Both the position numbers and the translations under genes were made by a program. From the NCBI GenBank assembly GCA_964597545.1, contig CAZQXN010000011.1, positions 1 through 60,268 of the forward strand: a stretch of 60,268 bases of DNA. The letters run 5' to 3'. The DNA comes from an uncultured Planctomycetia bacterium (lineage in GTDB: Bacteria; Omnitrophota; Gorgyraeia; 1-14-0-20-64-10). Shown here one piece after another: positions 1 through 60,268 of this stretch (positions within the stretch are counted from its first letter, which is position 1; each line of letters opens with the position of its first letter). The notes under the pieces are model-generated. The model was not told where the DNA came from, did no database searches, and worked only from the letters and a program-made list of their open reading frames with translations.

Positions 1-215
1 AGCAGCTTCAACCGTCGAGGGAGAGTCAGCCCTGCATGTGTATAAATCTTCTGCAATGCTTTCTCAGACATGCGAAACCGCTCCCGTTGCCAATCGCGCA
101 GCGTACGCGGGTGTACATGGCATACTTCAGCGATCTCATCGAGACCAGAGTAATGAGCTAACGCTCTCTCGATCAGTGCCTTCTGGGTTCCATCTAAACA
201 GTCAAGTCGTGGCAT
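1..215 (-). CDS. Partial ORF (first 71 codons; runs off the window edge), small HTH-like DNA-binding protein
   Basis: ATG at 215-213 on the reverse strand opens a frame that stays open to position 1. My translation is MPRLDCLDGTQKALIERALAHYSGLDEIAEVCHVHPRTLRDWQRERFRMSEKALQKIYTHAGLTLPRRLKL. The EIAEVCHVHPRTLRDWQRER stretch resembles a helix-turn-helix. It is absent from the ORF track because no stop lies inside the window. Confidence 0.3.
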   Translation of the reverse strand, partial: MPRLDCLDGTQKALIERALAHYSGLDEIAEVCHVHPRTLRDWQRERFRMSEKALQKIYTHAGLTLPRRLKL

Positions 216-267
216 GACTCAAGAAGACCCTCAACAAAACCCTCACTGTAGTACATAGAAAGAAAAA

Positions 268-355
268 CGGAGGGGGTAGGATTCGAACCTACGGAGGCCA
301 CAAGGACCTCTGCAGTTTTCAAGACTGCCCCGATCGTCCTCTCCGGCACCCCTCC
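268..355 (-). tRNA. tRNA-Ser (anticodon UGA), long variable arm
   Basis: Reverse complement reads GGAGGGG-TG-CCGG-AGAGGACGA-TCGG-G-GCAGT-CTTGAAA-ACTGC-AGAGGTCCTTGTGGCCTCC-GTAGG-TTCGAAT-CCTAC-CCCCTCC-G. It folds as a cloverleaf with a 7-bp acceptor stem, a TTCGAAT T-loop, a long variable arm and anticodon TGA. CCA is not encoded. Confidence 0.9.
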
Positions 356-361
356 CGAAGC

Positions 362-1027
362 TCATGGGTGGAAAAGTTGATTAAAGACTGCGCTGCAGAC
401 CCAGACCGCCTGCCGAAAGCCCTCCTGTAGGTAGCGAACAAAGTGAATCTCTGGGATGACCAGCGCCATAACGGCTACCGCCAGGGCCAAATTTACCCAG
501 TAGATGATTCCCAGAGAAAGCAAGGGTCCTGCAACCTCAAGATCGGTCTGCTTCTGCTTTAACACGTTTACCGTAAAGACCAGGTGAAGCGCAAGGGTAA
601 AGCCAAGCCCTAAAAAGAACCAGGTGATCCACGGCGAGATGTCCCAAAAGAGCTTGGCCGCCCCAAAGAGCAGAGCCCATAAGACCGTATAGATCGGCAC
701 CAGATACGGAGCCAGCGCGATAAAACCAGAGATCCGGTCGGTCTGGACAGCCCCCGACTTCTCTCCCGCCTGAAAACCTTTCACTGCCCCGCCGGAGATC
801 CAGGTGGCCAACGCATGCATCAACTCATGCCCAAAAACATAGATTCGGGTGGGCGAGCCCACCAGCGCATGAAATGCAAGGTAAGCGGTAATCCCCAAGA
901 GAATCGAAAGCTCTGGACCGCGAACCTGCTTTAAGCCGACCAGGAGGCCGTAGAAAGCTACTGAGTAACCTATGGCAAGCGGAATAAGGGCTAAGCCCAG
1001 CAGCAGGCGAATCAGCTTCCCTAACAC
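362..1027 (-). CDS. Polytopic membrane protein with HExxH motif (putative membrane-embedded zinc metalloprotease, M50/DUF3267-like)
   Basis: 221-aa ORF with several hydrophobic helices. FGHELMHALATW carries an HExxH signature. The family assignment rests on this motif only. Confidence 0.6.
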   Translation of the reverse strand: MLGKLIRLLLGLALIPLAIGYSVAFYGLLVGLKQVRGPELSILLGITAYLAFHALVGSPTRIYVFGHELMHALATWISGGAVKGFQAGEKSGAVQTDRISGFIALAPYLVPIYTVLWALLFGAAKLFWDISPWITWFFLGLGFTLALHLVFTVNVLKQKQTDLEVAGPLLSLGIIYWVNLALAVAVMALVIPEIHFVRYLQEGFRQAVWVCSAVFNQLFHP

Positions 1028-1030
1028 GGC

Positions 1031-2311
1031 TTAATCGGGCGACACCAGCTTCTCAAGCCCGTCCATGAAGGGGCGCAGCGCTAAGGGCAAAACCACGCTG
1101 CCGTCGGCATTCTGGTGCTGCTCCAAAAGAGCTATCACGGTTCGAGCCAAAGCCACCCCTGAACCGTTTAGGGTATGCAGGGGCTGGACCTTGCGGGTCT
1201 GGGGATCCCGGAAGCGGATGTTGGCTCGCCTAGCCTGAAAATCCACGAAGTTGCTGCAGCTGGAGACCTCGAGCCAGGTGTCTGTTCCTGCGGAGTGGGC
1301 CTCGAAATCATAGCATTTGGCTGCCGCAAAGCTTAAGTCACCTGTCGCAAGCGCCACTACCCGATACGGAAGCTCTAAGAGCTGCAGCACCTCCTCAGCA
1401 TCCTGAACCAGCTTCTCCAGCTCCTCGTAGGAGTGCTCTGGGTGAACAAACTTGACCAGCTCCACCTTGTCAAACTGGTGCACCCGATTGAGGCCCTTGG
1501 TCTCCTTGCCGTAAGAGCCGGCCTCCCTTCGAAAACAGGCGGTGTAGGCCGTGCGATAGATCGGCAGCTGCTTGCCGTCTAGGATCTCCCCGGCATAGAT
1601 GTTGGTGATCGGCACCTCGGCGGTGGGAATCAAAAAGAGGTCATCATCCTTAAGACGGTACATGTCCTCCTCGAGCTTGGGCAGCTGTCCGGTGCCGGTC
1701 ATGCTGGCCCGATTGACCAGGTAAGGGGGTGCCATCTCGGTGTAGCCGTGTTTTTTGATGTGCAAATCCAGCATGAAGTTGATCAGGGCCCGTTCCAGGC
1801 GGGCACCCGCACCAGTGAAAAGAACGAAGTTGGACCCGGTAATCTTGGCGGCCCGAGCGAAGTCAATCAACCCCAAGTGCTCGGCCAATTCCAAGTGGGT
1901 CTTGGGGGCAAAATCAAACTTTTTGGACTCACCCCATGTCCGGACCACCTGGTTGGATTTGGCATTCGGGCCCACCGGCACCGAATCGTGCGGAATGTTA
2001 GGAATCTCCAACAGCTCTCCTCGGATGCTGCGCTCCAACTCTGAGGCCTCTTTGTCCAAAGCAGCCTCTTGCTCAGAGACCTTCTTAAGGGCTGCAAGCT
2101 GCTTTTTGACGTCGCTCCCCTCACGCTTTAACTTACCCACATCGTCGGATGCCTTGCGTTTCTGATGGCGCAGCTCGTCGATTTGCTGAGTCAGCTTGCG
2201 CAGTTTTTGGTCCTGCTTGAGGAGCACATCCAGCTTAAAGGTAAGATTCCGGTCGGAGATCGCCTTCTTGACCTTGTCGGGCTCTTCTCGAATGAGTTTG
2301 ATGTCTAACAT
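1031..2311 (-). CDS. serS: Seryl-tRNA synthetase
   Basis: 426 aa. N-terminal coiled-coil arm ([16 protein letters not shown]...). Class II core motifs [17 protein letters not shown] and [13 protein letters not shown]. Confidence 0.95.
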
Positions 2312-2347
2312 ATGAGATCTCTCGCTTCCCTCAAAATGGCGGTTACG

Positions 2348-3808
2348 TTATCCCTTGATCACCCCGATCGGCCGCATCCGGCAGATCCGACGGGAAAGGC
2401 CCGCGTCATGGACCACTCGAACCACATCGTTGACATCCTTGTAGGCAGCCGGCTGCTCTTCATCCAAAGCATTCCTGCCCCGCCCCATGGCAATGATTCC
2501 TTTGTCCTCTAGCTCCTGGCGGATGTCCCGCCCCTTGGAGGAACGTACCGCCGCTGTCCTGGACATCACCCGCCCTGCTCCATGGCAAGTACTTCCAAAA
2601 GAGTGTGTCATCGAACCTTCTGCACCCAAAAGCAAGTAGGAGTTACGCCCCATGTCTCCCGGAATGATCACCGGCTGCCCATAGGGGCGGTACTTCGCAG
2701 GCAGTTCCGGGTGGTTCGGCGGGAAAGCCCGAGTAGCCCCTTTACGATGAACACACAGGGTTTTCTGCTTGCCCCTCACCTCGTATTGTTCCATCTTAGC
2801 TATATTGTGGGCAACATCATAGATTAAAGACATCCCCAGCTTTTCCCAGGGGCGCCCAAAAACTTGCTCAAAGACCTGGCGGGCACGATGCAGGAGGAGT
2901 TGTCGGTTGGCCCAGGCATAGTTGGCTGCAGAGCGCATGGCACCCAAATAAGCTTGTCCCTCTGGCGAGTGCACTGGGGCGCAGGCCAACTGTCGATCTG
3001 GAAGATCGATGCCGTACTTGGCGCTAGCCCGGGCAGTTGCCTGCAGGTAATCGTCGCAAACCTGGTAGCCGAATCCCCGGGAACCGGAGTGAATCATGAC
3101 CACCACGGAGCCCACGCCCAAACCAAAGAGCTCTTGGGCCGCTTTCTCGTCAAAAACCTGATCCACCACCTGGATCTCCAGGAAGTGGTTCCCAGAGCCT
3201 AAGGTCCCGACTTGGGATTTTCCTCGCTCGTAGGCTCGATCTGAAACCTTGTCCGGGTCGGCCCCCTCCAAGCAGCCGCGCGCCTCAGTATGCTCAATAT
3301 CCTCTGGGGTGCCGTAACCCTGCTTGACAATCCAAGCAGAGCCTTCGGTTAAGATCTTGCGCTGCTGGCTCTGGCTGAACTTGATGTCTCCACCCTTGCC
3401 TACCCCGCAAGGGACATTGGAAAAAAGGGCGGAAACCAAGGTCTTAAGTTTGGGTCGGATCTCTTCTTCGGTAAGCCGAGTTCGGACGAGTCTGACGCCA
3501 CAATTTATGTCGAAGCCGACTCCTCCTGGGGAAATCACCCCGTCCGCTTCGGGATCGGTCGCAGCCACTCCCCCTATCGGGAAACCATACCCCCAGTGGA
3601 TATCGGGCATCGCCATGGAGGCCTTAACAATACCAGGCAGGGTTGCGACATTGGCTACCTGCTCAACAGATTTGTCCTGGGCAATGCCTTCGAGGAGGTG
3701 CTCGTCAGCAAAGATCCACCCAGGCACCCGCATACCGGGCTTAAAGCCCTTCGGGATCTCCCAGCGGGTCTCGTCCAGTTGCTTTAGAGGGATATCGGTC
3801 GTCGGCAT
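2348..3808 (-). CDS. rtcB: RNA 3'-phosphate ligase RtcB
   Basis: 486 aa with the RtcB hallmark segments GSGNHFLEIQ, HSGSRGFG, IPGDMG and STCHGAGR. Confidence 0.95.
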   Translation of the reverse strand: MPTTDIPLKQLDETRWEIPKGFKPGMRVPGWIFADEHLLEGIAQDKSVEQVANVATLPGIVKASMAMPDIHWGYGFPIGGVAATDPEADGVISPGGVGFDINCGVRLVRTRLTEEEIRPKLKTLVSALFSNVPCGVGKGGDIKFSQSQQRKILTEGSAWIVKQGYGTPEDIEHTEARGCLEGADPDKVSDRAYERGKSQVGTLGSGNHFLEIQVVDQVFDEKAAQELFGLGVGSVVVMIHSGSRGFGYQVCDDYLQATARASAKYGIDLPDRQLACAPVHSPEGQAYLGAMRSAANYAWANRQLLLHRARQVFEQVFGRPWEKLGMSLIYDVAHNIAKMEQYEVRGKQKTLCVHRKGATRAFPPNHPELPAKYRPYGQPVIIPGDMGRNSYLLLGAEGSMTHSFGSTCHGAGRVMSRTAAVRSSKGRDIRQELEDKGIIAMGRGRNALDEEQPAAYKDVNDVVRVVHDAGLSRRICRMRPIGVIKG

Positions 3809-3825
3809 CGGCTTATTATAACAAA

Positions 3826-3838
3826 GGGGTCAGACCCC
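3826..3838. repeat. Single GGGGTCAGACCCC palindrome between rtcB and archease
   Basis: ggggtcagacccc overlaps the archease stop codon. Confidence 0.85.
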
Positions 3839-4257
3839 TAGATATCGAAAATGACTTGGGCTACCCAAACCCCTTCGGGGTTCTGGGAGAGTGCCAGATC
3901 GCAGTAGGTGACCGCTTTGATCTCCTTGTCAACCGGGTGACGCTTCAGATCTAGGGTTTCGCCGGCAACAGATGCGGTCAGTTGTGTTGGGGTAAGGGTT
4001 TGAATCTCAAAGGTGCGGCCTAAAAAGTGCTGGGTATCGAAACGGTAGAGCAGCTCCCTCAGCCACGCCACCAAGAGCTGCTCCCAGCCCTTGGCCTGAA
4101 CGGTGAGGGAGATGGTTTGGGTGGAGGAAACCGACTCTGGGGGCACAATCAAGCTGAACATCCCTTGGGCCATGTGGGCAAAGAGTTCTTCGCGGGAGTG
4201 GCCGAAGGCCTTTATGCCGACATCGGCAGTGTGATCAACAACCTCGTAGGGGATCAT
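3838..4257 (-). CDS. Archease (RtcB activator)
   Basis: 139 aa. The N-terminal YEVVDHTADVGIKAFG is the archease signature. It lies directly upstream of rtcB on the same strand. Confidence 0.9.
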   Translation of the reverse strand: MIPYEVVDHTADVGIKAFGHSREELFAHMAQGMFSLIVPPESVSSTQTISLTVQAKGWEQLLVAWLRELLYRFDTQHFLGRTFEIQTLTPTQLTASVAGETLDLKRHPVDKEIKAVTYCDLALSQNPEGVWVAQVIFDI

Positions 4258-4287
4258 GGCGGTTCAAATGGGCCGAATGAGTAAAGA

Positions 4288-4406
4288 TGGTGGGCCGACA
4301 AGGAGCCGATCGCGCTGCGCGCTCTCGGCACTTCCTTCGCCGACCACGCCTTTGGCGCGGTGCCCGGCTCGGTCGCTCAACCCTTCGGGTTCTCGTCCTT
4401 GTCCGG
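4288..4406 (-). ncRNA. Candidate structured ncRNA, possibly small (4.5S-type) SRP RNA; the 3' end duplicates the tRNA-Lys 3' end plus CCA
   Basis: On the reverse strand the 5' CCG(G)ACAAGG pairs with the 3' CCUUGUCGG. The interior GGUCGGCGAAGGAAGUGCC resembles E. coli 4.5S helix-8 GGUCCGGAAGGAAGCAGCC. Total length is about 115-120 nt, with GC-rich helices GAGCCG/CGGCUC and GGCAC/GUGCC. The match to the SRP symmetric loop is imperfect (AGUG instead of AGCA, and one extra loop nucleotide). The only ORFs here are Arg-rich overlapping artefacts. Confidence 0.4.
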
Positions 4407-4426
4407 AATAGCGCATTGAGTTTAGA

Positions 4427-4498
4427 TGGGCCGACAAGGACTCGAACCTTGCTCAACGGATTAAAAGTCCGCTGCTCTGCCAGATGAGCTATCGGCCC
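4427..4498 (-). tRNA. tRNA-Lys (anticodon UUU)
   Basis: Reverse complement GGGCCGA-TA-GCTC-ATCTGGCA-GAGC-A-GCGGA-CTTTTAA-TCCGT-TGAG-CAAGG-TTCGAGT-CCTTG-TCGGCCC-A forms a canonical cloverleaf with anticodon TTT. CCA is not encoded. Confidence 0.9.
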
Positions 4499-4568
4499 TT
4501 GGTGAGTATTCTAGCGGGTTTTACTGTTGGTTGCTATCTGTTGTTGCGGGTAGAGCAACGAAGGAATG

Positions 4569-7500
4569 TTACACAAACTGGCCTAGGTAATCCTGCACAA
4601 CCCCCAGAACCTCTCTTATCGCCTGAGGTAGGTCCCAGGGTTTCAAGCCTAGGCGGCGCAGGCCGTTTTGTCGGTTATCAATCTTCACCTGCTCAGAGTA
4701 CTCCCGGAGGAACTGCCTGGTGGCTCGCCGGCCGATGGCGTAGGGGCCTAAGGCCCCCCTCTGATCCAACGCAGCAAGTAACTCATCCAAAGCTTCTGCT
4801 TCCGGTCCATCGTAGTCCACCGCTACTGCCCAACCCCATCGAACAGCCAACGGCACGAGATCAAAGGTCTCTGCGTCAGTAAAAACGAGCACCTGGGCAA
4901 CGTTAACCACCGAGAGAACTGTAGAGAACCGCTCCAAAGCGGCCACTGCAAGATCACATGAGACGGCCAACTCTCGCTCCTCCAAACCAACATCCGGCAT
5001 GGAGGATCGACGCTTCGGTTTTCGCAGAACAGTAAATGGTTCGGCTAAGTGAAAGTTCAAGCTGGAGACACGCAATGAGTAAGGGAACGGGGCCGCTGAC
5101 ATAGGATCGAGGAGATGGTTGTTGGCTTGTTGGATTGCCTCAATTGTTTCTGTGGAATAGCGGGATTTGCTCAAGTAGTTTCGGTAGCCCCGCTTGCGCA
5201 GCTGCGCGGCAAGCTCAGGATCATGGAACACGATAACGAAATCGCCCGGTGCCAATCTTGGTTCAACTTGGGCCAAAAACTGCTGTATCGACTTGCCTTT
5301 CCCATATTCCCTCAAATTCTTAATGACCACGCTGGCCGAACCTTGCTGATGCGCTTCTTCTAGGAATTGATCGATTGCTGAAATCGCATGTCTGCTCGAA
5401 AATGCGTATGGAACCACTTGGATTCGTTTGAGTGCTGCGCCAACGCCTTTGATTTTCAGGCCCACATCAGCTTCAAGAGTGATCTCTGTCATGGTTAATC
5501 TATGCATGCCGGACAAACTCAGCTTTGGGTCAATTCCCAAAACCTCTTCCGCGACAAGGGCCGGTACAAAATCTGTCCCTATAGCAGGGTAAATGATGTG
5601 CCGTGCAACACCTATCGCCTGAAGGAACTTCCACTGGTTTTCGTATGTTCGATATCGCAGTTGAACCTTCTGTTTATCCGGACCTTTGATTTTCAAAACC
5701 CTTTCCCTGAATCGCGCTGCTTGGGTCAAAACCTTGTTAGCCCGCTTCGCGATTAGGTTTTCCTCCTGGCCGGCATGAGGTGACTCTAGCCGGATCAGAT
5801 AAACAGTATCCCTTTCAAGGGTGGCTAAGGACAAGCTCCCGGTCCCCGACTGGTGGGGAGAGCTAATGAGTGTCCGAACCGCCACGTAAGTAACCTCGCG
5901 CTGTCCTAGCGCCTTCAGTTGCCGAGCGCCTGGCAGCCTGGTGATTTCAAAGAAACCGTTCTCTTCCCAGTCGTAGGCGTCAATTTCCAGAATGTCTCCC
6001 ACCCGAAGGTCGCCTAGATCCTGCACGCGCCCTCTTCGGAGCGAAGCCAAGCGCGCAAACGGCATGTGCATGGCTCCTGCATCCAGAGTACTGAGCTGGT
6101 AGGTTGGGTAAACACCTTCGATTCTGCCCTGCCCTGCTGGGCGCAGCCGCAATGACCCGCTTCTTGCGGCAACATCCACAGAGGTAAGTCTTGCTATTTC
6201 AAAGATGCCTTCTCCCGGCAGGAAGAGGAAATCCCCTTCCTGCAAGGAGGTTTCCTTGCCAATCAACTGCCACCCTTCTTCTTGGCCGGCACGAGGAGCA
6301 TGTGTAAATTCCAGAATGAAAACCCGCGTTCCCAGAGCGCCGCTTGCCGAACGAAGAAAAGAAACGTTGTTTGCCCTTTCAATGGTCTTCTGGAACCGCA
6401 AGTAAAGGGTGCCTTTGCCAGCAACCTGGGGAAAGAATATTTCCTGCTGAAAGCGAGTCCGCATCTGCAGTTCCTGGCTCTGGGCAAACCGCTCAATCTC
6501 TGGAATGCCGGCCCATTCAGGAACTGCAAGCAAGATTTCCCCATTTTCTTTAAGCAGCGCCGGGGCCTTTCGCAAAATCTGCTCGATCATTGCCCTGCCC
6601 GTTGAACCACCATCGCTGGACATGTTGACGATGCCTGCTTGATCTGGCATGCGATCAATGTGGAATTTTCGCATAGCGTCTGTAAAGGGCACCGCTGCCG
6701 GATCCGAAACAATGAGGTCATATAGTTTTCTTTTGCGCTTCAAGGGCTCTGTGAGGTTGCCGCGGATAATCGAAACATTGTGGAGCTTGTTCCTTTTTAT
6801 GTTCTCTCGTCCCAGTCGCAGCAAATCGAGATTCAGCTCTACGCCATCGACCGAGCGCACTCGATCCGCTATGCCAACAGGAATCATCGCGCTCGCCGTC
6901 CCCAAATCAAGCACATCCCACTCTGGCTGCAGAAAACCCTCCTCCAGGAGGAATTCCAGCAATGCTTCGGAGTGCAGAAATGTCCTCTGACCAAAGAGTG
7001 TCTGAATCCACCGTCCCCCGCCAACGTGCAAAAGGAGATCGTCACCCTCTCTTCGCTCTTCCCAGAGGGGTGTCTCCTCCTGGCCGGCGGCGGAATCGAT
7101 TGCTTCCAACAGCTTATTGGCCTCGCCCCGCAGTGCACCAGCATGCCGCGACTTTTCTGCGTATGCGACTAAGATGCCATCCCTCATAATGAGATCAAGC
7201 TCTTCGGACACGCTTTGTTCGTCGACATGCTTGGCAATGATCGCAGCTGGCTTCTGCCAACCTCGCGCTTTGAGCCAGTCGAGCAGCTGGTAACCATTCA
7301 CGCGCGGCATGCCCAGATCAGAAATAACAGCGTCGATACCTTCTCCTTGAGCCTCAATCATATCTTGCGCAGCCTTTCCATCCTCCGCCGTGATCACCTT
7401 CGTACCTGGACGCAGCGCCCGTATCGCTTTAACGGTCGCAGCCAACTCATCGGAATCATCATCCACAACAAGGAAAGTTTGTTCCTCCTGGCCAGTACGG

Positions 7501-9080
7501 GGAATAGGTGCAAACTCCAGAACGAAACCCCGTGTCCCCAGAGCGCCATCTTCGGAACGAAGAAAAGGAACGTTGTTTGCCCTCTCAATGGTCTCTTGGA
7601 ATCGCAAGTAAAGAGCGCTCTTGTCAGCGTCCTGAGGAAGGAATACTTCTTGCCGAAAGCGAGTCCGCATCTGCATTCCCTGGCCCTGAGCATACCGCCC
7701 GACCTCTCGAATGCCGGCCCATTCAGGGACTGCAAGCAAGATTTTCCCATTTTCTTTAAGCAGCGCCGGAGCCTCTTGCAAGATCTGCTCAATCATGCTC
7801 CTACCATGCGGTCCGCCATCACTACCCATGTTGATGATGTCCGCCCGCTCCGGCATGCGATCGATGTGGAATCTTCGCATCTCGTCTGTAAAGGGTGCCG
7901 CTGCCGGATCCGAAACAATGAGGTCGTATCGTTTCTCTCGAGCTTTCAAGGGTGCTGTGAAATTCCCTCGAAAGATCTTAACGTTACCGAGACCATTCCT
8001 CTCCACGTTCTCTCGTCCCAAGCGAAGCAAATCAAGATTCAGCTCTACGCCATCGACCGAACGCACAAGATCAGCGATGCCAACGGGAATCGTCGCACCC
8101 CCCGTCCCCAGATCAAGGACATCCCACTCCTGCTGCAAAAACCCTGGCTTGCGGAGGAATCCCAACAGTATCTCGGAATACGGAGCCATCCTCTGATTTA
8201 GCACCGGCTGAATCCATCGACCCCCTCCAACGTGCAAAAGGAGATCGTCACCCTCTCTTCGCTCTTCCCAGAGGGGTGTCTCCTCCTGGCCGGTGGGAGT
8301 TTTAAGAATGAGCAGACTGGACCTGTCGAAAAAGAGAGGGGTTTCATCAGAGTAGAGCTCCAGCCATATCGGCTTGTCATCCTCATCCTTGACAAGATGA
8401 AAAGTGAATCTGTCCCATGCTCCAAAACGAAGTGGCTCATGAGACAGACCGAGTCGGGTACCGCTGTCAATACCTACGTTCCTTATATTCAGAGAAAGGC
8501 CCAAGACATCCTGCCCTAAGCTCAGTACCCATTTTTCTAAATCGGGGCCCTGATCAATCTCAAGCGCTCCCCGCTCAAGCAGATTGACCAACCGATTCCA
8601 TGGAATCCGTATTCCCTCCTTCCTTCCGCGCTTGGGCCCGTTGGCAACTTGAACATATCGAGCGTCATAATGGACGGCGGGGGTCAGCGCTGCCTCATCC
8701 ACATCTGTCAGCGCCGGCTCAACCTGCTCCCCAAGCTTCTCCAGCACCCAGTTGCCCCAGGCCCGCACATTATCCGCAGCCAAAAGACCTCGTATCTTAG
8801 GAATGGCCTTCCGGATTTCCTCGGGCGCGGTATCGGCAAGGGCACCCAACTGCCTCAGCGCTTCAATCTGAGCTCTTGGGTCTGCATCCAACTGGCTCAT
8901 CAGTCCTTGGACTTTCGCCTCCATCTCCTCCTGGCCGGTGGAGAGGGCTTCCTGAAGCTGGGCTTCGGCGTTGCTTTCAAGCCCGGCTTGGGCCTTGAGG
9001 GCCCATGCAGAGTGTGGCGCGGCTAGAGGAATGGCCAGCCAGAGAGCGATGCTGCGGATAGCTAACTGAAGGTGTTTCAT
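4569..9080 (-). CDS. 1503-aa mosaic protein: Sec-type signal peptide, HEAT-like N-region, two HemK/PrmC-like methyltransferase modules flanking a receiver (REC) domain, and a large uncharacterised C-terminal region
   Basis: One uninterrupted ORF. The N-terminus MKHLQLAIRSIALWLAIPLAAPHSAWA looks like a cleavable signal peptide. Two 266-aa modules carry VLDLGTGG/VLDLGTAS (SAM motif I) and DLIVSDPAA[AV]PF where NPPY would be. A REC-like segment has FLVVDDDSDE...AVISDLGMP. Six [T/A]GQEE motifs are present, five of them at module boundaries. Confidence 0.8.
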   Translation of the reverse strand: MKHLQLAIRSIALWLAIPLAAPHSAWALKAQAGLESNAEAQLQEALSTGQEEMEAKVQGLMSQLDADPRAQIEALRQLGALADTAPEEIRKAIPKIRGLLAADNVRAWGNWVLEKLGEQVEPALTDVDEAALTPAVHYDARYVQVANGPKRGRKEGIRIPWNRLVNLLERGALEIDQGPDLEKWVLSLGQDVLGLSLNIRNVGIDSGTRLGLSHEPLRFGAWDRFTFHLVKDEDDKPIWLELYSDETPLFFDRSSLLILKTPTGQEETPLWEERREGDDLLLHVGGGRWIQPVLNQRMAPYSEILLGFLRKPGFLQQEWDVLDLGTGGATIPVGIADLVRSVDGVELNLDLLRLGRENVERNGLGNVKIFRGNFTAPLKAREKRYDLIVSDPAAAPFTDEMRRFHIDRMPERADIINMGSDGGPHGRSMIEQILQEAPALLKENGKILLAVPEWAGIREVGRYAQGQGMQMRTRFRQEVFLPQDADKSALYLRFQETIERANNVPFLRSEDGALGTRGFVLEFAPIPRTGQEEQTFLVVDDDSDELAATVKAIRALRPGTKVITAEDGKAAQDMIEAQGEGIDAVISDLGMPRVNGYQLLDWLKARGWQKPAAIIAKHVDEQSVSEELDLIMRDGILVAYAEKSRHAGALRGEANKLLEAIDSAAGQEETPLWEERREGDDLLLHVGGGRWIQTLFGQRTFLHSEALLEFLLEEGFLQPEWDVLDLGTASAMIPVGIADRVRSVDGVELNLDLLRLGRENIKRNKLHNVSIIRGNLTEPLKRKRKLYDLIVSDPAAVPFTDAMRKFHIDRMPDQAGIVNMSSDGGSTGRAMIEQILRKAPALLKENGEILLAVPEWAGIPEIERFAQSQELQMRTRFQQEIFFPQVAGKGTLYLRFQKTIERANNVSFLRSASGALGTRVFILEFTHAPRAGQEEGWQLIGKETSLQEGDFLFLPGEGIFEIARLTSVDVAARSGSLRLRPAGQGRIEGVYPTYQLSTLDAGAMHMPFARLASLRRGRVQDLGDLRVGDILEIDAYDWEENGFFEITRLPGARQLKALGQREVTYVAVRTLISSPHQSGTGSLSLATLERDTVYLIRLESPHAGQEENLIAKRANKVLTQAARFRERVLKIKGPDKQKVQLRYRTYENQWKFLQAIGVARHIIYPAIGTDFVPALVAEEVLGIDPKLSLSGMHRLTMTEITLEADVGLKIKGVGAALKRIQVVPYAFSSRHAISAIDQFLEEAHQQGSASVVIKNLREYGKGKSIQQFLAQVEPRLAPGDFVIVFHDPELAAQLRKRGYRNYLSKSRYSTETIEAIQQANNHLLDPMSAAPFPYSLRVSSLNFHLAEPFTVLRKPKRRSSMPDVGLEERELAVSCDLAVAALERFSTVLSVVNVAQVLVFTDAETFDLVPLAVRWGWAVAVDYDGPEAEALDELLAALDQRGALGPYAIGRRATRQFLREYSEQVKIDNRQNGLRRLGLKPWDLPQAIREVLGVVQDYLGQFV
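6288..7085 (-). other. Methyltransferase-like module 2 of the mosaic protein (aa 666-931), paralogous to module 1
   Basis: Same length (266 aa) and same motif order as module 1. The first 28 residues are identical. Confidence 0.6.
7021..7087. repeat. 67-nt perfect direct repeat, copy A (start of module 2)
   Basis: ccaacgtgcaaaaggagatcgtcaccctctcttcgctcttcccagaggggtgtctcctcctggccgg is identical to 8227-8293. Confidence 0.9.
7086..7493 (-). other. Receiver (REC)-like domain of the mosaic protein (aa 530-665)
   Basis: GQEEQTFLVVDDDSDELAATV...IDAVISDLGMPRVNGYQLLDWLK has an acidic pocket (DDD) and a phospho-acceptor-like Asp in SDLGMP. Confidence 0.65.
7494..8291 (-). other. Methyltransferase-like module 1 of the mosaic protein (aa 264-529)
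   Basis: Starts GQEETPLWEERREGDDLLLHVGGGRWIQ. Contains VLDLGTGGATIPVGIA, DLIVSDPAAAPF, GSDGGPHGRSMIEQIL and LKENGKILLAVPEWAG, an arrangement parallel to PrmC/HemK motifs. Confidence 0.6.
8227..8293. repeat. 67-nt perfect direct repeat, copy B (start of module 1)
   Basis: Identical to 7021-7087. The flanking module sequence has diverged. Confidence 0.9.
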
Positions 9081-9169
9081 GGGATTACACGTTGATATTA
9101 CAAGCTTACACGAAGAAGGAAGATAGCGGCAAGTAAAATAACTAGCTATGGATTATGATTAATGAGTCC

Positions 9170-9226
9170 TTCGACAAGCTCAAGATGAACGGGGAACGTT
9201 CGTGGTTCGACAGGCCCACCATGAAC
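9170..9226. repeat. Two degenerate direct copies of a 21-nt unit (ttcgacaRGCYCAMSatgaac) in the frr / mosaic-gene intergenic region
   Basis: ttcgacaagctcaagatgaac (9170-9190) and ttcgacaggcccaccatgaac (9206-9226), offset by 36 nt. Confidence 0.6.
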
Positions 9227-9236
9227 AGTGGAGCGA

Positions 9237-9824
9237 TTAGACGGTTTTTAGATCCGCCTCTTTGGCTCCCAGAATCTCATCTACCTTCTTGTGGTAGCGG
9301 TCGGTGAGTTTCTGGAGATCGTCAAGGCCTTTGAACTTCTCGTCCTCGGGGACCGACTTGTCCTTGAAGAGCTTCTCAATCCCCTCCTTGGCGCTGTGCC
9401 GGATAGTGCGGATGGAGATGCGCCCCTCCTCTGCCTGCTTGTGGGCAAGTTTGGAGAGCTCCTCGCGCCGCTCGGTGGACAGCGGCGGAATGGAGATGCG
9501 AATGTGCTTGCCATCGTTCAAAGGGGCCAACCCCAGCTCTGATTTGGCGATCGCTCGCTCGATGTCCGGCAAGACATTGGGATCCCAGGGTTGGATCACC
9601 AAGAGCTTAGGATCCGGTGTGTTGATGCTGGCCAACTGCTTTAAGGGGGTGGGGGTGCCGTAGTACTCCACCTTGATGCCTTCCAGTAAAGCAGAGCTGG
9701 CACGGCCGGTCCGGATGGTGGCAAACTCGCGGCTGACGGCATCTAAGGCCTTGGCCATCTTGCCCTCGGTTTCCTTCAAGATTCCTGAGATGGTGGTCGC
9801 GGTGACTTTGGCTTCTTGGCTCAT
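9237..9824 (-). CDS. frr: Ribosome recycling factor
   Basis: 195 aa. MAKALDAVSREFATIRTGRAS...PPLSTERREEL...IRTIRHSAKE is the typical RRF pattern. Sits in the conserved frr-pyrH-tsf-rpsB neighbourhood. Confidence 0.93.
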   Translation of the reverse strand: MSQEAKVTATTISGILKETEGKMAKALDAVSREFATIRTGRASSALLEGIKVEYYGTPTPLKQLASINTPDPKLLVIQPWDPNVLPDIERAIAKSELGLAPLNDGKHIRISIPPLSTERREELSKLAHKQAEEGRISIRTIRHSAKEGIEKLFKDKSVPEDEKFKGLDDLQKLTDRYHKKVDEILGAKEADLKTV

Positions 9825-9850
9825 CGAAACGTCAACTCCTGTGGTTTGGG

Positions 9851-10588
9851 TTAATGAATGACGGTGCCGATGCGCTGTCCCAGGATTACACGCTTGATGT
9901 TCCCTGGGCGCGTCATGTTGAAGATGACAATGGGCAGCTTATGGTCCATGCAGAGGCTGATGGCAGTAGCGTCCATCACCTTGAGACCCTTTTTAAGCAA
10001 ATCGATGTAGTTGAGCTCAGTGAAGCGCTTTGCATTGCGGTTGCGCACGGGATCAGCAGAATAAACCCCGTCCACCTTGGTGGCCTTTAAGATCGCTTCA
10101 GCGTCAATCTCGATTGAGCGCAGCGCCGCCGCGGTGTCGGTAGAGAAGTAGGGGTTACCCGTGCCGGCGGCAAAAAGGACGACTCTTCCCTTCTCCAAGT
10201 GCCGGATGGCTCGCCTGCGGATGTACGGTTCGGCCAATGCCTCCATATGAATGGCTGTTTGGACGCGGGTGACGCAACCGATCTTCTCGAGGGCATCCTG
10301 GAAGGCCAAGGCATTGATGATGGTCGCGAGCATCCCCATGTAATCGGCGGTCGTGCGGGCGATGCCTTGGGCGCGGGCGGTGACTCCAGTGCCTCGGAAA
10401 ATGTTGCCCCCACCAATGACCACGCCCACCTGAACACCGAGACTTTGGATCTCTTTGATCTGGCGGGCGATGCCGTGGGTAACTTTTGCGTCGATGCCGT
10501 AGCCTTTGGGTCCAGCTTGAAGGGCTTCTCCGCTGATTTTTATGACTACCCTTCGGTAAGCAGGACGTAAGGCTTTGGACTTAGGCAT
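9851..10588 (-). CDS. pyrH: UMP kinase
   Basis: 245 aa. Motifs [19 protein letters not shown] and [18 protein letters not shown]. Confidence 0.95.
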
Positions 10589-10590
10589 CG

Positions 10591-11139
10591 TCAGGGGGAG
10601 GCGCTAGAGGCCTCCTCTCCGAGGCTGAATCGGACGAAACGACGGATGCGCAGGTTCTCCTTGAGGCTTGCGACCGCCTCATGAAGAAGATCCTGGATGG
10701 TCTTGGAAGAATCCTTGACGTAAGGCTGGTTGAGGAGGACCTGCTCCTCGTGGTGCTTGCGCTCTTTCGCAGAGATGCTTGAAGGAATGTCATCGGCGCT
10801 GACGTAGCGGGGGTTCATGGAAGCCACCTGAAGGCAGATCTCATGGACAAAGGCCTTAAATTGATCGGTGCGAGCTACGAAGTCGGTCTCACAGTTGACC
10901 TCGACCAAAACACCGATCTTGCCGCCATGGATGTAGGAACCCACCGCACCTGCGCGGGTCTCTCGCAGAGCCTTTTCCTTGGCAACATCGGCTCCCTTGG
11001 CCCGCAGCGCCTTCAATGCCTGCTCCACTTGGCCGCCCGCTTCCTGGAGGGCCTTCTTGCACTCCATGATGCCGGCACCTGTGCGCTCCCGAAGATCCTT
11101 AATCTGCTCGGTGCCTACAGCGGTTGCTGCTTTAGGCAC
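10591..11139 (-). CDS. tsf: Elongation factor Ts (short form); likely GTG start overlapping the rpsB stop
   Basis: [16 protein letters not shown] and [19 protein letters not shown] are EF-Ts signatures. The longest ORF (to 11337) would overlap about 200 nt of rpsB. A GTG at 11139-11137 gives [21 protein letters not shown] and overlaps the rpsB stop by 8 nt. The start is not certain. Confidence 0.85.
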
Positions 11140-12211
11140 TGGGCGGTTCCTCTTTCTTCTTGTCCCCTTTGGGCTTCTTTTTGTCATCTTCCTTCTTCTG
11201 TTCCTTTGCTTTGGCAGCAGCGCGCTTTTTAAGTTCCTCTTCCTCTCCCTTGATGGCGGTCTTGAGCAGCGCCTCTGGAACAATCTCCTCCTCGGGCTCA
11301 GGAGGGGGAACGACTTCCTCTGTGACTGCCGCATCACTTTGAGGTGTTTCGGCTTCTGAAGCTATTTTGTCGGCGGCTGCTTTATCGGCGGCTGCCTGCT
11401 GTTCAGCAGCGACTTTATCGGCGGCGGCCTTCTCGGCTGCAGCCTTCTCGGCGGCGGCCTGCTGAGCGGCTTGGGCTGCGGCCTCTGCCTCAGCCTTCTT
11501 GCGCGCCTCTTCCTGGCCGGCCAGATAGAGTTGATACCCTTCGCGGATGCTGTCCGCCAACAAAGAGGTTACCAGTCCAATGGAGCGGATGGCGTCGTCG
11601 TTACCGGGAATAACGTGGGTAATGGGGTCGGGATTGCTGTTGGTGTCCACCAGGGCCACAACAGGAATCTCCAATCGAACCGCCTCTCGAATGGCGGTCT
11701 CTTCCCGCTTGGCATCCACCACAAAAACTGCCTTCGGCAGCTTAGGCATCTCAATGATACCGCCTAACACCTTCTCCAGACGAGCCAGCTCGCTGTCTGC
11801 CCGGGCCCTTTCCTTCTTGGTCATCCGCTCAAAGGTGCCGTCTTCGTGCCAGTTACGGATGGTTTTGAGACGCTCGATTGATTTGCGGATGGTCTGGAAG
11901 TTGGTGAGCAGCCCGCCCAGCCAACGAAGATTCACATAGAACTGGCCGCAGCGGGTGGCCTCTGCGGCAATGATCGGTTGGGCCTGTCGCTTAGTGCCCA
12001 CAAAAAGGATGGGACCACCCTCTGCGGCAATGGAGCGCAAAAAGGCCTTTGCCTCTTCAACGCCCTGGGCGGTTTTCTGGAGGTCCAAAATGTAGATGCC
12101 GTTCTTCTCCCCGAAGATGAAGCGTTTCATCTTGGGATTCCAACGGTGGGTTTGGTGCCCGAAGTGGACTCCAGCTTCCAGTAGGTCTTTAACGAGTGGT
12201 TCAATCATCAT
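11132..12211 (-). CDS. rpsB: 30S ribosomal protein S2 with a roughly 110-aa Ala/Lys/Glu-rich C-terminal extension
   Basis: [19 protein letters not shown] and the rest of a standard S2 core, followed by [39 protein letters not shown]...[16 protein letters not shown]. Confidence 0.93.
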
Positions 12212-12237
12212 GAATCGTTTAGTATACCAGAAAATCC

Positions 12238-14025
12238 TTAAGGCGCAACTTGTAATTCATAGAGCCGTCGATAGATAGGAGAACTGGCCAACAGTTCATC
12301 ATGCCTTCCGGTCTCAGCCACCCTGCCCTGATCCAGCACCACAATCCGGTCGGCCCTGCGGATGGTGGACAATCGGTGGGCAATCACAAAGGCGGTCCGA
12401 TTCTTCATCAGGCGATCCAGCGCTTCCTGGACCAAGGCCTCTGACTCGGAATCCAACTGGGAGGTGGCTTCATCCAAGATCAAGATGGGGGGATCTTTCA
12501 AGAGGGCGCGAGCAATGGAGAGGCGCTGACGCTCTCCCCCTGAAAGCTTAAAACCCTGCTCGCCCACCACGGTGTCATATCCAGAGGGTAACCGCTGGAT
12601 AAAGGGGTCTGCATTGGCCGCTTGGGCCGCCTTCTGCACGCGCTCGAGGCTTGCGTTCGGCTCACCAAAAGCGATGTTGGCGCGAACGGTATCGTGAAAC
12701 AGGAATGGGTCCTGAGTCACCAGGCCAATTTGGCGGCGCAGGGACTCCAGGGTGACGGATTTCAGATCCACCCCGTCGATGGTCACCCGCCCCTCAACAG
12801 GATCAAAAAAGCGCAGAACCAGATTCACCAGGGTGGTCTTGCCGGCGCCGCTCGCCCCAACCAAAGCGACCACTTCGCCTTTGCGAACCGTAAGATTGAC
12901 CCCATCCAACACAAACCGCTCGTCATACCGGAACCGCACATCTTTCAGGCAGACTTCGCTCTGAAACGGCGCCAACCGAGCCGCATCCGGGGCCTCCTCT
13001 GCTGAGGGGGTCGCCTCCAAGATGTCCACGACACGCTTGGCGGCGGCCAGCGCCTGCTGGTGGACGCCATAAAGGCGGCTGAGCTTCTTAAAGGGTGGGA
13101 CCAGAGAGACCAGGGCAGCCAAGAAGAAAACAAAGAAGCCGAGGGTCAGCTCCCCCTGGAGCACCGAACGGCCCCCCAGCTCCAGCACAAAGAGGATGCC
13201 AACGATACCGATGAGCTCAGTCACCGCTGCGAGCCCCTCCCTGCGCTTGACCGTGCGGATGTTGGCCTTGTAATACTGCTGATTGATGGAACCAAACCGC
13301 CCCGCTTCATGATCCTCGGCGGTAAAGGCCTTGATGATCCGAATCCCCTGGAGGGTCTCGATGATGCGGACGTTGAGGTCTGCCATCCGCTCCTGGACCA
13401 GATAGCCCAACTTTCTCAGCTTCTTGCCGATGCGGACAATCGGGAAGCTGATCGCCGGCAGCAGGATCAGGGTGATCGAAGCGAGCTTCCAATGAATGGA
13501 GAAGATGACCGCTGTAAAGATCAACACCTGCGAGGTTTGATAGACAAGATCGGCGATACCCTCGGTAATGGAGTTTTGCAGAACCGAGACATCGTGCGTG
13601 ATCCGGGAGGTCAATTCCCCTGTTCGCTCGCCGCTTAAGAAACCGACTGAAAGGCGGTGATAGTGGCGGTAGAGTCCGTTGCGGATGTCGCGCAAAAAGC
13701 GCAGGGCTGTGTCATTCATCAGAACCGTCTGGGTAAACTCAAAAAGGTTCTTTAAGATAAACAACACCACCACCACACCCACCACCCAGTGCAATTTAGA
13801 CAAGGGATTGAGCGCCAGGAAGCGTGAGGCAAAAGCCGCCACGGGTGCCGGCAGCCATGCCGGCAGGGTTGCAGACTGATCCAGCACCACCTGGTCCAGC
13901 AGGGGCACAATCATGCTCAACTGCACCCCCTTGAGCAGGCTCGAGATCACCATACAAACGGCAGCCAGCCCCAATAACAGCAGGTGGGGCTTTAGGTAAG
14001 GTATGAGCTTTAAGTAATTTCTCAT
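12238..14025 (-). CDS. msbA: ABC transporter, fused permease/ATPase, lipid A exporter MsbA-like
   Basis: Six-helix TMD plus NBD with Walker [10 protein letters not shown], signature LSGGERQR and Walker [10 protein letters not shown]. The start is set at [11 protein letters not shown] (14025), because the upstream 15 codons overlap the divergent gene region. Lies in a lipid A gene context. Confidence 0.8.
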
Positions 14026-14038
14026 GGCAGAAAAAGGG

Positions 14039-14068
14039 GCCAGGTACCGAACATTTACGGTACCTGGC
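14039..14068. repeat. Perfect 11-bp inverted repeat (GCCAGGTACCG-N8-CGGTACCTGGC) in the divergent msbA / oxidoreductase control region
   Basis: gccaggtaccg aacattta cggtacctggc. It lies between the two divergent start codons (14025 and 14105) and shares the GGTACC core with the elements at 16.2 kb and 52.7 kb. Confidence 0.8.
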
Positions 14069-14104
14069 AAGCATTATTGTATCATGTTATACTACCATTC
14101 ATCT

Positions 14105-15037
14105 ATGAACAGCAAACCAACTAAGGTTGCGGTTATCGGCGTGGGGCATTTGGGCTCAATCCACGCTCGAATATATTCGCAACTTCAATCAGCGCAACTA
14201 GTTGCAGTATGTGATCTGCAGCCGGAACGGGCACAGCAAATCGCTCAACAGCATGGCTGCCGGTGGGTCACAGACCATCGGGAACTCATTGGAGAGGTGG
14301 ATGCGGTCTCCATCGCCGTGCCGACACAGGCTCACTTCCCTGTCGCCAAAGATTTTCTCTCCCACGGCATTCATACCCTGATCGAAAAACCGATCACCAG
14401 CACCCTGCGCGAAGCAGATCAGCTTCTAAAGCTCTGCCGCAGGCGCCGCATCATCCTGCAGGTAGGCCATGTGGAGCGGTTTAATGCGGCACTGCGCAAA
14501 GTGGCCGATACCCTGAGCAACCCCCGGTTCATTGAGGTCCACCGGCTCGCTCCCTTCCAGCCCAGAGGAACTGAGGTAGGGGTGGTGTTAGATTTGATGA
14601 TCCATGACATTGACATTCTCTTGGGGCTCATCAAAGCCAAGGCGCGCCGGGTCGAGGGACTGGGCGTTAAGGTGTTGACACCCTTTGAGGACATTGCCAA
14701 CGCCCGCATCTGCTTTTCCAACGGCGCGGTTGCAAATCTCACTGCCAGCCGTATCTCCAAGGAGCCGATGCGCAGATTCCGGATTTTTCAGGCTTCGACT
14801 TACATCTCGATCGACTTCCTAGAGCAAGCGGTGGAGATCTTCCGCCATGAGAAGGGCCAGCTCAAACATGAAAAGATCGCCATCACTGAAGGAGAAGAGC
14901 CCCTAAAGGCAGAACTGTCTGCCTTCCTGGAGTCGATTCAACATCACCGTCCGCCGCCGGTCTCTGGCCGCCAGGCGCGCGATGCGCTGGCCATGGCCTT
15001 GAAGGTCACCCGCCTGGTCCACCGCAACCATCCATAA
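14105..15037 (+). CDS. Gfo/Idh/MocA-family NAD(P)-dependent oxidoreductase
   Basis: Start chosen at MNSKPTKVAVIGVGHLGS (Rossmann GxGxxG close to the N-terminus). LIEKPITS is the family EKP motif. No obvious SD. TG-n-TATACT (14085-14093) about 11 nt upstream suggests a very short leader. Confidence 0.8.
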   Translation: MNSKPTKVAVIGVGHLGSIHARIYSQLQSAQLVAVCDLQPERAQQIAQQHGCRWVTDHRELIGEVDAVSIAVPTQAHFPVAKDFLSHGIHTLIEKPITSTLREADQLLKLCRRRRIILQVGHVERFNAALRKVADTLSNPRFIEVHRLAPFQPRGTEVGVVLDLMIHDIDILLGLIKAKARRVEGLGVKVLTPFEDIANARICFSNGAVANLTASRISKEPMRRFRIFQASTYISIDFLEQAVEIFRHEKGQLKHEKIAITEGEEPLKAELSAFLESIQHHRPPPVSGRQARDALAMALKVTRLVHRNHP

Positions 15038-15067
15038 CGCAGACGAACAATTGAACAAGGTGTAGGG

Positions 15068-16213
15068 ATGGGCAAAAAGATATTCATGATTGCCGGAGAA
15101 TCTTCCGGCGACCTCCACGGCAGCTCACTGGCCAAAGCCCTGCAATCCGCCTCTCCTGATTTGACTTTGCTGGGTTTAGGGGGCAGTCAGATGCGGGAAG
15201 CGGGGGTAAACATACTGGCTGATCCCACAACCTTGGCGGTAGTGGGACTGGTTGAGGTGCTCCAGCACCTGGGTGCCTTCCGCGATCTCTTTAACCTTGC
15301 CGTCCGCGCCCTGGACGAACACAAACCAGAGCTGGTCATCCTGATCGACTACCCCGGCTTCAACCTGCGCTTCGCCCGAGAGGCGAAGCGCCGCGGTATC
15401 CGCTTGGTCTACTACATCTCTCCTCAACTTTGGGCTTGGGACCATGGCCGCATCGCTCAGATCAAGGCCACAGTGGACCGCATGATAGTTGTCCTGCCCT
15501 TTGAGCAGAAGCTTTACGAACAGCACGGAGTGCCGGTCACCTTTGTGGGGCACCCCCTCTTAGATCAGGTTAAGCCCGAGCTTAACCGCCTGCAAACATT
15601 GGAGCGGCTGGGGTTAGCGGATGGCATGCCGGTCGTGGGGTTACTCCCTGGCTCCCGGGAAGGAGAGGTCCGGCGGCTCCTTCCGGCATTTCTGGCTGCC
15701 TGCGACCGCCTCCAGAAGAACCTGCCCTCTACAACCCGATTCCTGCTGATCAAGGCACCCCACCTGCCCTGGAAGCTGTACCGAGATGCCTTGAAGCACG
15801 CATCGGTTGAGCCTAAGGTGTTGGAGCGGTGGGACTACGACAGCCTCTATGCCTGCGATCTGGTGTTGGTGGCCTCGGGCACGGCGACGCTGGAGTGCGC
15901 CCTCTTAGAGCGGCCGATGCTGATCATCTACAAAAGCAATTGGCTGACCTATTTGATCGGCCGAGTGCTGGTTCGCATTCCCACCATTGGGTTGGTCAAT
16001 ATTGTGGCAGGCTGCTCGGTGGTGCCGGAGCTCGTCCAGCATGATGCCTCACCGGCAAGAATTGCCAGAGCCACTGATGCCCTATGGGCAAGCGCTGAAC
16101 GGCGAGAAGCAATGAAGGTGGCTTTTCGGAAAATCCGCGCTTCCCTGGGTACCCCAGGGGCATCTAAGCGCGCTGCGCAAGCAGTGCTTCAGGAGCTAGA
16201 ATCGGTACCGTAG
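15068..16213 (+). CDS. lpxB: Lipid-A-disaccharide synthase
   Basis: 381 aa. KIFMIAGESSGDLHGSSLAKAL is the LpxB N-terminal signature, and the length is typical. Confidence 0.9.
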   Translation: MGKKIFMIAGESSGDLHGSSLAKALQSASPDLTLLGLGGSQMREAGVNILADPTTLAVVGLVEVLQHLGAFRDLFNLAVRALDEHKPELVILIDYPGFNLRFAREAKRRGIRLVYYISPQLWAWDHGRIAQIKATVDRMIVVLPFEQKLYEQHGVPVTFVGHPLLDQVKPELNRLQTLERLGLADGMPVVGLLPGSREGEVRRLLPAFLAACDRLQKNLPSTTRFLLIKAPHLPWKLYRDALKHASVEPKVLERWDYDSLYACDLVLVASGTATLECALLERPMLIIYKSNWLTYLIGRVLVRIPTIGLVNIVAGCSVVPELVQHDASPARIARATDALWASAERREAMKVAFRKIRASLGTPGASKRAAQAVLQELESVP

Positions 16214-16238
16214 AATCGGTACCGTAGAATCGGTACCG
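16197..16238 (+). repeat. Three perfect tandem copies of a 14-mer (TAGAATCGGTACCG) spanning the lpxB stop codon
   Basis: tagaatcggtaccg x3. Copy 1 encodes the last lpxB residues (L)ESVP. The TAG of copy 2 is the stop codon. Confidence 0.95.
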
Positions 16239-16283
16239 GGTACACTTATTAACAACGCCTGTTTAAATGTGTACCCGGTACCG
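16231..16283. repeat. 15-bp perfect inverted repeat (CGGTACCGGGTACAC-N23-GTGTACCCGGTACCG) between convergent lpxB and glnA
   Basis: Arms at 16231-16245 and 16269-16283. No U-tract on either side, so it is not a classical intrinsic terminator. Confidence 0.85.
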
Positions 16284-16293
16284 GGGTTAGGGG

Positions 16294-17643
16294 TTACAGC
16301 ACCGAGAGGTAGGTCTTCTTTTCGAAGTCGGTCACGCTTGAGCAGAACCGTTCCCATTCAATCCGCTTATTGTTGATAAACGAATCGAAGGCGTGATCCC
16401 CCAGCGTACGGCGCAGCAAACCAGAGTGCTGAGCCGCCTCAATCGCCTCTCCCAAATCTCGAGGCAGCATCTTAACCCCGCGCTGAGTTCGCTCTTTGTC
16501 TGAAAGAGCAAAAACATTAGTCTCTGTCGCCGGAGGAAGTTTTGGAGCGCCCTTGCCTTTAAGCCCATCCAGCCCTGCCGCCAAAATAGCGGCAAAGGCC
16601 AAATAGGGATTGCAAGCTGGATCTGGTGATCTCAACTCCAGGCGGAAGGCCGACTCCTTGCCTGGCTTGGTCCGCGGAATCCGGACGAGATCCGACCGGT
16701 TGGTCAACGCCCAGGTAATGTAGACGGGTGCCTCAAAACCCGGCGTCAACCGCTTGTAGGAGTTCACCCACTGGTTGGTCACCGCGGTAAATTCCTGGAC
16801 ATGATCCAATACCCCTGCCAGGAAACCCTTACCTACCCCAGAGAGGTGATGCGGATCCTTGGGGTCGAAAAAGGCGTTCTTCTCTCCCTTAAAAAGAGAG
16901 ATGTTGACATGCATTCCGGAGCCATTCTGATCTGAGATGGGCTTGGGCATAAAGGTGGCATGGACTCCGTGGCGCAGGGCGATCTCCTTGACCACCAGCC
17001 GGTAGGTCATCACGTTATCGGCCATGGTCAAGGCATCCGTGTAGCGGAAATCAATCTCATGCTGGGAATGGGCCACCTCGTGATGGCTAAACTCAATGCC
17101 TACACCCAGCTCCTCCATGGCCAGAATGGTCTCCCGGCGCATGTCGCTGGCCAGATCCATGGGGGTTAAGTCGAAGTACCCTCCGGTATCTAGCGGCTTG
17201 GGATCCTCTGCCGAGGTGAAGTAGAAAAACTCCAGCTCCGGCCCCACATAGAAGGTGTAACCCAGCTTAGCGGCACGCTTAAGGTTCTGTTTTAAGATGT
17301 AGCGGGGATCTCCCTCAAAGGGTTTTCCTCCGGGCTTGACGATATCGCAGAACATCCGGGCAACCGAATGCTCCGTCGGCCGCCACGGCAAAATGACAAA
17401 GGTGTTGGGGTCGGGCATCGCCACCATGTCCGACTCCTCGACACGGGTGAAGCCCTCAACCGAGGAACCGTCGAAGCCGACCCCCTCCACCAGCGCCTGC
17501 TCAAGCTCCTCAACGGTGATGGCGACATTCTTCAAAAACCCCAAGATGTCGGTAAACCAGAGCCGAATGAACTTCACACCCTGATCGCGGGCAGACTTTA
17601 AAACATATTCCTTGTCCTTGCGAAAGGTCTTCTTCTCTCTCAT
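16294..17643 (-). CDS. glnA: Glutamine synthetase, type I (shorter paralogue)
   Basis: FDGSSVEGF, GPELEFFYF, HHEVAHSQHEIDF, QNGSGMHVNISL and NSYKRL. The start is taken at MREKKTF (17643), because the longer ORF would overlap the upstream GS gene. Confidence 0.9.
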   Translation of the reverse strand: MREKKTFRKDKEYVLKSARDQGVKFIRLWFTDILGFLKNVAITVEELEQALVEGVGFDGSSVEGFTRVEESDMVAMPDPNTFVILPWRPTEHSVARMFCDIVKPGGKPFEGDPRYILKQNLKRAAKLGYTFYVGPELEFFYFTSAEDPKPLDTGGYFDLTPMDLASDMRRETILAMEELGVGIEFSHHEVAHSQHEIDFRYTDALTMADNVMTYRLVVKEIALRHGVHATFMPKPISDQNGSGMHVNISLFKGEKNAFFDPKDPHHLSGVGKGFLAGVLDHVQEFTAVTNQWVNSYKRLTPGFEAPVYITWALTNRSDLVRIPRTKPGKESAFRLELRSPDPACNPYLAFAAILAAGLDGLKGKGAPKLPPATETNVFALSDKERTQRGVKMLPRDLGEAIEAAQHSGLLRRTLGDHAFDSFINNKRIEWERFCSSVTDFEKKTYLSVL

Positions 17644-17656
17644 GGGTCGCTCTCCT

Positions 17657-19204
17657 TTAAACGTCGAAGTACAGCTGGAACTCCCAGGGGTGGGGCCGGA
17701 GTCGCACGGCATCTACTTCGCGCGTCCGCTTGTACTCAAGCCAGGTATCAATAACATCCTGGGTAAAGACACCCCCTTTCAACAGAAAGGCATGATCCTT
17801 CTCCAAAGCATCCAGGGCACGCCTCAAGGAACCGGGGACCTTCGGGATCTTGGACAGCTCCGAGGGCTTCAACTCAAACAGATCCTTCTCCAGCGGCTCT
17901 CCCGGCTCAATGCGGTTCTGGATACCGTCTAAGCCCGCCATCAACAATGCTGCAAAGGCAATATACGGGTTGGCCGCGGGATCCGGAGGACGGAACTCAA
18001 TCCGCTTGGACCTAGGATTCGTCGAGTAGACCGGAATCCGGATGGCCGCTGAGCGGTTCCTCTGGCTGTAAACCAGGTTCACCGGCGCCTCAAACCCAGG
18101 CACCAACCGCTTGTAGGAGTTGGTGGTGGGCGCGCAGAAGGCCATCAAGGCCCGACCGTGCTTGATGAGGCCGCCTATGTACCAACGGCAGATCTGGGAG
18201 ATCAACCCATACCCCTTGGCATCGTAGAAGAGGGGCTTGTCCCCGTTCCACAGCGACTGATGGGTGTGCATGCCGGAACCATTGTCGTTGAACAGGGGCT
18301 TGGGCATGAAGCTGGCAACCAAGTTGTGGGCCCGAGCCATGTTTTTTACGATGTACTTGTACAGCATCACCCTGTCCGCCACGCGAACGAGGCTGTCGAA
18401 CTTCATGTCGATCTCACACTGGCCGGCGGTCGCCACCTCGTGGTGGTGAACCTCGATGGGAATCCCCGCCCGCATAAGTTTTAAGGTGATGCGGCTTCGG
18501 ATATCCTGCAGGGAGTCGTGCGGCGGCACCGGAAAATAGCCCTCCTTGAACCTCGGCTTGTAGCCTAAGTTCGGCTTCTCGTCCCGGCCGGTGTTCCACT
18601 CCCCCTCCATGGAATCGAGGTAATAGTAACCGGACTGCTCGTTTTGGTCGTAGCGAACGTCGTTGAAAAGGAAGAATTCGCACTCCGGACCGAAGTAGCA
18701 GTCGGTAGCGATCCCCGTAGCCCTGAGATAGTCTTCGGCCTTCTTGGCGATGTAGCGGGGATCCCGGGAATAAGGCTTGCGGGTCAGTGGATCGTAGATG
18801 TCGCAGACAACCGACGCTGTCGGTGTCTCGCAGGCAGGATCCACAATGACGGTCGTGGGATCCGGAATCAAGATCATGTCCGACTCATTGATCTTCTGGA
18901 AACCCCGAATCGAAGAGCCGTCAAACCCGATGCCGTCCACCCAGATGGAGGTGACCAAATCATCCATGTGGGTCATCTCTGAAACCGGGATGGTGAAGTG
19001 CTGCCACAGGCCGGGAAGATCGTTGAATTTCAAATCAACCATCTCGATCCGGTTGTCCTTAAGGATCTTGACCGCCTTGCGCACATCATCCTCATCGACC
19101 CGGATGTGGCCGACGGTGTCATTGGCGCGGACCGCGCGCGGCGCTGCGCGCGCAGGTAATTTCTTCGGATCTGTCTTGACCTTCCTTTTGGCCATCGCCT
19201 TCAT
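17657..19204 (-). CDS. glnA: Glutamine synthetase, type I (longer paralogue with a basic N-terminal extension)
   Basis: FDGSSIRGF, GPECEFFLF, HHHEVATAGQCEIDMKF, NGSGMHTHQSLW and NSYKRLVPGFEAP. The position matching the E. coli adenylylation Tyr reads KDLFEL (Phe). The start could instead be the second Met (19195). Confidence 0.9.
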   Translation of the reverse strand: MKAMAKRKVKTDPKKLPARAAPRAVRANDTVGHIRVDEDDVRKAVKILKDNRIEMVDLKFNDLPGLWQHFTIPVSEMTHMDDLVTSIWVDGIGFDGSSIRGFQKINESDMILIPDPTTVIVDPACETPTASVVCDIYDPLTRKPYSRDPRYIAKKAEDYLRATGIATDCYFGPECEFFLFNDVRYDQNEQSGYYYLDSMEGEWNTGRDEKPNLGYKPRFKEGYFPVPPHDSLQDIRSRITLKLMRAGIPIEVHHHEVATAGQCEIDMKFDSLVRVADRVMLYKYIVKNMARAHNLVASFMPKPLFNDNGSGMHTHQSLWNGDKPLFYDAKGYGLISQICRWYIGGLIKHGRALMAFCAPTTNSYKRLVPGFEAPVNLVYSQRNRSAAIRIPVYSTNPRSKRIEFRPPDPAANPYIAFAALLMAGLDGIQNRIEPGEPLEKDLFELKPSELSKIPKVPGSLRRALDALEKDHAFLLKGGVFTQDVIDTWLEYKRTREVDAVRLRPHPWEFQLYFDV

Positions 19205-19285
19205 GCCTCCAAGTGGTTGTATGCGGCTAGTATGGGATGCGGCAGTTACTGGCAGATTACAGAAATGTTAAATCTGGATTACAGG

Positions 19286-19339
19286 ACAAAAATGGGGACG
19301 GTCCATAAAGGGACACACCACCTCATATGGACTGTCCCC
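19286..19339 (-). terminator. Intrinsic terminator downstream of the secretin gene (end of the T2SS-like operon)
   Basis: Reverse-strand RNA GGGGACAGUCCAUA-18 nt loop-UAUGGACCGUCCCC (13 bp plus one A.C mismatch), followed by AUUUUUGU. Confidence 0.6.
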
Positions 19340-19353
19340 AAATGGAACGTCCC
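19294..19353 (-). repeat. Roughly 60-nt GGGAC-rich repeat element, copy 1
   Basis: The reverse complement gggacgttccatttggggacagtccatatgaggtggtgtgtccctttatggaccgtcccc aligns with 58153-58211 read on the plus strand. The first 21 nt and ggtgtgtccctttatg are identical. Confidence 0.8.
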
Positions 19354-19357
19354 TAGG

Positions 19358-21415
19358 TTATTCGCCGTACTGGATGGGGATCTTAAAGGTCTTGGGTTCC
19401 TGGGTGAGGCGATCAGGAAAAGGAGGATATGGAGAAGCCTGTCGGACTGCCCGTATGGCCAGGCTGTTGAGGCGATTATTCCCGCTTTCGGCCACCTTCA
19501 CCCGTCCTTGGAGGCGGCCATCGGGCCTCAAGGTGAAGAGCAGCGCTACTGTTCCACTGACCCTGGGCGGCACCTTCTGCGCTGAGACAGCAGTTTGGAT
19601 CTTGTTGCGCAATTGAAGGAAGTAGCTGTCCATGCCTGCCGGCTTACGCTGTGCTGTGCGCATCGGCCCTGCGGGTTCAGGAGCCGCTTGTCTTGGGGGC
19701 AAAGCACGCGCACGCTCAACTCTACTTTCTGTGGCCCGCTTGGGCTGAATGTTGCTGATCGGTCGAGGCGCAATGGCTCTGGGCTTACGCGCAGCGGCGG
19801 GAGCAGGTTGCTGGACATGCGGCCGGGTCACCACCGGCAGGGTCGGTACCCGCTCAGTCGGAGTAAACTCACCCCGGCGGCCTGAAACCGTGCGGGCGGT
19901 CATAAAGACCACGGTCTCGGTCTTCTCGGTCTCCTCGTCACTGGAGCGGAAGAGGTAGCCCAAGAGCGGAATATCTCCCAAGAAAGGAATCCGCCTGTGC
20001 GCAACCGCCTCGGTATCCTGAATGAGCCCGCCCAAGATTACGGTTCCGCCGTCCTCGAGCAGAAGCACTGTCTCGGCCTCGGCGGTCTCAACGATCGGAA
20101 TCGTGTTGCCCTCGGAAGTCAACAACTCTCCGGTCTTGGAGCTGACCTTGGGAGCCACCTTCATCTGAATGAAGCCGTCCCGCGTAATGGTGGGGGTGAC
20201 AAAGAGCTCTACCCCGACATCAATGAAGCTGACCGACTCTGAGGTTACCACGGTGGTGTCTGACTGCGACTGCGAGGTGGTGACATAAGGATCCCGGGTG
20301 GCCACCAAGAACTTGGCCTCCTGGTTGTTGGCCACCAGCACCCGGGGCTCTGAAATGATCTCAGTGTCTCCAAAGGTCCGGAGGGCCTCAATGGCAAATT
20401 GATAATCCCCGGTGTTGCTCAAAGAGGCCGTGGCGATATCTAAGGCAAGGCCCCGCGTCAGATTCAACGCCCCCAAACCTTGCAGGGTGATTTTTTCGCG
20501 CGCTAAGAGATCCCAGTCAATCCCTAATTGAAATTCATCCCCCAAGGTCACCTGAAAGATCTTAGCCTCAATCAAAACCTGGGTGGTGCGCTCATCAAAG
20601 GCCTCGACTATCCGCGCAATGGCGACCTGTTTCTCAGGGTAGTCGGTCACCACTACTTGGTTGGTCCGTTCATCCACCACCATGACCCCCATGCCCTTGG
20701 TCAGCGTCTCATCCAGCAGAGGTGCCAAATCCTTGACGGCTCCATAATTGAGGCTGAAGATCTGGGTCTCCACCGGACGATCCATGCCCTCGACAAGCCC
20801 AACCATCTCACGGACAGTGTCTGCGCTGTCCATGAGGATTAGGGTGTTGGTCGACTCATCGGCGATCACCCGGCCCAAGTTGGTCTTGATCTGCGAAAGT
20901 GCCCGGCTTAAATCCGCTGCCTTGGCATACCGGGGGGTGAGAGACTTCAAAACGCGGGCGTCCTGGAAGGGTTCTCCGTGCAGAGTCTCATAATCCCTGC
21001 GGGTCATGATGGTAAGAATCTCGCCCTTGCGTTCATAGGCCAGCTCGTTGGCCGCTAAGATCACCTCCAACGCTTCCCAGGGATCAACATCCTTCACAAA
21101 GAGGGTCACCTTGCCTGAGACATTGCGCCCCGCCACAAGATTCAAGCCGGCCTGCTCAGCTAAGATCTTGAGGACCTCAACCACATCAATTCCCTGGAGC
21201 TGAAGCGTGATCGGAGCAGTATCAGAGGCCTTCTCTGCGGCCTGCGCCTGGCAAAGAGAGCCTCCCAGGCTTAAAACCAACCCCAAAACCAACACGAGAG
21301 CAACGGTGCCCTTACATTCTGGGATCCCTCGCTTCGCTCGGGATGGAATTCGGCCAGTGAACTTACGTTCGCCTGGCTCCGTAAGTCCAGGCCTCATTTC
21401 ACATCTGAAGTTCAA
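19358..21415 (-). CDS. gspD: Secretin (GspD/PilQ family) with a Pro-rich linker and a C-terminal TonB_C-like domain
   Basis: 685 aa. Signal peptide, N0-like domain (ITLQLQGIDVVEVLKILAEQAGLNLV) and secretin core (ISEPRVLVANNQEAKF...IPFLGDIPLLGYLFR). After about 90 aa of Pro/Ala/Arg-rich linker the last 91 aa match the TonB C-terminal pattern. Confidence 0.85.
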   Translation of the reverse strand: MNFRCEMRPGLTEPGERKFTGRIPSRAKRGIPECKGTVALVLVLGLVLSLGGSLCQAQAAEKASDTAPITLQLQGIDVVEVLKILAEQAGLNLVAGRNVSGKVTLFVKDVDPWEALEVILAANELAYERKGEILTIMTRRDYETLHGEPFQDARVLKSLTPRYAKAADLSRALSQIKTNLGRVIADESTNTLILMDSADTVREMVGLVEGMDRPVETQIFSLNYGAVKDLAPLLDETLTKGMGVMVVDERTNQVVVTDYPEKQVAIARIVEAFDERTTQVLIEAKIFQVTLGDEFQLGIDWDLLAREKITLQGLGALNLTRGLALDIATASLSNTGDYQFAIEALRTFGDTEIISEPRVLVANNQEAKFLVATRDPYVTTSQSQSDTTVVTSESVSFIDVGVELFVTPTITRDGFIQMKVAPKVSSKTGELLTSEGNTIPIVETAEAETVLLLEDGGTVILGGLIQDTEAVAHRRIPFLGDIPLLGYLFRSSDEETEKTETVVFMTARTVSGRRGEFTPTERVPTLPVVTRPHVQQPAPAAARKPRAIAPRPISNIQPKRATESRVERARALPPRQAAPEPAGPMRTAQRKPAGMDSYFLQLRNKIQTAVSAQKVPPRVSGTVALLFTLRPDGRLQGRVKVAESGNNRLNSLAIRAVRQASPYPPFPDRLTQEPKTFKIPIQYGE
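19361..19633 (-). other. TonB C-terminal-like domain fused to the secretin
   Basis: ...VSGTVALLFTLRPDGRLQGRVKVAESGNNRLNSLAIRAVRQASPYPPFPDRL...FKIPIQY follows the TonB_C pattern (G-V-hydrophobic strand, DG, SG, L-aliphatic-A-A, P-F-P). Confidence 0.65.
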
Positions 21416-21884
21416 AGGTCTTCTCTCCTCGCATCAGAATAACGGTTCGCTCCTGAATTTCTTTGACCTCTGCCTCGCCGACCTGCTCCCCTTCCCTCAC
21501 CCACATGGTCTGACCGGAGTCTGAATCTTCCAAAAAGGCCCGCTTGCCCCCGGCCATGATGACCCCCTTCAAAACCCAAACCCGTTCCCGCTCTACTGTT
21601 GCAGGGGCGACAGGAGCCGGGGGTAGCTCTGTCTTGAGGGGCTCAAAGAGTGTTTCTGGAAATTCCACTGTTGGCACCGCCGGCATCGGCTTTGAGATCG
21701 GCTCCAAATCCGGCAAGAGAGGTCGAATCGGCTGCTGCAACTGCACCCCCCACTGAACCAAATCCCCGGAAACCAATACCAGCAAGACCGGCAACAGCCA
21801 AATTAGAATCCGCTGGACCGTCAGCAGGCGCCGCTGTTCCCGATCTAGGCGCAGGAGAGACTCTGTCGACGCCGGAACGCTCAT
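21399..21884 (-). CDS. Single-pass inner-membrane protein, GspC HR-domain / PilP-like secretin-coupling component
   Basis: 161 aa. One TM helix (ILIWLLPVLLVLV), a Pro-rich spacer, then WVLKGVIMAGGKRAFLEDSDSGQTMWVREGEQVGEAEVKEIQERTVILM, which is typical of PilP/GspC beta-domains. Translationally coupled to its neighbours. Confidence 0.55.
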   Translation of the reverse strand: MSVPASTESLLRLDREQRRLLTVQRILIWLLPVLLVLVSGDLVQWGVQLQQPIRPLLPDLEPISKPMPAVPTVEFPETLFEPLKTELPPAPVAPATVERERVWVLKGVIMAGGKRAFLEDSDSGQTMWVREGEQVGEAEVKEIQERTVILMRGEKTFELQM

Positions 21885-22417
21885 TCCGAGAAAACCCCCT
21901 TGGCAACAGAGATCCGAACCACACCCTGGATCCTGTCCTCCTCTGCCGGGGTTAACCGCACGCTGTCCAGATGAACCCCTGGAACGGCCTCAGGCAGCCG
22001 CTGGAGAAACTGTCCGATGGCATTCAGTGGGCCCACCACCTTGGCATCCAGCCGAACCCGTTTTGAGCGGTTCCTGCGCCCTAGGGCCTCAAGGGGCTTA
22101 AGCTCATCGATCGAAAGGCCCGAAGCTTCAGCAACCTCCTGAACGCCCTGCAGGGTGACCCAGTTTAAATCAACGGAGCCTGAGCGCAGCGCACCCAGCA
22201 GCTCACCCCTTTTGGAGTTGACCTGCTCGCCAACCTCAATCCAACCGTGCAGCCGGGAGAGTTTCCCCTTCGCCAACTGAAGCTGTCCATCCTGCTGCTG
22301 CCAGAATTGGATGCCGGCCTCAGCCAGTCGAACACCGCCGACCACCAAGCCGAACCACAGGACCGCAATGCCAACGTTCAGCCAAGGGGACCTGCCCTGC
22401 GCAGCAGCACCCTGCAT
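21881..22417 (-). CDS. GspM / PilO-like inner-membrane assembly protein
   Basis: 178 aa. An N-terminal TM helix followed by coiled-coil and ferredoxin-like regions. Assigned by its position in the operon. Sequence evidence is weak. Confidence 0.5.
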   Translation of the reverse strand: MQGAAAQGRSPWLNVGIAVLWFGLVVGGVRLAEAGIQFWQQQDGQLQLAKGKLSRLHGWIEVGEQVNSKRGELLGALRSGSVDLNWVTLQGVQEVAEASGLSIDELKPLEALGRRNRSKRVRLDAKVVGPLNAIGQFLQRLPEAVPGVHLDSVRLTPAEEDRIQGVVRISVAKGVFSE

Positions 22418-23853
22418 CAGGGAGCGATACCGCTGGGCTGAAGCTGCAGCTCAAATTCCACGATTTCTCCCTCGTCCTTTTCCCTGGTTTTGGCGGAACG
22501 CAGGAAGACCCTGTCCCAAACCGCCTTTTCTCTGAGGGTAGCTGAAAATCGGGTCACATGACGCAAATCCGGCGCCAGACCCCGAAGGGTCAAGCCCTTG
22601 TTCGCTTCCAACCCAAAGAACTGCAGGGTCATCTCGGGCTCAAGGTAACGCACCGCCTCTGTCAAAAGGGACAACTCAAGAGCATAGGCTTGGCGGGCAG
22701 CGGCAAGGGCGCGGATAGAATCAAAGGACCACTGGATGCGGTTGACCCGGGGCGTAAGAGATTGAATCTGGTATTGCACCTGCTTGAGCTGCCACCCCGT
22801 CCCGCCAATCCGAGCGCCCGCCCAAACACAAGCCAAGGCTGCCCAAATCGCAACCAACAGAACAACCCTCCCAACTCGATGAGTAAGGGCTTGATGCTTT
22901 TGGTGGAGGCGGGTTTCAACCGGCAGCAGATCCAATTCCAGCAAGCGCGGTGCCGCCACCACACCCAAGAGCTCGGTAAAGGAGATCTCAGGGGCAAACT
23001 CTTTGACGGTGACGGCAAGGGATTCTCGGAAGGGGGAGTTCTCCAGGGGGTCCACTCGACGGACAGGCAGCTCCAGCAAATGCTCCAACTGTTCAACGGT
23101 TGCCCCCCTGCCCTCGAGCCAGCCGCTCACTGTGGCATGCGCCACCTGCGGTCCGATCCGTTCTCGATGATAGGCCTGGATGGTTTCTTGGAGTCGCCCG
23201 GCCATGTCGGTGACGCTGCCCGCAAGCCCAGACACATGGCGCATGTAAATGAGGGAACCTTGATCCAATACGCCAATATCCATTCCCTCGGAGGTCAGCT
23301 CTGCAAAAAGCCAAGCCCCGGCAGGCAGCTTCTCTCCTCCCGGGCTGCAGGCCTTGTGCCACTGGCCAATTGCTTCACTGGAAACAGCGATCTCGGTGAG
23401 GTCCAATCCGGCTTGAGCGCAAATCCGCACCAGCCGCTCGACAGTCGGCCGATGGGCGGCTGCCACCAAAACGCGAGTGGCCTCTCCTGCGGGTCCCACC
23501 ACCTTGACTGAAGTGACGCATTCATCCACCGGATAGGGCAGCACACCCTCCAGTTGATAGAAGGCCATCCCTTGAAGCTCATCCAGCTTGTCGGACGGAA
23601 GGGTGAGATAGCGCGTGAGAATCTCCCGCTTAGAAAGCAGGCCCACGACCTCCCGCGAGGATTCCGGAAGATCCCTTGCCAACTCCTTAAGGGCGGAGGC
23701 CAGCGCCACTTCGCTGGCATCCTTCACCTGGCGGGACTTCATCCCCAGCAGTTTAGGGATCCCTTTGCCGGTCCATCGGGCCTGAACCAACTGCACTTGG
23801 GTTTCTGTAACGCTGACCGCGGTCACAATCTGGGCCGTTTGACTACCCTTCAT
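22417..23853 (-). CDS. GspL-like protein (PilM-type actin-like cytoplasmic domain fused to a PilN-like TM/periplasmic domain)
   Basis: 478 aa. The N-terminal roughly 300 aa are cytoplasmic, followed by one TM helix (VVLLVAIWAALACVWAGA) and a periplasmic tail. It lies between gspK and the gspM-like gene. Confidence 0.6.
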   Translation of the reverse strand: MKGSQTAQIVTAVSVTETQVQLVQARWTGKGIPKLLGMKSRQVKDASEVALASALKELARDLPESSREVVGLLSKREILTRYLTLPSDKLDELQGMAFYQLEGVLPYPVDECVTSVKVVGPAGEATRVLVAAAHRPTVERLVRICAQAGLDLTEIAVSSEAIGQWHKACSPGGEKLPAGAWLFAELTSEGMDIGVLDQGSLIYMRHVSGLAGSVTDMAGRLQETIQAYHRERIGPQVAHATVSGWLEGRGATVEQLEHLLELPVRRVDPLENSPFRESLAVTVKEFAPEISFTELLGVVAAPRLLELDLLPVETRLHQKHQALTHRVGRVVLLVAIWAALACVWAGARIGGTGWQLKQVQYQIQSLTPRVNRIQWSFDSIRALAAARQAYALELSLLTEAVRYLEPEMTLQFFGLEANKGLTLRGLAPDLRHVTRFSATLREKAVWDRVFLRSAKTREKDEGEIVEFELQLQPSGIAP

Positions 23854-24718
23854 GCCATCCTCCTATGGTCGCTTGGGCTTGGGCCGACTCCCGGTTCAAT
23901 ACTGCCCTGACCCTTTGGCGAAGCGCGTGCCGCTTACTTACCCCCTCTGCCTCAATTTGAAACCAAGAAGAAGCCACTCCAATCACGCCGGATTGGATCT
24001 CGTCTGAGAGCACAGCTCTGTCCCCTGCAGGCAGTATAACTCCAGCTGCCTCCATATCGATCAGAATTGTGCCTGTTTCCTCAAATATCCTATCATCTTC
24101 GGTTCCCAAAACACCATCACTGCCTTTTCGATACGCCCCCACCAAATCCACCCCAGTTGCAGAGATCCCAAGCGCACTTAACACCTCAGGGTACACGGTA
24201 TTGAGATTCATGGGGCCCACTCCATGCACAGTCACCAGGGGCGCAAGCGTCTCTAAGTCATCGGCAGAAAGACCAAAAACCTTCAGTTCCGCCAAATGCG
24301 CAATCGGTTTTGGCGTATCGGGATCGGTGATCCGCGCGATGAGATCGGCTGCAATCTGCGCGTCAAAACCAGGCAATGCTTGAAGGAGATCGAGATTGGC
24401 TGCATTGAGCGGAATGTGGGCTTGAAGATCAGAGATCTCGTACTGGAAGGAACCTGAGGCCAAGGAGATGGGCTCCTCAGGGGTTTCCCGCCACCAGGGT
24501 TCAGCCGGAGCGTCAAAACCAGCGGCTGTATCCAAAAGCATGCGGGCAGCAGCCGCCTGGACCGCCGTGTGAGCCAAATGCCAAGCTTGGCGTGACTCTC
24601 GAAGCCGGCCCACCCATTTGACTTCCAAAGCAACACGGGTGGCCTGCGTGATGCCGAGAATGGTCAGTACCGCCGCGCCCCACAAGCTGAGGATCAGCAC
24701 AGAGCCCCTCTGCCGCAT
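23843..24718 (-). CDS. gspK: Minor pseudopilin GspK-like
   Basis: 291 aa. MRQRGSVLILSLWGAAVLTILG is the GspK-type N-terminus (no Glu+5). Helix-hairpin-helix-like repeats follow. Confidence 0.65.
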   Translation of the reverse strand: MRQRGSVLILSLWGAAVLTILGITQATRVALEVKWVGRLRESRQAWHLAHTAVQAAAARMLLDTAAGFDAPAEPWWRETPEEPISLASGSFQYEISDLQAHIPLNAANLDLLQALPGFDAQIAADLIARITDPDTPKPIAHLAELKVFGLSADDLETLAPLVTVHGVGPMNLNTVYPEVLSALGISATGVDLVGAYRKGSDGVLGTEDDRIFEETGTILIDMEAAGVILPAGDRAVLSDEIQSGVIGVASSWFQIEAEGVSKRHALRQRVRAVLNRESAQAQATIGGWHEG

Positions 24719-24719
24719 C

Positions 24720-25334
24720 TTACGCCTCCTCCGGCGGAATCAAAACACCGTGTGGAAGCCAGAAATCCCGCGTCACGTCATGCGCCCTTCCCTCGGCATC
24801 CTCGGCGGCAAGCCGCACTCGAAGGAACTTAGGTAACGCATCGTCCGGCTGCCATGTATCGAGATACAGCAGCTCGCCCGGTGCCTCGCCCTGATAGGCG
24901 TATGTCATAGAAAAACGGCTGACTCGACCTACCAGCCTTTGGGTCACCACCTCCTCCTCCTCTGTCTCAGGAAAAGCCAACCCTTCCCGAATGAGGACTG
25001 AATCTTCCCCCACACCCTGGAGCGCATAGCGCACCTGCCGCAGCCCAGTCGCCCCCTCGCTCTTTAAGAAAACCATCTGCCCGGCTTCGCCCACAAAGGG
25101 TGAATCGGCCAGGACGACGGCGTTGCGCAGCTCCTCTGCCATCCGGTTAAGTCCGCGCTCCACCACAAAAAAGATCTGGAGCCGCCCATCCGCCCGCTGC
25201 CAGGCAGTCAGCCCCCTCCCCAATACCAGCACCGCTGCAACGCCGATCACAACAGCCAGAGAGGTCGCGACAACCAATTCCAATAAGGTAAATCCCTTGC
25301 AGCCAGCTCCAAGGCGCCTCGGCCGCCGGGTCAT
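24720..25334 (-). CDS. Minor pseudopilin, GspJ-like (prepilin-type N-terminus)
   Basis: 204 aa. KGFTLLELVVATSLAVVIGV carries a prepilin cleavage/methylation motif. Confidence 0.65.
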   Translation of the reverse strand: MTRRPRRLGAGCKGFTLLELVVATSLAVVIGVAAVLVLGRGLTAWQRADGRLQIFFVVERGLNRMAEELRNAVVLADSPFVGEAGQMVFLKSEGATGLRQVRYALQGVGEDSVLIREGLAFPETEEEEVVTQRLVGRVSRFSMTYAYQGEAPGELLYLDTWQPDDALPKFLRVRLAAEDAEGRAHDVTRDFWLPHGVLIPPEEA

Positions 25335-25723
25335 TGCGTCCCCGCTTCCGGCGAAAGCCCCGTGGCAATCCGAACAGAACGTTCATGCCCCCGAAATCCC
25401 CAAAAAACCTGGGTGGTAATCTTTTGAAGGGTTTGCTCTGCCTCTATGGGCTCAGGCGCTGAAACCTCCCAGCGGAAGATCCCCTCTTGGCCTTCAGTTT
25501 CAACGGGGAGTTGCTGCGTATGGCGCGCGAGTGCCGCGATTGTCTCGCGATCTGCAAGGGCAGAGGCAGCTAAGGTATGGTCTAAGAGGCGTGTGACATT
25601 CAGATGGCGGCTGAAGACTGCAGCCCCTAGGATGAGGGCGGTTACGAGGATAGCGAATGCTACTAAAACTTCGATGAGGGTGAACCCGAGTGGGGCCCTG
25701 CGCCCCATCGGATTCAAAATCAT
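25331..25723 (-). CDS. Minor pseudopilin, GspI/GspH-like (prepilin-type N-terminus)
   Basis: 130 aa. LGFTLIEVLVAFAILV carries the prepilin motif. Confidence 0.65.
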   Translation of the reverse strand: MILNPMGRRAPLGFTLIEVLVAFAILVTALILGAAVFSRHLNVTRLLDHTLAASALADRETIAALARHTQQLPVETEGQEGIFRWEVSAPEPIEAEQTLQKITTQVFWGFRGHERSVRIATGLSPEAGTQ

Positions 25724-26169
25724 GGAGAGGCGCCCGAGCCCCCTTCCCAGTTGCCGATGTCGTCGCTGGTCCCCTCAGTACCATCGGGCCCAACCGAGAA
25801 GAGGTCGTAATCGCTTGGGTTCTGCGTTCCCGGAGTTTGATAATGATAAGGACGCTTCCAGGGATCTAGGGGGGTACTTTTAAGGTACGGACCCCGCCAG
25901 TTTTCTACATCCGCCGGGAGGGCTCGCAGGGCCTCCAACCCCTGCTCTTGGGTGGGGTAAGCGCCGGTATCTACCTCAAAGAGATCCAGCGCCAAGGGGA
26001 TATTGGCCTGCACATCTGCCGTGGCCCGAGCAATCCGAGCCTGCTGAGTCCGCCCGGCAAGCCGAGGGACCACCATCGCCACTAAGACGCCCAGGATGGT
26101 GACCACGATCAGAAGTTCTACCAGGGTAAATCCTCTTTCGTCATTGCGAGCGAAGCACAGCCATCCCAT
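25720..26169 (-). CDS. gspG: Major pseudopilin GspG
   Basis: 149 aa. ERGFTLVELLIVVTILGVLVAMVVPRLAG, then DLFEVDTGAYPTQEQGLEAL and GPYL...DPWKRPYHY, typical of GspG. Confidence 0.85.
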   Translation of the reverse strand: MGWLCFARNDERGFTLVELLIVVTILGVLVAMVVPRLAGRTQQARIARATADVQANIPLALDLFEVDTGAYPTQEQGLEALRALPADVENWRGPYLKSTPLDPWKRPYHYQTPGTQNPSDYDLFSVGPDGTEGTSDDIGNWEGGSGASP

Positions 26170-26177
26170 TCTGCGTA

Positions 26178-27389
26178 TTATCCTACATTAAAATTTAGTT
26201 GAAAGATAGGCAGTAGCATCGAGAAGACAATGCCGCCCACCACCAGGCCTACCAGCAGGATCATCACCGGTTCAATCAAGCTACTCATGGTTTTGACTGA
26301 TCGATCCACTCCCTGGTGGTACCGCTCTCCTGCTTGGGCAAAGGCCCGGGCCAAATCCCCCTGGGCCTCTCCCATGGCGACCATGGTCAGCAAGAAAGCC
26401 TCTCCAACTCCGCCTCGCCTTAAGCTCGCTGAGAGGGCCATCCCCTCCATCACATCCCGCTCACTGCGCTTCATCTGTGCCCTGAGCCGGCTTAAACCGA
26501 CTGTGGCGCCACTCAAGCGAAGGGCCTCCGGAAGGGGCAGCCCATGGGCCAGCAAAAGCCCGAGTGTCGAGGTGAGCCGAGCCATCTCCCCCTGTTCTGC
26601 CAAGCGGCCAAAGAGAGGAATATGGCGCAAGAGGTTCATTCCCCAGGCCCCAATCGGAATCTTCAGCCAGCCGGATCTTACTGCCAACCATCCGGCAATC
26701 AGCAGCAGCAATCCCAGGCCCGCCGCCCACACCAACCCCTGGCCGGATTGAATCATCATATTCGTCATCCAGGGCAAGGGCTGGCCGGTCTCTTCAAAGA
26801 GAAGCCCAAGCTTGGGTACAACAAACCAAATGAGCGCACTGACGGTAGCCAGCCCCACCAACATGACAAAGGCCGGATAAACCAAAGCCCCGCGCACTTT
26901 GGAGACAAGCTCGGACTCAGCCTCTACCTGCCGGGTCAGGGCCTCTAAGACCTGCTCCAACGCCCCGCCGGCCTCTCCGGCCTGAATCAAGGCCACAGCG
27001 ACTGGCGGGAAGGAAGCGCTTACCTGCGTCATCCGCATGGCATCTGCCAGATTGGCCCCACCGGTAACTTGGGCCTCCAGAAAGGCGGCCACCCGCCCCA
27101 CAGGACGTCCGGATTCCTGCTCTGCCAACAGGTGCAGTGCCTGGGTCAGGCTTAAACCGGCCTGCAAACCCTGACCAATGGTGCGGGCCCACAAGGCAAG
27201 ATCGGCTTGGCCGAGCGCTCGACGCCCAAGTGCCCCGGCGGGTGCCCCCTTTTGCTCCAAGGGAACAACCTCCAAGGGAAACAAACCCATTTGCTTAAGG
27301 TGCTGAACAGCAGCAGTCCGATCCATCGCCTCCACAACCCCTGAGGCGTCGGTTCGCTTATCCTGCTTGGCTCGGTAGGTAAATTGCAT
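26178..27389 (-). CDS. gspF: T2SS inner-membrane platform protein GspF
   Basis: 403 aa. Duplicated T2SSF-type domains and three TM segments. Sits between gspE and gspG. Confidence 0.88.
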   Translation of the reverse strand: MQFTYRAKQDKRTDASGVVEAMDRTAAVQHLKQMGLFPLEVVPLEQKGAPAGALGRRALGQADLALWARTIGQGLQAGLSLTQALHLLAEQESGRPVGRVAAFLEAQVTGGANLADAMRMTQVSASFPPVAVALIQAGEAGGALEQVLEALTRQVEAESELVSKVRGALVYPAFVMLVGLATVSALIWFVVPKLGLLFEETGQPLPWMTNMMIQSGQGLVWAAGLGLLLLIAGWLAVRSGWLKIPIGAWGMNLLRHIPLFGRLAEQGEMARLTSTLGLLLAHGLPLPEALRLSGATVGLSRLRAQMKRSERDVMEGMALSASLRRGGVGEAFLLTMVAMGEAQGDLARAFAQAGERYHQGVDRSVKTMSSLIEPVMILLVGLVVGGIVFSMLLPIFQLNFNVG

Positions 27390-27392
27390 ACG

Positions 27393-27429
27393 GGGTCAGA
27401 CCCCTTTGGGTCAAAAGGGGTCTGACCCC
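27393..27429. repeat. Two copies of the GGGGTCWGACCCC palindrome (gspE-gspF intergenic)
   Basis: ggggtcagacccc (27393-27405) and ggggtctgacccc (27417-27429). Confidence 0.9.
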
Positions 27430-27438
27430 TTTGAGGGG

Positions 27439-29076
27439 TTATTCATTTTCAAGCTCCGTGACGCGAAGGACCTCTTCCTCGGTGGTAAGACCCATCTCGA
27501 CCTTTTTCATGCCGTCTTCCCGGAGGGTCCTCATCCCCTTGGACCGGGCAAGCTTGACAATCTCCCCTGCAGGCGCCCGATCGGTAATGAGCTTTCGGAT
27601 GTCATCGTCCAAAATAAGGAACTCTGAGATCGCGGTCCGCCCTTTGTAGCCGGTCTTGCGGCACTCTTGACATCCCTTGCCCCGGCATGCTGTACAGGTG
27701 AGCCGAACCAACCGCTGGGCAATGGCGCACTCCAGGGAGGAGGCCACCAGGTAGGGCTCAATCCCCATGTCCAACAAGCGCGTCATGCAGCCGGCTGCAT
27801 CGTTGGTGTGCAGGGTTGAGAAAACCAGGTGACCGGTCAGTGCCGTACGGATCGCAGTCTCAGCGGTCTCAAAATCCCGAACCTCACCCACCATAATGAC
27901 GTCGGGATCATGCCGGAGAATGGATCTGAGCGCCGAGGCAAAGGTAAAGCCGATCTTGGGGTGCACCTGCATTTGCGTGATGCCGGAGATCAAATATTCA
28001 ATGGGGTCTTCAATGGTGATCATCTTGCGCTTGCGGTCGTTGATGTGGGAAAGGCACGCATACAGAGTGGTGGTCTTGCCGGATCCGGTAGGCCCGCTCA
28101 CAAAGATGATGCCATGGGGCTTGGTGACCAAACGCTCCAAGATCTTGCGGTGGTCTTCAAACAACCCCAACTGCTCTAACCCCAAGAAGATGTTGGTGCT
28201 TAAGATCCGGATCATCGCCGCTTCGCCAAAGGGAGTAGGTAAAACCGAGATTCTTAAATCCAGCTCGCGGCCCGCCACCTTGACCTTGGCTCGACCATCC
28301 TGGGGCAGCCGGTGCTCAGCCACATTGAGCCGCGCCATCACCTTGATCCTGGAAACAATCCCCGGATGAAACCGCCTGATGCCGTCGGGAACCGGGATAT
28401 CGTACATCACCCCGTCGATCCGAACGCGAATCATCAGGGTCTTCTCATAGGGCTCCAAGTGAATGTCGGTGGCGCTGTCCCGAATGGCCTCTAAAAAGAG
28501 CTGGTTGACAAACTTGATGGTGGAGGCCTCTCCCCCGATCTTGTCCAGATCAGAGACCGCCTCCGAGAGGGTTGTGGCGGTGGCAGAGAGTTCCTCTGTC
28601 GCCACCATTGCTTCAACCGTCTCGGCCCCGACACCGTAATGCTGACGAATGGCCTCTGAGAGCTCGTGAGAGCTCACTGCCGCCGGCTGGATCTCGGCAT
28701 GGGTCAACATGCGAAGCTCATCCACCACACTGGTATTTAAGGGGTCCTCCATGGCAACGATCAGGGTTTTGCCTTGGCGGGCCACCGGAAGGACATGGTA
28801 GCGAGTGACAATCCGGGCTGGAACCTGCTTAATGAGCTCTGGATCAACGGGGCGCTGCTTGAGGGAGACAAAGGAGATGTTGAGCTGTTCGGCTAAAACC
28901 GGCAAGAGTTTCTCTTCCGAAGCCACCCCCATTCGGGCCAAGGTTTGGCAGATGGGGGGCACACCCTTGTTCTTCTTCTGGCGCTCCAGGGCATCCTCCA
29001 GCTGCTTCTCGGTGATCACCCCGGCCTCGATCAAGAGCTTGCCGATCTTCTTGTTGTGCCGCTTTAAAACCATCAT
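27439..29076 (-). CDS. gspE: T2SS/T4P assembly ATPase GspE
   Basis: 545 aa. N-terminal T2SSE_N-type domain, Walker [14 protein letters not shown], Asp and His boxes, and a tetracysteine motif CTACRGKGCQECRKTGYKGR. Confidence 0.92.
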   Translation of the reverse strand: MMVLKRHNKKIGKLLIEAGVITEKQLEDALERQKKNKGVPPICQTLARMGVASEEKLLPVLAEQLNISFVSLKQRPVDPELIKQVPARIVTRYHVLPVARQGKTLIVAMEDPLNTSVVDELRMLTHAEIQPAAVSSHELSEAIRQHYGVGAETVEAMVATEELSATATTLSEAVSDLDKIGGEASTIKFVNQLFLEAIRDSATDIHLEPYEKTLMIRVRIDGVMYDIPVPDGIRRFHPGIVSRIKVMARLNVAEHRLPQDGRAKVKVAGRELDLRISVLPTPFGEAAMIRILSTNIFLGLEQLGLFEDHRKILERLVTKPHGIIFVSGPTGSGKTTTLYACLSHINDRKRKMITIEDPIEYLISGITQMQVHPKIGFTFASALRSILRHDPDVIMVGEVRDFETAETAIRTALTGHLVFSTLHTNDAAGCMTRLLDMGIEPYLVASSLECAIAQRLVRLTCTACRGKGCQECRKTGYKGRTAISEFLILDDDIRKLITDRAPAGEIVKLARSKGMRTLREDGMKKVEMGLTTEEEVLRVTELENE

Positions 29077-29198
29077 ATGCCTCTATGATAAGTATTCCAC
29101 ATTGCGGCATGCTCTGCACCAAAAATTTTCCTGGAAACGCAAGCCCTGTCCCTGTACACCCCGGGGGTGTATAGTCGGCAGCTTGGGCCGGCTTGAGA

Positions 29199-32100
29199 TC
29201 ACCGCACCCGGATCTTGAAGCGCCGCTTGGGGGAAACGCCCCCTTTGGAATCGATCGCTTCCACAGACCCACTATAGAGCCCTCGTCTTGGGTAGCGGTA
29301 CCAGAAGTAGCAACGGGTCTTTGTCCTCTTCCTGCCGTCCCCAAAATCAAAGCGATAGCGGATCCGATCTCTATCGGGGTCGGTGGCCCAAACGTAGAAC
29401 AAGGCCCAGCGCCCCCACCAAGACCCACACCAGAAGTACCGGATGACCGGAGGGTCGTTGGCAGGGAGAACCCGGACGCTTCTGGTCTCTTCGGTCTTGC
29501 GGGTAAAGCCGTAGACCGATTCGGTCACGGTGAGCTTGACCGGGTAGGTTCCCGGAGAGGCATAGGCGTGGCGGGCAATCCGCCTGGTGGAGGTGATGCC
29601 GTCGCCGAAGTTCCACAGATAAGTGATCGGATCATCCTCGTCATCATAAGCAGATACCGCAAATACGCCCTCCTCCCCTTCGGCTACCTGCGCGGGCGTG
29701 CGGACCGAAGCGATCTGGGCCTGGTTGTTGAGGGCCCCGATAACCGTCAGAACATCCAAAGTAGTCAAGAACCTGTCACCGTTGACATCATAGTACGGAG
29801 GCGGTCCGAATTCGTTGGTAACACGCGGCAGTTTCCCTCCGGGTGGCAGGCGCCCGCCCAAAGAGGAGTTTACCGCGCTCACTAAGATGAGCACATCCAA
29901 GGTGGTCAGCATGCCGTTTCCGTTGATATCGAGAGGATTGTCCGGGTTCTGCCAGGGATGAGGGTTCTCGTAGATGACGAGGGTCTGATCTGCGCTGACA
30001 TCGCTGCGCGTTGTTGTGCCGCCGCTCGGCCAGTGGACAACAACGCTATCAGCCGTCAGATGGTTGCCGAGTCCGAAATGCATCGGGCTTTCCTCAAGAT
30101 CATCGCTGTTGCGCATCGTTTTGGCCTGCTCCAGGCCTTCAGCGGCAACAATGACTCGAGCCCCCAAACCGAAGCTATTGCTTGCATGTCCATCAAGTTG
30201 AATTTTCAGCCAGTGGTTTTTCGGATCTCCGAATATGTCGGAATAACGATTCTCATACAAGCTAAGATACCCCTCCATCTGGTGAGCGTTCAGGATGTCC
30301 AGATCACCGTCGTTATCATAGTCGGCGTAGGCGACAAAACTGCCGAAGTTGCTTCCGTAAGCTCCCGACTCAAATGTCCGGTCAGTAAAGGAAACCCCCT
30401 GCTCATTATGCAGGAGATAATTCCCCCCGACTCCTCCAGTCAAGTAGAGATCCAGAAACCCGTCGTTGTCGTAATCTAGAAATTGCGCTCCCTGGGGTCC
30501 GATCACCCCTAAACCCCCCATCTCAGAAAACATCCGGTCTGTATAATCCCAAAAGGACCCGTCACCACAGTTCTGGTAAAGGCGCGTAATGCGTTTAATC
30601 CGTTCAAAACCTTCGTACTTATATACCCATATACCCGCAAGGAAAAAATCTGGAAATCCATCGTTGTTATAATCCCCTACGGCAATTGCGCTAGGCCTAT
30701 TCATTTTAATTCCAAAGCAGACCTTTCGGAAACCTCCATCCCCCTGGTTCATATAAAATTGCAACCCATTCACCCCCGCGGGCGCCCAGGCACCAATGAT
30801 TAAATCCATAAAGCCATCCACATTGAAATCAATCACTTGAGTGTTGGCATAGGCATAACCCATTGCGCCCGAAAGACCAGCTCGGCTCGTTACGTCCTCG
30901 AAGCGATTGTTCCCCAAATTCCGCATCAGCGTAACAGGCGGAGCGGGCAACAGAATGTCCACATACCCATCGTTGTCATAGTCAAAAAACACTGGGGTTA
31001 GGGGACACTGTTCAAAAACCGGCAATCCCGACGATGCCGTGATGTCGGCGAAGCCCCCGCCGCCGCTGTTCCTTAAAAGGCGGGGTCTATCTTCATCAGA
31101 CGGAATGACCAAAAGATCGAGATCTCCGTCATTATCAATGTCCGCAGCCTTGCTCTGCCAAAACGGTCTGGGAAAAACAGATGTCGCTTCAAACTTCCCT
31201 GCCGCCGGGTTAAACAGGTAGCGATGCTCCGGGCTGGCGATCAGGTCAGCATACCCATCCTGATTGACGTCGGCAAAGGTGACACCCCAACTGCCGGAAT
31301 AGATGCTGTAGAGAAATGTGATGCCTTTCTCCTCCGCGACATCCTGAAAGAAAGTGGGTTGCAGACGAATAGCGCCCTCTGAGCGCAGAATCGTCTCGCC
31401 CTGAGAATCTGTCGCCCTCAGCGTGAATCTGATCTCGTCAGAGAATGCCGCACCGCTGTTTAATCGAATACGAAATGGATCGGATGCGTTCTCGGCGGTT
31501 TCACCGGAAGCGATTTCACCAAGCAGCCACTCGCCCTCCTCCACGGCAACTTCCGGATGCGTAGCTTCCAGGAAAACTTGAACGCCGTCAGCATCCTCAA
31601 AGATGCTGTGCAGGCGCACAATCAGTTCGAATGTCTCTCCCGGGAGCACCTCTCCCTTGAATCTGTACTCCTCCAGGACAAGCAGGGGCTGGCTCTCGAC
31701 CGCAAGGGCGCGCTCTATATTGAGCCGCCCGGCTCCCATGAACCCTGCGCAGTCGCCCAAAAGCGAATCGATCGAATCCGCTCCCAAGCGCAGGCGGGCA
31801 TGAATTTCATCCGGGGAGGCGCTGGGATACTGGCTCAAAAGGATGGCAGCGGCCCCAGCCACGTGAGGGCCGGCCATGGAGGTACCGGCCAAACGAGCGT
31901 AGCCGGGGGCGACAATAAGATCTTCCCGTTTAGCAATGATTTCCAAACTGCTTGGAATTGCAGAGAGGATGTTACGGATGTCGCGCCCACGGCCACTCCC
32001 GGGAGCCGAGACATCAACCGCCAGTCCAAAACTGGAGAAAAAAGAGCGCTGATCGTCCTGAGCGGTTGAACCAACCGTAATAACCGTTTCCAAGCTCGCA

Positions 32101-33470
32101 GGCACCGCTACCGAGATCGAAACGTCATCGTTACCGGCAGACGCCACAGAGGTCATCCCAAGCCCGTGGGCATACACGAAGGCATCCTGCAAGGTCCGGC
32201 TGACATCTACAATACCCCATGAGTTGTTGGAAACGCCGGCACCGTTCTCTGCCGCATACGCAATAGCAATGACGAGATCTGAGACCATCGCGGCAACAAA
32301 CTCTTGAACGGTTCCCTCAACAATACCTTCATCGCTGAACACCTTCAGCGGCATGATCTCGGCCCCCGGCGCCACGCCAACCACGCCAAGACCGTTGTTT
32401 CCCGTCGCCGCGATCGTGCCGGCCACATGGGTCCCATGGCCGATCTCCTCGTCCATCGGGTCATTATCATCAGCCCAGAAATTCCAACCCCGCACATCAT
32501 CAACGTAACCGTTGCCGTCGTTATCAACGCCGTCGCCGGGAATTTCCCCTGGATTGGTCCAGATGTTGGCTTCTAAATCTTCGTGCATGTAATCAACCCC
32601 AGTGTCAATAACTGCTACCGTGACACCCTCTCCTTGCGCCGTCTGCCAAGCCTCGGGAGCGCTCACCTTCAAAATTCCCCAAAGGTCCTCGTATTCCTGC
32701 CCCCAAGCCCCTTCGGTCCAGCTCCCGTCAGGGGCCGCATAGGTATCGTTGGGTGGTGTCTCCGGAAAGGCGTGCAATCGAGCGAGAAAGTCGGGCTCAG
32801 CGTACTCCACAGCCGGATCAGCGTTATAGCGGGCGATCATGGGGGTCAAGTCTTCTGACTCTTCAACCTGAATAACATAAACCTGATCCAAATTGGAAAA
32901 CGCCCCTTCGCCCTGCTCCTGAAGACGCTCTACCCGGCTCACCAGCTTCTCTTGAATCTCTACCTGGCGGTCCAAGAGCGCCTTCTCTCTGGCAACCCTG
33001 GCCTCATAATCCTTAGACTCTTCGGAATCCTTATCCTTCCACCAGTACCAACGGCCATGGGATTGTCCGCTCACCAGCTCCGCTCGCATACGGCGAAGAA
33101 CATTAAGTCGCCCTGAAAGAGAGAGACGTTCGGGCAGCAATCGATTGACCGCGGTTGCCCCAAACTGCGTATTGAGCTTCGATAAACTCGAGAGAGACTG
33201 CCCTTCTTTGAGTTTGACGATGATCCGGCCAGGGACAAAACGAGGCCTATCGTGAACCGCAACTGTCGCCTGCTCGTTGTTCGCCCCATCATCAGAGCGG
33301 AGAGGGTCCAGCGGTAGAATCCAAGGCACTCGCCTGTCTGTCTGGCCACCGGCATCAGAAGTATTCTGGTTTTCCTCTGAAGCGGCCAATAGTGCCGTTG
33401 GGGTTTGCAAAAGCGTAATAGAAATAGCCAAAATAATAGCTGCGGCTCTATGGATTGTTCTACTTCTCAT
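29199..33470 (-). CDS. 1423-aa secreted multidomain subtilisin (S8): propeptide, S8 catalytic domain, FG-GAP/VCBS repeats, two dockerin-like repeats, a PKD domain and a conserved C-terminal module
   Basis: Signal peptide MRSRTIHRAAAIILAISITLLQTPTALLAA. Catalytic triad contexts AVIDTGVDYMHEDL, GHGTHVAGTIAA and GTSMAGPHVAGAAAIL. Repeated DxNxDGxxD motifs (DVNQDGYADL, DIDNDGDLDL, DYDNDGYVDI). DINGNGMLTTLDVLILV and DVNGDRFLTTLDVLTVI are dockerin-like. WNFGDG...HAYASPGTYPVKLTV is PKD-like. Confidence 0.88.
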   Translation of the reverse strand: MRSRTIHRAAAIILAISITLLQTPTALLAASEENQNTSDAGGQTDRRVPWILPLDPLRSDDGANNEQATVAVHDRPRFVPGRIIVKLKEGQSLSSLSKLNTQFGATAVNRLLPERLSLSGRLNVLRRMRAELVSGQSHGRWYWWKDKDSEESKDYEARVAREKALLDRQVEIQEKLVSRVERLQEQGEGAFSNLDQVYVIQVEESEDLTPMIARYNADPAVEYAEPDFLARLHAFPETPPNDTYAAPDGSWTEGAWGQEYEDLWGILKVSAPEAWQTAQGEGVTVAVIDTGVDYMHEDLEANIWTNPGEIPGDGVDNDGNGYVDDVRGWNFWADDNDPMDEEIGHGTHVAGTIAATGNNGLGVVGVAPGAEIMPLKVFSDEGIVEGTVQEFVAAMVSDLVIAIAYAAENGAGVSNNSWGIVDVSRTLQDAFVYAHGLGMTSVASAGNDDVSISVAVPASLETVITVGSTAQDDQRSFFSSFGLAVDVSAPGSGRGRDIRNILSAIPSSLEIIAKREDLIVAPGYARLAGTSMAGPHVAGAAAILLSQYPSASPDEIHARLRLGADSIDSLLGDCAGFMGAGRLNIERALAVESQPLLVLEEYRFKGEVLPGETFELIVRLHSIFEDADGVQVFLEATHPEVAVEEGEWLLGEIASGETAENASDPFRIRLNSGAAFSDEIRFTLRATDSQGETILRSEGAIRLQPTFFQDVAEEKGITFLYSIYSGSWGVTFADVNQDGYADLIASPEHRYLFNPAAGKFEATSVFPRPFWQSKAADIDNDGDLDLLVIPSDEDRPRLLRNSGGGGFADITASSGLPVFEQCPLTPVFFDYDNDGYVDILLPAPPVTLMRNLGNNRFEDVTSRAGLSGAMGYAYANTQVIDFNVDGFMDLIIGAWAPAGVNGLQFYMNQGDGGFRKVCFGIKMNRPSAIAVGDYNNDGFPDFFLAGIWVYKYEGFERIKRITRLYQNCGDGSFWDYTDRMFSEMGGLGVIGPQGAQFLDYDNDGFLDLYLTGGVGGNYLLHNEQGVSFTDRTFESGAYGSNFGSFVAYADYDNDGDLDILNAHQMEGYLSLYENRYSDIFGDPKNHWLKIQLDGHASNSFGLGARVIVAAEGLEQAKTMRNSDDLEESPMHFGLGNHLTADSVVVHWPSGGTTTRSDVSADQTLVIYENPHPWQNPDNPLDINGNGMLTTLDVLILVSAVNSSLGGRLPPGGKLPRVTNEFGPPPYYDVNGDRFLTTLDVLTVIGALNNQAQIASVRTPAQVAEGEEGVFAVSAYDDEDDPITYLWNFGDGITSTRRIARHAYASPGTYPVKLTVTESVYGFTRKTEETRSVRVLPANDPPVIRYFWCGSWWGRWALFYVWATDPDRDRIRYRFDFGDGRKRTKTRCYFWYRYPRRGLYSGSVEAIDSKGGVSPKRRFKIRVR

Positions 33471-33511
33471 CTCATTGTCTCCCTAGAGGTTAAGCTTAAG
33501 CTCCTGGACCG

Positions 33512-33550
33512 AAAATAAAAAACCCATGGTTTTTTCCGCAAAACCATGGG
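33512..33550 (-). terminator. Intrinsic terminator inside the 5' leader of the 1423-aa S8 gene (riboswitch expression platform)
   Basis: Reverse strand CCCAUGGUUUU-GCGG-AAAAACCAUGGG followed by UUUUUUAUUUU. It lies about 40 nt upstream of the start codon and downstream of the aptamer. Confidence 0.75.
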
Positions 33551-33573
33551 CTTCCTGCATTCTTGTCTGATCT

Positions 33574-33645
33574 GGCAACCCGGCTGGCCCTATGGGCCCC
33601 GTGGCTTTGCGGCCCCCGGTTTCCCGGGGTGTGCCTTTTACAGGT
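33574..33645 (-). promoter_or_regulatory. c-di-GMP-I (GEMM-I) riboswitch aptamer, leader of the 1423-aa S8 gene
   Basis: Reverse strand AAAAGGCACACC-CCGG-GAAA-CCGG-GGGCCGCAAAGCC-ACGGGGCCCAUAGGGCC-AGCCGGGUUGCC. Compare V. cholerae Vc2: GGGCAAACC-AUUC-GAAA-GAGU-GGGACGCAAAGCC-UCCGG...GCGGGGUUACC. Confidence 0.75.
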
Positions 33646-33665
33646 ATATCAATTGCTACACACTA

Positions 33666-33695
33666 AGTATGGCTGATCCTCATCAAAAAAGTCAA
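33666..33695 (-). promoter_or_regulatory. Candidate sigma70 promoter of the 1423-aa S8 gene
   Basis: Reverse strand TTGACT (33695-33690), 18 nt, CATACT (33671-33666). It lies about 20 nt upstream of the aptamer. Confidence 0.45.
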
Positions 33696-33735
33696 GGGGA
33701 CCGTAACTTTTTTGGGTTCCGGTAGTTAGGATCAC

Positions 33736-36700
33736 TCATCGCCACGCCCGGATCTTGAAGCGCCGCTTGGGGGAGCGGTTCCCCTTGGAGTCAACGGCTT
33801 CGAGAAAACCGCTGTAGACGCCCCGCTTTGGATACCGGTGCCAGGTCCCGTGCTGGGCAGTGCTTCGGCTTGTACCGTCTCCGAAGTCAATGTGATATCG
33901 GACAGAATCGCCATCCGGATCGATCGCCCGGAATCGAAAGAGCGCCCAGCGGCCAAAGCTGCGCACCCGGAAATGTTTGATCTCCGGAGGTCGATTTAGG
34001 GTAGGGCGGCGGAAGACGGTTACACGCGCTTTTTGTGAAGCGGAATACTCACCATCGCTCACTGAAAAAGTTACGGTGTGCTCCCCAATATCTCCTCTTC
34101 CGGGTTTGAGAATCACCAAAGCACGCCCTTCCCCAAAATCACGCAAGCGCATGAAACGGGGTAGATCTACTGCCGAGAAGGTCAGGGGGTCGCCATCCGG
34201 GTCGGAGGCCGAGATCACCTGGAAGTAGACCTGCCCTACCTGAATCTCTCGATTTGCAATGGGATTTAAGACCGGGGGGCGGTTAACAGGGTTGGTAACG
34301 GTAATGGCGAGCTTCTTTCGGTCGGCCAGACCGGCATCATCGAAGGCGTAGAAGAGAACTGTGTATTCTCCGGCCTGTCCAGGGTCTGGGGTCCAGGAGA
34401 AGCGTCCGGTTGGGCGATCAAAAGAAGCGCCCTCCGGAAGATCTCCTGCCCACAGATAGACGGGGTCTCCATCCGGGTCGGTGGCGGTGACGGTAAACTC
34501 CAGGGGTTCTCCCTCTTTGACCTCCTTGTCGCCGATGGGGTCTAAGACCGGGGGGCGGTTGACGTTCACCACGGTGATGTTGATGGTTTCTGAGTCGGAG
34601 AGGGGAGGAGTGATGCCACGAGGTGGCATGATGATGTCGTCGGGGGTACGGGGTGGAACAAGACCCGGGTTCGGCAGAGGCATGGGGTCCGGCACAGGGA
34701 TGGGGATTAAGTTAATTTCGGTGGCGGTAAATGTGACTCTGTAGAGGCCAGCTTGTGTGAAGTCGGGGGTCCAGGAGAAGAGGCCGGTTCTGGAAAAGGT
34801 GGCTCCGGCAGGAAGACCTTTTGCCCCCAGGAAGATGAGGCTGTCTGGATCGCTGGCTGTAACAGTGAAAGAGAGACGCTCTCCCTCCTTGACCTCCTTG
34901 TCGCCGATGGGATCTAAGACCGGGGGGCGGTTGACGTTATGGACGGTGATGTTGATGGTTTCTGAGGTGGAGAGGGGAGGGGTGATATCGCGAGGGGGCG
35001 CGTCGATTACCTCAGGGATGTCAGCCAGAATGGTGCCAGGACTCGGCAGAGGAGGAAAGGGATCCGGTACAGGGAGAAAAATCAGGCCGAGCTCGTTGGC
35101 AGTAAAGGTGACTTCGTAGGCGTCGGCCTGGGAGAAGTCCGGGGTCCAGTAGAAGCGGCCGCGGACGCCCATATATCCTTTATGCACGTCATAGACAGGA
35201 GTCCAATCGAAGGTAGCTCCTTCAGGAAGCTCCATGTTAATAAATTCGAGAAGGTCTCCATCCGGGTCGGTGGCGGTGACGGTAAACTCCAGGGGTTCTC
35301 CCTCCTTGACCTCCTTGTCGCCGATGGGATCTAAGACCGGGGGGCGGTTGACGTTATGGACGGTGATGTTGATGGTTTCTGAGGTGGAGAGGGGAGGGGT
35401 GATATCGTGAGAGGGAATGATGATGGATTCCCGCTCAAGGGGAAGCGGACCCGGCAAGGGGAATTCGGGGTCGATGGGATCAATGGGGAACAGGCCAAAT
35501 TCGGTGGCGTGGAAGGTGACTTTGTAGGCGTCGGCTTGGGTGAAGTCCGGGGTCCAGGAGAAGCGTCCGGTGGGGCGATCGAAAGAAGCGCCCTCCGGAA
35601 GATTTCCTGCCCGAAAGAAGATGGGGTCTTGATCCGGATCGGTGGCGGTGACGGTGAATTCCAGGGGCTCTCCTTCTTTAACCTCCTTGTCGCCGATGGG
35701 GTCTAAGACCGGGGGGCGGTTGACGTTATGGACGGTGATGGTGATGGTTTCTGAGTCGGGGAGGGGAAGAATGATAATGATAGGTTCCCGCTCGGGGGGA
35801 ATCGGACCCGGCAAGGGGAATTCGGGGTCGATGGGATCGATCGGGCTAAGATCGCTGGCGAAGAAGGTGACTTCGTAGGCGTCGGCTTGGGTGAAGTCGG
35901 GGGTCCAAGAGAAGAGGCCGGTTGGACGATCGAAAGAAGCGCCCTCCGGAAGATCTCCTATCCACAGATAGATGGGGTCTTGATCCGGATCACTGGCGGT
36001 GACGGTAAACTCCAGGGGTTCGCCCTCTTTGATCTCCTTGTCGCCGATGGGGTCAAGGATGGGGCGGCGGTTGACGTTGTGGACGGTGATGTTGATGGTT
36101 TCTGAGTTGACCAACTCGCCATCTGTTACTTCAAAATGGACACCATCGTAAAACCCTGATTGTTCATAGGTCGGTATCCAAGTGAAAGCGCGCGTATTCG
36201 GATCGAAATTGGCCCCTTCAGGCAGATTGCCGGCCGAGAAAATCAATTCATCCCCGTCAAGGTCTATAGCAGTCACCGTGAAAGCAAGGCTCTCTCCCTC
36301 GGGGACCGTCTTGTCGCCAATTGGACCCAACACCGGCCGTCTATTGGCAGGAACAGAGGGCGGAGCAAAAGCGTAGAAACCGGTCCGCTGGGGATCGTGG
36401 CGGAACATCGGCCACTCCATGCTGTCTTCTCTGTAGCTCTTTGGAAATTCCAGGACGCTGACATGTGTCACTCCCCATTCAGCGTTAAAGTGAGAGGTAT
36501 ATCGGAGGGTGACAAGATCCACCAACCCGTTGCCATCCAAGTCGGTAATGACCGTCTGACCTCCTTCGGGACCAACGATCTCCCTGGGTAACTTGATTGG
36601 GAATCCTTCTACAAGCGTTCCATCATGATGCCAGGCCTGCAGAAACGCCATGCCTCTATCCTCGGGGGGGATGTAGCTCTGGTTAGGCGCCGAAGACCCC

Positions 36701-39700
36701 AAGATCACTTCTTGATCTCCATCCGCATCTATATCTCCAACGACTACGCTGGTCTTCCCCGAACTGGGGAGCCGGATTAAACCGTGATAAGGGACAGGCC
36801 ATCCCGAAACAGGCGTTCCATCGTGATGCCAAGCGCCAACCGTTCCCGGTGAGTCCGGGAATTGGTCAAGGGTTGCTGCGAGGACTTCCAAGTCCCCGTC
36901 TCCGTCCAGATCAGCCGGCACAACCGCCTGGCCGATGAAGGCAGCTTTCTGCCCAGCAGGAGGAGGGATAAAGGTCATCTCCGAACCATTTTCCCGATAG
37001 AGATGGATTCCGGGCCCGGTGGAACGGCCGCCGGTCGTCATGATCTCTGAACGACCGTCGCCGTCTACATCTGCCATTGCCATCGGGGCTCCCCGGGAAA
37101 TATAGGAAACCTCAACAGGCCAACCGCTGTGAACCGACCCATCCGGCTCGAGGACAGTGATTCTCGAGTCGTTGCCCCCAAGCTCACTGAGGAACGCGAC
37201 CTCACCCAATCCATCTTTGTCGATGTCTCCCACCGCCGGATGGGAAGAGTAATAATCTAAATGATCGTCCAACACCGGCCAGCCGGGAAGCGGATCCCCT
37301 TGCCAGTCGTAGGCGCCGGCGAACTCCTGACTGGTCACCACAATTTCCAGCTGGCCATCCTGGTCGAGATCAGACAGGGAGGCGAAGGCCAGCCCCATCT
37401 CTGGATGAGCTATTGGAAAACCGGGCAGGAGAGTCCCATTGAGACGATAAGCATAGACCTTCGATTTCCCATAGCTGTCGGGGCCCGTGACAATGATCTC
37501 TTTGAGGCCGTCCTGATCAATGTCTCCCGCTGCCGCTGAGTTGAGTCCATTTCCTGAGGAGGGGGTTGGATTCACAGGCCAGCCAGGTAACATTTGTCCG
37601 GTCGAATCGAGGACAGCAAGCTTTCCGGGGTTCTCCCCGGGAAAGCTTACTCCGATCAAAACAATCTCTTTCGTTCCATTATTATCCAAGTCGTCGACAA
37701 GCTGCGGACGGAGAGCATTGACCCCCTCAATCCGTGACACCCACTTCAGGTATCGGGTGACGACGAGAAGCTCAAAGGAATGGTTCAGGGTGTACCCCGC
37801 GTTCGTCTCAACGTTCAGATTAAAGGGGATGGAGTCGACGCTGTCAGGGATATCCTCCAAGACCTGGATAGAAAAGGGATTCTCCTCGTTCGTTGTCGCA
37901 TCCGACCAACCCAAATCCCCTAGAGAAGAAAAGCTCTCCTTAAGGATAACGTAGGGACTGGAACTGGTCAGGGTTGCTTTGATGCCCTGAGCGGGGATGC
38001 CGCGGTTGGCCAAAGAAAAATGGACTGCCACCGTCGCCCCTGCCTGAAGAGGGTTATCCGGTTCAATCTGAGTGACTCTTAGAACAGGATGGGGCGTTGC
38101 GGTCAACGCCTGGTAGGCATTCACCCTGCCGCCTCCCAAAAAGCCCTCGAAGCCGGGGTTGGTTTCATCGATGTTATCCGCCGTGGAGGCAAGCGTCCCG
38201 GCAATCTTCCCATTCGAAGCGGTTGAATCGTTGCCAATCAGAAGAGCGGCCAAGCCGGCCAGGTGGGGACAGGCCATGGAGGTACCGTTAAGCAGCCGAT
38301 ACCCCGAGGGGTCCCCCAAACCGCCCGAAGGGGGAACGGTTGAAAGGATGCCAACACCAGGAGCAGCCACATCGACCCACGACCCATAGCTGGAGAAGGA
38401 GGCCTTTTGATCTTGAGAATCGGTAGCGGCAACCGACATCATTCTCTGATAACCGGCTGGATAATGGACGCTGGAAGAATTGGAATTCCCCGCGGAGGCA
38501 ACCAGGAAGACTCCTTGGGCGTAAGCGTCTGCGATGGCTCCATTGAGTGTTTCGGAAAAACCGCCACCGCCCCAACTGTTGGAGATGACATCTGCCCCCT
38601 GATCAACCGCATAACGGATCGAGGCAACCGCTCCTGCCAACCCACCATATCCCGTCGAGCTTAAGAACTTTACCGCCATGATCTTGCAATCCCAAGCCGC
38701 TCCTGCGACGCCTGTGCTGTTGTTGGTCGCTGCCGCCGCGATACCGGCGCAGTGGGTGCCGTGGCCGTAATCATCAAACGGATCTCCATCGTAGTTGTAA
38801 AAATCATAGCCATAGACATCGTCCACATAGCCGTTGCCGTCGTCGTCGATGCCGTTACCGGGGGTTTCACCGGAATTGGCCCACATATTGGCAGCCAGAT
38901 CCTCATGACCGTAATGCACACCTGTATCCACGATGGCAATCACCACATCGCTGGAGCCGGTGGTGATGTCCCAGGCTCGTTCTGCTTGAACTTTCGTGTG
39001 CGCCCATTGTTCACGGTAACGGGCGTCGTTGGGTACGAGAAAAGCACGAATGACGTGGTCGGGCTCCGCATATTCTACTGCAGCGCTCGCTTCGTAAGCT
39101 GCCACTACGGAAGGAACGCCGTCCGAAGCATCGAATTCAAGTAGATACGTCTGATCCAAGGCAACAGGAGCGACGCCCCCCGGTGCGCGTTGCTGGCGGC
39201 GTTCCAGGCGGGCAATCAGCTCCTCTTGGGCTTGGATCTGTTGATCTATTTTGACTCTTTCCGCTTCGATTTTGGCCTGGTACTCCCGGTGCTCTTTGGA
39301 ATCTTTGTCCTTCCACCAATACCAGCGGGAATGGGTCGTTGAACCCAGTCGGGCGCGCTTCTGTTTGAGGGCTTCCAAACGCTCTTGGGGGGTGAGATGT
39401 TTGGGGAAAAGATCCTGAACCGAGGTGACGCCGAAACGCTGGTTGAGGGGTTCGAGGTCTGCCAGGGCAGCACCCGTCTTGAGCTTGACGATGATCCGGC
39501 CGGGGGTGTAGTCCGGCTCGGCTTCCTGGGTTGGGTCCGCAGGGTGATCCGCATCCAAGTGGTAAGGGGGGCTCTCCGCGGGAATCTGAGTTGACTCTGG
39601 TTCATCTAAGACCACGCCGGAAGCGGGAATCTGGGCCATCAGAAAGGCAAGGATAAAGGCGGAAAAGATGCCGAGTGGACCAATTCTAAGCATTTTTTTC

Positions 39701-39702
39701 AT
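33736..39702 (-). CDS. 1988-aa secreted multidomain subtilisin (S8): propeptide, S8 catalytic domain, FG-GAP/VCBS repeats, seven Ig-like (He_PIG / cadherin-like) repeats with Pro-rich linkers, and a conserved C-terminal module
   Basis: Signal peptide MKKMLRIGPLGIFSAFILAFLMAQIPASG. Triad contexts AIVDTGVHYGHEDL, GHGTHCAGIAAA and GTSMACPHLAGLAALL. FG-GAP-type motifs GDIDQDGLKEI, SDLDQDGQLEI, GDIDKDGLGEV and ADVDGDGRSEI. Seven repeats of NRPPVLDPIGDKEVKEGEPLEFTVTATDPDGD...FSWTPDFTQA..Y.VTF. Confidence 0.88.
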   Translation of the reverse strand: MKKMLRIGPLGIFSAFILAFLMAQIPASGVVLDEPESTQIPAESPPYHLDADHPADPTQEAEPDYTPGRIIVKLKTGAALADLEPLNQRFGVTSVQDLFPKHLTPQERLEALKQKRARLGSTTHSRWYWWKDKDSKEHREYQAKIEAERVKIDQQIQAQEELIARLERRQQRAPGGVAPVALDQTYLLEFDASDGVPSVVAAYEASAAVEYAEPDHVIRAFLVPNDARYREQWAHTKVQAERAWDITTGSSDVVIAIVDTGVHYGHEDLAANMWANSGETPGNGIDDDGNGYVDDVYGYDFYNYDGDPFDDYGHGTHCAGIAAAATNNSTGVAGAAWDCKIMAVKFLSSTGYGGLAGAVASIRYAVDQGADVISNSWGGGGFSETLNGAIADAYAQGVFLVASAGNSNSSSVHYPAGYQRMMSVAATDSQDQKASFSSYGSWVDVAAPGVGILSTVPPSGGLGDPSGYRLLNGTSMACPHLAGLAALLIGNDSTASNGKIAGTLASTADNIDETNPGFEGFLGGGRVNAYQALTATPHPVLRVTQIEPDNPLQAGATVAVHFSLANRGIPAQGIKATLTSSSPYVILKESFSSLGDLGWSDATTNEENPFSIQVLEDIPDSVDSIPFNLNVETNAGYTLNHSFELLVVTRYLKWVSRIEGVNALRPQLVDDLDNNGTKEIVLIGVSFPGENPGKLAVLDSTGQMLPGWPVNPTPSSGNGLNSAAAGDIDQDGLKEIIVTGPDSYGKSKVYAYRLNGTLLPGFPIAHPEMGLAFASLSDLDQDGQLEIVVTSQEFAGAYDWQGDPLPGWPVLDDHLDYYSSHPAVGDIDKDGLGEVAFLSELGGNDSRITVLEPDGSVHSGWPVEVSYISRGAPMAMADVDGDGRSEIMTTGGRSTGPGIHLYRENGSEMTFIPPPAGQKAAFIGQAVVPADLDGDGDLEVLAATLDQFPDSPGTVGAWHHDGTPVSGWPVPYHGLIRLPSSGKTSVVVGDIDADGDQEVILGSSAPNQSYIPPEDRGMAFLQAWHHDGTLVEGFPIKLPREIVGPEGGQTVITDLDGNGLVDLVTLRYTSHFNAEWGVTHVSVLEFPKSYREDSMEWPMFRHDPQRTGFYAFAPPSVPANRRPVLGPIGDKTVPEGESLAFTVTAIDLDGDELIFSAGNLPEGANFDPNTRAFTWIPTYEQSGFYDGVHFEVTDGELVNSETINITVHNVNRRPILDPIGDKEIKEGEPLEFTVTASDPDQDPIYLWIGDLPEGASFDRPTGLFSWTPDFTQADAYEVTFFASDLSPIDPIDPEFPLPGPIPPEREPIIIILPLPDSETITITVHNVNRPPVLDPIGDKEVKEGEPLEFTVTATDPDQDPIFFRAGNLPEGASFDRPTGRFSWTPDFTQADAYKVTFHATEFGLFPIDPIDPEFPLPGPLPLERESIIIPSHDITPPLSTSETINITVHNVNRPPVLDPIGDKEVKEGEPLEFTVTATDPDGDLLEFINMELPEGATFDWTPVYDVHKGYMGVRGRFYWTPDFSQADAYEVTFTANELGLIFLPVPDPFPPLPSPGTILADIPEVIDAPPRDITPPLSTSETINITVHNVNRPPVLDPIGDKEVKEGERLSFTVTASDPDSLIFLGAKGLPAGATFSRTGLFSWTPDFTQAGLYRVTFTATEINLIPIPVPDPMPLPNPGLVPPRTPDDIIMPPRGITPPLSDSETINITVVNVNRPPVLDPIGDKEVKEGEPLEFTVTATDPDGDPVYLWAGDLPEGASFDRPTGRFSWTPDPGQAGEYTVLFYAFDDAGLADRKKLAITVTNPVNRPPVLNPIANREIQVGQVYFQVISASDPDGDPLTFSAVDLPRFMRLRDFGEGRALVILKPGRGDIGEHTVTFSVSDGEYSASQKARVTVFRRPTLNRPPEIKHFRVRSFGRWALFRFRAIDPDGDSVRYHIDFGDGTSRSTAQHGTWHRYPKRGVYSGFLEAVDSKGNRSPKRRFKIRAWR
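34881..34990. repeat. 110-nt perfect direct repeat, copy 1 (inside the Ig-like array)
   Basis: ctccctccttgacctccttgtcgccgatgggatctaagaccggggggcggttgacgttatggacggtgatgttgatggtttctgaggtggagaggggaggggtgatatcg is identical to 35298-35407. Confidence 0.9.
35298..35407. repeat. 110-nt perfect direct repeat, copy 2
   Basis: Identical to 34881-34990, offset by 417 nt (in frame). Confidence 0.9.
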
Positions 39703-39750
39703 CTAAGCGTAACCCCCTGCTACACTCTGTCAATCGCTCAAAGATCTGGT

Positions 39751-39788
39751 GAAATAAAAAATGCCCGGCTGCCCTTTGGCAGCCCGGC
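39751..39788 (-). terminator. Intrinsic terminator inside the 5' leader of the 1988-aa S8 gene; its 5' arm overlaps the aptamer 3' strand
   Basis: Reverse strand GCCGGGCUGCC-AAAG-GGCAGCCGGGC (one internal mismatch or bulge) followed by AUUUUUUAUUUC. Confidence 0.75.
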
Positions 39789-39860
39789 GGTCTCTAAGAT
39801 CACTGGATCCGTGGCGTTGCGTCCCGCCCTTGCAGGCGGTTTGCCTTTATCGGGGTACCG
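39778..39860 (-). promoter_or_regulatory. c-di-GMP-I (GEMM-I) riboswitch aptamer, leader of the 1988-aa S8 gene
   Basis: Reverse strand AUAAAGGCAAACC-GCCU-GCAA-GGGC-GGGACGCAACGCC-ACGGAUCC...GCCGGGCUGCC. The GGCAAACC / GNRA-capped hairpin / GGGACGCAA-GCC core matches the Vc2-type consensus almost position for position. Confidence 0.8.
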
Positions 39861-39874
39861 AATCTCTTATTATA

Positions 39875-39903
39875 AGAATACACGGTACGCTCAAGCATGT
39901 CAA
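39875..39903 (-). promoter_or_regulatory. Sigma70-type promoter of the 1988-aa S8 gene
   Basis: Reverse strand TTGACA (39903-39898), 17 nt, TATTCT (39880-39875). Confidence 0.6.
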
Positions 39904-39991
39904 GACCGCACGCTTAAAACTGCGTTACTACTAACCGTTCCTTGGTAGTTTCCAAGTCGTAGCGCACAAGAACTGCGGGCGTTAGGCAACC

Positions 39992-40672
39992 TCAGAGGGA
40001 ACCGAGGAACTTGTAGCCGACGTTTCGGACGGTATCGATGAGGGCGGTGTGCTGCGGGCCCAGCTTTAAGCGCAGGCGGCGGATGTGGACGTCCACGGTC
40101 CGGGTACCGCCAATGAAATCATAGCCCCAAACCTGGTTTAAGAGTTGATCCCGGCTGAAAACTCGGTTGGGATGGGTAGCTAGAAACTTAAAGAGCTCAA
40201 ACTCCTTGTAGGTCAGCTCCAGGGGTTTTCCGTCTAAGAGCACCTCATATTGATCGGCATTGAGCTCCAGGGTGCCGAATCGCACACCGGCTCCGGGAGA
40301 GAGGTGGTTGAGGCGCTTTAAGAGGAACTTCAGCCGCGCTTCAATGACCCCAGCATCAGCCGGGAGAACCAAGAAATCCTCAAGCCCAACAACCGTCTCG
40401 AGCTCATGAAGCTGCCCTGCTTCAATCAGGACCATGAGAGGAAGGTCCTTTACCGTTTCTTGATCGCGGATCTCAGCCACCATGGTCGAGAGGCGTCCTG
40501 CCCCGCTCGCATCCAGGACTCCTAAGACAAAACGGGATTTTGAGCTTTCCAGGCGGTCCAAATCCGTAAGCTCACAAGCGGTCACATTGAAACCCCGCTT
40601 GACCAACTGGCCCTTTAAGCGTTTGAGTGGCGCCGCTTCGGATCCAACCAAAAGGAGTGATTCCATGGGCAA
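39992..40672 (-). CDS. OmpR/PhoB-family winged-helix regulator with a degenerate (pseudo-)receiver domain
   Basis: 226 aa. The C-terminal LTYKEFELFKFLATHPNRVFSRDQLLNQVWGYDFIGGTRTVDVHIRRLRLKL is a canonical OmpR-type wHTH. The receiver has LLLVGSEAAP in place of the acidic DD/DE pocket and LVLP where the conserved Lys-Pro is expected. An Asp is retained in VLGVLDASG. No cognate kinase is present in the window. Confidence 0.8.
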   Translation of the reverse strand: MPMESLLLVGSEAAPLKRLKGQLVKRGFNVTACELTDLDRLESSKSRFVLGVLDASGAGRLSTMVAEIRDQETVKDLPLMVLIEAGQLHELETVVGLEDFLVLPADAGVIEARLKFLLKRLNHLSPGAGVRFGTLELNADQYEVLLDGKPLELTYKEFELFKFLATHPNRVFSRDQLLNQVWGYDFIGGTRTVDVHIRRLRLKLGPQHTALIDTVRNVGYKFLGSL

Positions 40673-40674
40673 CC

Positions 40675-42414
40675 CTACCGACCTTCTCGGTATCGATTGG
40701 TGATGGGCATGCGCCGGTCCCGCCCAAATGCTACAGGGGTAATCTTAATCCCTGGTGAGGCTTGCCGCCTCTTGTATTCATTGAAATCGATCATCCCGAC
40801 CACCTGAGCCACTACCTTGGGTGGAACCTTGAGTTTGCGTCGGATCTCGGCAGGGGAGGCATGTTCCTCTACATAGGCCCGCATGATGGCATCCAACTGG
40901 CGGTAGGGCGGCAGGGTATCCTGATCCTTCTGGTTGGGGCGCAACTCTGCTGTAGGAGGGCGCCTCAAAACTGAAGCTGGAATCACCTGCTTGCCAAAAT
41001 ACCGGTTGGCGGTGCGAGACAGCTGCACCACCCACCCCTTAGGTAGATCCTTCATAACCGCAAACCCGCCCACCATGTCGCCGTACAAAGTGCAGTACCC
41101 GGTGGAAAGCTCCGACTTATTGCCGGTGGCAAGCACCAACCACCCAAACTTGTTGGAGAGGGCCATCAGCAGCGTGCCGCGAATTCTCGCCTGGAGATTC
41201 TCCTCGGTGGCATCCGCCCGCGCTCTGCCAAAGACTGGACGAAGCGTACCGAGGAAGGTCTGGAAGACCCGCTCAATGGGAAGCTCCATAAAGTGCACCC
41301 CCAAGGCGCGGGCCACTCGGCGGGCATCGGCCTGGGTTCCTTGAGAGGAATAGTGCGACGGCATGGAAACGCAGTTCACCGCGCGGGGTCCCAGGGCTGC
41401 CACCGCCAGGGCAGCGGTTAAACTCGAGTCAATTCCTCCGGAGAGCCCCACCACCACCTGTTTAAAGTTATTCTTGGTCACATAGTCTTTGAGCCCCAAG
41501 AGTAACGCCTGAAAGATCTCCTGATGGGACTTAAGCAGCTTGGCAGAGGGTGTGGACGCCCAGTGTCCGGAGGCAAACTTCTGGCGCACTGGAACCGTTG
41601 GGATCCCATTCTCCCGCTGGGCGGGGCCTTGCGGAGAAAGGGGAATTTCGACGAAGTTAACCCCTTCCTTGAATTGACTTGCCCGGAAATGAATGCGCCC
41701 AGAGGGGCGGACAACGAGTGAGGCACCGTCAAAGACCAGCTCATCCTGCCCCCCTGCCAAGTTGACATAGGCAATCCAGCTCTTAAGGGCCTTGGCGCGA
41801 CGGCTAAGGAGCTGTTCACGCTCTCGGTGCTTACCGGCATGATAGGGAGAGGCAGAGAGATTCAAAATCAGGTCTGCTCCAGCCTTCGCCTCCATGCGAC
41901 AGGGCCCTTCGCGCTCCCAGATGTCCTCGCAGATGGAGATTCCCACGCGCAGGATCATGGGGTCTGACCCCTTTTTACCCGGGGTCTGACCCCATTGGGT
42001 AATAAGTTCCAGTAGAAGCGGTTTCTCGCCGGGGGCAAAATGCCGCTTCTCATCAAAAACCCCGTAGTTAGGAAGCAGCATCTTGCGGTAGCGACCCACC
42101 ATGCGGCCATGGCTTATAACGGCTGCAGCGTTGTAGAGCTTGCCGGAGGAACCCTGATCCACGAAGCCCATGACAGCGGTTAAGCCCTGGGTGTGCAGCA
42201 GGAGGGATTCAAGTGTTTTTAAGTTTTCCCGGATGAAGCTGGGCTTAAAAAGGAGGTCCTCCGGAGGATAGCCGGTAATCACCAGCTCCGGGAAGAGTAC
42301 CAAATGGGCTCCGCGCTTCTTGGCCAGGCGCAGCGCATCCGCAATCTTGGTGCGATTACCCGCGAAATCACCGACCGTTGCATTGAGCTGAGCTAAAGCT
42401 AAACGCAATTTCAT
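40675..42414 (-). CDS. nadE: Glutamine-dependent NAD+ synthetase
   Basis: 579 aa. N-terminal CN-hydrolase domain (LVLFPELVITGYPPEDL, ISICEDIW) and a C-terminal NAD synthase domain with the P-loop GLSGGIDSS. Confidence 0.92.
   Translation of the reverse strand: MKLRLALAQLNATVGDFAGNRTKIADALRLAKKRGAHLVLFPELVITGYPPEDLLFKPSFIRENLKTLESLLLHTQGLTAVMGFVDQGSSGKLYNAAAVISHGRMVGRYRKMLLPNYGVFDEKRHFAPGEKPLLLELITQWGQTPGKKGSDPMILRVGISICEDIWEREGPCRMEAKAGADLILNLSASPYHAGKHREREQLLSRRAKALKSWIAYVNLAGGQDELVFDGASLVVRPSGRIHFRASQFKEGVNFVEIPLSPQGPAQRENGIPTVPVRQKFASGHWASTPSAKLLKSHQEIFQALLLGLKDYVTKNNFKQVVVGLSGGIDSSLTAALAVAALGPRAVNCVSMPSHYSSQGTQADARRVARALGVHFMELPIERVFQTFLGTLRPVFGRARADATEENLQARIRGTLLMALSNKFGWLVLATGNKSELSTGYCTLYGDMVGGFAVMKDLPKGWVVQLSRTANRYFGKQVIPASVLRRPPTAELRPNQKDQDTLPPYRQLDAIMRAYVEEHASPAEIRRKLKVPPKVVAQVVGMIDFNEYKRRQASPGIKITPVAFGRDRRMPITNRYREGR
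41959..41993. repeat. Two GGGGTCTGACCCC palindromes inside the nadE coding sequence (in frame)
   Basis: Copies at 41959-41971 and 41981-41993. On the coding strand they translate as ...QWGQTPGKKGSDPM..., immediately before ILRVGISICEDIW. Confidence 0.9.
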
Positions 42415-43214
42415 AACGCCACCACTACAAAACCTTTTTGGTCTGCCTGCTGGATGAACTGGGGACGCTCAAAGAGAAGTGTGCGCCCCGCCTCGATCCC
42501 AAGGCAGCGCATTTGAGCAGCCTCCATAACCTCCAAGGTAGCCTGCCCTACCACCGGAATATCAAAGCGCATATCATGGCGGCGGCCGCACGCTTTAACC
42601 ACCATGCAGCCCGGTCCGGCAATCTCCCCTGCCCGGCGAATCATGGCGTCGGTCCCCTCGATCCCCTCCACGGCCACCACAGCTTTGGCTTTAAGGGCGA
42701 TCGCCTGCCCTATTCCTAATTGGTCCAGCTGGCGGGCCAGTTTCAAACCATGCGCAAGATCCGCAGACTCGGTATCGTTGGGCTTGCGCTGGGTCAGCAC
42801 CCCTTTGTTGGGAATCCAATCTTTAAGGAAGGTTCCGGATTCCAGCACCCGGAATCCCTGCGATTCCAGGTAACGAACTGCCATCTTCATGGCAGAAGAT
42901 CCGGAGCGGTCCGGGGCAAATTTCAGGAGGGTCTTGACCACCCCATTAAAGTTCTTCTCATCCTTGAAGAGGCGCTCGGGTTTGATCTGGCCGGCCAGAA
43001 CCACTTCTTTAACGCCGTCGGCTTTCAAGAGCTCAGGCACACGGGAGATTTCCTTGAAATCGACCCAATGCATCCGGTCCACCTCCCCCTCCAGGACAGC
43101 GTCAGTCTCTTCACGCAACCCCGCTGCAATCACCTCGAAGCCTAGCCCCCTGGCAGCGCGGGCAACGTAAATCGGAAAGGTTCGGTTTCCGGCAATCAAT
43201 CCCAGTTTTTTCAT
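42411..43214 (-). CDS. lpxI: UDP-2,3-diacylglucosamine pyrophosphatase LpxI (DUF1009 family)
   Basis: Start taken at MKKLGLIAGNRTFPIYVARAA (43214). The 39 upstream codons of the long ORF are just a translation of the palindromic repeats. The family call rests on the N-terminal LGLIAG pattern, the length and the lipid A context. Confidence 0.7.
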   Translation of the reverse strand: MKKLGLIAGNRTFPIYVARAARGLGFEVIAAGLREETDAVLEGEVDRMHWVDFKEISRVPELLKADGVKEVVLAGQIKPERLFKDEKNFNGVVKTLLKFAPDRSGSSAMKMAVRYLESQGFRVLESGTFLKDWIPNKGVLTQRKPNDTESADLAHGLKLARQLDQLGIGQAIALKAKAVVAVEGIEGTDAMIRRAGEIAGPGCMVVKACGRRHDMRFDIPVVGQATLEVMEAAQMRCLGIEAGRTLLFERPQFIQQADQKGFVVVAL

Positions 43215-43238
43215 CGCAATGTGCTCATGAAATGACAA

Positions 43239-43300
43239 GGGGTCAGACCCCATCCCATGGTGCTTGGGGGTCTGACCCCTATGCAGCGGGGTCTCACCCC
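43239..43300. repeat. Three copies of the GGGGTCWGACCCC palindrome (lpxC/fabZ-lpxI intergenic)
   Basis: ggggtcagacccc (43239-43251), ggggtctgacccc (43267-43279) and the variant ggggtctcacccc (43288-43300), which abuts the lpxC-fabZ stop. Confidence 0.9.
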
Positions 43301-44667
43301 TACAACGCTTCTTCTCCCTCCAGGAGAGCAAACATCATCTCGGCCTCTGCCACCACCTGCCCTTCGACAAGCGCGCGGGTCTGCATCTTCCCGGTCTTGG
43401 AGCGCAGCTTCAGGACATTGGTCTCAAGGACCAAGGTGTCCCCTGGCAGCACGGTGCGGCGGAACTTCACATTGTCCATGCCGACGAAATAGGCGTACTT
43501 GCCCAAATTCTCGGTTTTGTTCAGCATCAAAAGACCGGAAAGCTGAGCCAGCGCTTCAATGATCAGCACGCCAGGCATAACCGGGCGCTTGGGGAAGTGC
43601 CCGGAGAAATACTGTTCGTTGATGGTGACGTTCTTGATGCCGACCGCCCGTTTGTCCGGAATAAGTTCAACCACCCGGTCCACCAGCAAAAAGGGATAGC
43701 GGTGAGGCAATATCTTTTCGATCGTCTGGATCTCCAGAGCGGTCGCCTCCGGCTCCACGTAGGTGGCCCGGATACCACTCTCCTGCGCTCGATCCAAGGC
43801 CTGCCTGAGTCGTTGGAGGAGGCGCAGATTCAACAGGTGGCCTGACCGAATGGCTACTACATGCCCCTGCAGAGGGCGCCCCAACAGGTACAGATCACCG
43901 ATCAAGTCCACGACCTTGTGCCGAACATACTCATCCGGGAAGCGCAAGCGGTTCTTGATGACCCGTCCGCTGTTGTCTACAACCACCGTATTCTCATAGG
44001 TCGCACCCTTGCCCAAGCCAATCTTGCGCAGGGCTTCAACTTCCTGTGCGAGGCAGAAAGTGCGCGAAGGGGCCAACTCCTTTTCGAAAGTGCCGGGGGT
44101 GATCTCGTCGGCAAAGAATTGGGCGCCCAATCCCGGGATCGGATAGCTCAGAAGATACGACACGCGCAAGGTGTCGGACGGAAAGATGGCCACAATGGAC
44201 TCGCCCTCCTCCACCCAGATCGGCTCCCGAACCGCAATGGGGCGGCGGACCAGCTCCTGCTTGCGAATGCCGGCCTGCCTTAACACCTCCACAAAGGGAT
44301 GGGAAGAGCCGTCGAGCCCCGGTATCTCTTCACCGCTCAATTCCACCAAGAGATTGTCGATCCCAACGCCAAAGCAGCTGGCCATCAGGTGCTCGATGGT
44401 ATGCACCTCGACGACTCCGTTGCCCACAGAGGTGCGACGAGCCCGGCGCATGGGATCCAAAATGGTGGAGATCGAAGCGGTGATCGGTTTGGAGCCGGCC
44501 AAATCTGTTCGAAGGAAGGTGATGCCGCTTCCGGGAGGTGCCGGCTTGAATTTGGCTCGAACCAATTGTCCGGTATGGAGCCCCACCCCTTCGATTCGAA
44601 CCGGCCGGTCGATGGTCTGCTGCGGAATAAAGGGCTGCGTCTTATTGGGAGATTTTGCTGTAGACAT
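43300..44667 (-). CDS. lpxC-fabZ: Bifunctional UDP-3-O-acyl-GlcNAc deacetylase / 3-hydroxyacyl-ACP dehydratase (LpxC-FabZ fusion)
   Basis: 455 aa. The N-terminal half is LpxC-like (RIEGVGLHTGQLV, HTIEHLMA). The C-terminal half is FabZ-like (ILPHRYPFLLVDRV, FSGHFPKRPVMPGVLIIEALAQ). Confidence 0.92.
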   Translation of the reverse strand: MSTAKSPNKTQPFIPQQTIDRPVRIEGVGLHTGQLVRAKFKPAPPGSGITFLRTDLAGSKPITASISTILDPMRRARRTSVGNGVVEVHTIEHLMASCFGVGIDNLLVELSGEEIPGLDGSSHPFVEVLRQAGIRKQELVRRPIAVREPIWVEEGESIVAIFPSDTLRVSYLLSYPIPGLGAQFFADEITPGTFEKELAPSRTFCLAQEVEALRKIGLGKGATYENTVVVDNSGRVIKNRLRFPDEYVRHKVVDLIGDLYLLGRPLQGHVVAIRSGHLLNLRLLQRLRQALDRAQESGIRATYVEPEATALEIQTIEKILPHRYPFLLVDRVVELIPDKRAVGIKNVTINEQYFSGHFPKRPVMPGVLIIEALAQLSGLLMLNKTENLGKYAYFVGMDNVKFRRTVLPGDTLVLETNVLKLRSKTGKMQTRALVEGQVVAEAEMMFALLEGEEAL

Positions 44668-44676
44668 GCGCGCTGC

Positions 44677-45804
44677 CTAAGTTTGAGGACCCTTTTTGTG
44701 GCTGCGTTTCTCCAGCGCCTCAAGCCGGCGGCGAAGATCTTCCACCGCCTGATACAATCCGGGCAGTCTCTGGGTGGCGGCGTTGACTTTTTTGACATGG
44801 CGCAGTTCCCTCGCCGGAGTGCCCCAATATTGCGCGTTGGGTGGTATCGGCTTGAGAACACCCGCCTGCGCCCCCACCATGGCGTTATCGCCGATCGAGA
44901 TGTGGCCGACGACACCGGCCTGGCCGGCAAGGACCACGTGATCCCCAAGGGTGGTGGAGCCTGAGATTCCTGCCTGAGCCACCAAAATGCAGTTGGCACC
45001 CGTTACCACGTTGTGGGCAATCTGGACGAGATTGTCGATCTTGGTCCCTTTTCCGACGCGGGTCTTGCCGAAACGGGCCCGATCGATGGTGACGTTGGCG
45101 CCGATCTCCACATCATCCTCAATGACGACAGTTCCGATCTGCGGGATCTTGTGATGGACCCCTTTGACCTTCGCGAAACCAAAACCATCAGAACCGATCA
45201 CGGTGCCGGCGTGAATGATCACCCGGTGGCCGATCTCGACCTTGTCTAAGATGGAGACATTGGGATAGACAGCGCAATCGTTTCCAACTCGGGCCAAGCG
45301 CCCCAGGTAAGACCCGGCATAAATCACCGTTCGGTCCCCGACGGCGGCGTTATCCTCAATCACCGCACCAGGTCCAACCGCCGCCCCGCGCCCTAAGCGA
45401 ACCCCCTTGCCGATCACGGCCCTGGGGCTGACACCCCTGGGGTGGGCGTGCGCAGTTTTATTCATGACACCGGCCAGCTTCGCAAAGGCAAGGGAAGGGT
45501 TCTCGGTGTGGATCACCGGCATGGGAGCCGAGGTCACCTCGGGTGAGGCAATCACGGCGGAAGCACGGGTGGTCTTGAGCAAATGCAGGTAGCGGGAATT
45601 GGCGATAAAGGACAAGTCCCCTGGCCCGGCCTCCTTGATGCCGGAGATGCCTGTAATAACGGTGTTGCCGTCGCCCATAACGGAGCCTGCCACAAGCTTG
45701 GCAAGCTCTTTAAGCTTTCGAGGGGCCGATCCGTTGAAAACGGATCTGGATGGCGCAGCGCGCTTGAGTCTCTTCTTGGGTTTGGCCTTTGGCATCCTGT
45801 TCAC
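44677..45804 (-). CDS. lpxD: UDP-3-O-acylglucosamine N-acyltransferase
   Basis: 375 aa. [36 protein letters not shown], followed by a long left-handed beta-helix of hexapeptide repeats. Has a basic roughly 28-aa N-terminal extension. Confidence 0.9.
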
Positions 45805-46367
45805 CGGCCCTTCTTGTCGCTTTGATTCAGAAGGGCAAGAATCTCATCGGTCAGATCGATGGTCTCGCTGCCGTAGAGCACGGTCTGATCGGTCAAAACC
45901 AAGTCATAACCCTGCTTCTTGGCGAAAGTTTCGACTGTGCCCTCAATCTCCTTCAAGATGGCCTTGACCGACTCGGCCTGCTTGGAACGCAGATCCACTT
46001 TGGCCTTTTCGTCAAAGGAGGCCAACCCCTTCATTTTCTCTTCGAGCACGCCGCGCTGCTTGAGGCGATTCTCTTCGTTGAGCAGAATGAACTCGTCACG
46101 GAGAGAGCGAATTTCAGAGACAATCTTTTCGCGCTCTGCATCCTGGGTGGCGGTTAACTTTTCAAGCTTTTCTTCAGAGGTTTGGGTGCGATTGTAGCCC
46201 TCAAAAACCCGGCGCAGATTGACCACCCCTATCTTTTTGATGTTGGTCTCTTCCTGCGCCAACGCAATCGGCTGAGGCCCCAACAGACAAAAAGCAGCGA
46301 GCAGAATAAGGCTGCTCGGGAGGAAGAGGGTTTTGGTGTGCATGCGATGAATCACTTTGGACCTCAA
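45801..46367 (-). CDS. skp: Periplasmic chaperone Skp (OmpH family)
   Basis: 188 aa. Signal peptide, then [14 protein letters not shown] and a long coiled-coil rich in E/K. Lies between bamA and lpxD as in the classical cluster. Confidence 0.85.
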
Positions 46368-46373
46368 AACAGG

Positions 46374-48674
46374 CTAAAACGAACGGCTGGCGGAAAAGTG
46401 CAGGCGTCCGGTCTCTTTTTCCCCGGCATCTGGGTTGAGCGGCCATCCATAGTCGAGCTTCACCGGACCGAAGGGAGTCTTGACCCGCACCCCGGCTCCG
46501 ACGCCCGATTTAAACCCGCCGGTAGCAAAGTTCTCCAAATCGTCCCAAACGTTGCCCACATCAACGAAGGCCGCGCTCTTGAGGAAGTCAACCACCGGCA
46601 CCGTGTACTCTGCATTGAACACTGCCATCGACTCACCGCCGATGGGGTCTCGGGTGGACGAATCACGGGGGCCCACACGCCGCTCCTTGTAGCCGCGGAT
46701 CGAATCGGCGCCTCCGGCGAAGAATCGTTCAAAGATCGGAACGGCGTTGGAATCACCGAAGGGTTCTGACAACCCCACGGTCGCGCGCAGCTCCAACACC
46801 TGTTTGGCGACCAACGGCTCAAAGAAGATCGAGCCGGTACCGGTCCACTGCCAGAAGTCTCGATCGCCGCCTAAGACAGAGCCGGCCACGCGAATTCCGG
46901 CGTTGGAAAAATATCCCCTGCGGGGGTTGAAGATGTTGTCCCGGGTATCGCGCGTATAGCTGAACAACACCGAGGAGATGGAGTTGTCCCCCGCCTCATC
47001 CTGCAGCGCCTGTGAGGCGCTATCGGCAAGATCACTGACCCGGTCAGATTCCAATCGGTAGGTAAAATCTACGCGATCAAAATCTCCGAAGGCCCGACCG
47101 AGCCTGAGCGCTCCACCGCGGCGCTTGAGCTCAAAGCTGTACCCTTCACCGCGCGTCCGGGTGGTGTTGTACAGGTCAAAGCCAAACAGGTAGGGCCGAT
47201 TAAATACCCAGGGATCTGTGAAGGACAGTTCCAGGTTTCTGCGGCGGGTACCGGCCATCACCTGAAACCGAAGCTCCTGCCCTGCCCCCACGAAATTCGG
47301 CCAGTTGAACAGATCGAAGTTTCTCTGGACCACTTCACCAAAACCGATGAAATTGTCAACCGAGCTAAAACCCCCGCCAAAGGAGAGCTCACCGGTCTTC
47401 GCCTCCTTGACCGAGACCACAAGATCGCGGCGCTCGGCGCTCTTGGCCGGAACCGTCTCCATCGATACCTCTTCAAAGAACCCTAAGTTGTAGAGGCGCT
47501 CCTTGGATCGGCGCAGCTTCTCTCCGTCAAACTGCTCCCCTGGAGCGATGCGCAGTTCCCGGCGGATAACGGCATCCTTGGTCTTGACGTTGCCGCGCAC
47601 CAGGATCTGACCGACGAAAGCGACCGCACCCTCTGAAATGGTGAAGGTGACTTCAATGTGATTGTTCTTGCGATTTAAGACCGTGGCCGGCACAGCCTCT
47701 GCGGCCATGTACCCTTGAGCAAAGTAGGCCGATTGGATCGCCGCAACATCCGTATACAGCTTTTCCTGGCTGAAGGGTTCGCCGGTTTTAAGCTCTAAAT
47801 CCTTTTCAAATTGTTCGGGCCCCAGTTCGCGCATGCCGCGGAAGGTGATCTCGCCGACAAGATACTGCGTCCCCTCAGTGACCCCCACCAAGACCGAGAG
47901 CCACCGCCTGCTCTCATCAAAAGAAACCTCTGAGTAAGCCTCTACATCGCTGTAGCCCTCAGAGCGGTAGAGTCCCTTGACCCGCTCCACATCTTCCTCT
48001 AAGACCTCCGGCCGGTAATAACCTGAAGTAAACCACCACCAGGCCTGCTTGGTGGCCATCGCCTTGCGCAAGCGCCCGGCAGAGAAGGCCTCGTTGCCTT
48101 CAAAGCGGATGGATCGCACCCGGATCTTCTGGCCCTCGGTGACGGTGAGGTAGACCGTTGCCTTGTTGGTCTCTTCGTCTACCTTGACCTCCTGGGCAAT
48201 GTCAGCCAGATAAAACCCCTTGGTCCGGTAAAGCTGCTTGATCCGCTCCAAATCCTGCTTGAGCTCCCTGCGGTCTAAGAGCTGCTGCTCTTTGGTATTG
48301 ATGGTCTCGCGCAGCTTCATCTCGCGAAAATGGCGTGCTCCGGTGATCACCACTGAACCCACCAGGGGCCGCTCCTTGACCCGGAAACGGACCATCTTTC
48401 CACCCTTGTAGTCCCGGATCTCAGCGGAGGCGTCGGTGAAGAAACCGGTGGCATAGAGGCGCTTAATGTCTTCGTTGACTGTCTGCTGGTTTAAGCGGTC
48501 TCCGGGGCGTGTCTTGATCTTGGTGAGGATGGTGTTGGTGGAGACAACGGAGTTGCCCTCCACCTCTATGGCAGTGATTGAATCGGGTGCCTGGGCGAAG
48601 CTCAAAGGACACAACCCCAAGGCAGCCAGTAAGATACAGAGTGTTAAGAAATGATGCTTAGAGCTCATTGTCAA
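46374..48674 (-). CDS. bamA: Outer membrane protein assembly factor BamA
   Basis: 766 aa. Signal peptide, five POTRA-like repeats (e.g. ITAIEVEGNSVVS, VVITGARHF, IRFEGNEAFS, ITFRGMRELG, ILVRGNVKTKD) and an Omp85 beta-barrel ending ...GRLHFSASRSF. Confidence 0.93.
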   Translation of the reverse strand: MTMSSKHHFLTLCILLAALGLCPLSFAQAPDSITAIEVEGNSVVSTNTILTKIKTRPGDRLNQQTVNEDIKRLYATGFFTDASAEIRDYKGGKMVRFRVKERPLVGSVVITGARHFREMKLRETINTKEQQLLDRRELKQDLERIKQLYRTKGFYLADIAQEVKVDEETNKATVYLTVTEGQKIRVRSIRFEGNEAFSAGRLRKAMATKQAWWWFTSGYYRPEVLEEDVERVKGLYRSEGYSDVEAYSEVSFDESRRWLSVLVGVTEGTQYLVGEITFRGMRELGPEQFEKDLELKTGEPFSQEKLYTDVAAIQSAYFAQGYMAAEAVPATVLNRKNNHIEVTFTISEGAVAFVGQILVRGNVKTKDAVIRRELRIAPGEQFDGEKLRRSKERLYNLGFFEEVSMETVPAKSAERRDLVVSVKEAKTGELSFGGGFSSVDNFIGFGEVVQRNFDLFNWPNFVGAGQELRFQVMAGTRRRNLELSFTDPWVFNRPYLFGFDLYNTTRTRGEGYSFELKRRGGALRLGRAFGDFDRVDFTYRLESDRVSDLADSASQALQDEAGDNSISSVLFSYTRDTRDNIFNPRRGYFSNAGIRVAGSVLGGDRDFWQWTGTGSIFFEPLVAKQVLELRATVGLSEPFGDSNAVPIFERFFAGGADSIRGYKERRVGPRDSSTRDPIGGESMAVFNAEYTVPVVDFLKSAAFVDVGNVWDDLENFATGGFKSGVGAGVRVKTPFGPVKLDYGWPLNPDAGEKETGRLHFSASRSF

Positions 48675-48685
48675 ACTTTCATGTC

Positions 48686-48757
48686 ATTCCCGCGAAAGCG
48701 GGAATCCCCGCTTGAGTGGATGGTCCTCGCCTTCGCGAGGATGCCGGTGAAACCGGC
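48686..48757. repeat. Three consecutive short GC-rich hairpins (REP-like) between dnaB and bamA
   Basis: attcccgc-gaaa-gcgggaat (48686-48705), tcctcgc-cttc-gcgagga (48724-48741) and gccgg-tgaaa-ccggc (48743-48757). Confidence 0.7.
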
Positions 48758-48811
48758 ACTTAGCCGTTTAATTGCAGTAGATTAACACAGTGAAAGCGCA
48801 ATAACAACCTT

Positions 48812-51400
48812 CTACGTGGGCCGAGCAGAGCGGTTTTCAAACCGGGTGAACTCCCTTAAGAAGATCATCGGCACAGACCCCACGGGACCGTTCCTCTGCT
48901 TGGCAATGTTGACATCAGCCAAACCCCGGTTCTCATCCGTAGGCCGATACACCTCTTCCCGGAACAGCAGCATGACCAGGTCGGCGTCTTGTTCAATAGC
49001 CCCACTGTTGTGAACAACAATGTTGTTGGCAACAAAATTATGTGTTTCCGGAATGACAAGATCGTATGTCATTTCTTCGCCGTCTGGCTCAATGCTCACT
49101 ATGGTATCCCACAAAACATCGCTCCGGGCAAGCCGCTGAAGATCGGTCGCCTCCAGAGTGACCGCTACCCGTTCTAATGTGGATCTATCCATCTCTTTTC
49201 GTTGGCAACGATAGCCCAGTTCGCTCCATGAAAACCCTTGGGTTTTCGCTCGATGCTGCACAACTTCCGTTACCAGCAAAGGCAAACGGTCCAGGTGGAG
49301 GTTCGATCTGGGAACATTAAACCAGGCCGCGGCATCCTGCAAGCGCTTCCCTTTTCGTCCGGGTATTGTGATGGCATCTGCAAACCGGGCAATCTGCTCA
49401 CGACCATCAATCGCTAATGTCGCAATGTCTACGGTGGATTTTGTGTGTCGGGTGGGCCTTCCAAGGGACGAAAGGATTCCCAAGCGGAGCAGCAACTGCT
49501 GCACGTCGTGAAGCAGCTTCATGCTCGTCGATACATACTTTATCGTATACCGATTGGACCGCCGCACAACAGAACCATCTCCCGCATAGAGACCGCCTAA
49601 GAATGCCGAGACAACGCAAGGGGATCCCCTGAGAATAACATCGGGCACCTGCTTCTGGGCAGTCAACTGGCCATGGATGCCCAGCGTTCTTAGCCAATTA
49701 ACGAGGGGATTCTTTCCGGGCCCGAAACCATTCGGAACAGTAAATTCTAAATGCGCTGTCCCGGACCAATGTGTTTTATGCCGCGCGGGAATGTGAAATT
49801 CCTTCTGGGAAATCTGTTCCGCATCCCGTATGACATCAGGATCATCATTGGCAAGGCTAACACTTCGCCAGCGGCCATAGGAACCATCGCTTAACAGATA
49901 GCCCAGCAGCCTTGCCCGATCCAGGGAAATCTCTCCATTGCCTGCAACCGGAAGCTGTCTCGGGACTGCAATGCGCACGCCAGAAGCTAAATCCTTGAGA
50001 GGCCTCCATCCGGCAATGGTAAGGAACGGATGATTGTCTGATGCTCGAATAACTCGACCCGTTGCGGTTCTTAGGCGATAAACCCGCTTGATGCCCGATT
50101 GAACTATTTTCTCGGGAATCGTCTTCTCCAGCTTCCAACCCTGTGTCAAAGTGAATACTGGAATGCGAATAGCCCTTTCATACATCTCCTGAATCTTGTA
50201 TGCCTGGCCTGTCTCGGCATGAGTCAGCAAGGTATCTCCTGAGAGACATTCCCTCAGGTCCGACAACTGAGGGCGGCGGTCTTCGCGGCTCTCTGGAGCG
50301 CGGGAGAGCTGGCTGATGGCAATGACCGGCACGTTGAGCTCCTTGGCCAAAGCCTTTAAGGACCTGGAGATTTCAGACATTTCCTGCTGGCGGTTCTCAG
50401 AACGGAAGGAGCCCCGCATCATCTGCATGTAGTCCACAATGATCAAACCCACCTGATGCTGGTTGGCAAGGCGCCGTGCTTTGGCCCGCAGCTCCAGGGC
50501 GGTCAGGGATGGACTGTCATCAATCAAGATCGGAGCCTCAGAGAGCTTTCCGGCAGCATTGGTCAGCCTCGGCCAATCGGCCTGCGCCAAGAAACCGGTC
50601 CGAGCCTTGTGGACATCCACCCGGGCATGCGCACACAGCATCCGGTGCACCAACTGCTCCTTGGACATCTCGAGGCTGAAGATCACCACCGGGGTCCGCT
50701 CGACGACCCCGACATGCTCTGCGATACAGGTGGCAAAAGCGGATTTCCCCATGGAGGGGCGTCCCGCCACGATGACCAAATCCGATGGCTGCAGCCCTGC
50801 AGTCTGGACGTCCAGATCATGGAGCCCCGTGGGAATACCGGTGACCACCTCCTTGCGCTGATAGAGCTTCTCCATCGTCTCGATGGACTCGCGAAGCATC
50901 TCCTTGACCATGATCGCCTTCTGATCCTGGGAGCGAGTAGCAATCTCAAAGAGCAGCTGCTCGGCCTTGTCCAGGAGGGTATCTACATCATCCTGATTCT
51001 CGTAGCACTCCCCTACAATCTGTGTACCGGTAGCAATCAGGGTGCGCAGGACGGATTTTTCTCGAACAATCTTGGCGTAGTACTGAATGTTGGCTGAGGT
51101 GGGCACGATGGTCGTGAGCGACGCCAGGTAGTGCGCTCCGCCGATGGCCTCCAGCTCGCCCGCTGCTTTCATCTCTTCGGTTAAGGTCACCAAGTCAACC
51201 GGCTTTTGGCGGGCGAAGAGATTGGTCATGGCCCGGAAGATCTTCTGGTGGGAATCCCGGTAGAAATAAGCCGACTGCAGCATTTCCATGCCGATCGGGA
51301 CGGCCTGTTCATTCATCAGGAGGGAGCCCAAGACCGCCTGCTCTGCTTCCAGGTTCTGCGGCGGGACCCGCTCAATCAGCTGTTCAGTTGTCGGCGACAA
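48812..51400 (-). CDS. dnaB: Replicative DNA helicase DnaB, interrupted by an intein
   Basis: 862 aa. The extein has a DnaB N-domain (PPQNLEAEQAVLGSLL), Walker A AGRPSMGKSAFA, and IIVDYMQMM. ...SQLSRAPESREDRRPQLSDLRE is followed by a 414-aa insert, then SGAIEQDADLVMLLFREEVY. Confidence 0.93.
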   Translation of the reverse strand: MSPTTEQLIERVPPQNLEAEQAVLGSLLMNEQAVPIGMEMLQSAYFYRDSHQKIFRAMTNLFARQKPVDLVTLTEEMKAAGELEAIGGAHYLASLTTIVPTSANIQYYAKIVREKSVLRTLIATGTQIVGECYENQDDVDTLLDKAEQLLFEIATRSQDQKAIMVKEMLRESIETMEKLYQRKEVVTGIPTGLHDLDVQTAGLQPSDLVIVAGRPSMGKSAFATCIAEHVGVVERTPVVIFSLEMSKEQLVHRMLCAHARVDVHKARTGFLAQADWPRLTNAAGKLSEAPILIDDSPSLTALELRAKARRLANQHQVGLIIVDYMQMMRGSFRSENRQQEMSEISRSLKALAKELNVPVIAISQLSRAPESREDRRPQLSDLRECLSGDTLLTHAETGQAYKIQEMYERAIRIPVFTLTQGWKLEKTIPEKIVQSGIKRVYRLRTATGRVIRASDNHPFLTIAGWRPLKDLASGVRIAVPRQLPVAGNGEISLDRARLLGYLLSDGSYGRWRSVSLANDDPDVIRDAEQISQKEFHIPARHKTHWSGTAHLEFTVPNGFGPGKNPLVNWLRTLGIHGQLTAQKQVPDVILRGSPCVVSAFLGGLYAGDGSVVRRSNRYTIKYVSTSMKLLHDVQQLLLRLGILSSLGRPTRHTKSTVDIATLAIDGREQIARFADAITIPGRKGKRLQDAAAWFNVPRSNLHLDRLPLLVTEVVQHRAKTQGFSWSELGYRCQRKEMDRSTLERVAVTLEATDLQRLARSDVLWDTIVSIEPDGEEMTYDLVIPETHNFVANNIVVHNSGAIEQDADLVMLLFREEVYRPTDENRGLADVNIAKQRNGPVGSVPMIFLREFTRFENRSARPT
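49007..50248 (-). mobile_element. DnaB intein (414 aa) with a LAGLIDADG homing-endonuclease domain
   Basis: Begins with Cys (CLSGDTLL) and ends ...NNIVVHN, followed by Ser. Internal LLGYLLSDGSY and FLGGLYAGDGSV are LAGLIDADG motifs. The insertion point is close to that of the Synechocystis DnaB intein (before ...IEQDADL). Confidence 0.88.
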
Positions 51401-51830
51401 CGGACACCTTTAAAGAGACGGTAACTTCTGGATGAAGCTTAACTGGAACTTCGACCAAACCCACCTGCGCAATGGGCTTTTCCAGGGCAATCTGCTGCTT
51501 GTTAAGCGCAATACCTTGAGCCTGGAGATTGTCTTGGATGTCTCCAGCTGTTACTGCCCCGTGCAGCTTCCCCTGCGCGCCAACCGCAACAGGGATCGTG
51601 CAGGTCACCCCTTCAAGCTGTTTGCTCAATAGATCGGCTTTGGCCCGGGTTTTCTCGAGCGTGCGCAGTTTGGCCACAGCCTGCGCATCGGCCTGGCGCC
51701 GATTGGAGCCGGTTGCTGGCAAAACCAGGCCCTTAGGGATCAGGTAATTGCGGGCATAGCCGTCCTTGACGCTAACCTTCTCTCCGGCCTTGCCCAGGCG
51801 CGGAACATCCTGAACTAAGATTATTTCCAT
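51384..51830 (-). CDS. rplI: 50S ribosomal protein L9
   Basis: 148 aa. MEIILVQDVPRLGKAGEKVSVKDGYARNYLIPKG is the L9 signature. Confidence 0.93.
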   Translation of the reverse strand: MEIILVQDVPRLGKAGEKVSVKDGYARNYLIPKGLVLPATGSNRRQADAQAVAKLRTLEKTRAKADLLSKQLEGVTCTIPVAVGAQGKLHGAVTAGDIQDNLQAQGIALNKQQIALEKPIAQVGLVEVPVKLHPEVTVSLKVSVVADN

Positions 51831-51883
51831 CTCAATCTCTCTTGTGTGTATGGGTCAGACCTCTGCGTACAACAATGTACGAA

Positions 51884-51942
51884 AGGGTCAGGCACTTTGA
51901 TACAGGAATACAGGCCCAGCAAGCACAAAAGTGCCAGACCCT
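51884..51942. repeat. 15-bp imperfect inverted repeat (AGGGTCAGGCACTTT-N29-AAAGTGCCAGACCCT) between rpsR and rplI
   Basis: Arms at 51884-51898 and 51928-51942 with one mismatch. The second arm overlaps the rpsR stop. The arms look like a diverged relative of the GGGTCAGACCC word. Confidence 0.7.
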
Positions 51943-52204
51943 ACGCAGTTGCCAGATAAGGCATGAGTGCTACCGCCCTGGCTCTTTTCACGGCCCGAGC
52001 CAACTGCCGCTGGTGCCGAGCGCAGGCTCCGGAGACGCGCCGCGGAAGAATTTTTCCCCGCTCAGAGGTCAATTTTGAGAGCCGAACGGTATCGCGAAAA
52101 TCGATCTCCTTGATTTTGTCTGCACAAAACTTACAACTCTTGCGCCGGAAAACGCGGTTGCGCGGAGCGGACCGTCTGGGTTTTCGCTTAAAGGGAGAAG
52201 GCAT
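51941..52204 (-). CDS. rpsR: 30S ribosomal protein S18
   Basis: 87 aa. [53 protein letters not shown]. Confidence 0.93.
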
Positions 52205-52674
52205 TAGAAGGGCACCTCCTCACTGGGATCAGCCGCTGGTGGGTTGTCCGGAGCCGCTTGGGCAGGATCCGGCTCAGCTACCGGAGCCGCTTGCGACCCC
52301 TCTGCTTCGGCCGGCCGCGAGGCTTCATCCGTGGTTCGGGAGCCCCCCCTGCTCAAAAACTGAATGTTCTGCGCCACCACCTCGATGGTAGAGCGCTTCT
52401 GGCCATCCTGCGCTTCCCAGCTGCGGCTCTGCAGCCTGCCTTCCACAAAAACAGGGGAACCCTTGGAAAGGTACTCGCCGCACAGTTCTGCCTGGCGACT
52501 CCATGAGACCACCCGAACGAAACAGGTCTCTTCCCGCTTCTCGCCGGATGCCAATGTGTAGGCCCGGCCGGAAGCCACCGTAAAGGTCGCCACCGCCGTA
52601 CCGCTGGGAATGTACCTCAACTCCGGATCCCGGGTGAGGTTACCGATCAAAAATACTTTGTTCAAATTCGCCAT
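52204..52674 (-). CDS. ssb: Single-stranded DNA-binding protein
   Basis: [34 protein letters not shown] forms the OB fold, followed by a Pro/Ala-rich tail ending EEVPF. The start is taken at the second of two adjacent ATGs, 6 nt after GGAGG. The long ORF adds 19 implausible codons. Confidence 0.9.
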
Positions 52675-52696
52675 CATACGCCTCCAAACTAAGGTC

Positions 52697-52775
52697 TTGG
52701 TACCTGGTGCCGAAATTGGTGCCGGGTACACTTGCTGTACCCGGTACCGGGCTTAGGTTCTGGTACCTGGTACCG
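52697..52775. repeat. Composite GGTACC-based palindromic element between ssb and rpsF
   Basis: ttggtacctggtgccg ... ccgggtaca-cttgc-tgtacccgg (9-bp hairpin, 52722-52744) ... ggtacctggtaccgat. The last word encodes the S6 C-terminus ...SVPGTRT. Confidence 0.8.
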
Positions 52776-53121
52776 ATTTCAGATTTTTATCTTCCGGCTT
52801 GGTAGAAACCTCGGGTACAGCAGGTGCACCCTGAATCACCATTAAACGCAGGATAGAATCCATAAGAGCAGTTACCTTGCGTAATTCCTCTACTCCCTTC
52901 GGAGGAAGCTCCATCTGAGCCTGGAAGTAATTGCCTTCGGAGAAGCGCTTGATCTTGTAGGTCAGCCTGCGCTTGCCGAGGGCGGTCCAATCCACCATCT
53001 TCCCTTCCAAGCGCACAACCGCTTGATCCAATGCGGCCTTAAGCTTGGTCAGTGCCTCCTCGTTTAAACTTGGACTTGCTATGACGATGCCTGTATAACG
53101 TCGGAGAGAATCTGCCATCAC
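52753..53121 (-). CDS. rpsF: 30S ribosomal protein S6
   Basis: 122 aa. RRYTGIVIASPSLNEEAL...GKRRLTYKIKRFSEGNYFQ. Sits in the conserved rpsF-ssb-rpsR-rplI order. Confidence 0.9.
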   Translation of the reverse strand: MMADSLRRYTGIVIASPSLNEEALTKLKAALDQAVVRLEGKMVDWTALGKRRLTYKIKRFSEGNYFQAQMELPPKGVEELRKVTALMDSILRLMVIQGAPAVPEVSTKPEDKNLKSVPGTRT

Positions 53122-53699
53122 TCGCTTTTCACCTTTTGATTGAATTGATTCATGGCGGCTGTCATGCCCTGTGACAACCAGGCCTCAGCGGCCTCGGTCG
53201 CCAATGTCAACCCTTCAGCCAAAGGGCCTTTTTCTGTTTCCAGGAAACATTTCAGTACATAATCGGCCCAATCGGCCGACTGCCCTGCCTCAGCCCCCTG
53301 GATGCCCACTCGGAGTCTCGGAATTGCCTCGCTCCCTGCGGCTGCCAGGATGTCGGAGAGACCCAGGTGGCCTCCGTCGGAACCTTGAGCCCGCAGGCGA
53401 ATCATCCCCAGCGGCAGCGAAAGATCATCGCAGATGACCAACATGTCCGTCGGCTCCGCCGACCAAGATTCCAGCAGGCAGCGCGCCGCTTCACCGGAAC
53501 GGTTCATCCACGTCTGGGGTTGGGCCAAGCATACCGCCTGATCGCATGCCTCGCCCTTGCCAATCTTCGAGCGGCAGCCTTCCGAATCGAGGGCAATGGA
53601 CCAACGCTGGGCAAGCTTTTCGACAACCATAAACCCAACGTTGTGGCGCGTTCCGCAATAGTCAGAGCCTGGGTTGCCTAATCCTACGATCAGTTTCAA
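53118..53699 (-). CDS. pth: Peptidyl-tRNA hydrolase
   Basis: 193 aa. MKLIVGLGNPGSDYCGTRHNVGF signature. Confidence 0.93.
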   Translation of the reverse strand: MKLIVGLGNPGSDYCGTRHNVGFMVVEKLAQRWSIALDSEGCRSKIGKGEACDQAVCLAQPQTWMNRSGEAARCLLESWSAEPTDMLVICDDLSLPLGMIRLRAQGSDGGHLGLSDILAAAGSEAIPRLRVGIQGAEAGQSADWADYVLKCFLETEKGPLAEGLTLATEAAEAWLSQGMTAAMNQFNQKVKSE

Positions 53700-53717
53700 C
53701 TTAGCTTCGCTGCTGCC

Positions 53718-54479
53718 TTATTCCTTCTTCGCTTCTTTCTTCTTATCCTCGGCCTCGGCCTCACCCTCTTTGGCCTTGGCTTCGGCGTCTTCAGCCGCAA
53801 TCTCCTCAGGGGACTTCTGCTTCAAGACCTCAGGCTCCTCCCCTTCGGCAGCCTCCTCGGCAGCAGGTGCCGGCTCTTCCTCCACCCGTGGCGCCACGCA
53901 AGCAACCACCGGCTGCTCCGGATCGGTCAACAGCTGCACCCCAGGAGGCAAGGCAACGTCTTTGACATGGAGGGACTTGCCCAAAGCCAGATCATCGATG
54001 GGAACGATGATCTCCGCAGGAATTTCGGTCGGCAAACACTCCACCTCAAGCTCCCAGCGCAGGTGCTCCATGACACCCCCTTCCTGCTTGACGCCGATCG
54101 CCTCACCCTTAAAGTTCAAGGGAACATTAACGGTAATCTTCTTCGTCAGGGAAACCCGGTAGAAATCGGCATGAATGACCCGGCGGGAGACCGGGTGGTG
54201 CTGAAGATCCTTGATGAGCACTGCCGCCTCCTTCGCATCCTTCTTCTTCGTGGCAGCATCGAGCCTGAGGGTAAGCAAGACATTCTCTCCGGCCTTGGTG
54301 TGCAGTGCCCGGTCCAGATCACCGGCCGATATCTGAATCGGCAAGGAAGCCTTCTTGTCGCCGTAGACCACTGCAGGGATCAATCCTTCCCTGCGCATGA
54401 CCTTGGCCGGCCCCTTACCCGAAGTGGACCGTGTGGACGCCTCTAAAACAACTTTCTGCTCTTCTTTTTTTGTTGCCAT
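53718..54479 (-). CDS. rplY: 50S ribosomal protein L25 / general stress protein Ctc, with an acidic/Lys-rich tail
   Basis: 253 aa. GKGPAKVMRREGLIPAVVYG...HPVSRRVIHADF, followed by the tail EEPAPAAEEAAEGEE...KKKEAKKE. Confidence 0.9.
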   Translation of the reverse strand: MATKKEEQKVVLEASTRSTSGKGPAKVMRREGLIPAVVYGDKKASLPIQISAGDLDRALHTKAGENVLLTLRLDAATKKKDAKEAAVLIKDLQHHPVSRRVIHADFYRVSLTKKITVNVPLNFKGEAIGVKQEGGVMEHLRWELEVECLPTEIPAEIIVPIDDLALGKSLHVKDVALPPGVQLLTDPEQPVVACVAPRVEEEPAPAAEEAAEGEEPEVLKQKSPEEIAAEDAEAKAKEGEAEAEDKKKEAKKE

Positions 54480-54503
54480 GATGAGTGGGTCAGCTCCTTG
54501 TGT

Positions 54504-55553
54504 TTATGAAGTGCGAACGGCTCTTTTGGAAGTCTTGGGGTTCTTCGATTTTGCCTTAAGTCTACGGGGCGCCTTGGGGGAAATCTTTTTGGATTCCTCC
54601 TCCCACTGCTCATGAAAGAGGTGGCTGACCGACTGCTCCTCATGAATGGAGCGAATGGCCTCGGCAAAGAGGGGTGCAACCGAGAGCACCTTGAGCTTTT
54701 TAAAGCGGCGCTCCCGAGCAACCGGAATGGTATCGGTCACCAACAGCTCCTTTAAGGGGGCTGCAGAAAGACGTTCGGCGGCCGGACCGGACAAGATCGG
54801 ATGGGTGATGGCCGCTGAAACCTCTTTGGCCCCGGCATCCACCAGGGCGCGCACCGCACCGGCCAGTGAGCCGGCGGTGGAGACCATGTCGTCAACGATC
54901 AATGCCCGCTTGCCGTCAACCTCTCCCATGATGTCCATGACCTCGGCATCCATGTGGTTGACCCGGCGCTTGTCCACCATCGCCAGGGCTGCGCGCAAGC
55001 GCTTGGCGTAGGCGCGCGCTGTCTTGATCCCGCCAACATCCGGAGAAACCACAACCAAATCCTCGCTGGACCCCTTGGAGAAATGCTCCACAAAGACGTT
55101 GACAGCAAAGAGGTGGTCCAAGGGAATGTCGAAGAAACCTTGGATCTGACCGGCATGCAGGTCCATGGTGAGCACCCGATCAGCGCCAGCCTCGGTGATC
55201 AGGTTGGCGACCAACTTGGCGGTGATCGGAACCCGCGGCTGGTCCTTGCGGTCCTGCCGGGCATAGCCGTAGTAAGGGAGGACTGCGGTGATCCGTCGGG
55301 CGGAAGCACGGCGCAGGGCATCCAGCAAGATCAACAGCTCCATGAGGTTCTCATTGACCGGCGGGCAGGTCGGCTGAATGATAAAGACATCCTTGCCCCG
55401 GACATTTTGCCGGATCTTGACTCGAATCTCCCCTTCGCTGAAACGGTCCACCAGGGCGCGGCCCAAAGGAACCCCCAGCGCCTCCGCCACCTTCTGGGCA
55501 AAGGTTGGGTGTGCATTGCCTGTAAAGAGAACCAGATCGTCACTTATGCTCAT
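54504..55553 (-). CDS. prs: Ribose-phosphate pyrophosphokinase with a basic C-terminal tail
   Basis: 349 aa. LVLFTGNAHPTFAQKVAEALG, DLHAGQIQGFF and VDDMVSTAGS, with a tail KKISPKAPRRLKAKSKNPKTSKRAVRTS. Confidence 0.93.
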   Translation of the reverse strand: MSISDDLVLFTGNAHPTFAQKVAEALGVPLGRALVDRFSEGEIRVKIRQNVRGKDVFIIQPTCPPVNENLMELLILLDALRRASARRITAVLPYYGYARQDRKDQPRVPITAKLVANLITEAGADRVLTMDLHAGQIQGFFDIPLDHLFAVNVFVEHFSKGSSEDLVVVSPDVGGIKTARAYAKRLRAALAMVDKRRVNHMDAEVMDIMGEVDGKRALIVDDMVSTAGSLAGAVRALVDAGAKEVSAAITHPILSGPAAERLSAAPLKELLVTDTIPVARERRFKKLKVLSVAPLFAEAIRSIHEEQSVSHLFHEQWEEESKKISPKAPRRLKAKSKNPKTSKRAVRTS

Positions 55554-56779
55554 GGGTTTGTCCTCAGTGCGCTGCCGGCCCGAACCACCCCTTTGGCCGG
55601 AATAGAAACCGGACCCAAGAAGAGAGATCCTCCCTCAATCTTGGCCCCCTGACCAATGCGAATTTTCGCCGAAGGTTTAAAACCGTTCGTGCCGGGTTCA
55701 AAAGCAGTAACCGTCGCCACCCCGACCTGAACCTTCTGTCCAATCCGTGCATGAGAAATAAAGCTGTGCTGAAGAATGGTGGCTTCATTGCCCACTCGGC
55801 AATCGGAGAGTTCCGAGAAATTACTCACCCTGACCCGATCACCCAGTGTCGTCTCCGCCCCCAACCTGCAGAAGGGTCCCAGCTCACAACCGCGGCCCAC
55901 CTTGACCCCAGCTTCAATGACGGTATGGGGGTAGACCACGGTATCCTGCCCAATCTGTGCGGAGTCATCGATGTAAGTGGTGTAAGGATCCATGATCGTC
56001 ACACCGCCCAACATGAACCGCTCTAAGACCCGGCTGCGCATGACCGTCTGCACTCGGGCCAAATCCGCCCGGGTGTTGATTCCCAAAAACTCTCCCACCG
56101 AGCGGGTAGAGGCCGAAGCCATGGGAGCTGAAGATTTGACGAGGAAGGCAACCGTGTCGGTCAGGTAATATTCCCCGTTGGGAGCCGGCTTCAAGGTTTT
56201 TAAGGCGCCCCTGAGGGCCTTTAAGTTAAAGCAGTAAGCCCCGACATTGATCTCTTCAATCGCCCGTTCCGCCTGGGAGGCATCCGCATCCTCCACGATC
56301 CGAACAATTCGGCCGGTTTGATCCCGGACGATTCGTCCGTAGCCGGTAGGCTCCGGCAGGTGAGCAGTCAAGAGGGTGCAGGCTGCTTTTTCTCTGCGGT
56401 GCACATCAATCAATCCACGCACCGTCTGAGGGGTGATCAGCGGCGTATCCCCATAGAGAACCACCACATCCCCCTTACAACCCCGCAGCTTGGGCAGGGC
56501 CTGCATCACGGCATGTGCGGTCCCCTTCAAGGAGCGCTGAACCACCGTCTCAACCTCTGCGTCCAACTGGCTGCGCACCAGATCCGAACGATACCCCAAG
56601 ACCGCGACAACGCGGCGTACCCCGGCCTTGCGCACGGCATCAAGGACATGGCCGATCAGAGGCTTGCCGTAGAGGGAGTGCACCACCTTGGGGATGCGCG
56701 AGAGCATCCGGGTTCCATCCCCGGCCGCCAAGATAATTGCCGCCAGTGAAGCTGGATTACGCAACGGCCTTCTTCCCAT
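55550..56779 (-). CDS. glmU: GlmU-type bifunctional GlcNAc-1-P uridyltransferase / GlcN-1-P acetyltransferase (short form)
   Basis: 409 aa. [12 protein letters not shown] nucleotidyltransferase motif, then a C-terminal left-handed beta-helix. Shorter than typical GlmU, so bifunctionality is inferred. Confidence 0.8.
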
Positions 56780-58013
56780 CGGTAAAGACCAAAACCGGCG
56801 GTGTTCCCTTCTTCACGGAGTCGCTGGTTATGATGCATTCGGTCACATCGCGCCTCTCCGGAAGGTCAAACATCACCTCCAGCATGATCTCTTCAAGGAT
56901 CCCGCGAATCGCTCGAGCCCCGGTTTTCTTGTTGATGACCTTCTGCGCGATCTCCCGGAGGGCATCGGCTTCGACGGTCAACTTGACATTCTCGATCTCA
57001 AAGAACTTCTGATATTGCCGAACAATGGCGTTCTTGGGCTTGAGCATCACATCGACCAGCTCATCCTCAGAGAGAGGCTTAAAGGGAGAGACCACCGGTA
57101 AGCGCCCCACAAATTCAGGGATCATGCCAAACTGGATCAAGTCCTCCGGTTCAGCCTGAGACAAAATCGCCCCGAGCTCCGCTCGGGTCTCGGCCGCCGA
57201 ATGGGGGTGGTGGTGAAAGCCCATCACCTTGCGCCCTACCCTGCGGCTGATGATCTTCTCCAGCCCCGTGAAGGTCCCGCCGCAGATAAAGAGGATGTCC
57301 GAGGTATCGACCTGCAGATACTCTGACTGTGGATGCTTGCGCCCCCCTTGGGGTGGAACATTGGCCGTGGTTCCCTCTAAGATCTTGAGGAGCGCCTGCT
57401 GCACCCCTTCCCCGGAGACATCCCGGGTAATGGAAACGTTCTCCTGGGTCTTGCCGACCTTGTCGATCTCATCGATGTAGACGATACCGGCCTGAGCCTT
57501 TTTCACATCGTACTTGCAGGCCTGCAGGAGCCTTAAGAGCACATTCTCTACATCCTCCCCCACATAACCTGCCTCAGTAAGCGGGGTCGCATCACAGATG
57601 GTAAAGGGAACATCTAAGATCTTCGCGAGGGTCCTCGCCATCAAGGTTTTGCCGGATCCGGTCGGGCCGATCAGCAGGATGTTGGACTTTTCCAGCTCCA
57701 CACCATCATCCTTGGGAGCAGCCCAAATCCGCTTGTAATGGTTGTAGACCGCTACAGAGAGCTGGCGCTTTGAGCGCTCTTGGCCGACGATGTACTCATC
57801 CAACCGCTGCTTGATTTGCGTAGGCTTAGGCAGCTCTTGGAGCGTAGGGGTCTTCTGGGGGGCCTCAACCAAATCCTCCTCTTTGGTCAGGATCTGGCCG
57901 CAGAGCTTAACGCACAGGTCGCAAATGTAGACCCCACCCGGCCCGCTGAAGAGCTTCTTGATGCGCTCGCGGCCGCGGCCGCAAAAGGAGCATCTTTCCC
58001 GCATATTTGGCAT
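56757..58013 (-). CDS. clpX: ATP-dependent Clp protease ATP-binding subunit ClpX
   Basis: 418 aa. Zinc-binding CSFCGR...YICDLCV, Walker [10 protein letters not shown], and IVYIDEIDK. Confidence 0.95.
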
Positions 58014-58102
58014 ATTTTTTCCTCTAACTCACACGCACAAAAGGAGAAACGAACAAAGGAGTGCATGGATATCGATGGACGCGCAAGGGCGCGGCAGACA
58101 AA

Positions 58103-58132
58103 TATTATATGCTCAGCCACCCCCGGTTGACA
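58103..58132 (-). promoter_or_regulatory. Candidate sigma70 promoter for clpX
   Basis: Reverse strand TTGTCA (58132-58127), 18 nt, TATAAT (58108-58103), about 90 nt upstream of the clpX ATG. Confidence 0.45.
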
Positions 58133-58152
58133 AGCCTAAATACGTGGAAAGA

Positions 58153-58211
58153 GGGACGTTCCATTTGGGGACACTCCATCTTACGCGGTGTGTCCCTTTA
58201 TGAAGCACCCC
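58153..58211 (+). repeat. Roughly 60-nt GGGAC-rich repeat element, copy 2 (opposite orientation to copy 1)
   Basis: gggacgttccatttggggacactccatcttacgcggtgtgtccctttatgaagcacccc. It overlaps the last codons and the stop of the cobA/hemD gene. Confidence 0.8.
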
Positions 58212-59622
58212 TAATTAAGGGAGCCTTTTTCCCCCTCTTTTGAGGCTCGACAATCGCAGCCACATGCCCATCGCGGGCAATCTCGGCATGCGTCTCCTCA
58301 CCCATGCACCAAATTTCCTTTTCAAAGGCCCCCTGGCCATAGGCATTGCGGTAGGCGCGCACCCCTGCGGGGCTGACAAAGTAGATCACATCGTGTCCCT
58401 GCAGTGACCGCCCCAAACCAGGGTGCGGCGCCACCTGATCCAACGCAAGGCAGATGACGTCACAGCCGCGCTGCTGAATTCCCTCTGCCAATCCTCGAGG
58501 AAGGTGACTGCCCTGAACCAGGAGCACGGAGCTTTCCGGCCTCCACTGGAGCGCCTTGAGGATGCCGCCGGCCCCTGGTCGGGCTACAGTGACATCGGCA
58601 TGCAGCCCCCACTCCGCCAGCTTCTCAGCAACCCCCTCACCGGCAACCGCGATCTTTGTTTTGGAAAAGATTCGTCCGTCCCATCCAGAGGCCTCGAGGG
58701 CCGTCAACAATGAGGTCACACCCAACCGGTTCGTAAAGATCGTCCAATGGTAAATCGCCTCCTCAAGTTTGCGGATCACCTCTGGCAGAAGCTGATAACC
58801 GGCTTCCCGGCGCTTGACCTCAAGCGCAGGCCAGTGGATGAGATCTCCGAGTATCCGAAAATTGCTGGGGTCCAAACCGGTAAAGAGGATGCGCGGCTTA
58901 TCCGACAAGGCCGGATGGAAAGCGGCTGCGGGCCCGACAACCAGTATGCCGGGGGATGCAATCTGTTCTTGCTGTGCCAAAGCAAACATCTGAGCCAGCG
59001 GGCCTGTGATTCGCCGTTCCCACGGCAGTGTGGCTCGCTCAACAACCGCAGCAGGGGTATCGGGCAGCCAGCCATCGGCAAGCAATTTCTCGACGACCTC
59101 TGCCAACACGGCGATCCCCATCAATACGACCAGGTTGTCGGCCCGGGGATAGGAGTGGGTCACTTCCCCGCCGGCCCCTCTGGCGCTGACCACAGCAAAA
59201 GAGCGGCTTTCACCGCGCCGCGTCAGGGGCAAGGAAGCGGCTGCCGGACCTGCGGTAAAAGAGCTGATTCCCGGCATAAACTCGCAGGGGATTCCGCGCG
59301 CCGAGAGAAACTCTGCCTCTTCCCCTCCCCGACCAAACACCAAGGGATCCCCTGCCTTGAGGCGCACCACCGTTTTTCCCTCATGCGCCGCAGCCCCCAT
59401 GAGATGATTGATCTCATCCTGGCGCTTGTGCTGCTCGTCGGCACCCAGCCACTCAATCACCTTGCCCCGAACAGAAATGCCCAGCTCGTCCAAAAACGAA
59501 CTGGGCAGTAAAGCATCCATGATGATCAGATCCGCGCGCCGCAAACAGGATTTCCCGCGCAGGGTGATTAGATCCGCGGCACCCGGACCGGCACCCACAA
59601 AATAGACCCTTCCCGTGCTCAA
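58198..59622 (-). CDS. Uroporphyrinogen-III C-methyltransferase fused to a uroporphyrinogen-III synthase-like domain (CobA/HemD fusion)
   Basis: 474 aa. The N-terminal half has VYFVGAGPGAADLITLRG...GDPLVFGRGGEE (tetrapyrrole methylase). The C-terminal roughly 230 aa are HemD-like by length and pattern (RILFTG...). Confidence 0.75.
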   Translation of the reverse strand: MSTGRVYFVGAGPGAADLITLRGKSCLRRADLIIMDALLPSSFLDELGISVRGKVIEWLGADEQHKRQDEINHLMGAAAHEGKTVVRLKAGDPLVFGRGGEEAEFLSARGIPCEFMPGISSFTAGPAAASLPLTRRGESRSFAVVSARGAGGEVTHSYPRADNLVVLMGIAVLAEVVEKLLADGWLPDTPAAVVERATLPWERRITGPLAQMFALAQQEQIASPGILVVGPAAAFHPALSDKPRILFTGLDPSNFRILGDLIHWPALEVKRREAGYQLLPEVIRKLEEAIYHWTIFTNRLGVTSLLTALEASGWDGRIFSKTKIAVAGEGVAEKLAEWGLHADVTVARPGAGGILKALQWRPESSVLLVQGSHLPRGLAEGIQQRGCDVICLALDQVAPHPGLGRSLQGHDVIYFVSPAGVRAYRNAYGQGAFEKEIWCMGEETHAEIARDGHVAAIVEPQKRGKKAPLIRGAS

Positions 59623-59634
59623 CGAAACCCTCTG

Positions 59635-60153
59635 CTAACGGCGCAGCTTCAAGGAGGCAATGCGGTCCCGCGCCCGCCTGGAAGCACCGCAGTCCCGCCC
59701 GTCGGAATGAACGGCAACTGTGAGCCCACCGCCTCTGTGCACGGCAGGAAAAATCACCCGGGAAGACCGCCCGGGCGAAACCACACAGGAAAGAATCTTC
59801 TGGGCGTCAGCCGCTTTGCCCACGCGCACATTGAGGCTGGGGTCATCGGTGGCTGCAACGACAAAGCGGTATCCCTGAAGGTGCCTCGGGGCATACCGGG
59901 CCTCTTTCCATGTGATTCGGCCCTTCCGAATGAGCTGGCGCAACTGCCCAGACACCTGGGGAGACAGTACCGTGATGCGCGCTCCACCCTTCAAGAGGAT
60001 TGCGGTTTTACGGGTTCCCTGACGGCCTCCGCCGACCACCAAACAGCGCCATCCCGCCAGATCCAAACCCAACGGCACATAGCGGCGACCTGCACCGCTG
60101 CGCTTGCGGCGTTTACGAACTGTTGTGTTTGTATTACGGCGAACCGACGTCAT
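59635..60153 (-). CDS. Precorrin-2 dehydrogenase / sirohydrochlorin ferrochelatase (SirC / CysG N-terminal domain-like)
   Basis: 172 aa. The Rossmann segment CLVVGGGRQGTRKTAILLKGGARITVLSP is typical of the siroheme synthase N-domain. Adjacent to cobA/hemD. Confidence 0.65.
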   Translation of the reverse strand: MTSVRRNTNTTVRKRRKRSGAGRRYVPLGLDLAGWRCLVVGGGRQGTRKTAILLKGGARITVLSPQVSGQLRQLIRKGRITWKEARYAPRHLQGYRFVVAATDDPSLNVRVGKAADAQKILSCVVSPGRSSRVIFPAVHRGGGLTVAVHSDGRDCGASRRARDRIASLKLRR

Positions 60154-60217
60154 GGGATGTAAGCTTTATATTAGCGCGCTTAGGCTGTCTCTGTAACCGC
60201 TTCTTTACAAGATTGTG

Positions 60218-60268
60218 CAAGCAAAATTAAAATGTCCGGTTTTCAGCAAAGTTAAAATGTCCGGTTTT
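60218..60268. repeat. Tandem repeat of about 25 nt (two copies, cut by the window edge)
   Basis: caagcaaaaTTAAAATGTCCGGTTTT then cagcaaagTTAAAATGTCCGGTTTT. The 17-nt core is identical (60227-60243 and 60252-60268). Confidence 0.8.

Follow-up and report, generated by a model that had tools for sequence, protein, structure and literature searches.

The locus considered here raises the question of what a short peptide, GQEE, is doing at the boundaries between otherwise unrelated domains of a single large bacterial protein. The gene lies in a window of 60,268 nucleotides (the whole stretch of DNA that was analysed) and encodes, on the minus strand, an intact frame of 1503 aa with an ATG start and no internal stops, as an earlier note on this DNA had described it. 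GQEE occurs six times in the product, against 0.04 copies expected from its own composition, at the nucleotide positions which that note had given (copies starting at aa 49, 264, 530, 666, 932 and 1104). A six-frame scan of the window recovered only two further copies outside the gene, one in a 374-codon open frame (11135-12256) and the other in a 22-codon open frame. Two degenerate copies had been overlooked, namely AGLES at aa 32-36 and VGLEE at aa 1364-1368, so that the protein contains eight copies of the motif with a Q in six of them. None of these, nor any copy in the family described below, falls inside a Pfam domain match. The previous placement of the copies at module boundaries stands for those so described, but the setting apart of the copy at aa 49 does not, as it is likewise at a boundary and is the counterpart of a second leader motif carried by most family members. 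The features of the gene, in the order in which they are translated, and of the adjacent tRNA gene are as follows:

4569-9080, minus strand: whole gene for the 1503-aa mosaic protein, from the open reading frame listing (stop codon 4569-4571)
9000-9080, minus strand: Sec-type signal peptide, aa 1-27 (MKHLQLAIRSIALWLAIPLAAPHSAWA), n/h/c layout by inspection
8925-8999, minus strand: leader or pro-region, aa 28-52, with two motif copies
8973-8984, minus strand: leader motif 1, AGLES, G at aa 33, inside aa 28-52
8925-8936, minus strand: leader motif 2, TGQEE, inside aa 28-52
8292-8924, minus strand: N-module, aa 53-263, weak HEAT-like signal only
8280-8291, minus strand: junction motif GQEE, aa 264-267, composition count; upstream breakpoint of internal duplication
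7494-8279, minus strand: methyltransferase module 1, aa 268-529, MTS/HemK-like, motif I GTGG, SDPAAAPF replacing NPPY
7482-7493, minus strand: junction motif GQEE, aa 530-533, composition count; downstream breakpoint of internal duplication
7086-7481, minus strand: receiver (CheY-like) module, aa 534-665, PF00072 Response_reg
7074-7085, minus strand: junction motif GQEE, aa 666-669, composition count
6288-7073, minus strand: methyltransferase module 2, aa 670-931, with 75% identity to module 1, degenerate motif I GTAS
6276-6287, minus strand: junction motif GQEE, aa 932-935, composition count; codons GGC CAA GAA GAA
5772-6275, minus strand: orphan module E, aa 936-1103, relatives not found
5760-5771, minus strand: junction motif GQEE, aa 1104-1107, composition count
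4989-5759, minus strand: module X, aa 1108-1364, divergent class I SAM-methyltransferase fold
4977-4988, minus strand: junction motif GLEE, the family's usual form, aa 1365-1368, start of the tail domain
4572-4976, minus strand: family C-terminal (tail) domain, aa 1369-1503, four-stranded Rossmann-like alpha/beta domain
4427-4498, minus strand: tRNA-Lys(UUU), ARAGORN and Rfam, directly downstream of the gene

Genomic setting

The gene is located in a strain-specific segment (4258-9238) between frr and archease, its neighbors in the window being frr, tRNA-Lys, archease and RtcB. The tRNA-Lys gene falls inside this segment, and its 14-nt 3' end occurs again at 4291-4304. In relatives with 87-93% nucleotide identity the gene is absent from the locus, which instead carries a type I restriction-modification system or an IS110 element. 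The whole segment is missing from these related strains, and the gene is accordingly an insertion confined to its strain, at a chromosomal site of variable content. No second assembly of the gene exists because the related strains lack it. An assembly artefact was rejected, as the internal repeats are only 80% identical and would not be collapsed, and as independent contigs carry family members with the same leader-to-tail layout.

Domain architecture of the 1503-aa protein

Sequence profile analysis of the N-module recovered only a HEAT_2 match below the Pfam cutoff (E = 0.039) and nothing significant in NCBIfam, and neither collection identified relatives for it. The two methyltransferase modules belong to an internal duplication (nt 785-1599 and 1991-2805 of the ORF, 80.5% identity), whose ends coincide with the GQEE motif on both sides. 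Because the motif pairs 264/666 and 530/932 fall within this one duplication, the six GQEE copies represent four independent occurrences. Pfam matched MTS/Methyltransf_31 twice, with the best stretches at 302-450 and ~700-795, and also Methyltransf_25. The best PDB match of both modules is 1DUS (MJ0882), with whose TNPP the sequences SDPAAAPF of module 1 and SDPAAVPF of module 2 align, in agreement with the earlier description of two MTS/HemK-like folds whose NPPY is replaced by DPAA.

Like HemK/PrmC and MTS enzymes, both modules possess the class I fold and an acidic motif II, and their best matches are to PADLOC mad2, PRK14968, HemK family models and MJ0882. The glycine-rich SAM-binding motif I had been read as VLDLGTGG in both folds; this is correct for module 1, but module 2 reads VLDLGTAS, having lost two glycines, and retains the motif only partly. 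In contrast to HemK/PrmC, the catalytic motif IV, (D/N)PP(Y/F), is absent from both modules, and all NCBIfam HemK-type matches are below their cutoffs, with the PrmC equivalog TIGR03534 reaching 88.6 bits against 199.1 and the HemK subfamily TIGR00536 93.1 bits against 115.5, each summed over both modules. Comparison of module 2 with module 1 gives a dN/dS of 0.26 (dS 0.58), so that both are under purifying selection. Among the best hits, with E = 1.9e-39 over both copies, was mad2, the methylase of the MADS defence system, but a MADS system was rejected, as only positions 270-445 of the 492-position profile were matched, twice, and the other mad genes are not nearby. Searches of PHROGs gave nothing specific for the protein.

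The CheY-like receiver that had been placed between the two methyltransferase folds is confirmed by a Response_reg match at aa 537-634 (46.7 bits against a Pfam cutoff of 30.2). In the alignment with CheY it retains the acidic DD pair, the phospho-acceptor Asp (D57 equivalent) and the conserved Lys (K109 equivalent), with strand beta-1 beginning within three residues after the motif. Unlike usual receivers it lacks the conserved Thr/Ser87 (T87 equivalent), sits, behind an export signal, between two methyltransferase modules and has no cognate kinase nearby.

The remainder, previously characterized as about 570 aa with no recognizable motif, can in fact be divided into three units. Module E had no match in Pfam, NCBIfam or an exhaustive search of 1.84 billion representatives. 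Module X was modelled by AlphaFold2 with a pLDDT of 85, and Foldseek searches of the PDB with this model recovered methyltransferases (E down to 3e-5, probability 1.0, with TM-scores of only ~0.4), suggesting a divergent class I methyltransferase fold. It is common to eight other family proteins in the exhaustive search and is flanked by the motif on both sides in all seven aligned relatives; its tail, running into the next motif, is predicted to be disordered (pLDDT below 50; one case). The third unit is the C-terminal domain, for which AlphaFold2 (pLDDT 90.5) predicts a first helix that begins at the motif and packs on the domain core with high confidence. In both modelled modules the motif stands at a helix start (aa 2 and aa 4). 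The tail domain has no PDB neighbor by fold (best Foldseek E 0.03) or by sequence profile, and no match in Pfam or NCBIfam.

A rare family of cassette proteins with a common junction motif

An exhaustive HMMER profile search of the 1.84 billion representatives recovered ~40 distant relatives of the 1503-aa protein. The family is visible only in this search: word-indexed searches of 5.8 billion proteins returned the protein itself and one receiver match for the whole protein, no match for methyltransferase module 1 and seven short fragments for the tail-domain profile. Similarly, a whole-protein scan of genome contigs found one irrelevant methyltransferase, a metagenome scan five loci and a viral scan none. 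About 30 of the 41 exhaustive-search matches cover the tail domain alone, always at their own C-terminus, the region aa ~1355-1503 matching ~30 proteins with E from 3e-40 to 5e-4. In an alignment of 22 sequences the identity of this domain to the 1503-aa protein is 33-56%; the G, E and E at its start are nearly invariant, and the nearly invariant residues of the domain include no Cys, His or Ser. Some lineages have additional GLEE-like sequences within the tail domain, and eight or nine members comprise the leader and module X without it.

At the N-terminus, inspection bears out the proposed Sec-type leader ending AWA/LK (the slash marks the end of the signal peptide), with the typical n/h/c layout. 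A signal-peptide c-region of the form L-P-x-P-A-x-A/L-R is conserved in ~20 members, and most members then carry two motif copies ~10-20 aa apart. The sequence AAPHSAWA/LK of the 1503-aa protein, followed by AGLES and then TGQEE, corresponds to this leader (P-x-P-A-x-A/L-[RK] and two motifs). The signal peptides of the two subtilases encoded in the window lack the family c-region. Six members (P0009, P0011, P0014, P0030, P0031 and P0042) have no signal peptide and nevertheless keep the motif before the tail domain.

Across the 41 family proteins GLEE occurs 82 times against 1.6 expected. The residue preceding the Gly is Ala, Thr, Ser, Val or Gly, and a Pro is common at -3, giving a family form P-x-[AST]-G-[L/M/Q/A/V]-E-E that is found on the flanks of every module, within otherwise variable linkers; the 1503-aa protein conforms to this pattern, with its eight copies at module boundaries. 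In the relatives position 3 is occupied by Leu (82), Met (9), Ala (6) or Val (5) and never by Gln, which is present in 6/8 copies in the 1503-aa protein against 0/~110 elsewhere (p = 8e-9). This residue tends to be uniform within a protein: four copies in P0023 read M, the closely related P0016 uses L, and P0020 has A or V. The earlier note had regarded conservation in homologues as a test of the motif; GQEE as such is missing from the relatives, but its GLEE equivalent is present, and hence the motif is not a lineage accident and only the Gln is lineage-specific. As judged from the family sequences, one junction motif is shared throughout the family, and GQEE is the form it takes in this lineage rather than a PrmC-type mimic of GGQ.

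Cutting the sequences at the motif yields modules that recur across proteins in differing orders, although 57/129 are singletons. The freely shuffled modules include GNAT, PdxA, ROK, GH77 and WD40 domains as well as orphans, and most members have no methyltransferase. In the single-module member P0010 the motif stands at the extreme C-terminus ('GLEEAV' followed by the stop), with a convergent gene next. Examination of the codons indicates that the peptide itself, and not only its DNA, is conserved, because the copy at aa 932-935 has synonymous codons at three positions, and the junction Gln has been retained through a duplication of age dS 0.58; the GLEE at aa 1365-1368 is encoded by GGT TTG GAG GAG. 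At the same time, the junction codons are more uniform than the codon usage of the genes predicts (0/5000 simulations), with GCC in 19/22 Ala and GAG in 25/28 first Glu codons. Other family genes have toxin-antitoxin and housekeeping genes as neighbors; all that recurs among the six loci compared is two small unknown ORFs and the toxin-antitoxin cassettes (Fic/RHH, ParE), and no protease or other partner gene was conserved beside them in these loci.

In conclusion, these comparisons show a family architecture comprising a conserved, predicted Sec-type leader with two motifs, variable and unrelated globular modules and usually a ~140-aa Rossmann-like tail, and the 1503-aa protein is a member of this rare, so far unannotated and apparently undescribed family of cassette proteins. 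The earlier impression that no described family has such a layout holds up, as the architecture is unmatched by Pfam, NCBIfam, PADLOC and PHROG models and a search of the literature was empty, nothing relevant being found on AGLEE or GLEE motifs either.

Comparison with known modular and processed proteins

The gingipain/adhesin polyproteins of Porphyromonas, MARTX effector arrays and Kex2-processed repeat proteins are precedents for such an organization. The family resembles gingipains and MARTX toxins in its N-terminal export signal, strain-variable string of unrelated modules, short conserved junction sequence and conserved terminal domain, with cleavage being only proposed here. However, Pfam and NCBIfam searches recovered neither the T9SS-type beta-sandwich tail Por_Secre_tail (TIGR04183/TIGR04131) nor peptidase C25, which speaks against a T9SS cargo of the gingipain type, and neither the glycine-rich A/B/C repeats nor the cysteine protease domain of MARTX. 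Furthermore, MARTX toxins have a C-terminal T1SS signal in contrast to the N-terminal Sec-type leader seen here, the tail is a Rossmann-like alpha/beta domain, and the modules are housekeeping-type enzymes rather than recognized toxins. The VENN motif of CdiA and the PxxxxDPxGL motif of Rhs proteins are demarcation motifs where variable cassettes are swapped by recombination, the latter also being a cleavage site; in both, a single motif stands between the constant body and a single variable toxin tip, with an immunity gene following. The present family is similar in having a short peptide at the point of cassette exchange and strain-specific genes in variable islands, but differs in its up to eight motif copies among many modules and in its constant part being C-terminal. 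No RHS/YD or filamentous haemagglutinin repeats were detected with Pfam and no immunity-like neighbor in the examined loci, which does not favor a polymorphic toxin.

The cyanobactin precursor PatE has several cassettes, each behind a G(L/V)E(A/P)S recognition sequence read by a dedicated protease, and the precursor cores are flanked by GLEAS, after which the subtilase PatA cuts (PMC4282754). The likeness lies in the G-L-E-x-x before each cassette; however, the cyanobactin cores have 6-8 residues, as against folded domains of 130-900 aa here, and no AYDG-type C-terminal signal is present. The resemblance is best treated as a lead and not as homology. The subtilases of the window were considered as PatA-like readers of the motif and rejected, being generic S8, deseasin-like enzymes.

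Potential functions of the junction motif

Our best guess, with a probability of roughly 0.4, is that the motif serves another factor as the cue for processing or sorting a secreted mosaic pre-protein. It would then be a short linear signal recognized, after Sec export and removal of the signal peptide, at each junction by a factor encoded elsewhere in the genome. This factor would most likely be an endoprotease, which would cut off the short pro-region and free the modules from one another, as happens with a polyprotein; a partner that docks with or sorts the individual modules is the alternative. The earlier suggestion of a 'polyprotein-like' architecture is to this extent a live reading. 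The Gln flavor might represent co-adaptation of the motif with its reader in this lineage, and the same motif, marking the breakpoints of module duplication and exchange, could also serve as a cassette demarcation site. Recognition by such a factor is favored by the persistence of the motif where no hinge is needed, namely in the leader before any module and at the C-terminus of P0010. It is also favored by the signs of selection on the peptide from its synonymous codons and long-retained Gln, the concerted change of position 3 within a protein, and a leader that is family-specific, unlike the signal peptides of the subtilases. Likewise favorable are the exclusion of the motif from Pfam matches together with its bounding of recurring modules, its linker context between the disordered tail of module X and the first helix of the tail domain, and the accessory, fast-changing nature of the genes, seen in the strain-specific locus, toxin-antitoxin surroundings and numerous singleton modules. 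A bolder version, which we consider rather unlikely, would have an undescribed post-export pathway in which a dedicated leader and a junction-reading enzyme release or sort cytoplasm-type enzymes (methyltransferases, kinases, acetyltransferases and glycoside hydrolases) outside the cell, in a mixture peculiar to each strain, as effectors on other cells, with the motif doubling as a recombination handle.

Several observations weaken the idea of a recognized signal, and some of them also speak for its main rival, a possible but doubtful one, under which the protein is one giant multidomain chain, there is no reader, and the motif is a benign linker end and helix N-cap that has become an idiom of cassette recombination. 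Here the Gly would provide the cap, followed by a helix-forming residue and two Glu, and the motif would persist as modules move with their flanks, the shared DNA RCC GGG CTG GAG GAG acting as microhomology. Consistent with this, the duplication breakpoints lie on the motif on both sides, modules common to several proteins end at it, and the junction codons are over-uniform, all of which fits DNA-level copying without a reader. In addition, both AlphaFold2 models have a helix beginning at the motif, position 3 is limited to the good helix formers L, M, Q and A, which would also suit a purely structural helix start, and members without a signal peptide keep the motif, which there opens the first helix of the tail domain itself. 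The failure to find a partner gene in six loci counts in the same direction, while the receiver and the SAM-dependent enzymes, having no obvious role outside the cytoplasm, weigh against processing after export. However, linker idioms normally drift, whereas here five to seven residues are kept among proteins with only 35-55% identity in their common domain, and the synonymous changes point to selection on the peptide. A hinge also has nothing to join in the leader or at the terminal 'GLEEAV', and in the receiver the motif precedes a strand and is thus not always a helix start. Finally, four independent junctions share one L-to-Q change that has lasted over a dS of 0.58, which needs selection or repeated gene conversion. 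Quite unlikely, in our estimate, is a multivalent docking role, in which the uncut junctions bind a partner domain, possibly the family's own tail, and so build a surface layer, scaffold or condensate that concentrates enzymes. Many motif copies alongside one conserved, non-catalytic-looking tail domain per protein would suit this, as would the predicted packing of the motif-initiated helix on the tail core, copies at both termini as tags, and the GLEE-like extras within some tail domains; yet eight or nine members with leader and module X have no such tail domain, and there is no sign of a compartment or layer in the host organisms.

Two further proposals appear very improbable. The earlier note had speculated that the junction Gln mimics the GGQ of release factors and is N5-methylated or processed by the protein's own PrmC-like modules, for which one might cite the G-Q at six junctions, the sub-threshold HemK/PrmC-type matches and the purifying selection on both modules. 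This is already largely refuted by the homologues, as the Gln is unique to the 1503-aa protein, the ~40 relatives having Leu, Met, Ala or Val at this position, and as the motif flanks GNAT, PdxA, ROK, GH77, WD40 and orphan modules in proteins devoid of a methyltransferase, which most relatives lack. Moreover, the sequence is GQEE and not GGQ, the PrmC equivalog score is far below its cutoff, and NPPY is replaced by DPAA in both copies, the second of which has also lost two motif I glycines. No more credible is a signal at the RNA level, whereby the junction codons, mostly NNG GAG GAR and hence spelling a Shine-Dalgarno-like GGAGG, would pause ribosomes between modules or start internal translation. 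Such a signal could account for a codon uniformity beyond the need of the peptide, but Shine-Dalgarno-like sequences precede only 11/38 genes of the window, the present gene not among them, GGAGG is not avoided in coding sequence (2.2 per kb), and the junctions are not followed at any workable distance by a start codon in frame. The fifth copy (CAA GAA GAA) lacks GGAGG and still keeps the peptide, and the conserved P-x-A-G upstream would be left unexplained; on the codon, start-codon and GGAGG-frequency evidence both pausing and internal initiation were rejected.

Implications

If the motif is a processing or sorting signal, the family would define a new bacterial way to make and deliver numerous enzymes from a single gene. 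Viral polyproteins, Kex2-processed fungal precursors and MARTX toxins would be comparable, but the leader, the recognition peptide and the tail domain would be peculiar to this family, and its seven-residue tag might be exploitable for engineering. If the motif does no more than act as a hinge, nature would still have supplied an unusually clean case of domain shuffling at a defined 'splice' sequence, useful for studies of multidomain assembly. Either way, a conserved domain without structural relatives, a leader type and a methyltransferase-fold module, which now appear as ~40 clusters of 'hypothetical proteins', can be annotated, and the Leu-to-Gln switch in this lineage provides a direct test case for the co-evolution of the motif with a potential reader.

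Organization of the window protein

The gene under study encodes an uninterrupted ORF of 1503 amino acids (4569-9080, minus strand), in which the GQEE motif begins at residues 49, 264, 530, 666, 932 and 1104; both the intact frame and the nucleotide coordinates of all six copies are exactly as the earlier note gave them. Only 0.04 copies would be expected from the protein's own composition, and just two more GQEE occur in all six frames of the window outside it. Nucleotide self-comparison recovered one internal duplication (ORF nucleotides 785-1599 versus 1991-2805, 80.5% identity), whose ends coincide with the motif at both sides. Hence, the six copies amount to four independent occurrences, which is still far more than chance.

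Pfam searches bear out the domains previously proposed between the motif copies, namely two methyltransferases (MTS/Methyltransf_31) and a single receiver (Response_reg). The remaining stretch of about 570 residues had been described as devoid of recognizable motifs; this holds for an orphan module (residues 936-1103), but the rest comprises a third methyltransferase-fold module (module X) and the tail domain of the family described below. In NCBIfam the methyltransferase modules give exclusively sub-threshold matches to HemK, PrmC and PRK14968, and among solved structures the closest in sequence is MJ0882 (1DUS), which has TNPP at the position of their SDPA. Motif I is GTGG in the first copy and GTAS in the second. 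The two copies are 75% identical at the protein level, with a dN/dS of 0.26 and a dS of 0.58, indicating an old duplication after which purifying selection has acted on both. In the receiver, the acidic pair is retained together with the phospho-acceptor Asp and the conserved Lys, whereas the equivalent of Thr87 is not.

The best library match of the modules at window positions 6288-8279 is PADLOC mad2 (E = 1.9e-39, in two stretches), whose profile is matched at positions 270-445 of 492. Mad2 is the methylase, an N6-methylase, of the MADS defence system (bioRxiv 10.1101/2023.03.30.534895). No other mad genes are found near the window gene.

A family of junction-cassette proteins

Word-indexed searches with the window protein and with its methyltransferase module 1 recovered no relatives. 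HMMER, run exhaustively over 1.84 billion representatives with residues 936-1503 as query, returned 41 proteins. About 30 of these, ranging from 107 to 3520 amino acids, match only the last ~140 residues of the window protein, always at their own C-terminus, while eight others match residues 1127-1365. Judged by sequence, the window protein belongs to a family whose members follow a common plan. Approximately 20 members begin with a classical signal peptide with a strikingly conserved c-region (L-P-x-P-A-x-A|L-R), followed by [ST]-G-L-E-[ED]-x-L and, 10-20 residues further on, by A-G-[LMA]-E-E; the corresponding leader of the window protein reads AAPHSAWA|LK, AGLES and TGQEE. Modules are invariably joined through [AST]-G-L-E-E, commonly with Pro or Ala before it. 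Over 31,091 residues of family proteins there are 82 copies of GLEE where 1.6 would be expected, together with nine copies of GMEE, six of GAEE and five of GVEE.

All six GQEE copies of the family lie in the window protein, where Gln occupies position 3 of the motif in 6 of 8 copies, as against none of ~110 elsewhere (p = 8e-9). The earlier note had proposed that the motif be regarded as a lineage-specific accident if homologues lacked it; they do lack GQEE itself, but carry the equivalent GLEE. The junction motif is thus a property of the family, with the Gln alone being lineage-specific. Position 3 also shifts in concert within a protein, being Q in the window protein and A or V in the relative P0020, while P0023 has M and its close relative P0016 has L.

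When all members were cut at the motif and segments of at least 40 residues counted, 129 segments were obtained: 45 are the C-terminal domain, nine are module X (residues 1104-1364 of the window protein) and 57 are singletons. Several further modules are common to different proteins, in differing orders. Recognizable modules include GNAT, PdxA, ROK, ARMT1-like phosphatase, GH77 4-alpha-glucanotransferase, WD40 propellers and methyltransferases; most have no match to any Pfam family. In module X, variable-length linkers separate the conserved core from the motif on both sides. Its predicted structure (pLDDT 85, with the segment running into the next motif below 50) resembles class I SAM methyltransferases (Foldseek E ~3e-5, probability 1.0), with TM-scores of only ~0.4. 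The C-terminal domain, modelled from a 22-sequence alignment, is predicted to adopt a four-stranded Rossmann-like alpha/beta fold (pLDDT 90.5), whose first helix begins at the junction motif. Neither fold comparison (best E 0.03) nor profile search reveals a neighbour in the PDB, and the alignment contains no conserved Cys, His or Ser suggestive of a protease.

Some proteins with the leader and module X (P0027, P0028 and P0029) end instead in another shared C-terminal module, which finishes with A-A-G-L-E-E and 8-10 further residues; thus the family extends beyond the proteins that share the tail domain. The largest member, P0013 (3520 aa; contig L002, 366-10928), has an internally duplicated module of ~700-900 residues that is also present in P0023. 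It is directly followed by a gene for a LexA-type repressor (S24, Ala|Gly-cleaving; L002 10973-11638), which is probably a coincidence.

Codon usage at the junctions

The junction codons vary synonymously (GGG/GGC/GGA, CTG/TTG, GAG/GAA; the fifth window copy is GGC CAA GAA GAA), pointing to selection on the peptide. Across the window gene and the loci L002, L008, L009, L010 and L011, these codons (consensus RCC GGG CTG GAG GAG) still vary far less than would be expected from the codon usage of each gene, with 0 of 5000 simulations as extreme; for example, GCC encodes 19 of 22 Ala and GAG 25 of 28 first Glu residues. This uniformity may reflect a degree of junction copying at the level of DNA, or else some form of selection. 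The junction codons often spell GGAGG. A role in ribosome pausing or internal initiation was discounted, as Shine-Dalgarno-like sequences precede only 11 of the 38 window genes, GGAGG turns up commonly inside genes, at 2.2 per kb, and downstream of the junctions there are no start codons.

Genomic setting

The window derives from the chromosome of a diderm bacterium and includes Lpx genes, BamA, Skp, a T2SS/T4P-like cluster, ClpX and an intein-bearing DnaB. Its other features include:

29199-33470: subtilase ORF, 1423 aa, with FG-GAP/VCBS and dockerin-like parts
33570-33644 (minus strand): c-di-GMP-I-GGC riboswitch aptamer (RF03167), 67.7 bits
33736-39702: subtilase ORF, 1988 aa, with repeated cadherin/PKD-like units
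39774-39854 (minus strand): c-di-GMP-I-GGC riboswitch aptamer (RF03167), 59.2 bits
43300-44667 (minus strand): single 455-aa ORF fusing LpxC and FabZ/FabA-like domains
48812-51400 (minus strand): DnaB replicative helicase, its intein with a LAGLIDADG homing-endonuclease domain (Pfam Intein_splicing, LAGLIDADG_3)

Each aptamer lies just upstream of one of the giant subtilase ORFs, which are predicted to be secreted and adjoin the T2SS/T4P-like cluster; the LpxC fusion sits within an lpxI-lpxC/fabZ-lpxD-skp-bamA cluster.

Contigs of closely related strains (L012-L018; 87-93% nucleotide identity) share synteny with the window as far as the frr stop (9239) and again from the archease start (4257), and lack positions 4258-9238. 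After frr they carry a 74-aa gene and type I restriction-modification genes (HsdM, HsdS), and one has an IS110 transposase before archease. From these comparisons the interval between frr and archease would appear to be a hotspot of accessory and defence genes. The strain-unique segment holds the window gene and a tRNA-Lys(UUU), the 3'-terminal 14 nt of which (TCCTTGTCGGCCCA, minus strand) are exactly repeated 122 nt downstream (4427-4440 and 4291-4304). This att-like direct repeat may be the scar of an integrative element.

Other family members lie among toxin-antitoxin cassettes. Three family genes from related organisms (L008 56-8137, L010 163-6919 and L011 1-8959) are surrounded by the same kinds of cassettes: RHH-Fic, a small antitoxin with ParE, PhD-ParE and RHH-PIN. 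L008 and L011 additionally have in common two small uncharacterized ORFs, which precede the family gene by between a few hundred bases and ~1.3 kb. Comparison of the neighborhoods of members at six loci revealed no conserved partner gene.

Potential functions of the junction motif

The earlier suggestion that the PrmC-like modules act on the junction Gln residues does not survive these comparisons: relatives do not conserve Gln at that position, the motif also flanks modules in proteins without a methyltransferase, and the methyltransferase modules cannot be assigned to PrmC, scoring below its cutoff and lacking the catalytic NPPY. The motif sits in variable linkers, the single modelled one being disordered. 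It is also found where no two domains need joining, namely in the leader and at the C-terminus of the single-module member P0010, which ends in GLEEAV and a stop, with a convergent gene next. Its conservation in linkers, these leader and C-terminal copies, the family-specific leader and the concerted changes at position 3 favor, at a probability of roughly 0.4, a short linear signal that is read by another factor, most likely as a processing site. Gingipain polyproteins, MARTX arrays and Kex2-processed precursors are precedents, as are the VENN and DPxGL demarcation motifs of polymorphic toxins.

Alternatively, nothing might read the motif, which would then be an idiom of hinges and helix caps that is passed on as cassettes are shuffled. 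Such an idiom would accord with the duplication breakpoints on the motif, the uniform junction codons, the helix-forming residues at position 3, the existence of members without a signal peptide and the lack of a partner gene; we regard it as the main rival, only somewhat less likely than a signal that is read. Third, the motif may serve in docking, perhaps with the tail domain as partner, but this is rather unlikely.

Under the processing-site reading, the mosaic pre-protein would be exported by Sec via its predicted leader, whereupon another factor would recognize the junction motif and processing there would split it into separate modules. The motif would also mark where cassettes get duplicated and exchanged. 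Cyanobactin precursors, in which PatA cuts after the GLEAS flanking the cores (PMC4282754), offer a precedent for such junction processing.

The leader, junction motif, module X and tail domain have no Pfam, NCBIfam, PADLOC or PHROG model, and the motif found no mention in the literature searched. In conclusion, these proteins are of a known kind, that of strain-variable mosaic secreted proteins with demarcation motifs, while their leader, motif, tail domain and housekeeping-type modules were not previously known. There is a modest but real chance that the family represents a new processing and sorting pathway.

Follow-up and report, generated by a model that had tools for sequence, protein, structure and literature searches.

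Whether a T2SS-like operon, the two giant S8 proteases encoded upstream of it and the c-di-GMP riboswitches in front of each protease gene act as one unit is the question raised by this locus. The window, the whole stretch of 60,268 nt that was analysed, belongs to the core chromosome of a bacterium that is uncultured and Omnitrophota-like (PVC). On the minus strand, a promoter, aptamer, terminator and the gene for a 1988-aa protein are followed by a promoter, aptamer, terminator and the gene for a 1423-aa protein, and then by gspE-F-G-I-J-K-L-M-C-D. This anatomy of gene order, leaders, giants and T2SS-like operon had been proposed in a preliminary description and is borne out by ORF, Pfam, NCBIfam and Rfam searches.

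Gene content of the locus

ORFs were typed with Pfam and NCBIfam profiles. The 43 ORFs scanned comprise every long gene-like ORF of the window; those shorter than about 150 aa were included only inside the locus. The giants and their upstream neighbour are as follows.

39992..40672, minus strand: OmpR-type winged-helix regulator without a recognisable receiver domain
33736..39702, minus strand: 1988-aa S8 protease/adhesin-like protein (signal peptide, fervidolysin-type prodomain, S8, FG-GAP, He_PIG/Big_9/cadherin repeats, PKD)
29199..33470, minus strand: 1423-aa S8 protease (signal peptide, prodomain, S8, FG-GAP, UnbV_ASPIC, two PKD, near-cutoff dockerin match)

Both giants have signal-peptide-like N-termini, in agreement with the Sec signal peptides described earlier, and both retain the Asp/His/Ser triad motifs, which lie at residues 259, 314 and 473 of the 1988-aa protein. 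The S8 and PKD parts of the earlier S8/dockerin/PKD label for the 1423-aa protein hold, but its dockerin match, at 22.8 bits, is marginally under the Pfam cutoff of 22.9. The two proteins share 39% identity over 627 aa and a near-identical C-terminal end, and by their sequences they are paralogs. The 1988-aa gene also contains an internal tandem duplication of 351 nt. The closest solved structure to the S8 domain of the 1423-aa protein is deseasin MCP-01 (3vv3, E 6e-52). Like deseasin MCP-01 and fervidolysin-type subtilases, the window proteins combine an S8 catalytic domain with a fervidolysin-type prodomain and C-terminal PKD domains; they are, however, far larger and carry FG-GAP/UnbV_ASPIC together with Ig/cadherin arrays. 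The OmpR-type protein may regulate the locus, and in relatives its gene is kept between nadE and the cargo/T2SS slot.

The secretion operon consists of ten genes.

27439..29076, minus strand: GspE-type ATPase, N-terminal MshEN at residues 10-150
26178..27389, minus strand: GspF platform protein (Pfam/NCBIfam)
25720..26169, minus strand: GspG major pseudopilin (TIGR01710, 138 bits against an equivalog cutoff of 88.85)
25331..25723, minus strand: GspI-like minor pseudopilin (weak match under cutoff, prepilin-type N-terminus)
24720..25334, minus strand: GspJ-like minor pseudopilin (weak match under cutoff, prepilin-type N-terminus)
23843..24718, minus strand: GspK-like minor pseudopilin (E 1.5e-17, under cutoff, prepilin-type N-terminus)
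22417..23853, minus strand: PilM/PilN-type GspL-like fusion (weak match, order kept in relatives)
21881..22417, minus strand: GspM-like (weak match, order kept in relatives)
21399..21884, minus strand: GspC/PilP-like (weak match, order kept in relatives)
19358..21415, minus strand: secretin (STN/N0, two Secretin_N, Secretin, C-terminal TonB_C/TonB_2)
about 19290..19353, minus strand: operon-end intrinsic terminator, a long hairpin then AUUUUUGU (z-score -2.65)

The nine gaps from gspE to the secretin gene measure 49, 8, -4, -4, 1, -11, -1, -4 and -17 nt, and the hairpin and U-tract downstream of the secretin gene are present; mostly translational coupling and a terminator at the operon end had both been described before. 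Among the minor pseudopilins, the ortholog from the relative L006 gives a weak T2SSJ match. The operon resembles a classical Gsp T2SS in joining gspE, F, G, I/J/K-like pseudopilins, L-like, M-like and C-like genes and a secretin in one coupled unit. It differs in that the window contains neither GspH nor a prepilin peptidase, most components score under equivalog cutoffs, the L component is a PilM/PilN-type fusion, and the secretin scores best against a PilQ model and has a TonB_C tail. This tail had been counted as part of an unrecognised architecture, but the TonB_C-tailed secretin family is widespread in Omnitrophota.

Promoters and aptamers

Each giant gene is preceded by a promoter-like site and a GEMM-I leader. 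Both were already noted in the preliminary description, and the leaders are here confirmed by Rfam matches far beyond chance.

39875..39903, minus strand: promoter-like site P1, TTGACA-17-TATTCT (10/12 matches), for leader 1 and the 1988-aa gene
39774..39854, minus strand: c-di-GMP-I (GEMM-I) aptamer 1 (Rfam 59.2 bits, E 1.9e-11)
39755..39789, minus strand: intrinsic terminator of leader 1, GCCGGGCUGCC-AAAG-GGCAGCCGGGC then AUUUUUUAUUU
33666..33695, minus strand: promoter-like site P2, TTGACT-18-CATACT, for leader 2 and the 1423-aa gene
33570..33644, minus strand: c-di-GMP-I (GEMM-I) aptamer 2 (Rfam 67.7 bits, E 7e-14)
33510..33556, minus strand: intrinsic terminator of leader 2, CCCAUGGUUUU-GCGGAA-AAAACCAUGGG plus a U-tract

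Promoter-like site P1 is the sole site of its kind within 39000-40700. A custom model scores aptamer 1 at 76.7 bits and aptamer 2 at 80.2 bits, both being members of its training set. Each protease gene would be transcribed from a sigma-70-like promoter of its own and controlled by a c-di-GMP-I riboswitch that acts through transcription termination.

The Rfam assignment raises the possibility that the ligand is not c-di-GMP. The top family for both aptamers is RF03167 (c-di-GMP-I-GGC), ahead of RF01051, at or above its gathering score; aptamer 1, which has several non-canonical pairs and a P3 that RNAfold does not recover, barely attains that score. In cmscan alignments, however, both aptamers have A at the sole core position where the RF03167 consensus departs from canonical GEMM-I by having G; the remaining two contacts are G and C. 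This G/A/C we take to be the equivalent of G20, A47 and C92 in Vc2. The reading of the name 'GGC' reportedly goes back to Weinberg et al. in 2017. The same A is found in 82 of 82 metagenome matches to this aptamer subtype, yet RF03167 is the best-scoring family for 21 of 24 GEMM-I matches from 18 sampled loci, so the label reflects overall similarity. The G20-equivalent is G, as opposed to the A of c-AMP-GMP switches. Despite the 'GGC' label, the binding core of both aptamers reads as canonical c-di-GMP, and true c-di-GMP-I-GGC variants with another ligand are very improbable here.

Two leaders of predicted opposite sign

The 5' arm of the leader 1 terminator consists of the 3' strand of aptamer helix P3, the junction and the 3' strand of helix P1, and in the MFE fold the terminator is formed while P3 and P1 are disrupted. 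Since this arm lies inside the aptamer, leader 1 appears to be built as an ON switch. At high c-di-GMP, the bound aptamer would sequester the terminator 5' arm, and the 1988-aa Ig/cadherin-rich protein would be made.

In leader 2, the terminator lies outside the aptamer, and the two are structurally compatible. The terminator 5' arm and loop, UGGUUUUGCGG, is complementary at 11 of 11 positions to the aptamer core CCGCAAAGCCA, a candidate antiterminator. The run of 11 compares with a maximum of 9 in 76 other loci and of 7 in upstream controls; six other loci have a run of at least 8, five of them also with U-tracts. At transcript lengths of 126-132 nt, the 11-bp antiterminator is 5.5 kcal/mol stabler than an aptamer-like fold. 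In the full-length MFE structure the terminator is present whether or not ligand is bound (-62.5 vs -55.7 kcal/mol), so the OFF assignment depends on kinetic control. As modelled, leader 2 is probably an OFF switch that works by way of this antiterminator. Without ligand, the aptamer core would pair with the terminator 5' arm, and with ligand the terminator would form; low c-di-GMP would then favour production of the 1423-aa protein, along with read-through into gspE if there is any. The two leaders probably do not work as equivalent gates and probably differ in sign.

Control of the secretion operon

The 122-nt gap between the 1423-aa gene and gspE (29077..29198, minus strand) contains an extended -10-like motif, TGGAATACT, for gspE. 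It holds no intrinsic terminator, just the palindrome without a U-tract noted earlier, and read-through from the 1423-aa gene, as then suggested, is therefore possible. The suggestion is tempered by the motif: TGnTAnACT occurs 25-35 nt ahead of gspE both in the window and in four relatives (L006, L011, L013, L016), and homology between the window and L006 starts about 85 nt upstream of gspE, though the genes further upstream are unrelated. Conservation of the motif across the clade suggests that the machine does not depend on riboswitch read-through, and the operon would be transcribed mainly from its own promoter.

Among the 43 scanned ORFs there is no GGDEF, EAL, HD-GYP, PilZ or prepilin peptidase, and no GspH was found in the window. 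The earlier account had made the same observation for GGDEF, EAL, PilZ, prepilin peptidase and a clear GspH but had missed the MshEN-type N-terminus of GspE, a candidate c-di-GMP receptor. Any sensing of c-di-GMP by the machine itself would more likely go through this domain. Secretion ATPases of the MshE/PA14_29490 type bind c-di-GMP through MshEN (Wang et al., 2016, PMC5013675). Like them, the window protein belongs to the GspE/PilB family of ATPases and has MshEN at its N-terminus; its motif I agrees with the relaxed motif in the literature, and it scores 47.5 bits with the NCBIfam c-di-GMP_motif model (NF053729), above the cutoff of 38. It departs from them in Arg9 to Lys (Gln in some orthologs), Gly40 to a clade-conserved Cys and a linker of 7 residues instead of 5, deviations at key positions that make binding uncertain.

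The slot upstream of gspE in related genomes

In six related MAG contigs, giants that share the S8 architecture flank the orthologous operon: immediately before gspE in L011, L013 and L016, after the secretin gene in L010 and L012, and after gspE in L023. Such flanking supports a cargo link, and its three positions suggest that linkage was retained through rearrangements. In L011, L013 and L016, gaps of 32-58 nt to gspE imply co-transcription. The cargo idea of the preliminary description gains from these contigs but not from the closest relative, L006 (GspE 95% identical), whose slot holds an unrelated 1263-aa TIG protein, or from other relatives with toxin-antitoxin (TA) or Fic genes or nothing there. 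An insertion hotspot could thus account for the adjacency. Elsewhere, the nearest S8 homologs, at about 35% identity, do not adjoin a T2SS. Cargo status, for which adjacency is the sole ground, is most likely for both S8 proteins, and their signal peptides and intact triad motifs agree with it.

The riboswitches are distributed differently. No GEMM-I reaches the Rfam gathering score in the nine closest related loci, and across 85 related ATPase loci (1.4 Mb) the custom model finds a single match, in L022, leaving 84 without. The conservation of riboswitch, S8 giant and T2SS that had been proposed as a check is therefore not seen. In metagenomes, the same GEMM-I subtype stands upstream of many unrelated secreted proteins, including S8 peptidases without a visible T2SS.

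Known counterparts

[quoted passage not shown] The earlier account did not recognise the architecture as a described system, a view that is accordingly only partly correct. T2SS-like loci of Omnitrophota adjoin giant adhesion/degradation genes, with pilZ genes nearby (West-Roberts et al., 2023, 10.1101/2023.11.21.568195), as a later study confirms (10.64898/2026.06.07.730766). The window shares with them the phylum and a gspD/E/F locus beside very large secreted proteins, some with N-terminal S8. The published giants, however, reach tens of thousands of residues with many TM segments, against 1.4-2 kaa with Sec signals here; their locus includes rcpC and a rotamase gene, whereas the window has a compact gspE-to-D set; and the c-di-GMP link was suggested there by conserved pilZ genes, with riboswitches mentioned in neither study.

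In C. difficile, c-di-GMP riboswitches of opposite sign act on a protease, adhesins and type IV pili, with reciprocal control of the protease and the adhesins (PMC6366702). Its switches Cd1 (on flgB, OFF) and the class I element of the protease gene zmpI resemble the window pair in aptamer fold, binding core, intrinsic-terminator platform and the regulation of genes whose products are secreted or lie at the surface, a protease among them. The window differs in having two class I switches 6 kb apart in one gene string, on two paralogous S8 proteases, in an uncultured Omnitrophota-like diderm, with signs that are predicted.

Interpretation

Were both riboswitches equivalent ON gates, read-through would place cargo and the whole T2SS under c-di-GMP as one dedicated, co-evolved module. 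The tight same-strand packing, the lack of a terminator before gspE, the sole strong terminator at the operon end and the MshEN domain all fit this reading, but it is unlikely given the leader 2 terminator outside its aptamer and the antiterminator pointing to OFF, the clade-wide gspE promoter motif, the lack of riboswitches in the nine closest loci and in 84 of 85 related ATPase loci, and the different cargo of L006. Incidental adjacency, with the regulator-gspE region as a hotspot, the giants exported otherwise or cell-associated and the riboswitches acting independently of the T2SS, is somewhat less doubtful, though still a minority possibility. It draws on the mixed slot contents of relatives, the S8 homologs elsewhere and the metagenomic GEMM-I contexts; it sits poorly with giants at three positions in six contigs, with the short gaps to gspE and with T2SS-like loci beside giant genes being a reported Omnitrophota theme.

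The best explanation as a whole, to which we give about an even chance, is variable-slot S8 cargo under c-di-GMP switches of opposite sign beside a self-promoted T2SS operon. The clade would keep a conserved T2SS-type operon, from gspE to a TonB_C-tailed secretin, while the slot upstream of gspE varies between genomes. In the window lineage, that slot would be filled by a pair of S8 protease paralogs that depend on Sec and carry adhesion-type repeats, and the adjacent machine most likely exports both across the outer membrane.

S8 protease genes and secretion operon

The gene order and content of positions 19358-39903 on the minus strand, which a preliminary description had listed from the sequence, were reproduced by ORF, Pfam and NCBIfam checks. 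Two giant S8 protease genes precede a T2SS operon:

33736-39702, minus strand: 1988-aa S8 protein with a fervidolysin-type prodomain, S8, FG-GAP, He_PIG/Big_9/cadherin repeats and PKD (Pfam, NCBIfam)
29199-33470, minus strand: 1423-aa S8 protein with a prodomain, S8, FG-GAP, UnbV_ASPIC, two PKD domains and a sub-cutoff dockerin (Pfam, NCBIfam)
After the S8 genes, minus strand: gspE, gspF, gspG, GspI-, GspJ- and GspK-like genes, an L-like fusion, an M-like gene, a C-like gene and the secretin gene

Both giants are subtilases (peptidase S8) with an intact Asp-His-Ser triad (DTG, HGTH and GTSMA motifs), and their N-termini are signal-peptide-like, in agreement with the Sec signal peptides assigned to them earlier. 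The 1423-aa protein had been read as an S8/dockerin/PKD protein; its S8 and PKD domains hold, but the dockerin match falls slightly under Pfam's cutoff. The two proteins share 39% identity across their first 627 residues, are almost identical over the last 25, and are paralogs. The final ~25 codons are near-identical in DNA as well (29199-29270 vs 33736-33810, minus strand; …SPKRRFKIR…), and these matching 3' PKD ends suggest recent duplication or gene conversion. A C-terminal sorting signal of the PEP-CTERM/GlyGly-CTERM type was sought on both giants and found on neither, each finishing in PKD and a basic tail. Inside the Ig-repeat part of the 1988-aa gene, 351 nt are duplicated in tandem (1.9 copies, 85% match; 35420-36107), and GC skew is locally positive there (+0.25; 34001-36000) while mostly negative across the window.

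GspE, GspF, GspG and GspD, the T2SS core, lie in one locus (Pfam, NCBIfam). GspG scores above its equivalog cutoff; E, F and D match strongly but stay under theirs. The three prepilin-type proteins that follow gspG give weak or sub-cutoff matches to GspI, GspJ and GspK, and the assembly platform consists of a PilM_2/PilN/T2SSL-like fusion, a T2SSM_b match (E 0.0015) and a GspC_delta match (E 0.0015), weak matches whose order is kept in relatives. Successive T2SS genes are spaced by -17 to 49 nt, so the translational coupling noted earlier is real. Also as first described, the operon is closed after the secretin by a long hairpin with a U-tract, and the 122-nt gap before gspE holds a palindrome without a U-tract and nothing more. 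The absences reported at that stage recur: among the 43 scanned window ORFs (every long gene-like ORF) there is no GGDEF, EAL or PilZ domain and no prepilin peptidase (GspO/PilD), which may be encoded elsewhere in the genome, and the T2SS locus yielded no GspH in Pfam and NCBIfam searches. The same 43 ORFs have no HD-GYP domain either.

The secretin (19358-21415, minus strand) has a C-terminal TonB_C/TonB_2 domain at residues ~596-685. A TonB_C tail is present in many of the best 120 secretin matches, and Omnitrophota homologs of the secretin commonly show this fusion, though several are annotated only as "TonB family protein". No description of the fusion came up in a literature search on secretin, TonB and Omnitrophota.

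The flanks of the window are made up of housekeeping genes (lpx genes, bamA, dnaB, ssb, rpsB, tsf, frr and two glnA). The DnaB helicase gene (48812-51400, minus strand) contains an intein with a LAGLIDADG homing-endonuclease domain. A 1503-aa protein (4569-9080, minus strand) unusually combines two methyltransferase domains with a response-regulator receiver domain, and a tRNA gene at 4427-4498 (minus strand; 67.5 bits) has an anticodon loop that we read as UUU (Lys).

Aptamer class and binding core

Each S8 gene is preceded by a leader with an aptamer (leader 1 before the 1988-aa gene, leader 2 before the 1423-aa gene):

39774-39854, minus strand: aptamer 1, c-di-GMP-I clan; Rfam 59.2 bits, E 1.9e-11; custom covariance model, whose training set includes it, 76.7 bits
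33570-33644, minus strand: aptamer 2, c-di-GMP-I clan; Rfam 67.7 bits, E 7e-14; custom covariance model, whose training set includes it, 80.2 bits

Both aptamers match the P1/P2/P3 fold of the clan CL00126 covariance models above gathering score. The two leaders had been called GEMM-I; their place in the c-di-GMP-I clan and a canonical core bear this out, but Rfam's best family for both is RF03167 (c-di-GMP-I-GGC; at or above its gathering score of 59), not RF01051 (GEMM-I). Clan competition hid lower-scoring overlapping matches of the same clan, and RF01051 scores of the window aptamers are thus absent from the output.

The ligand contacts of GEMM-I are G20, A47 and C92 (Vc2 numbering), and their mapping onto the window aptamers is our own. 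In the Rfam alignments, both aptamers have an unpaired G before the P2 GC, a GC-A-AAGCC / GC-A-ACGCC segment and a junction GC before the P1 3' strand, and the three contact equivalents are G, A and C in both. The RF03167 consensus, GACGCGAAgCc, differs from the canonical GEMM-I binding core in one place, a G right after the P2-closing GC. We take this position to be Vc2 A47 and the "GGC" of the name to denote the G there; the publications found that use the name leave it undefined. With A, not G, at the A47-equivalent, neither aptamer reads as a true GGC variant. Riboswitches for c-AMP-GMP (GEMM-Ib) carry A instead of G at position 20, as reported in the 2015 work of Kellenberger and of Nelson, and the G at the position-20 equivalent of both aptamers tells against this class. 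The binding core of both therefore appears canonical, and the ligand to be expected is c-di-GMP.

Scanning metagenomes for aptamers of this subtype, with A or G allowed at the A47-equivalent, returned 82 matches, every one with A. Across 18 sampled metagenome loci (from L090-L169), 21 of 24 GEMM-I matches nonetheless score best against RF03167, so the GGC label appears to reflect overall similarity to a sharp, narrow model. That Rfam puts this label on many aptamers with a canonical core is an annotation pitfall, and wherever automated annotation of an environmental genome reports a "variant" riboswitch, the contact nucleotides should therefore be inspected. Two metagenome contigs carry three GEMM-I aptamers each, L096 (1226-1300, 1386-1460, 10185-10258; two of the three in tandem on one strand) and L127 (4628-4707, 5082-5160, 5779-5861).

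Expression platforms

In both leaders, a sigma-70-like promoter lies upstream of the aptamer and an intrinsic terminator directly downstream. The terminator of leader 1 is GCCGGGCUGCC-AAAG-GGCAGCCGGGC, followed by AUUUUUUAUUU, and its 5' arm consists of the aptamer's P3 3' strand, the junction and the P1 3' strand. In the unliganded MFE fold the terminator is formed and the aptamer broken, the predicted architecture of an ON switch.

Leader 2 has no overlap between aptamer and terminator, and both can form together. Here the terminator 5' arm and loop, UGGUUUUGCGG, are complementary (11/11) to the aptamer core CCGCAAAGCCA, the A47-equivalent included, and in transcripts 126-132 nt long the MFE structure is this antiterminator, more stable than the aptamer-like fold by 5.5 kcal/mol. 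The longest such complement is 9 in 76 other loci with this aptamer subtype and 7 in upstream controls, against 11 in leader 2; U-tracts are also present in five of the six other loci with a complement run of at least 8. Folding and complementarity make OFF-switch logic most likely for leader 2, a prediction that rests on kinetic control because the full-length MFE fold contains the terminator in any case. Each leader has an expression platform, the overlapping arm in leader 1 and the 11-bp antiterminator in leader 2. Since one is ON in architecture and the other OFF in logic, the two are predicted, with moderate confidence, to respond to c-di-GMP with opposite sign.

Control of the secretion machine

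Transcription reading through from the 1423-aa gene into gspE had been proposed to bring the machine partly under c-di-GMP control. Such read-through is possible, but a conserved promoter-like motif stands before gspE itself. The 85 nt preceding gspE are conserved between the window and its closest relative, L006, despite unrelated upstream genes, and a TGnTAnACT extended -10-like motif occurs 25-35 nt before gspE in the window (as TGGAATACT), L006, L011, L013 and L016; L010 and L012 have TTGACA-18-CACACT in its place. Because of this conservation and these motifs, the T2SS operon most likely has its own promoter. A sigma-54 promoter (TGGTGC-N5-ATGC) was considered before gspE and rejected, its GG not being conserved in L006. 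Should leader 2 be an OFF switch, the extra transcripts from read-through would come at low c-di-GMP, not high.

Another possible point of control is the ATPase. ATPases of the MshEN type are established c-di-GMP receptors, with a motif of two tandem 24-residue RLGxx(L/V/I)(L/V/I)xxG(L/V/I)(L/V/I)xxxxLxxxLxxQ units and a 5-residue linker (PMC5013675). The N-terminus of GspE (27439-29076, minus strand) matches the Pfam MshEN domain at residues 10-150, and the protein passes NF053729 (NCBIfam 'c-di-GMP_motif, MshE-related'; 47.5 bits vs a cutoff of 38). Motif I, KIGKLLIEAGVITEKQLEDALERQ, fits the published relaxed motif; motif II, PICQTLARMGVASEEKLLPVLAEQ, has Cys for Gly40, and the linker is 7 residues, not 5. 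This Cys is conserved in clade orthologs, and the Arg9 position is Lys or Gln. Binding of c-di-GMP by this candidate MshEN domain is plausible. GspE orthologs in L008, L014, L015, L020, L021 and L025 are without an MshEN-type N-terminal subdomain altogether.

Conservation in relatives

Relatives were found by a GspE-anchored genome scan and tblastn mapping. Homologs of the secretin and GspE occur in Candidatus Omnitrophota MAGs and in MAGs auto-labelled Planctomycetia. The gspE-to-secretin order is the same in L006 and L008-L016, and nadE and an OmpR-type regulator gene lie upstream in L010, L011, L012 and L016. The OmpR-type winged-helix protein of the window (226 aa; 39992-40672, minus strand) has no detectable receiver domain. 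Its place, with nadE on one side and the cargo/T2SS slot on the other, is conserved in these four loci, and it may be a regulator of the locus.

In L011, L013 and L016 an S8 giant with the same architecture sits immediately upstream of gspE (gaps 32-58 nt); in L010 and L012 such a giant comes after the secretin, and in L023 after gspE. That the linkage recurs at differing positions supports a functional tie of the giants to the machine. Against a fixed module stand the variable contents of the slot that lies between regulator gene and gspE and holds both giants in the window. This slot is occupied by an unrelated 1263-aa TIG protein in L006, in which GspE is 95% and the secretin 88% identical to the window; L008 has HTH_17/PIN (860-1551), L016 an added AbiEii/HTH (2100-3334) and L012 a Fic/DOC gene (8440-9747). 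The slot resembles a hotspot at which variable genes integrate. The nearest S8 homologs elsewhere, P0003 and P0005, have no T2SS neighbours within ~10 kb on each side (~4.6 kb downstream for P0005).

At this locus the riboswitches are not conserved among the relatives. In nine related loci no GEMM-I exceeds the Rfam gathering score; in L011 the regulator-to-S8 gap is 58 nt only, and the S8 leader of L012, scanned permissively, gave chance matches only. Over 85 related ATPase loci (1.4 Mb), the custom covariance model found one further GEMM-I, these counts leaving out the leader of the L006 TIG gene. This aptamer, at 4593-4681 (+) of L022 (Omnitrophota MAG OFTM210), lies ~200 nt after a gspE homolog, and two signal-peptide proteins are encoded downstream of it. 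Of the riboswitch/S8/T2SS arrangement whose conservation had been put up for checking, the S8-T2SS linkage thus recurs but the riboswitch mostly does not.

Elsewhere, this GEMM-I subtype precedes diverse secreted proteins, S8 peptidases in 3 of 57 cases. One riboswitch-preceded metagenome S8 protein (1205 aa) is 38-40% identical to those of the window, and at L004, the P0005 locus, the S8 gene follows a 173-aa ORF that has an RF01051 aptamer upstream. Because these metagenome peptidases and the L004 homolog have GEMM-I upstream, S8 exoproteases under c-di-GMP riboswitches appear to be recurrent; their pairing with this T2SS appears to be lineage-specific.

Relation to known systems and possible function

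A conserved T2SS-like locus, with conserved pilZ genes nearby, has been described beside Omnitrophota giant genes, some of which have N-terminal S8 domains (West-Roberts et al., 10.1101/2023.11.21.568195), and a 2026 preprint confirms the secretion/pilus flanks of such genes (10.64898/2026.06.07.730766). Riboswitches, present in the window locus, are unmentioned in either preprint (10.1101/2023.11.21.568195, 10.64898/2026.06.07.730766). Opposite-sign c-di-GMP riboswitches of C. difficile act on the protease ZmpI, its adhesin substrates and a type IV pilus operon (PMC6366702). The arrangement had not been recognised as a described system; every element is of an already known kind, and their joint occurrence in a genome of the Omnitrophota is a new instance. 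The preliminary description is thereby borne out as an observation and supported in part as an interpretation.

Members of the Omnitrophota, uncultured and often ultra-small, are believed to attach to other cells or to prey on them. Opposite-sign class I riboswitches could swap which of two paralogous S8 protease/adhesins is made as cargo for a single machine: the Ig/cadherin-rich protein would be made at high c-di-GMP and the dockerin/PKD protein at low, and the GspE ATPase would be tuned by its variant MshEN domain, in which a Cys is conserved. That such cargo switching and the variant ATPase together form a two-level attachment/digestion switch in a host- or prey-associated cell is speculative and, on balance, rather unlikely.

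The locus offers a concrete, testable case of how Omnitrophota control large surface and secreted proteins. Two genes for secreted protease/adhesins, neighbours of the secretion operon conserved in the phylum, appear to be controlled by a known second messenger, with probably opposite effects on the two, and the operon's ATPase may itself sense the same messenger as the riboswitches.

Follow-up and report, generated by a model that had tools for sequence, protein, structure and literature searches.

[quoted passage not shown] This fusion is confirmed as a real gene architecture. It is inherited across much of the Omnitrophota, and the domain phylogeny implies that TonB_C domains were captured by secretins of the phylum at least twice, independently. 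With evenly balanced confidence, we take the tethered CTD to be a motor-independent periplasmic tether, a passive anchor in the envelope, and not an energy coupler.

The 685-aa open reading frame of the original prediction is present as described (Table 1), with its stop codon at 19358-19360 and a TTG start at 21415. The TTG codon is preceded by AGGAG, and the N-terminus that it opens, MNFRCEM..., is colinear with those of homologues such as MRFGCKEM.... There is an alternative ATG start at 21397. As read from the sequence, the putative signal peptide has a long n-region, the hydrophobic core TVALVLVLGLVLSLGG and a likely cleavage site between AQA and AE. The periplasmic domains matched Pfam Secretin_N twice, with 88 bits, while matches to STN and GspD N0 stayed below threshold. 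In the full-length AF2 model the N0-N3 region has a pLDDT >90, and Foldseek matched the model to PulD, GspD, PilQ and InvG, the N0 fold agreeing with the N-domains of PulD/XcpQ. Residues 344-510 matched PF00263 Secretin with 155.9 bits (gathering score 27.5), the genome search placed the family match at 19886-20386, and the core ends with ...TETVVFMTARTV at residue 510. On these scores, and with the N0 fold modelled at pLDDT >90, the secretin core is the normal one that had been claimed. A Pfam search found no AMIN, LysM or OmpA-type module in the secretin.

The gene closes a T2SS operon in the order gspE-F-G-I-J-K-L-M-C/B-D. The 161-aa connector encoded immediately before it is laid out as a TM helix, a Pro-rich spacer and a small C-terminal beta domain; its matches are all weak (Pfam T2SSB, E = 0.006; NCBIfam GspC_delta, E = 0.0015), and the -1 position next to the secretin is conservedly occupied by a gene of this type at 62 of the 74 related loci. 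The secretin itself scored 224 bits against the NCBIfam GspD equivalog TIGR02517, below the cut-off of 351, and was likewise below the cut-offs of the PilQ subfamily (270 vs. 284) and of MshL (169 vs. 250). Since the GspD equivalog cut-off is not reached, the assignment rests on operon context, according to which the gene encodes a T2SS outer-membrane secretin. No consensus match to a terminator was found after the secretin, in 19150-19450.

Table 1. Features of the secretin gene and of the operon that it closes (positions in the window).
Feature	Position	Strand	Basis
Secretin-linker-TonB/TolA CTD fusion gene, 685 aa	19358..21415	-	ORF list and translation
TonB/TolA-type CTD, 88 aa, residues 598-685	19361..19624	-	HMMs, PDB profile matches, AF2, Foldseek
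Pro/Arg/Ala-rich basic linker, 87 aa, residues 511-597	19625..19885	-	Composition, AF2 disorder
Secretin beta-barrel/gate, residues about 279-510	19886..20581	-	PF00263 and AF2 strands
Periplasmic N0-N3, residues about 69-274	20594..21211	-	Pfam Secretin_N x2 and AF2/Foldseek
Putative signal peptide, residues 1-59	21239..21415	-	Read from the sequence
GspC-HR/GspB-like connector, 161 aa, bitopic	21399..21884	-	Weak HMM matches; overlaps secretin start
GspM/PilO-like, 178 aa	21881..22417	-	Weak Pfam T2SSM_b and PilO matches; operon position conserved
GspL-like PilM/PilN fusion, 478 aa	22417..23853	-	PilM_2 35 bits, above cut-off; PilN, T2SSL weak
GspK-like	23843-24718	-	HMM match below cut-off
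GspJ-like	24720-25334	-	HMM match below cut-off
GspI-like	25331-25723	-	HMM match below cut-off
GspG major pseudopilin	25720-26169	-	TIGR01710 138 bits vs. cut-off 88.85
GspF platform protein	26178-27389	-	Pfam T2SSF 161 bits
GspE ATPase with MshEN N-terminal domain	27439-29076	-	T2SSE 417 bits, MshEN 75 bits

The interval 19361-19900, to which the original prediction had drawn attention, correctly covers the linker and the CTD. According to the full-length model, the barrel runs straight from residue 510 into the linker, and S-domain helices are absent. The Pro/Ala/Arg-rich stretch, put beforehand at about 90 aa, is on composition an 87-aa segment (P16, R14, A14; 18% Pro) with a net charge of about +11, and it is predicted to be disordered (pLDDT <50 in the full-length model). 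A likeness to the Pro-rich spacer of TonB is seen in the query but not in most of the family. Across the family the linker ranges from 19 to 102 aa with a median of 47 aa, and in most members it has 20-50 aa and is not Pro-rich; the long Pro-rich spacer was found only in the lineage of the query. Linkers in the clade closest to the query have only ~22 aa, and in a distant clade the linkers share a conserved motif, SGE.YTDFSEIKPKDGAVAKMEKGNIVTEK, that is absent from the query's clade.

A significant match to TonB_C had been expected at the C-terminus, and three profiles gave one, in residues 596-683: Pfam TonB_2 (PF13103; 32.6 bits, cut-off 22, profile positions 2-84 of 85), Pfam TonB_C (PF03544; 30.9 bits, cut-off 24.6) and NCBIfam TIGR01352 tonB_Cterm (38.5 bits, cut-off 27.1). 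A profile search of PDB sequences matched the CTD of Helicobacter pylori TonB at E = 3e-7. Structure prediction agrees: the AF2 model built for the C-terminal 93 aa shows an alpha-beta-beta-alpha-beta fold of the TonB/TolA type, with the three-stranded sheet known from solved CTDs, at a pLDDT of 87, and values for the CTD lie at 87-97 across the models of the isolated domain and the full-length protein. The top 25 PDB matches to the domain model in Foldseek are exclusively CTDs of TonB, TolA-III, HasB or FusB, with TM up to 0.67. The label TonB_C is therefore above cut-off as it stands, but the TonB_2/TolA-III type fits at least as well, because the domain has an N-terminal helix, lacks the YP motif (the Pfam match of the GspD-type CTD begins at profile position 13-14) and carries SPFPPFP, the query's version of the conserved motif ASP[FY]PPFP. 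As had been pointed out, the CTD occupies the place where S-domains are normally found, after the barrel and linker at the extreme C-terminus.

A sequencing or assembly error, possibly a frameshift, could in principle have fused a secretin gene with a small TonB-like one that is in fact separate, and this was considered from the beginning. In two separate seawater-metagenome runs, assembled Logan contigs (not raw reads) match 19200-20260 and 19367-20329 without a single mismatch or gap, so that two independent assemblies are identical base for base over the junction. The same fusion recurs in >100 homologues at 38-88% identity, and both the linker (75% identity and an indel) and the domain (90% identity) recur in the closest relative. 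On the independent contigs and this recurrence, artificial fusion was rejected, its chance being negligible.

Relatives of the secretin are encoded in 393 species genomes, the best 80 of which belong almost entirely to Omnitrophota, which are ultrasmall, probably host-dependent or predatory bacteria. The fusion is no singleton: the CTD is present in 104 of the 121 homologues, always at the extreme C-terminus, and the fused architecture in 71 of 77 species-level loci, both sets being nearly all from Candidatus Omnitrophota. Tad-type (RcpA/CpaC) secretins of the phylum likewise end in TonB_C (loci L092, L093, L095, L099, L101 and L102). These proteins have a pil_N domain and a classical TonB_C that retains the YP motif and scores 47-65 bits. 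In the domain tree their CTDs form a separate clade (100/97), sister to free TonBs, and the GspD-type CTDs form a clade of their own (100/99), from which at least two independent captures follow. Mid-length frames sampled for TonB_C heads on TolC-like or Plug proteins turned out to be only longer TonB-like proteins. Within the family, the presence or absence of the CTD shows 8 state changes, at least 5 of which are forced by well-supported branches. The domain has been lost repeatedly and without fission; fission in the domain-less lineages was rejected, since locus L010 has no gene after the secretin and G201 and G202 have no detached GspD-type domain.

Mean identity across the family is 35% in the CTD, 60% in the barrel and 25% in the linker; on these values the CTD is under constraint, though less than the barrel. 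Upstream, the 3-kb flanks of the 77 loci carry only T2SS genes; downstream, no gene recurs, and the flanks contain no conserved additional partner. Because it has been lost repeatedly and without fission, has no conserved partner gene and is more weakly constrained than the barrel, we read the CTD as accessory and generic and not as a core part. The original prediction knew of no characterisation of the fusion, and the searched literature contained no description of a secretin-TonB/TolA fusion. The lineage-limited long Pro-rich linker, the independent Tad-type capture, the repeated loss and the lack of support for dependence on TonB-dependent receptors (TBDTs) are also new.

The Ton system of the source genome lies elsewhere. 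The MotA/ExbB family is represented by a single gene, on contig C22 and not on the secretin contig, and the sole exbB-exbD pair (ExbD periplasmic domain at C22:23847-24251) is directly upstream of a PilM/N/O-secretin cluster. Two free TonB proteins (CTDs at C10:37445-38708) adjoin the only TBDT of the genome (C10:39259-41223), on contig C10, and none of the exbBD, tonB or TBDT genes is in genomic linkage with the T2SS operon. The N-terminus of the secretin consists of the signal peptide followed by the secretin domains, with no membrane helix that would engage ExbB/TolQ. Without this helix and without a link to ExbB/ExbD, the CTD cannot itself transduce energy and would serve as a passive anchor. 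Among 201 sampled genomes, TBDTs were found in 181, and three genomes of good quality whose secretins are fused (G005, G021 and G197) lack the Plug domain, a rate equal to the background of ~10%. Dependence of the CTD on TBDTs is not supported by this comparison, whose power is low, since almost the whole phylum has TBDTs. A TolA-TolB-type interaction was also considered, and is unlikely since no TolB scored above cut-off in the genome.

The established activity of TonB and TolA CTDs is the binding of short peptide strands of specific partners; binding of peptidoglycan by the TonB-type fold is reported from older work, which the literature searches did not bring up. The secretin is presumably a 12-15-mer like other secretins, in which case a ring of CTDs would be suspended from the barrel at its periplasmic rim. 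By analogy with other members of the fold, each CTD would probably bind its partner by beta-strand addition, or possibly bind peptidoglycan, and in the lineage of the query the basic 87-aa spacer would extend its reach. An anchor of this kind may take the place of the missing S-domain and pilotin or of AMIN/GspAB-type anchors, and so help the secretin ring to assemble, to be positioned or to stay put in the envelope. The first suggestion, that the domain fastens the channel either to a partner bearing a TonB box or to the cell wall, is plausible and is also the reading preferred here. That two secretin classes of the phylum carry TonB_C argues for selection on secretins in general, and so for the anchor. 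Recurrent loss and the spread of linker lengths argue against it: a secretin that works without its CTD may owe it a small or conditional contribution, and variable linkers are hard to square with a single target at a fixed distance.

Direct binding of peptidoglycan by the ring of CTDs, perhaps helped by the basic linker and in the manner of the AMIN domains of PilQ, is a special case of the anchor and one that we hold to be possible, if doubtful. A polymeric ligand suits a multivalent ring, the secretin has no AMIN, LysM or OmpA-type module, capture by two secretin systems suggests a generic target in the envelope, and the linker of the query is strongly basic. Yet peptidoglycan binding is not an established property of TonB-type domains, and the genome already encodes two OmpA-type peptidoglycan binders. 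The CTD might otherwise bind the TonB box of a TBDT or pair with the CTD of a free TonB, and would then co-localise uptake and secretion or let the motor pull on the secretin. The full length of a 199-aa free TonB does match the secretin-CTD profile (E = 4e-12), the Tad-type CTDs have free TonB domains as their sister group and retain the YP motif, TonB boxes, which lie on the periplasmic side of the outer membrane, should be within reach even of short linkers, and TBDTs are found in most genomes sampled. We nevertheless think such coupling improbable, as the GspD-type CTD lacks the YP-motif region, fused secretins occur in genomes without a Plug domain at the background rate, the operon has no genomic link to Ton genes, and static CTDs occupying TonB boxes would block uptake.

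Another reading, of the Rosetta-stone type, has the tethered CTD bind its own secretin, with the N0/STN-like domain, a strand of the linker or the adjacent subunit as its target, and thereby staple or regulate the ring; we rate it as unlikely. Equally unlikely is its corollary, that elsewhere a free TonB paralogue, as in PocAB-TonB3 of Pseudomonas aeruginosa, does the same in trans. Besides the independent captures by two secretin classes, it is favoured by the requirement for PocAB-TonB3 in type IV pilus (T4P) assembly and localisation in P. aeruginosa, and by the resemblance of the PilQ N0 domain to the signalling domain of FpvA, from which a TonB3-N0 contact was suggested (PMC5285504). The title of a paper on Acinetobacter baumannii ties TonB2 to natural transformation (PMC8811193). 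The position of the sole exbB-exbD pair beside a PilM/N/O-secretin cluster points the same way, and the linker motif of the distant clade could serve as the strand ligand. However, this motif is missing from the clade of the query, and the consensus has no conserved TonB-box-like motif between the signal peptide and N0. By an estimate from known secretin dimensions, the ~22-aa linkers are too short to lead from the barrel rim to N0. There is a disordered linker and no sign of a confident intramolecular arrangement in the full-length model, which is of a monomer and thus does not extend to contacts within the oligomer. There is only a slim chance, then, that TonB-type CTDs are direct ligands of secretin machines and that Omnitrophota have hard-wired, at least twice, an interaction that proteobacteria make in trans through PocAB-TonB3 and TonB2. 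If true, this would explain the long-unexplained requirement for TonB paralogues in pilus assembly and competence, and would indicate which pair of domain and partner to examine.

Secretins need help in reaching the envelope, assembling in it and staying fixed there, and the helpers, which include pilotins, AMIN domains and GspAB, are specific to lineages. With GspD, PulD and ExeD, whose complexes with pilotins (PulD-PulS-PulC, PDB 6HCG; GspD-AspS, 5ZDH) are the best structural matches of the full-length model, the query shares N0-N3, the barrel, the terminal position in a gspE-F-G...D operon and a C-terminal appendage at the site of the assembly and targeting module. It has no S-domain helices or pilotin-binding segment, and instead has the disordered tether and the TonB/TolA-type CTD. 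The fold is that of the TonB, HasB and TolA CTDs (PDB 5LW8, 6SLY, 2M2K, 6S3W, 1LR0, 2GSK), and the lineage of the query, like TonB, has a Pro-rich spacer before it. The topology is inverted, with the CTD on an outer-membrane channel and not on an inner-membrane helix, and there is no ExbB/TolQ-binding TM segment, YP motif or linkage to exbBD. Tad-type fusions of Omnitrophota have the same succession of secretin, tether and TonB-type CTD, and differ in secretin class and CTD clade.

The role proposed here, securing a secretin in place by attachment to the inner membrane or the cell wall and assisting its placement or assembly, is that of the AMIN domains of PilQ, which bind peptidoglycan and position the machine (PMC5285504), and of GspA/GspB (ExeAB, OutB), of which GspB/OutB ties the secretin to the inner membrane and peptidoglycan (PMC9239104). 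The folds are unrelated, AMIN domains are N-terminal, GspA and GspB are separate proteins, and peptidoglycan binding has been shown for those modules. PocAB-TonB3 likewise links a TonB-type protein to a secretin machine, with the suggested contact to PilQ N0 (PMC5285504), but acts in trans and attached to a motor, whereas the CTD of the query is covalently joined and has no motor. Omnitrophota appear to have solved the fixing of secretins by means of a tethered, inverted TonB head, at least twice and on different secretins. The fusion suggests a new class of accessory module for secretins, gives a concrete handle on the envelope architecture of the phylum and may bear on the need of proteobacterial pili for TonB paralogues. 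Some members of the family are annotated in databases as 'TonB family protein', a name given by annotation pipelines that is misleading for these secretins.

The fusion of a secretin to a TonB/TolA-type domain is real, and is a conserved variant of a known machine component. In the query secretin, Pfam places a Secretin domain at residues 344-510 (155.9 bits) and two Secretin_N domains (88 bits), with STN and N0 matches below threshold. The last barrel residues (...VVFMTARTV) end at residue 510, and are followed by a linker of 87 aa (residues 511-597), of which 16 are Pro, 14 Arg and 14 Ala; its net charge is about +11. The C-terminus matches TonB_2 at residues 596-680, covering nearly the full profile (32.6 bits; cut-off 22), TonB_C at residues 619-683 (30.9 bits; cut-off 24.6) and NCBIfam tonB_Cterm (38.5 bits; cut-off 27.1); tolA_full is sub-threshold at 26 bits. 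Thus the ORF and its composition bear out the original prediction of a secretin core, a Pro-rich linker and a TonB-like end, the last with three profiles above their cut-offs, and its coordinates, 19361-19900, take in the linker and the C-terminal domain. An alignment of 43 C-terminal domains gives the consensus Y.Y...I...KG.V.V.FTL..DG.L.G.P.V..S...L...A..AV..ASPFPPFP....F.I.L.Y, and its profile, run against PDB sequences, matches the Helicobacter pylori TonB C-terminal domain best (E = 3e-7), followed by HasB and TolA.

Structure prediction, proposed earlier as a check, returned a TonB/TolA-type fold. The AlphaFold2 model of the last 93 aa (pLDDT 87) has the topology helix-strand-strand-helix-strand, and the first 25 Foldseek matches in the PDB are exclusively C-terminal domains of TonB, TolA-III, HasB and FusB (TM at most 0.67). 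The layout is at least as TolA-III/TonB_2-like as it is classical TonB_C, because of the N-terminal helix, the lack of a YP motif and the SPFPPFP segment. In a model of the mature full-length protein (pLDDT 82.8 overall), whose closest structures are PulD, GspD, ExeD, PilQ and InvG, confidence is high for N0-N3 and the barrel, drops below pLDDT 50 for residues 466-532 in mature numbering, and exceeds 90 in the C-terminal domain. This model has no S-domain helices after the barrel.

An assembly or frameshift artefact joining two genes, which had been raised as a possible explanation, is ruled out at contig level. In two separate seawater-metagenome runs, Logan contigs cross the junction (19200-20260 and 19367-20329) free of mismatches and gaps, and the same linker and domain occur in the closest relative among the matches listed, which is 88% identical to the query overall, 75% in the linker with one indel, and 90% in the domain.

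The database survey that had been suggested found the domain in 104 of 121 sequences (the query and 120 homologues listed), at the extreme C-terminus every time. A scan with one genome per species gave 393 genomes with relatives; almost all of the best 80 bear the label Candidatus Omnitrophota, and of 77 ORFs that could be called, 71 are fused. Among 201 genomes sampled evenly over the phylum, the rows listed give at least about 32 with the GspD-type fusion, the query's kind. Some members carry the NCBI names 'TonB family protein' or 'TonB C-terminal domain-containing protein'. The original prediction was not aware of any characterisation of the fusion, and it is apparently undescribed: no mention was found in the searchable portions of the full-text literature, including Omnitrophota genome papers and a 2025 survey of TonB/TolA evolution. 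A 2026 preprint gives 'TonB C-terminal domain' genes as flanking giant genes; the architecture is not recognised there.

Linkers among the homologues listed range from 19 to 102 aa (median 47). Those of the clade nearest the query are about 22 aa and not Pro-rich; among the matches listed, a long basic Pro-rich spacer is confined to the query and its two closest relatives. In a more distant clade (P0037-P0121), at about 40% identity, the region between barrel and domain contains a conserved motif of 25-30 aa, SGE.YTDFSEIKPKDGAVAKMEKGNIVTEK; the query's clade lacks it, and it may form a small folded unit or act as a strand ligand. Averaged over pairs in the family, sequence identity is 0.63 in N0-N3, 0.60 in the barrel, 0.35 in the domain and 0.25 in the linker; the domain is thus constrained, although less so than the core. 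Domain-less orthologues imply about eight state changes on the secretin-core tree, at least five of them forced by well-supported branches. No TonB-like gene follows the secretin in a fully syntenic domain-less operon (L010), and two genomes with a domain-less secretin contain no detached copy of the domain. The module is accessory and was lost more than once. In one related genome the secretin frame extends to 1226 aa (L040:2881-6561, +), owing to an additional fusion or the loss of a stop codon. In G119 (contig C3:289444-290914) the fused secretin is followed on the same strand, after about 1 kb, by a free 225-aa TonB-like gene, the only such case noticed.

Elsewhere in the Omnitrophota the domain profile also picks up Tad-type RcpA/CpaC secretins, in frames of 530-590 and 690-720 aa; they combine pil_N and Secretin with a classical C-terminal TonB_C that has a YP motif (47-65 bits). 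In the domain tree, GspD-type domains form one clade (100/99) and Tad-type domains another (100/97), the latter with a group of free TonB domains as its sister (98/95); the domain of a GspD-like secretin from another family clusters, though on a long branch, with other free TonBs. The separate GspD-type and Tad-type clades therefore imply at least two independent captures of TonB-type heads by secretins, a pattern that speaks for a selective benefit peculiar to secretins and for a target shared beyond a single system. Nested within the GspD-type clade are the C-terminal domains of two giant coiled-coil proteins of genome G065, of 2670 aa (L097:240-8252, +) and 1012 aa (L098:47-3085, -). The larger has a hydrophobic segment at its N-terminus, and both look like giant TolA-like proteins with an acquired secretin-type head.

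The query secretin cannot be an energy transducer, since it has no transmembrane helix for ExbB and its operon is unlinked to exbBD. From GspD/PulD structures with S-domain and pilotin, the C-terminus of a secretin barrel is placed at the outer-membrane rim, facing the periplasm, and an oligomer would for this reason display a ring of tethered domains. The best-supported reading is that the domain serves as a motor-independent anchor or assembly module, which would take the place of the absent S-domain and pilotin and bind peptidoglycan or a protein strand. PilQ AMIN domains (PMC5285504) and GspB/OutB (PMC9239104) are proposed as functional analogues. Synteny across related loci revealed no dedicated partner gene. 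Plug domains, which mark TonB-dependent receptors, occur in 181 of the 201 sampled genomes, and no receptor dependence is visible in this low-power test, in which three good-quality fused genomes without Plug equal the background rate.

The domain might instead contact the secretin itself, for example at N0. In Pseudomonas aeruginosa, type IV pilus assembly and localisation need the ExbBD-TonB-like PocAB-TonB3 complex, and the authors, likening PilQ N0 to the signalling domain of TonB-dependent receptors, suggested a TonB3-N0 contact (PMC5285504). A covalent fusion that arose twice is also evidence of the kind that predicts physical interaction. However, the short-linker clade probably lacks the reach from barrel rim to N0 in cis, and no box-like motif is conserved in front of N0 in the family consensus; we consider such contact unlikely and favour the anchor or assembly module.

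A T2SS operon ends with the secretin gene and lies directly downstream of the gene for a 1423-aa S8 protease; gspE and the protease gene together span 27439-33470 (-). The MshEN domain of GspE is of a c-di-GMP-binding type. A gap of 153 nt separates the secretin stop codon from a co-oriented glutamine synthetase gene, and neither a consensus intrinsic terminator nor a sigma-70 promoter was found there (19150-19450).

Genes of the T2SS operon, with profile matches
Feature	Coordinates	Strand	Evidence
GspE with MshEN domain	27439-29076	-	T2SSE 417 bits, MshEN 75 bits
GspF	26178-27389	-	161 bits
GspG	25720-26169	-	above equivalog cut-off
GspI-, J-, K-like pseudopilins	23843-25723	-	below cut-off
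GspL-like PilM/N fusion	22417-23853	-	PilM_2 35 bits
GspM/PilO-like protein	21881-22417	-	weak match
161-aa bitopic GspC-HR/GspB-like protein	21399-21884	-	weak match
Query secretin	19358..21415	-	ORF, 685 aa

The query genome (2.04 Mb, 61 contigs, 93% complete) encodes two peptidoglycan binders of the OmpA type, and no TolB in it scores above cut-off. On contig C10, two free proteins of the TonB family (199 and 220 aa) adjoin its single TonB-dependent receptor. The only exbB-exbD pair is apart from both (C22:23161-24251), directly upstream of a cluster for a PilM-like protein (570 aa), a PilN-O-like protein and a secretin (536 aa), an arrangement reminiscent of PocAB and type IV pili; pair and cluster together span C22:23161-29558. 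The three other secretins lack the TonB/TolA-type domain, and the four have four different C-terminal appendages. One paralogue, of 598 aa, on contig C25 (L001:631-2427, +), has a helical TPR-like tail, with TPR_6 at 24.7 bits, just below cut-off, and weak YfiO/BamD-like and TPR_16 matches. The known pilotins of T4P and Tad systems are lipoproteins of the TPR type, so this tail may represent a pilotin-like module joined in cis.

Follow-up and report, generated by a model that had tools for sequence, protein, structure and literature searches.

The gene of a 1423-aa S8 subtilase on the minus strand of the window (the whole stretch of 60,268 nucleotides analyzed here) is probably controlled by a class I c-di-GMP riboswitch through transcription termination, and this riboswitch is most likely an OFF switch. 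It is very probable that the aptamer acts through the terminator at 33550-33512. OFF is the logic that we favor on balance, exerted via a helix between the segments 33612-33596 and 33551-33536; ligand binding, switching, and its direction are all inferred.

When the minus strand is read from 33700 to 33468, a promoter-like site, the aptamer, a linker, the terminator, a Shine-Dalgarno (SD) sequence, and the ATG start codon follow each other in this order; we refer to this region as the 33.6-kb leader. The sigma-70-like promoter consists of TTGACT (33695-33690) and CATACT (33671-33666), separated by an 18-nt spacer; it was detected by a motif scan, and its blocks are common to other leaders. The scan returned one promoter-like site where 0.7 were expected in shuffled sequences, which is weak evidence when taken alone. 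Transcription is predicted to start at about 33659, ~15 nt 5' of the aptamer, and a linker of ~20 nt, as read directly from the DNA, connects the aptamer with the terminator stem. The SD-like GGGAGA (33483-33478) is positioned 7 nt ahead of the ATG at 33470, and this start codon lies 100 nt further downstream of the aptamer and on the same strand. The promoter, the SD sequence with its ATG, and the S8 gene had all been proposed in an initial annotation of this DNA, and each of them was found on the minus strand at the positions given. To our knowledge, promoter and terminator rules are untried in this candidate phylum. A two-codon mini-ORF (AUG AGA UGA; 33466-33474, minus strand) overlaps the real start at 33470, and the SD spacing favors the second AUG. 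Just past the stop codon of the upstream 1988-aa gene lies a hairpin (AAAAAAGUUACGG-UCC-CCUUGACUUUUUU; 33684-33714, minus strand) with an A-tract on one side and a U-tract on the other; it overlaps this leader's -35 box and probably serves as a weak terminator for the 1988-aa gene.

The regulated gene extends from 29199 to 33470 on the minus strand, as defined by the list of open reading frames and a domain search. Its product matches Peptidase_S8 with an E-value of 1.7e-52. A signal-peptide-like N-terminus, which suggests that this subtilase is secreted, is followed by a fervidolysin-type prodomain and the S8 domain, and FG-GAP, UnbV_ASPIC, dockerin, and PKD domains are present as well.

A search of the whole 60-kb window with the Rfam covariance models revealed a c-di-GMP-I (GEMM-I) aptamer of 75 nt at 33644-33570 on the minus strand (67.7 bits, E = 7e-14). 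The match is full length (model positions 1-80), and no other Rfam family came near the GEMM-I clan score in the aptamer region. The covariance-model check that the initial annotation had named was thereby passed within clan CL00126. All 22 listed pairs of the three-way junction formed by P1, P1a, and P1b are G-C, A-U, or G-U pairs; in the model alignment, the outermost P1 pair is the only non-standard one. According to the pair list, P1 has 3 bp in the Rfam register (33643-33641 with 33574-33572), P1a is a hairpin (33629-33614) with a GAAA loop (33623-33620), and P1b (33606-33577) is short with ~30 nt. In minimum-energy folds, UGCAGG (33553-33558, minus strand) may act as the distal 3' strand of a longer P1; it would pair with CCUGUA (33644-33639), a 6-bp alternative to the 3-bp proximal P1 whose role is uncertain.

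Class I aptamers contact their ligand through G20, A47, and C92 in the numbering of the Vc2 riboswitch (PMC4744006; PMC11218506). In our own alignment of the model consensus to Vc2, the anchors were the conserved GAC bulge, in which the C represents C44, and the AGC ahead of the P1b 3' strand; G20, A47, and C92 then fall on model columns 10, 37, and 67. The equivalent nucleotides in the window are G (33635), A (33608), and C (33583), and the presence of these three nucleotides argues for a canonical c-di-GMP-I pocket. The equivalent of C44 is the C at 33611; its G83 partner was not placed with confidence in the shortened P1b, and no receptor motif for the GAAA loop was recognized in this ~30-nt helix. 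Both the GAAA tetraloop and the Vc2-like core described in the initial annotation were thus recovered, the latter with all three contacts in canonical form. Hence, the segment 33644-33570 is almost certainly a genuine class I c-di-GMP aptamer, for which ligand binding is predicted. It is an ordinary representative of a well-studied riboswitch class and not a new kind of element.

The intrinsic terminator (33550-33512, minus strand) is composed of the 5' arm CCCAUGGUUUU (33550-33540), the loop GCGGAA (33539-33534), and the 3' arm AAAACCAUGGG (33533-33523), which form a core stem of 11 bp, followed by the tail UUUUUUAUUUU (33522-33512), in which ten of the 11 nucleotides are U. When a weak A/G-U extension is included, the terminator scan counts 17 pairs, five of them G-C, and the hairpin has a folding energy of -22.9 kcal/mol (z = -4.6); none of 200 shuffled sequences was as stable. 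The initial annotation had described a strong terminator that is separate from the aptamer, and both hairpin and U-tract are indeed present and clear of the aptamer. Two of its details had to be corrected: six rather than five A's follow GCGG, so that the loop reads GCGGAA, and the spacing between aptamer and terminator stem, given there as ~25 nt, measures 19-23 nt.

The switching helix was not obvious to the initial annotation, which had left the direction of the switch open; we found a candidate for it in the form of a 15-pair antiterminator that predicts OFF. In a duplex search, we paired the aptamer with the 5' arm plus loop of the terminator and kept the pairing of best energy. This search yielded a duplex of -27.8 kcal/mol between the aptamer-side strand CCGCAAAGCCACGGGGC (33612-33596) and the expression-platform strand GCCCAUGGUUUUGCGG (33551-33536), the latter comprising the terminator 5' arm and the loop bases GCGG. 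Eleven consecutive pairs, one of them G-U, connect 33612-33602 (CCGCAAAGCCA) with 33546-33536 (UGGUUUUGCGG), and four further pairs, between 33599-33596 and 33551-33548, follow after a small internal loop. Of 5000 shuffled arms none attained this energy, and of 5000 shuffled aptamers one did; among all 21-mers of the window, which has a GC content of 57%, it was reached by 1.3%, a figure in which the aptamer's own antisense is counted in.

The antiterminator takes in the entire terminator 5' arm along with four of the six bases in the loop. These four, GCGG, are without function in the terminator hairpin, and yet each of them pairs with CCGC of the aptamer. On the aptamer side, the helix involves the equivalents of C44 and A47 as well as both basal pairs of P1a and the P1b 5' strand. 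To judge from the base sequence, this aptamer segment would in effect mimic the 3' arm of the terminator. With the loop bases matched and the ligand pocket covered, the pairing looks designed, and in the model it excludes both the bound aptamer and the terminator, as is needed for an OFF switch of the Cd1 type. Covariation gave no support for the antiterminator, as our searches returned no orthologous leader.

To simulate co-transcriptional folding, we computed the minimum-energy fold of the transcript at increasing lengths, counted from 33660. Up to a length of 121 nt, the minimum-energy fold is the aptamer; between 124 and 133 nt, when 5' arm and loop have been made and the 3' arm is absent, it is the antiterminator; from 136 nt onward, it is the aptamer together with the terminator. 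In the 124-133 nt interval, the antiterminator (-50.5 kcal/mol) is followed by the best aptamer-like fold (-46.4 kcal/mol) and by the aptamer in the Rfam register (-41.3 kcal/mol). A bonus of ~10 kcal/mol on the junction-closing pairs, introduced as a stand-in for the ligand and the tertiary contacts, holds the aptamer closed over this interval; this value is within the reported binding energies for class I c-di-GMP aptamers. When linker and arm were shuffled, 7.3% of the sequences destabilized the aptamer equally and 36% disrupted its core in the minimum-energy fold. Since this thermodynamic comparison is only weakly significant, the case rests on the specific complementarity of the duplex. 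Once the 3' arm has been made, the terminator is always part of the minimum-energy fold, and the switch would therefore have to act kinetically; the 5' arm has no free toehold within the antiterminator, so that its displacement by the 3' arm should be slow.

We propose the following course of events. Without c-di-GMP, the junction nucleotides CC...AAA (33612-33606) would be free in the aptamer, and the nascent UUUUGCGG (33543-33536) would nucleate on these free bases. The helix would then spread into the 5' strand of P1b to give the 15-pair antiterminator, which would occupy the whole 5' arm of the terminator, permit read-through of the U-tract, and allow the protease mRNA to be made. With c-di-GMP bound, the equivalents of A47 and C44 would be held by the ligand and by tertiary contacts, and the aptamer would stay closed; the 5' arm would then pair with the 3' arm, and transcription would stop at 33522-33512. 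The prediction of an OFF switch follows from this scheme, as c-di-GMP would lock the aptamer and thereby enable the terminator to form. An ON reading was considered as the leading model and rejected, since the terminator stem overlaps no part of the closed aptamer.

Several observations count against the OFF helix. Both homologous leaders have the ON-type layout, and P1 has only its 3 bp in the Rfam register. Moreover, the GC-rich and local P1a and P1b may fold fast and resist invasion by the nascent strand, which would result in constitutive termination. One may thus envisage that the aptamer is a working sensor and that the helix has no control over the hairpin at 33550-33512, which would act as an attenuator, whether constitutive or leaky, with regulation achieved otherwise, e.g., through Rho, RNA stability, translation, or an ON switch operating via an undetected pairing. 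The physical separation of terminator and aptamer, the possibility that the GC-rich P1a and P1b outcompete strand invasion, the weak outcome of the linker and arm shuffle, and the ON-type layout of the homologous leaders would all agree with this. There is also a precedent in the class I riboswitch Bc1 of B. thuringiensis, whose strong terminators seemingly lock it in the OFF state at any c-di-GMP level (PMC11218506). We nevertheless consider an uncoupled attenuator unlikely, because the 15-pair complementarity to the 5' arm and loop far exceeds what is expected by chance in composition-matched sequences. With respect to the other modes of control, no pairing ties the closed aptamer to the terminator stem as an ON switch would need, the distal P1 strand (33558-33553) merely abutting the stem, and the SD sequence is ~90 nt away from the aptamer.

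The family label of the aptamer requires comment with respect to the ligand. The best-scoring family at 33644-33570 is RF03167 (c-di-GMP-I-GGC), with 67.7 bits against a gathering score of 59. Like RF01051, the model named in the initial annotation, RF03167 is a member of clan CL00126. The expected GEMM-I match was therefore obtained at the level of the clan, but the top family is RF03167, and even so the aptamer is without the G that defines this family. Rfam output gives the top clan member per site, and two overlapping lower-ranked matches at gathering level were suppressed, which is consistent with RF01051 passing at both aptamer sites of the window as well. On the basis of the model consensus, we take 'GGC' to denote the nucleotides at Vc2 positions 20, 47, and 92; Weinberg et al. 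reportedly defined these variants, including the GGC type, in 2017. The RF03167 consensus has G, G, and C at columns 10, 37, and 67, whereas the aptamer studied here has G, A, and C, and A instead of G is found at column 37 in both window aptamers (33570-33644 and 39774-39854). As a control, we applied the same tool to 15 metagenomic loci (within L003-L019) and obtained ten aptamers labeled RF03167, all ten of which carry the A47 equivalent. The label thus reflects competition within the clan rather than the binding site and is uninformative about the pocket; taken at face value it was rejected, as the defining G at the A47 position is absent.

An aptamer of altered specificity, either of the RF03167 'GGC' type or a GEMM-Ib variant sensing c-AMP-GMP, is consequently very improbable. 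The top rank of RF03167 at both window aptamers and the unusually short P1b with no obvious receptor for the GAAA loop might suggest it, but column 37 is A where the consensus has G, position 92 is C, and the ten labeled metagenomic aptamers with A trace the label to clan competition. Position 20 is G (33635) and not the A that is usual in c-AMP-GMP variants (PMC9481103). The practical lesson is that automatic RF03167 labels provide no evidence of altered ligand specificity, as canonical A47 aptamers are often so labeled.

The window contains a second aptamer at 39854-39774 (59.2 bits in the Rfam search of the whole window), also labeled RF03167 and with A at column 37. It precedes the upstream 1988-aa S8 gene, whose product and the 1423-aa protein are 38% identical across 627 residues and have a C-terminal PKD region in common, suggesting that the 1423-aa gene and its leader arose by duplication. 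The two leaders align over the -35 box, a -10-proximal block, the aptamer, and the U-tract, and the 33.6-kb leader has ~35 nt extra relative to the 39.8-kb leader. In the 39.8-kb leader, the terminator 5' arm is the aptamer's own 3' strand, GCCGGGCUGCC; since the arm lies within the aptamer, the ligand should block termination, and an ON switch is predicted. The initial annotation had noted that the terminator overlaps the aptamer in the paralogous leader and not in the 33.6-kb one, and had surmised that the two paralogs may respond differently; both layouts are as described, and the ON-type arrangement on one side and the predicted OFF logic on the other lend weight to the surmise.

We examined six distant S8 homologs and found a GEMM-I leader in one of them, from Candidatus Omnitrophica (GCA_016198905.1; locus L021). 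Its aptamer (76.6 bits) lies ~100 nt upstream of the S8 gene, and its terminator 5' arm, AGCCGGGUUGCC, is the 3' strand of the aptamer, which corresponds to an ON-type layout. The L021 and 33.6-kb leaders have the blocks CTTGAC, GATCAGsCAyACTTA, and CAATTGAT in common (33660-33695 in the window; 539-585 in L021); CTTGAC and the -10-proximal blocks are also present in the 39.8-kb leader. These promoter-proximal blocks have been kept although the S8 genes are only ~41% identical. Around its -10 region, L021 also possesses an inverted repeat, GATCA...TGATC, that may be a transcription-factor operator. Between 595 and 740 of the same locus, the 3' half of the aptamer occurs twice, as CGCCGGGTTACCGAAG (656-671) and AGCCGGGTTGCCGAAG (691-706). 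The segments TCTTCAAC and GTTGAAGA could pair and thereby lengthen P1b so that it uses the second copy, whose sequence doubles as the 5' arm of the terminator at 691-724; two alternative closures of the aptamer would result.

Since the 39.8-kb and L021 leaders both have the ON-type layout, the 33.6-kb leader is the exception among the three homologs, and this fits a rewiring after duplication. We therefore tentatively consider, as a possibility somewhat short of an even chance, that an ON-type leader was duplicated and rewired, with the platform of the 33.6-kb copy replaced, its response inverted, and the two subtilases placed under reciprocal control. The ancestral ON platform, in which the terminator 5' arm is the aptamer 3' strand, would have survived in the 39.8-kb leader and in L021. 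In the 33.6-kb leader, ~35-40 nt of a stand-alone terminator would have been put in, with a 5' arm and a loop that imitate the complement of the ligand-binding junction. A single signal would thereby have come to govern both of the tandem giant subtilases, which are encoded beside a secretion system whose ATPase is itself c-di-GMP-binding. Were the opposite logic true, replacement of a short expression platform would suffice to flip a riboswitch from ON to OFF, and the toehold of the antiterminator would be the ligand pocket itself. A further reading, in which the duplicated leader is in decay and has lost its regulatory function, could appeal to this same duplication and to the want of an orthologue at hand to show purifying selection, but it deserves very little credence given a match to the full model, nearly all pairs standard, key nucleotides intact, and a terminator and matched antiterminator both intact, which is unlikely under decay.

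Directly downstream of the 1423-aa gene, a type II secretion/type IV pilus cluster (19358-29076, minus strand) encodes a secretin, a PilM-like protein, a GspF homolog, and a GspE/PilB-like ATPase with an MshE-type c-di-GMP-binding N-terminal domain. As this ATPase is encoded beside the riboswitch gene, c-di-GMP sensing at the protein level and at the RNA level adjoin each other. The window also carries genes for BamA, LpxB, LpxD, LpxI, and an LpxC-FabZ fusion, which indicate a Gram-negative host, probably from the Omnitrophota; its ClpX is 98% identical to a JGI protein and ~76% identical to Candidatus Omnitrophica proteins. Elsewhere on the minus strand, we noted a DnaB replicative helicase with an intein insertion (48812-51400, 862 aa) and a 1503-aa ORF (4569-9080) with two HemK-like methyltransferase domains and a response-regulator receiver domain. 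A pronounced local GC skew of +0.25 (plus strand) at 34001-36000 lies inside the C-terminal Ig/cadherin-repeat part of the 1988-aa gene.

Wider searches for relatives of the system were largely negative. Among 5.8 billion proteins, no relative of the N-terminal region of the S8 protein exceeded ~46% identity, and neither the S8 protein nor the GspE-like ATPase nor the response regulator gave a hit when looked up by exact match. A genome scan for an orthologous leader returned two distant loci with no riboswitch at either, and viral contigs contained no GEMM-I match. We scanned metagenomes for the 3' half of GEMM-I followed by GGYTTTGYG and obtained 18 loci, most of them of the ON type and the rest heterogeneous; in the ON-type matches, GGYTTTGYG is the end of the terminator 3' arm plus the U-tract. 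As the scan has no denominator, it was set aside as support for the OFF design. Some of the metagenomic loci harbor more than one aptamer. In L012, a class II c-di-GMP aptamer (4338-4420, 64.4 bits) is followed ~80 nt on and on the same strand by a class I aptamer (4499-4593, 42.6 bits), and no mixed-class tandem for the same ligand was found in the accessible part of a survey of tandem riboswitches (PMC9481103). Two same-strand class I aptamers are ~65 nt apart in L009 (4268-4512) and ~460 nt apart in L018 (1673-2343); such class I doublets are a known arrangement.

With these data, a lineage that has received little study, probably the Omnitrophota, gains a clean pair of class I c-di-GMP riboswitches, and c-di-GMP is linked to giant secreted subtilases beside a secretion/pilus system with a c-di-GMP-binding ATPase. 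What the data contribute beyond this is the predicted antiterminator with its OFF logic, the opposite layouts of the duplicated leaders, and the warning about the RF03167 label.

The closest mechanistic counterpart of the 33.6-kb leader is Cd1 (Cdi-1-3), a class I transcriptional OFF switch upstream of flgB in Clostridioides difficile; when no ligand is bound, one of its aptamer strands pairs with the 5' strand of the terminator to form a transient antiterminator (PMC9262584). In both leaders, a class I aptamer is followed by a separate intrinsic terminator. The partner in Cd1 is the aptamer-stabilizing strand 'A' (PMC9262584), whereas here a central segment would take this part, running from the 3' end of P1a through the junction, with its A47 equivalent, into the P1b 5' strand. 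Further differences are a much shorter linker (~20 nt), a Gram-negative host from a candidate phylum, and an S8 protease as the target. The pilM riboswitch of Geobacter metallireducens has a homologous GEMM-I aptamer for which control by termination has been shown, a mode of control that the arrangement of hairpin and U-tract predicts for the 39.8-kb and L021 leaders. Its terminator 5' arm is the aptamer 3' strand, making it an ON switch (PMC9262584); the 33.6-kb leader has a stand-alone hairpin instead. Furthermore, pilM carries A at position 20 and senses c-AMP-GMP, whereas the 33.6-kb aptamer carries G.

With Vc2 from Vibrio cholerae, the aptamer has in common the three-helix junction, the GAAA tetraloop on P1a, and the nucleotides G20, A47, and C92. 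P1b of Vc2 is long and carries a tetraloop receptor, whereas P1b is short here. Vc2 is classed as a translational riboswitch (PMC9262584), in contrast to the terminator platform of the 33.6-kb leader. The overall fold of RF03167, including the short P1b, is the same as that of the 33.6-kb aptamer, which is however devoid of the defining G of that family at the A47 position. With respect to the regulated function, the nearest parallel is Cdi-1-12 of C. difficile, a class I switch that represses the secreted protease ZmpI, while adhesins are switched ON by c-di-GMP (PMC6200980). The 33.6-kb leader likewise is a predicted class I OFF switch on a secreted protease, but ZmpI is a small zinc metalloprotease and the ON switches of that system belong to class II, whereas in the window both switches are of class I and both of their targets are giant subtilases.
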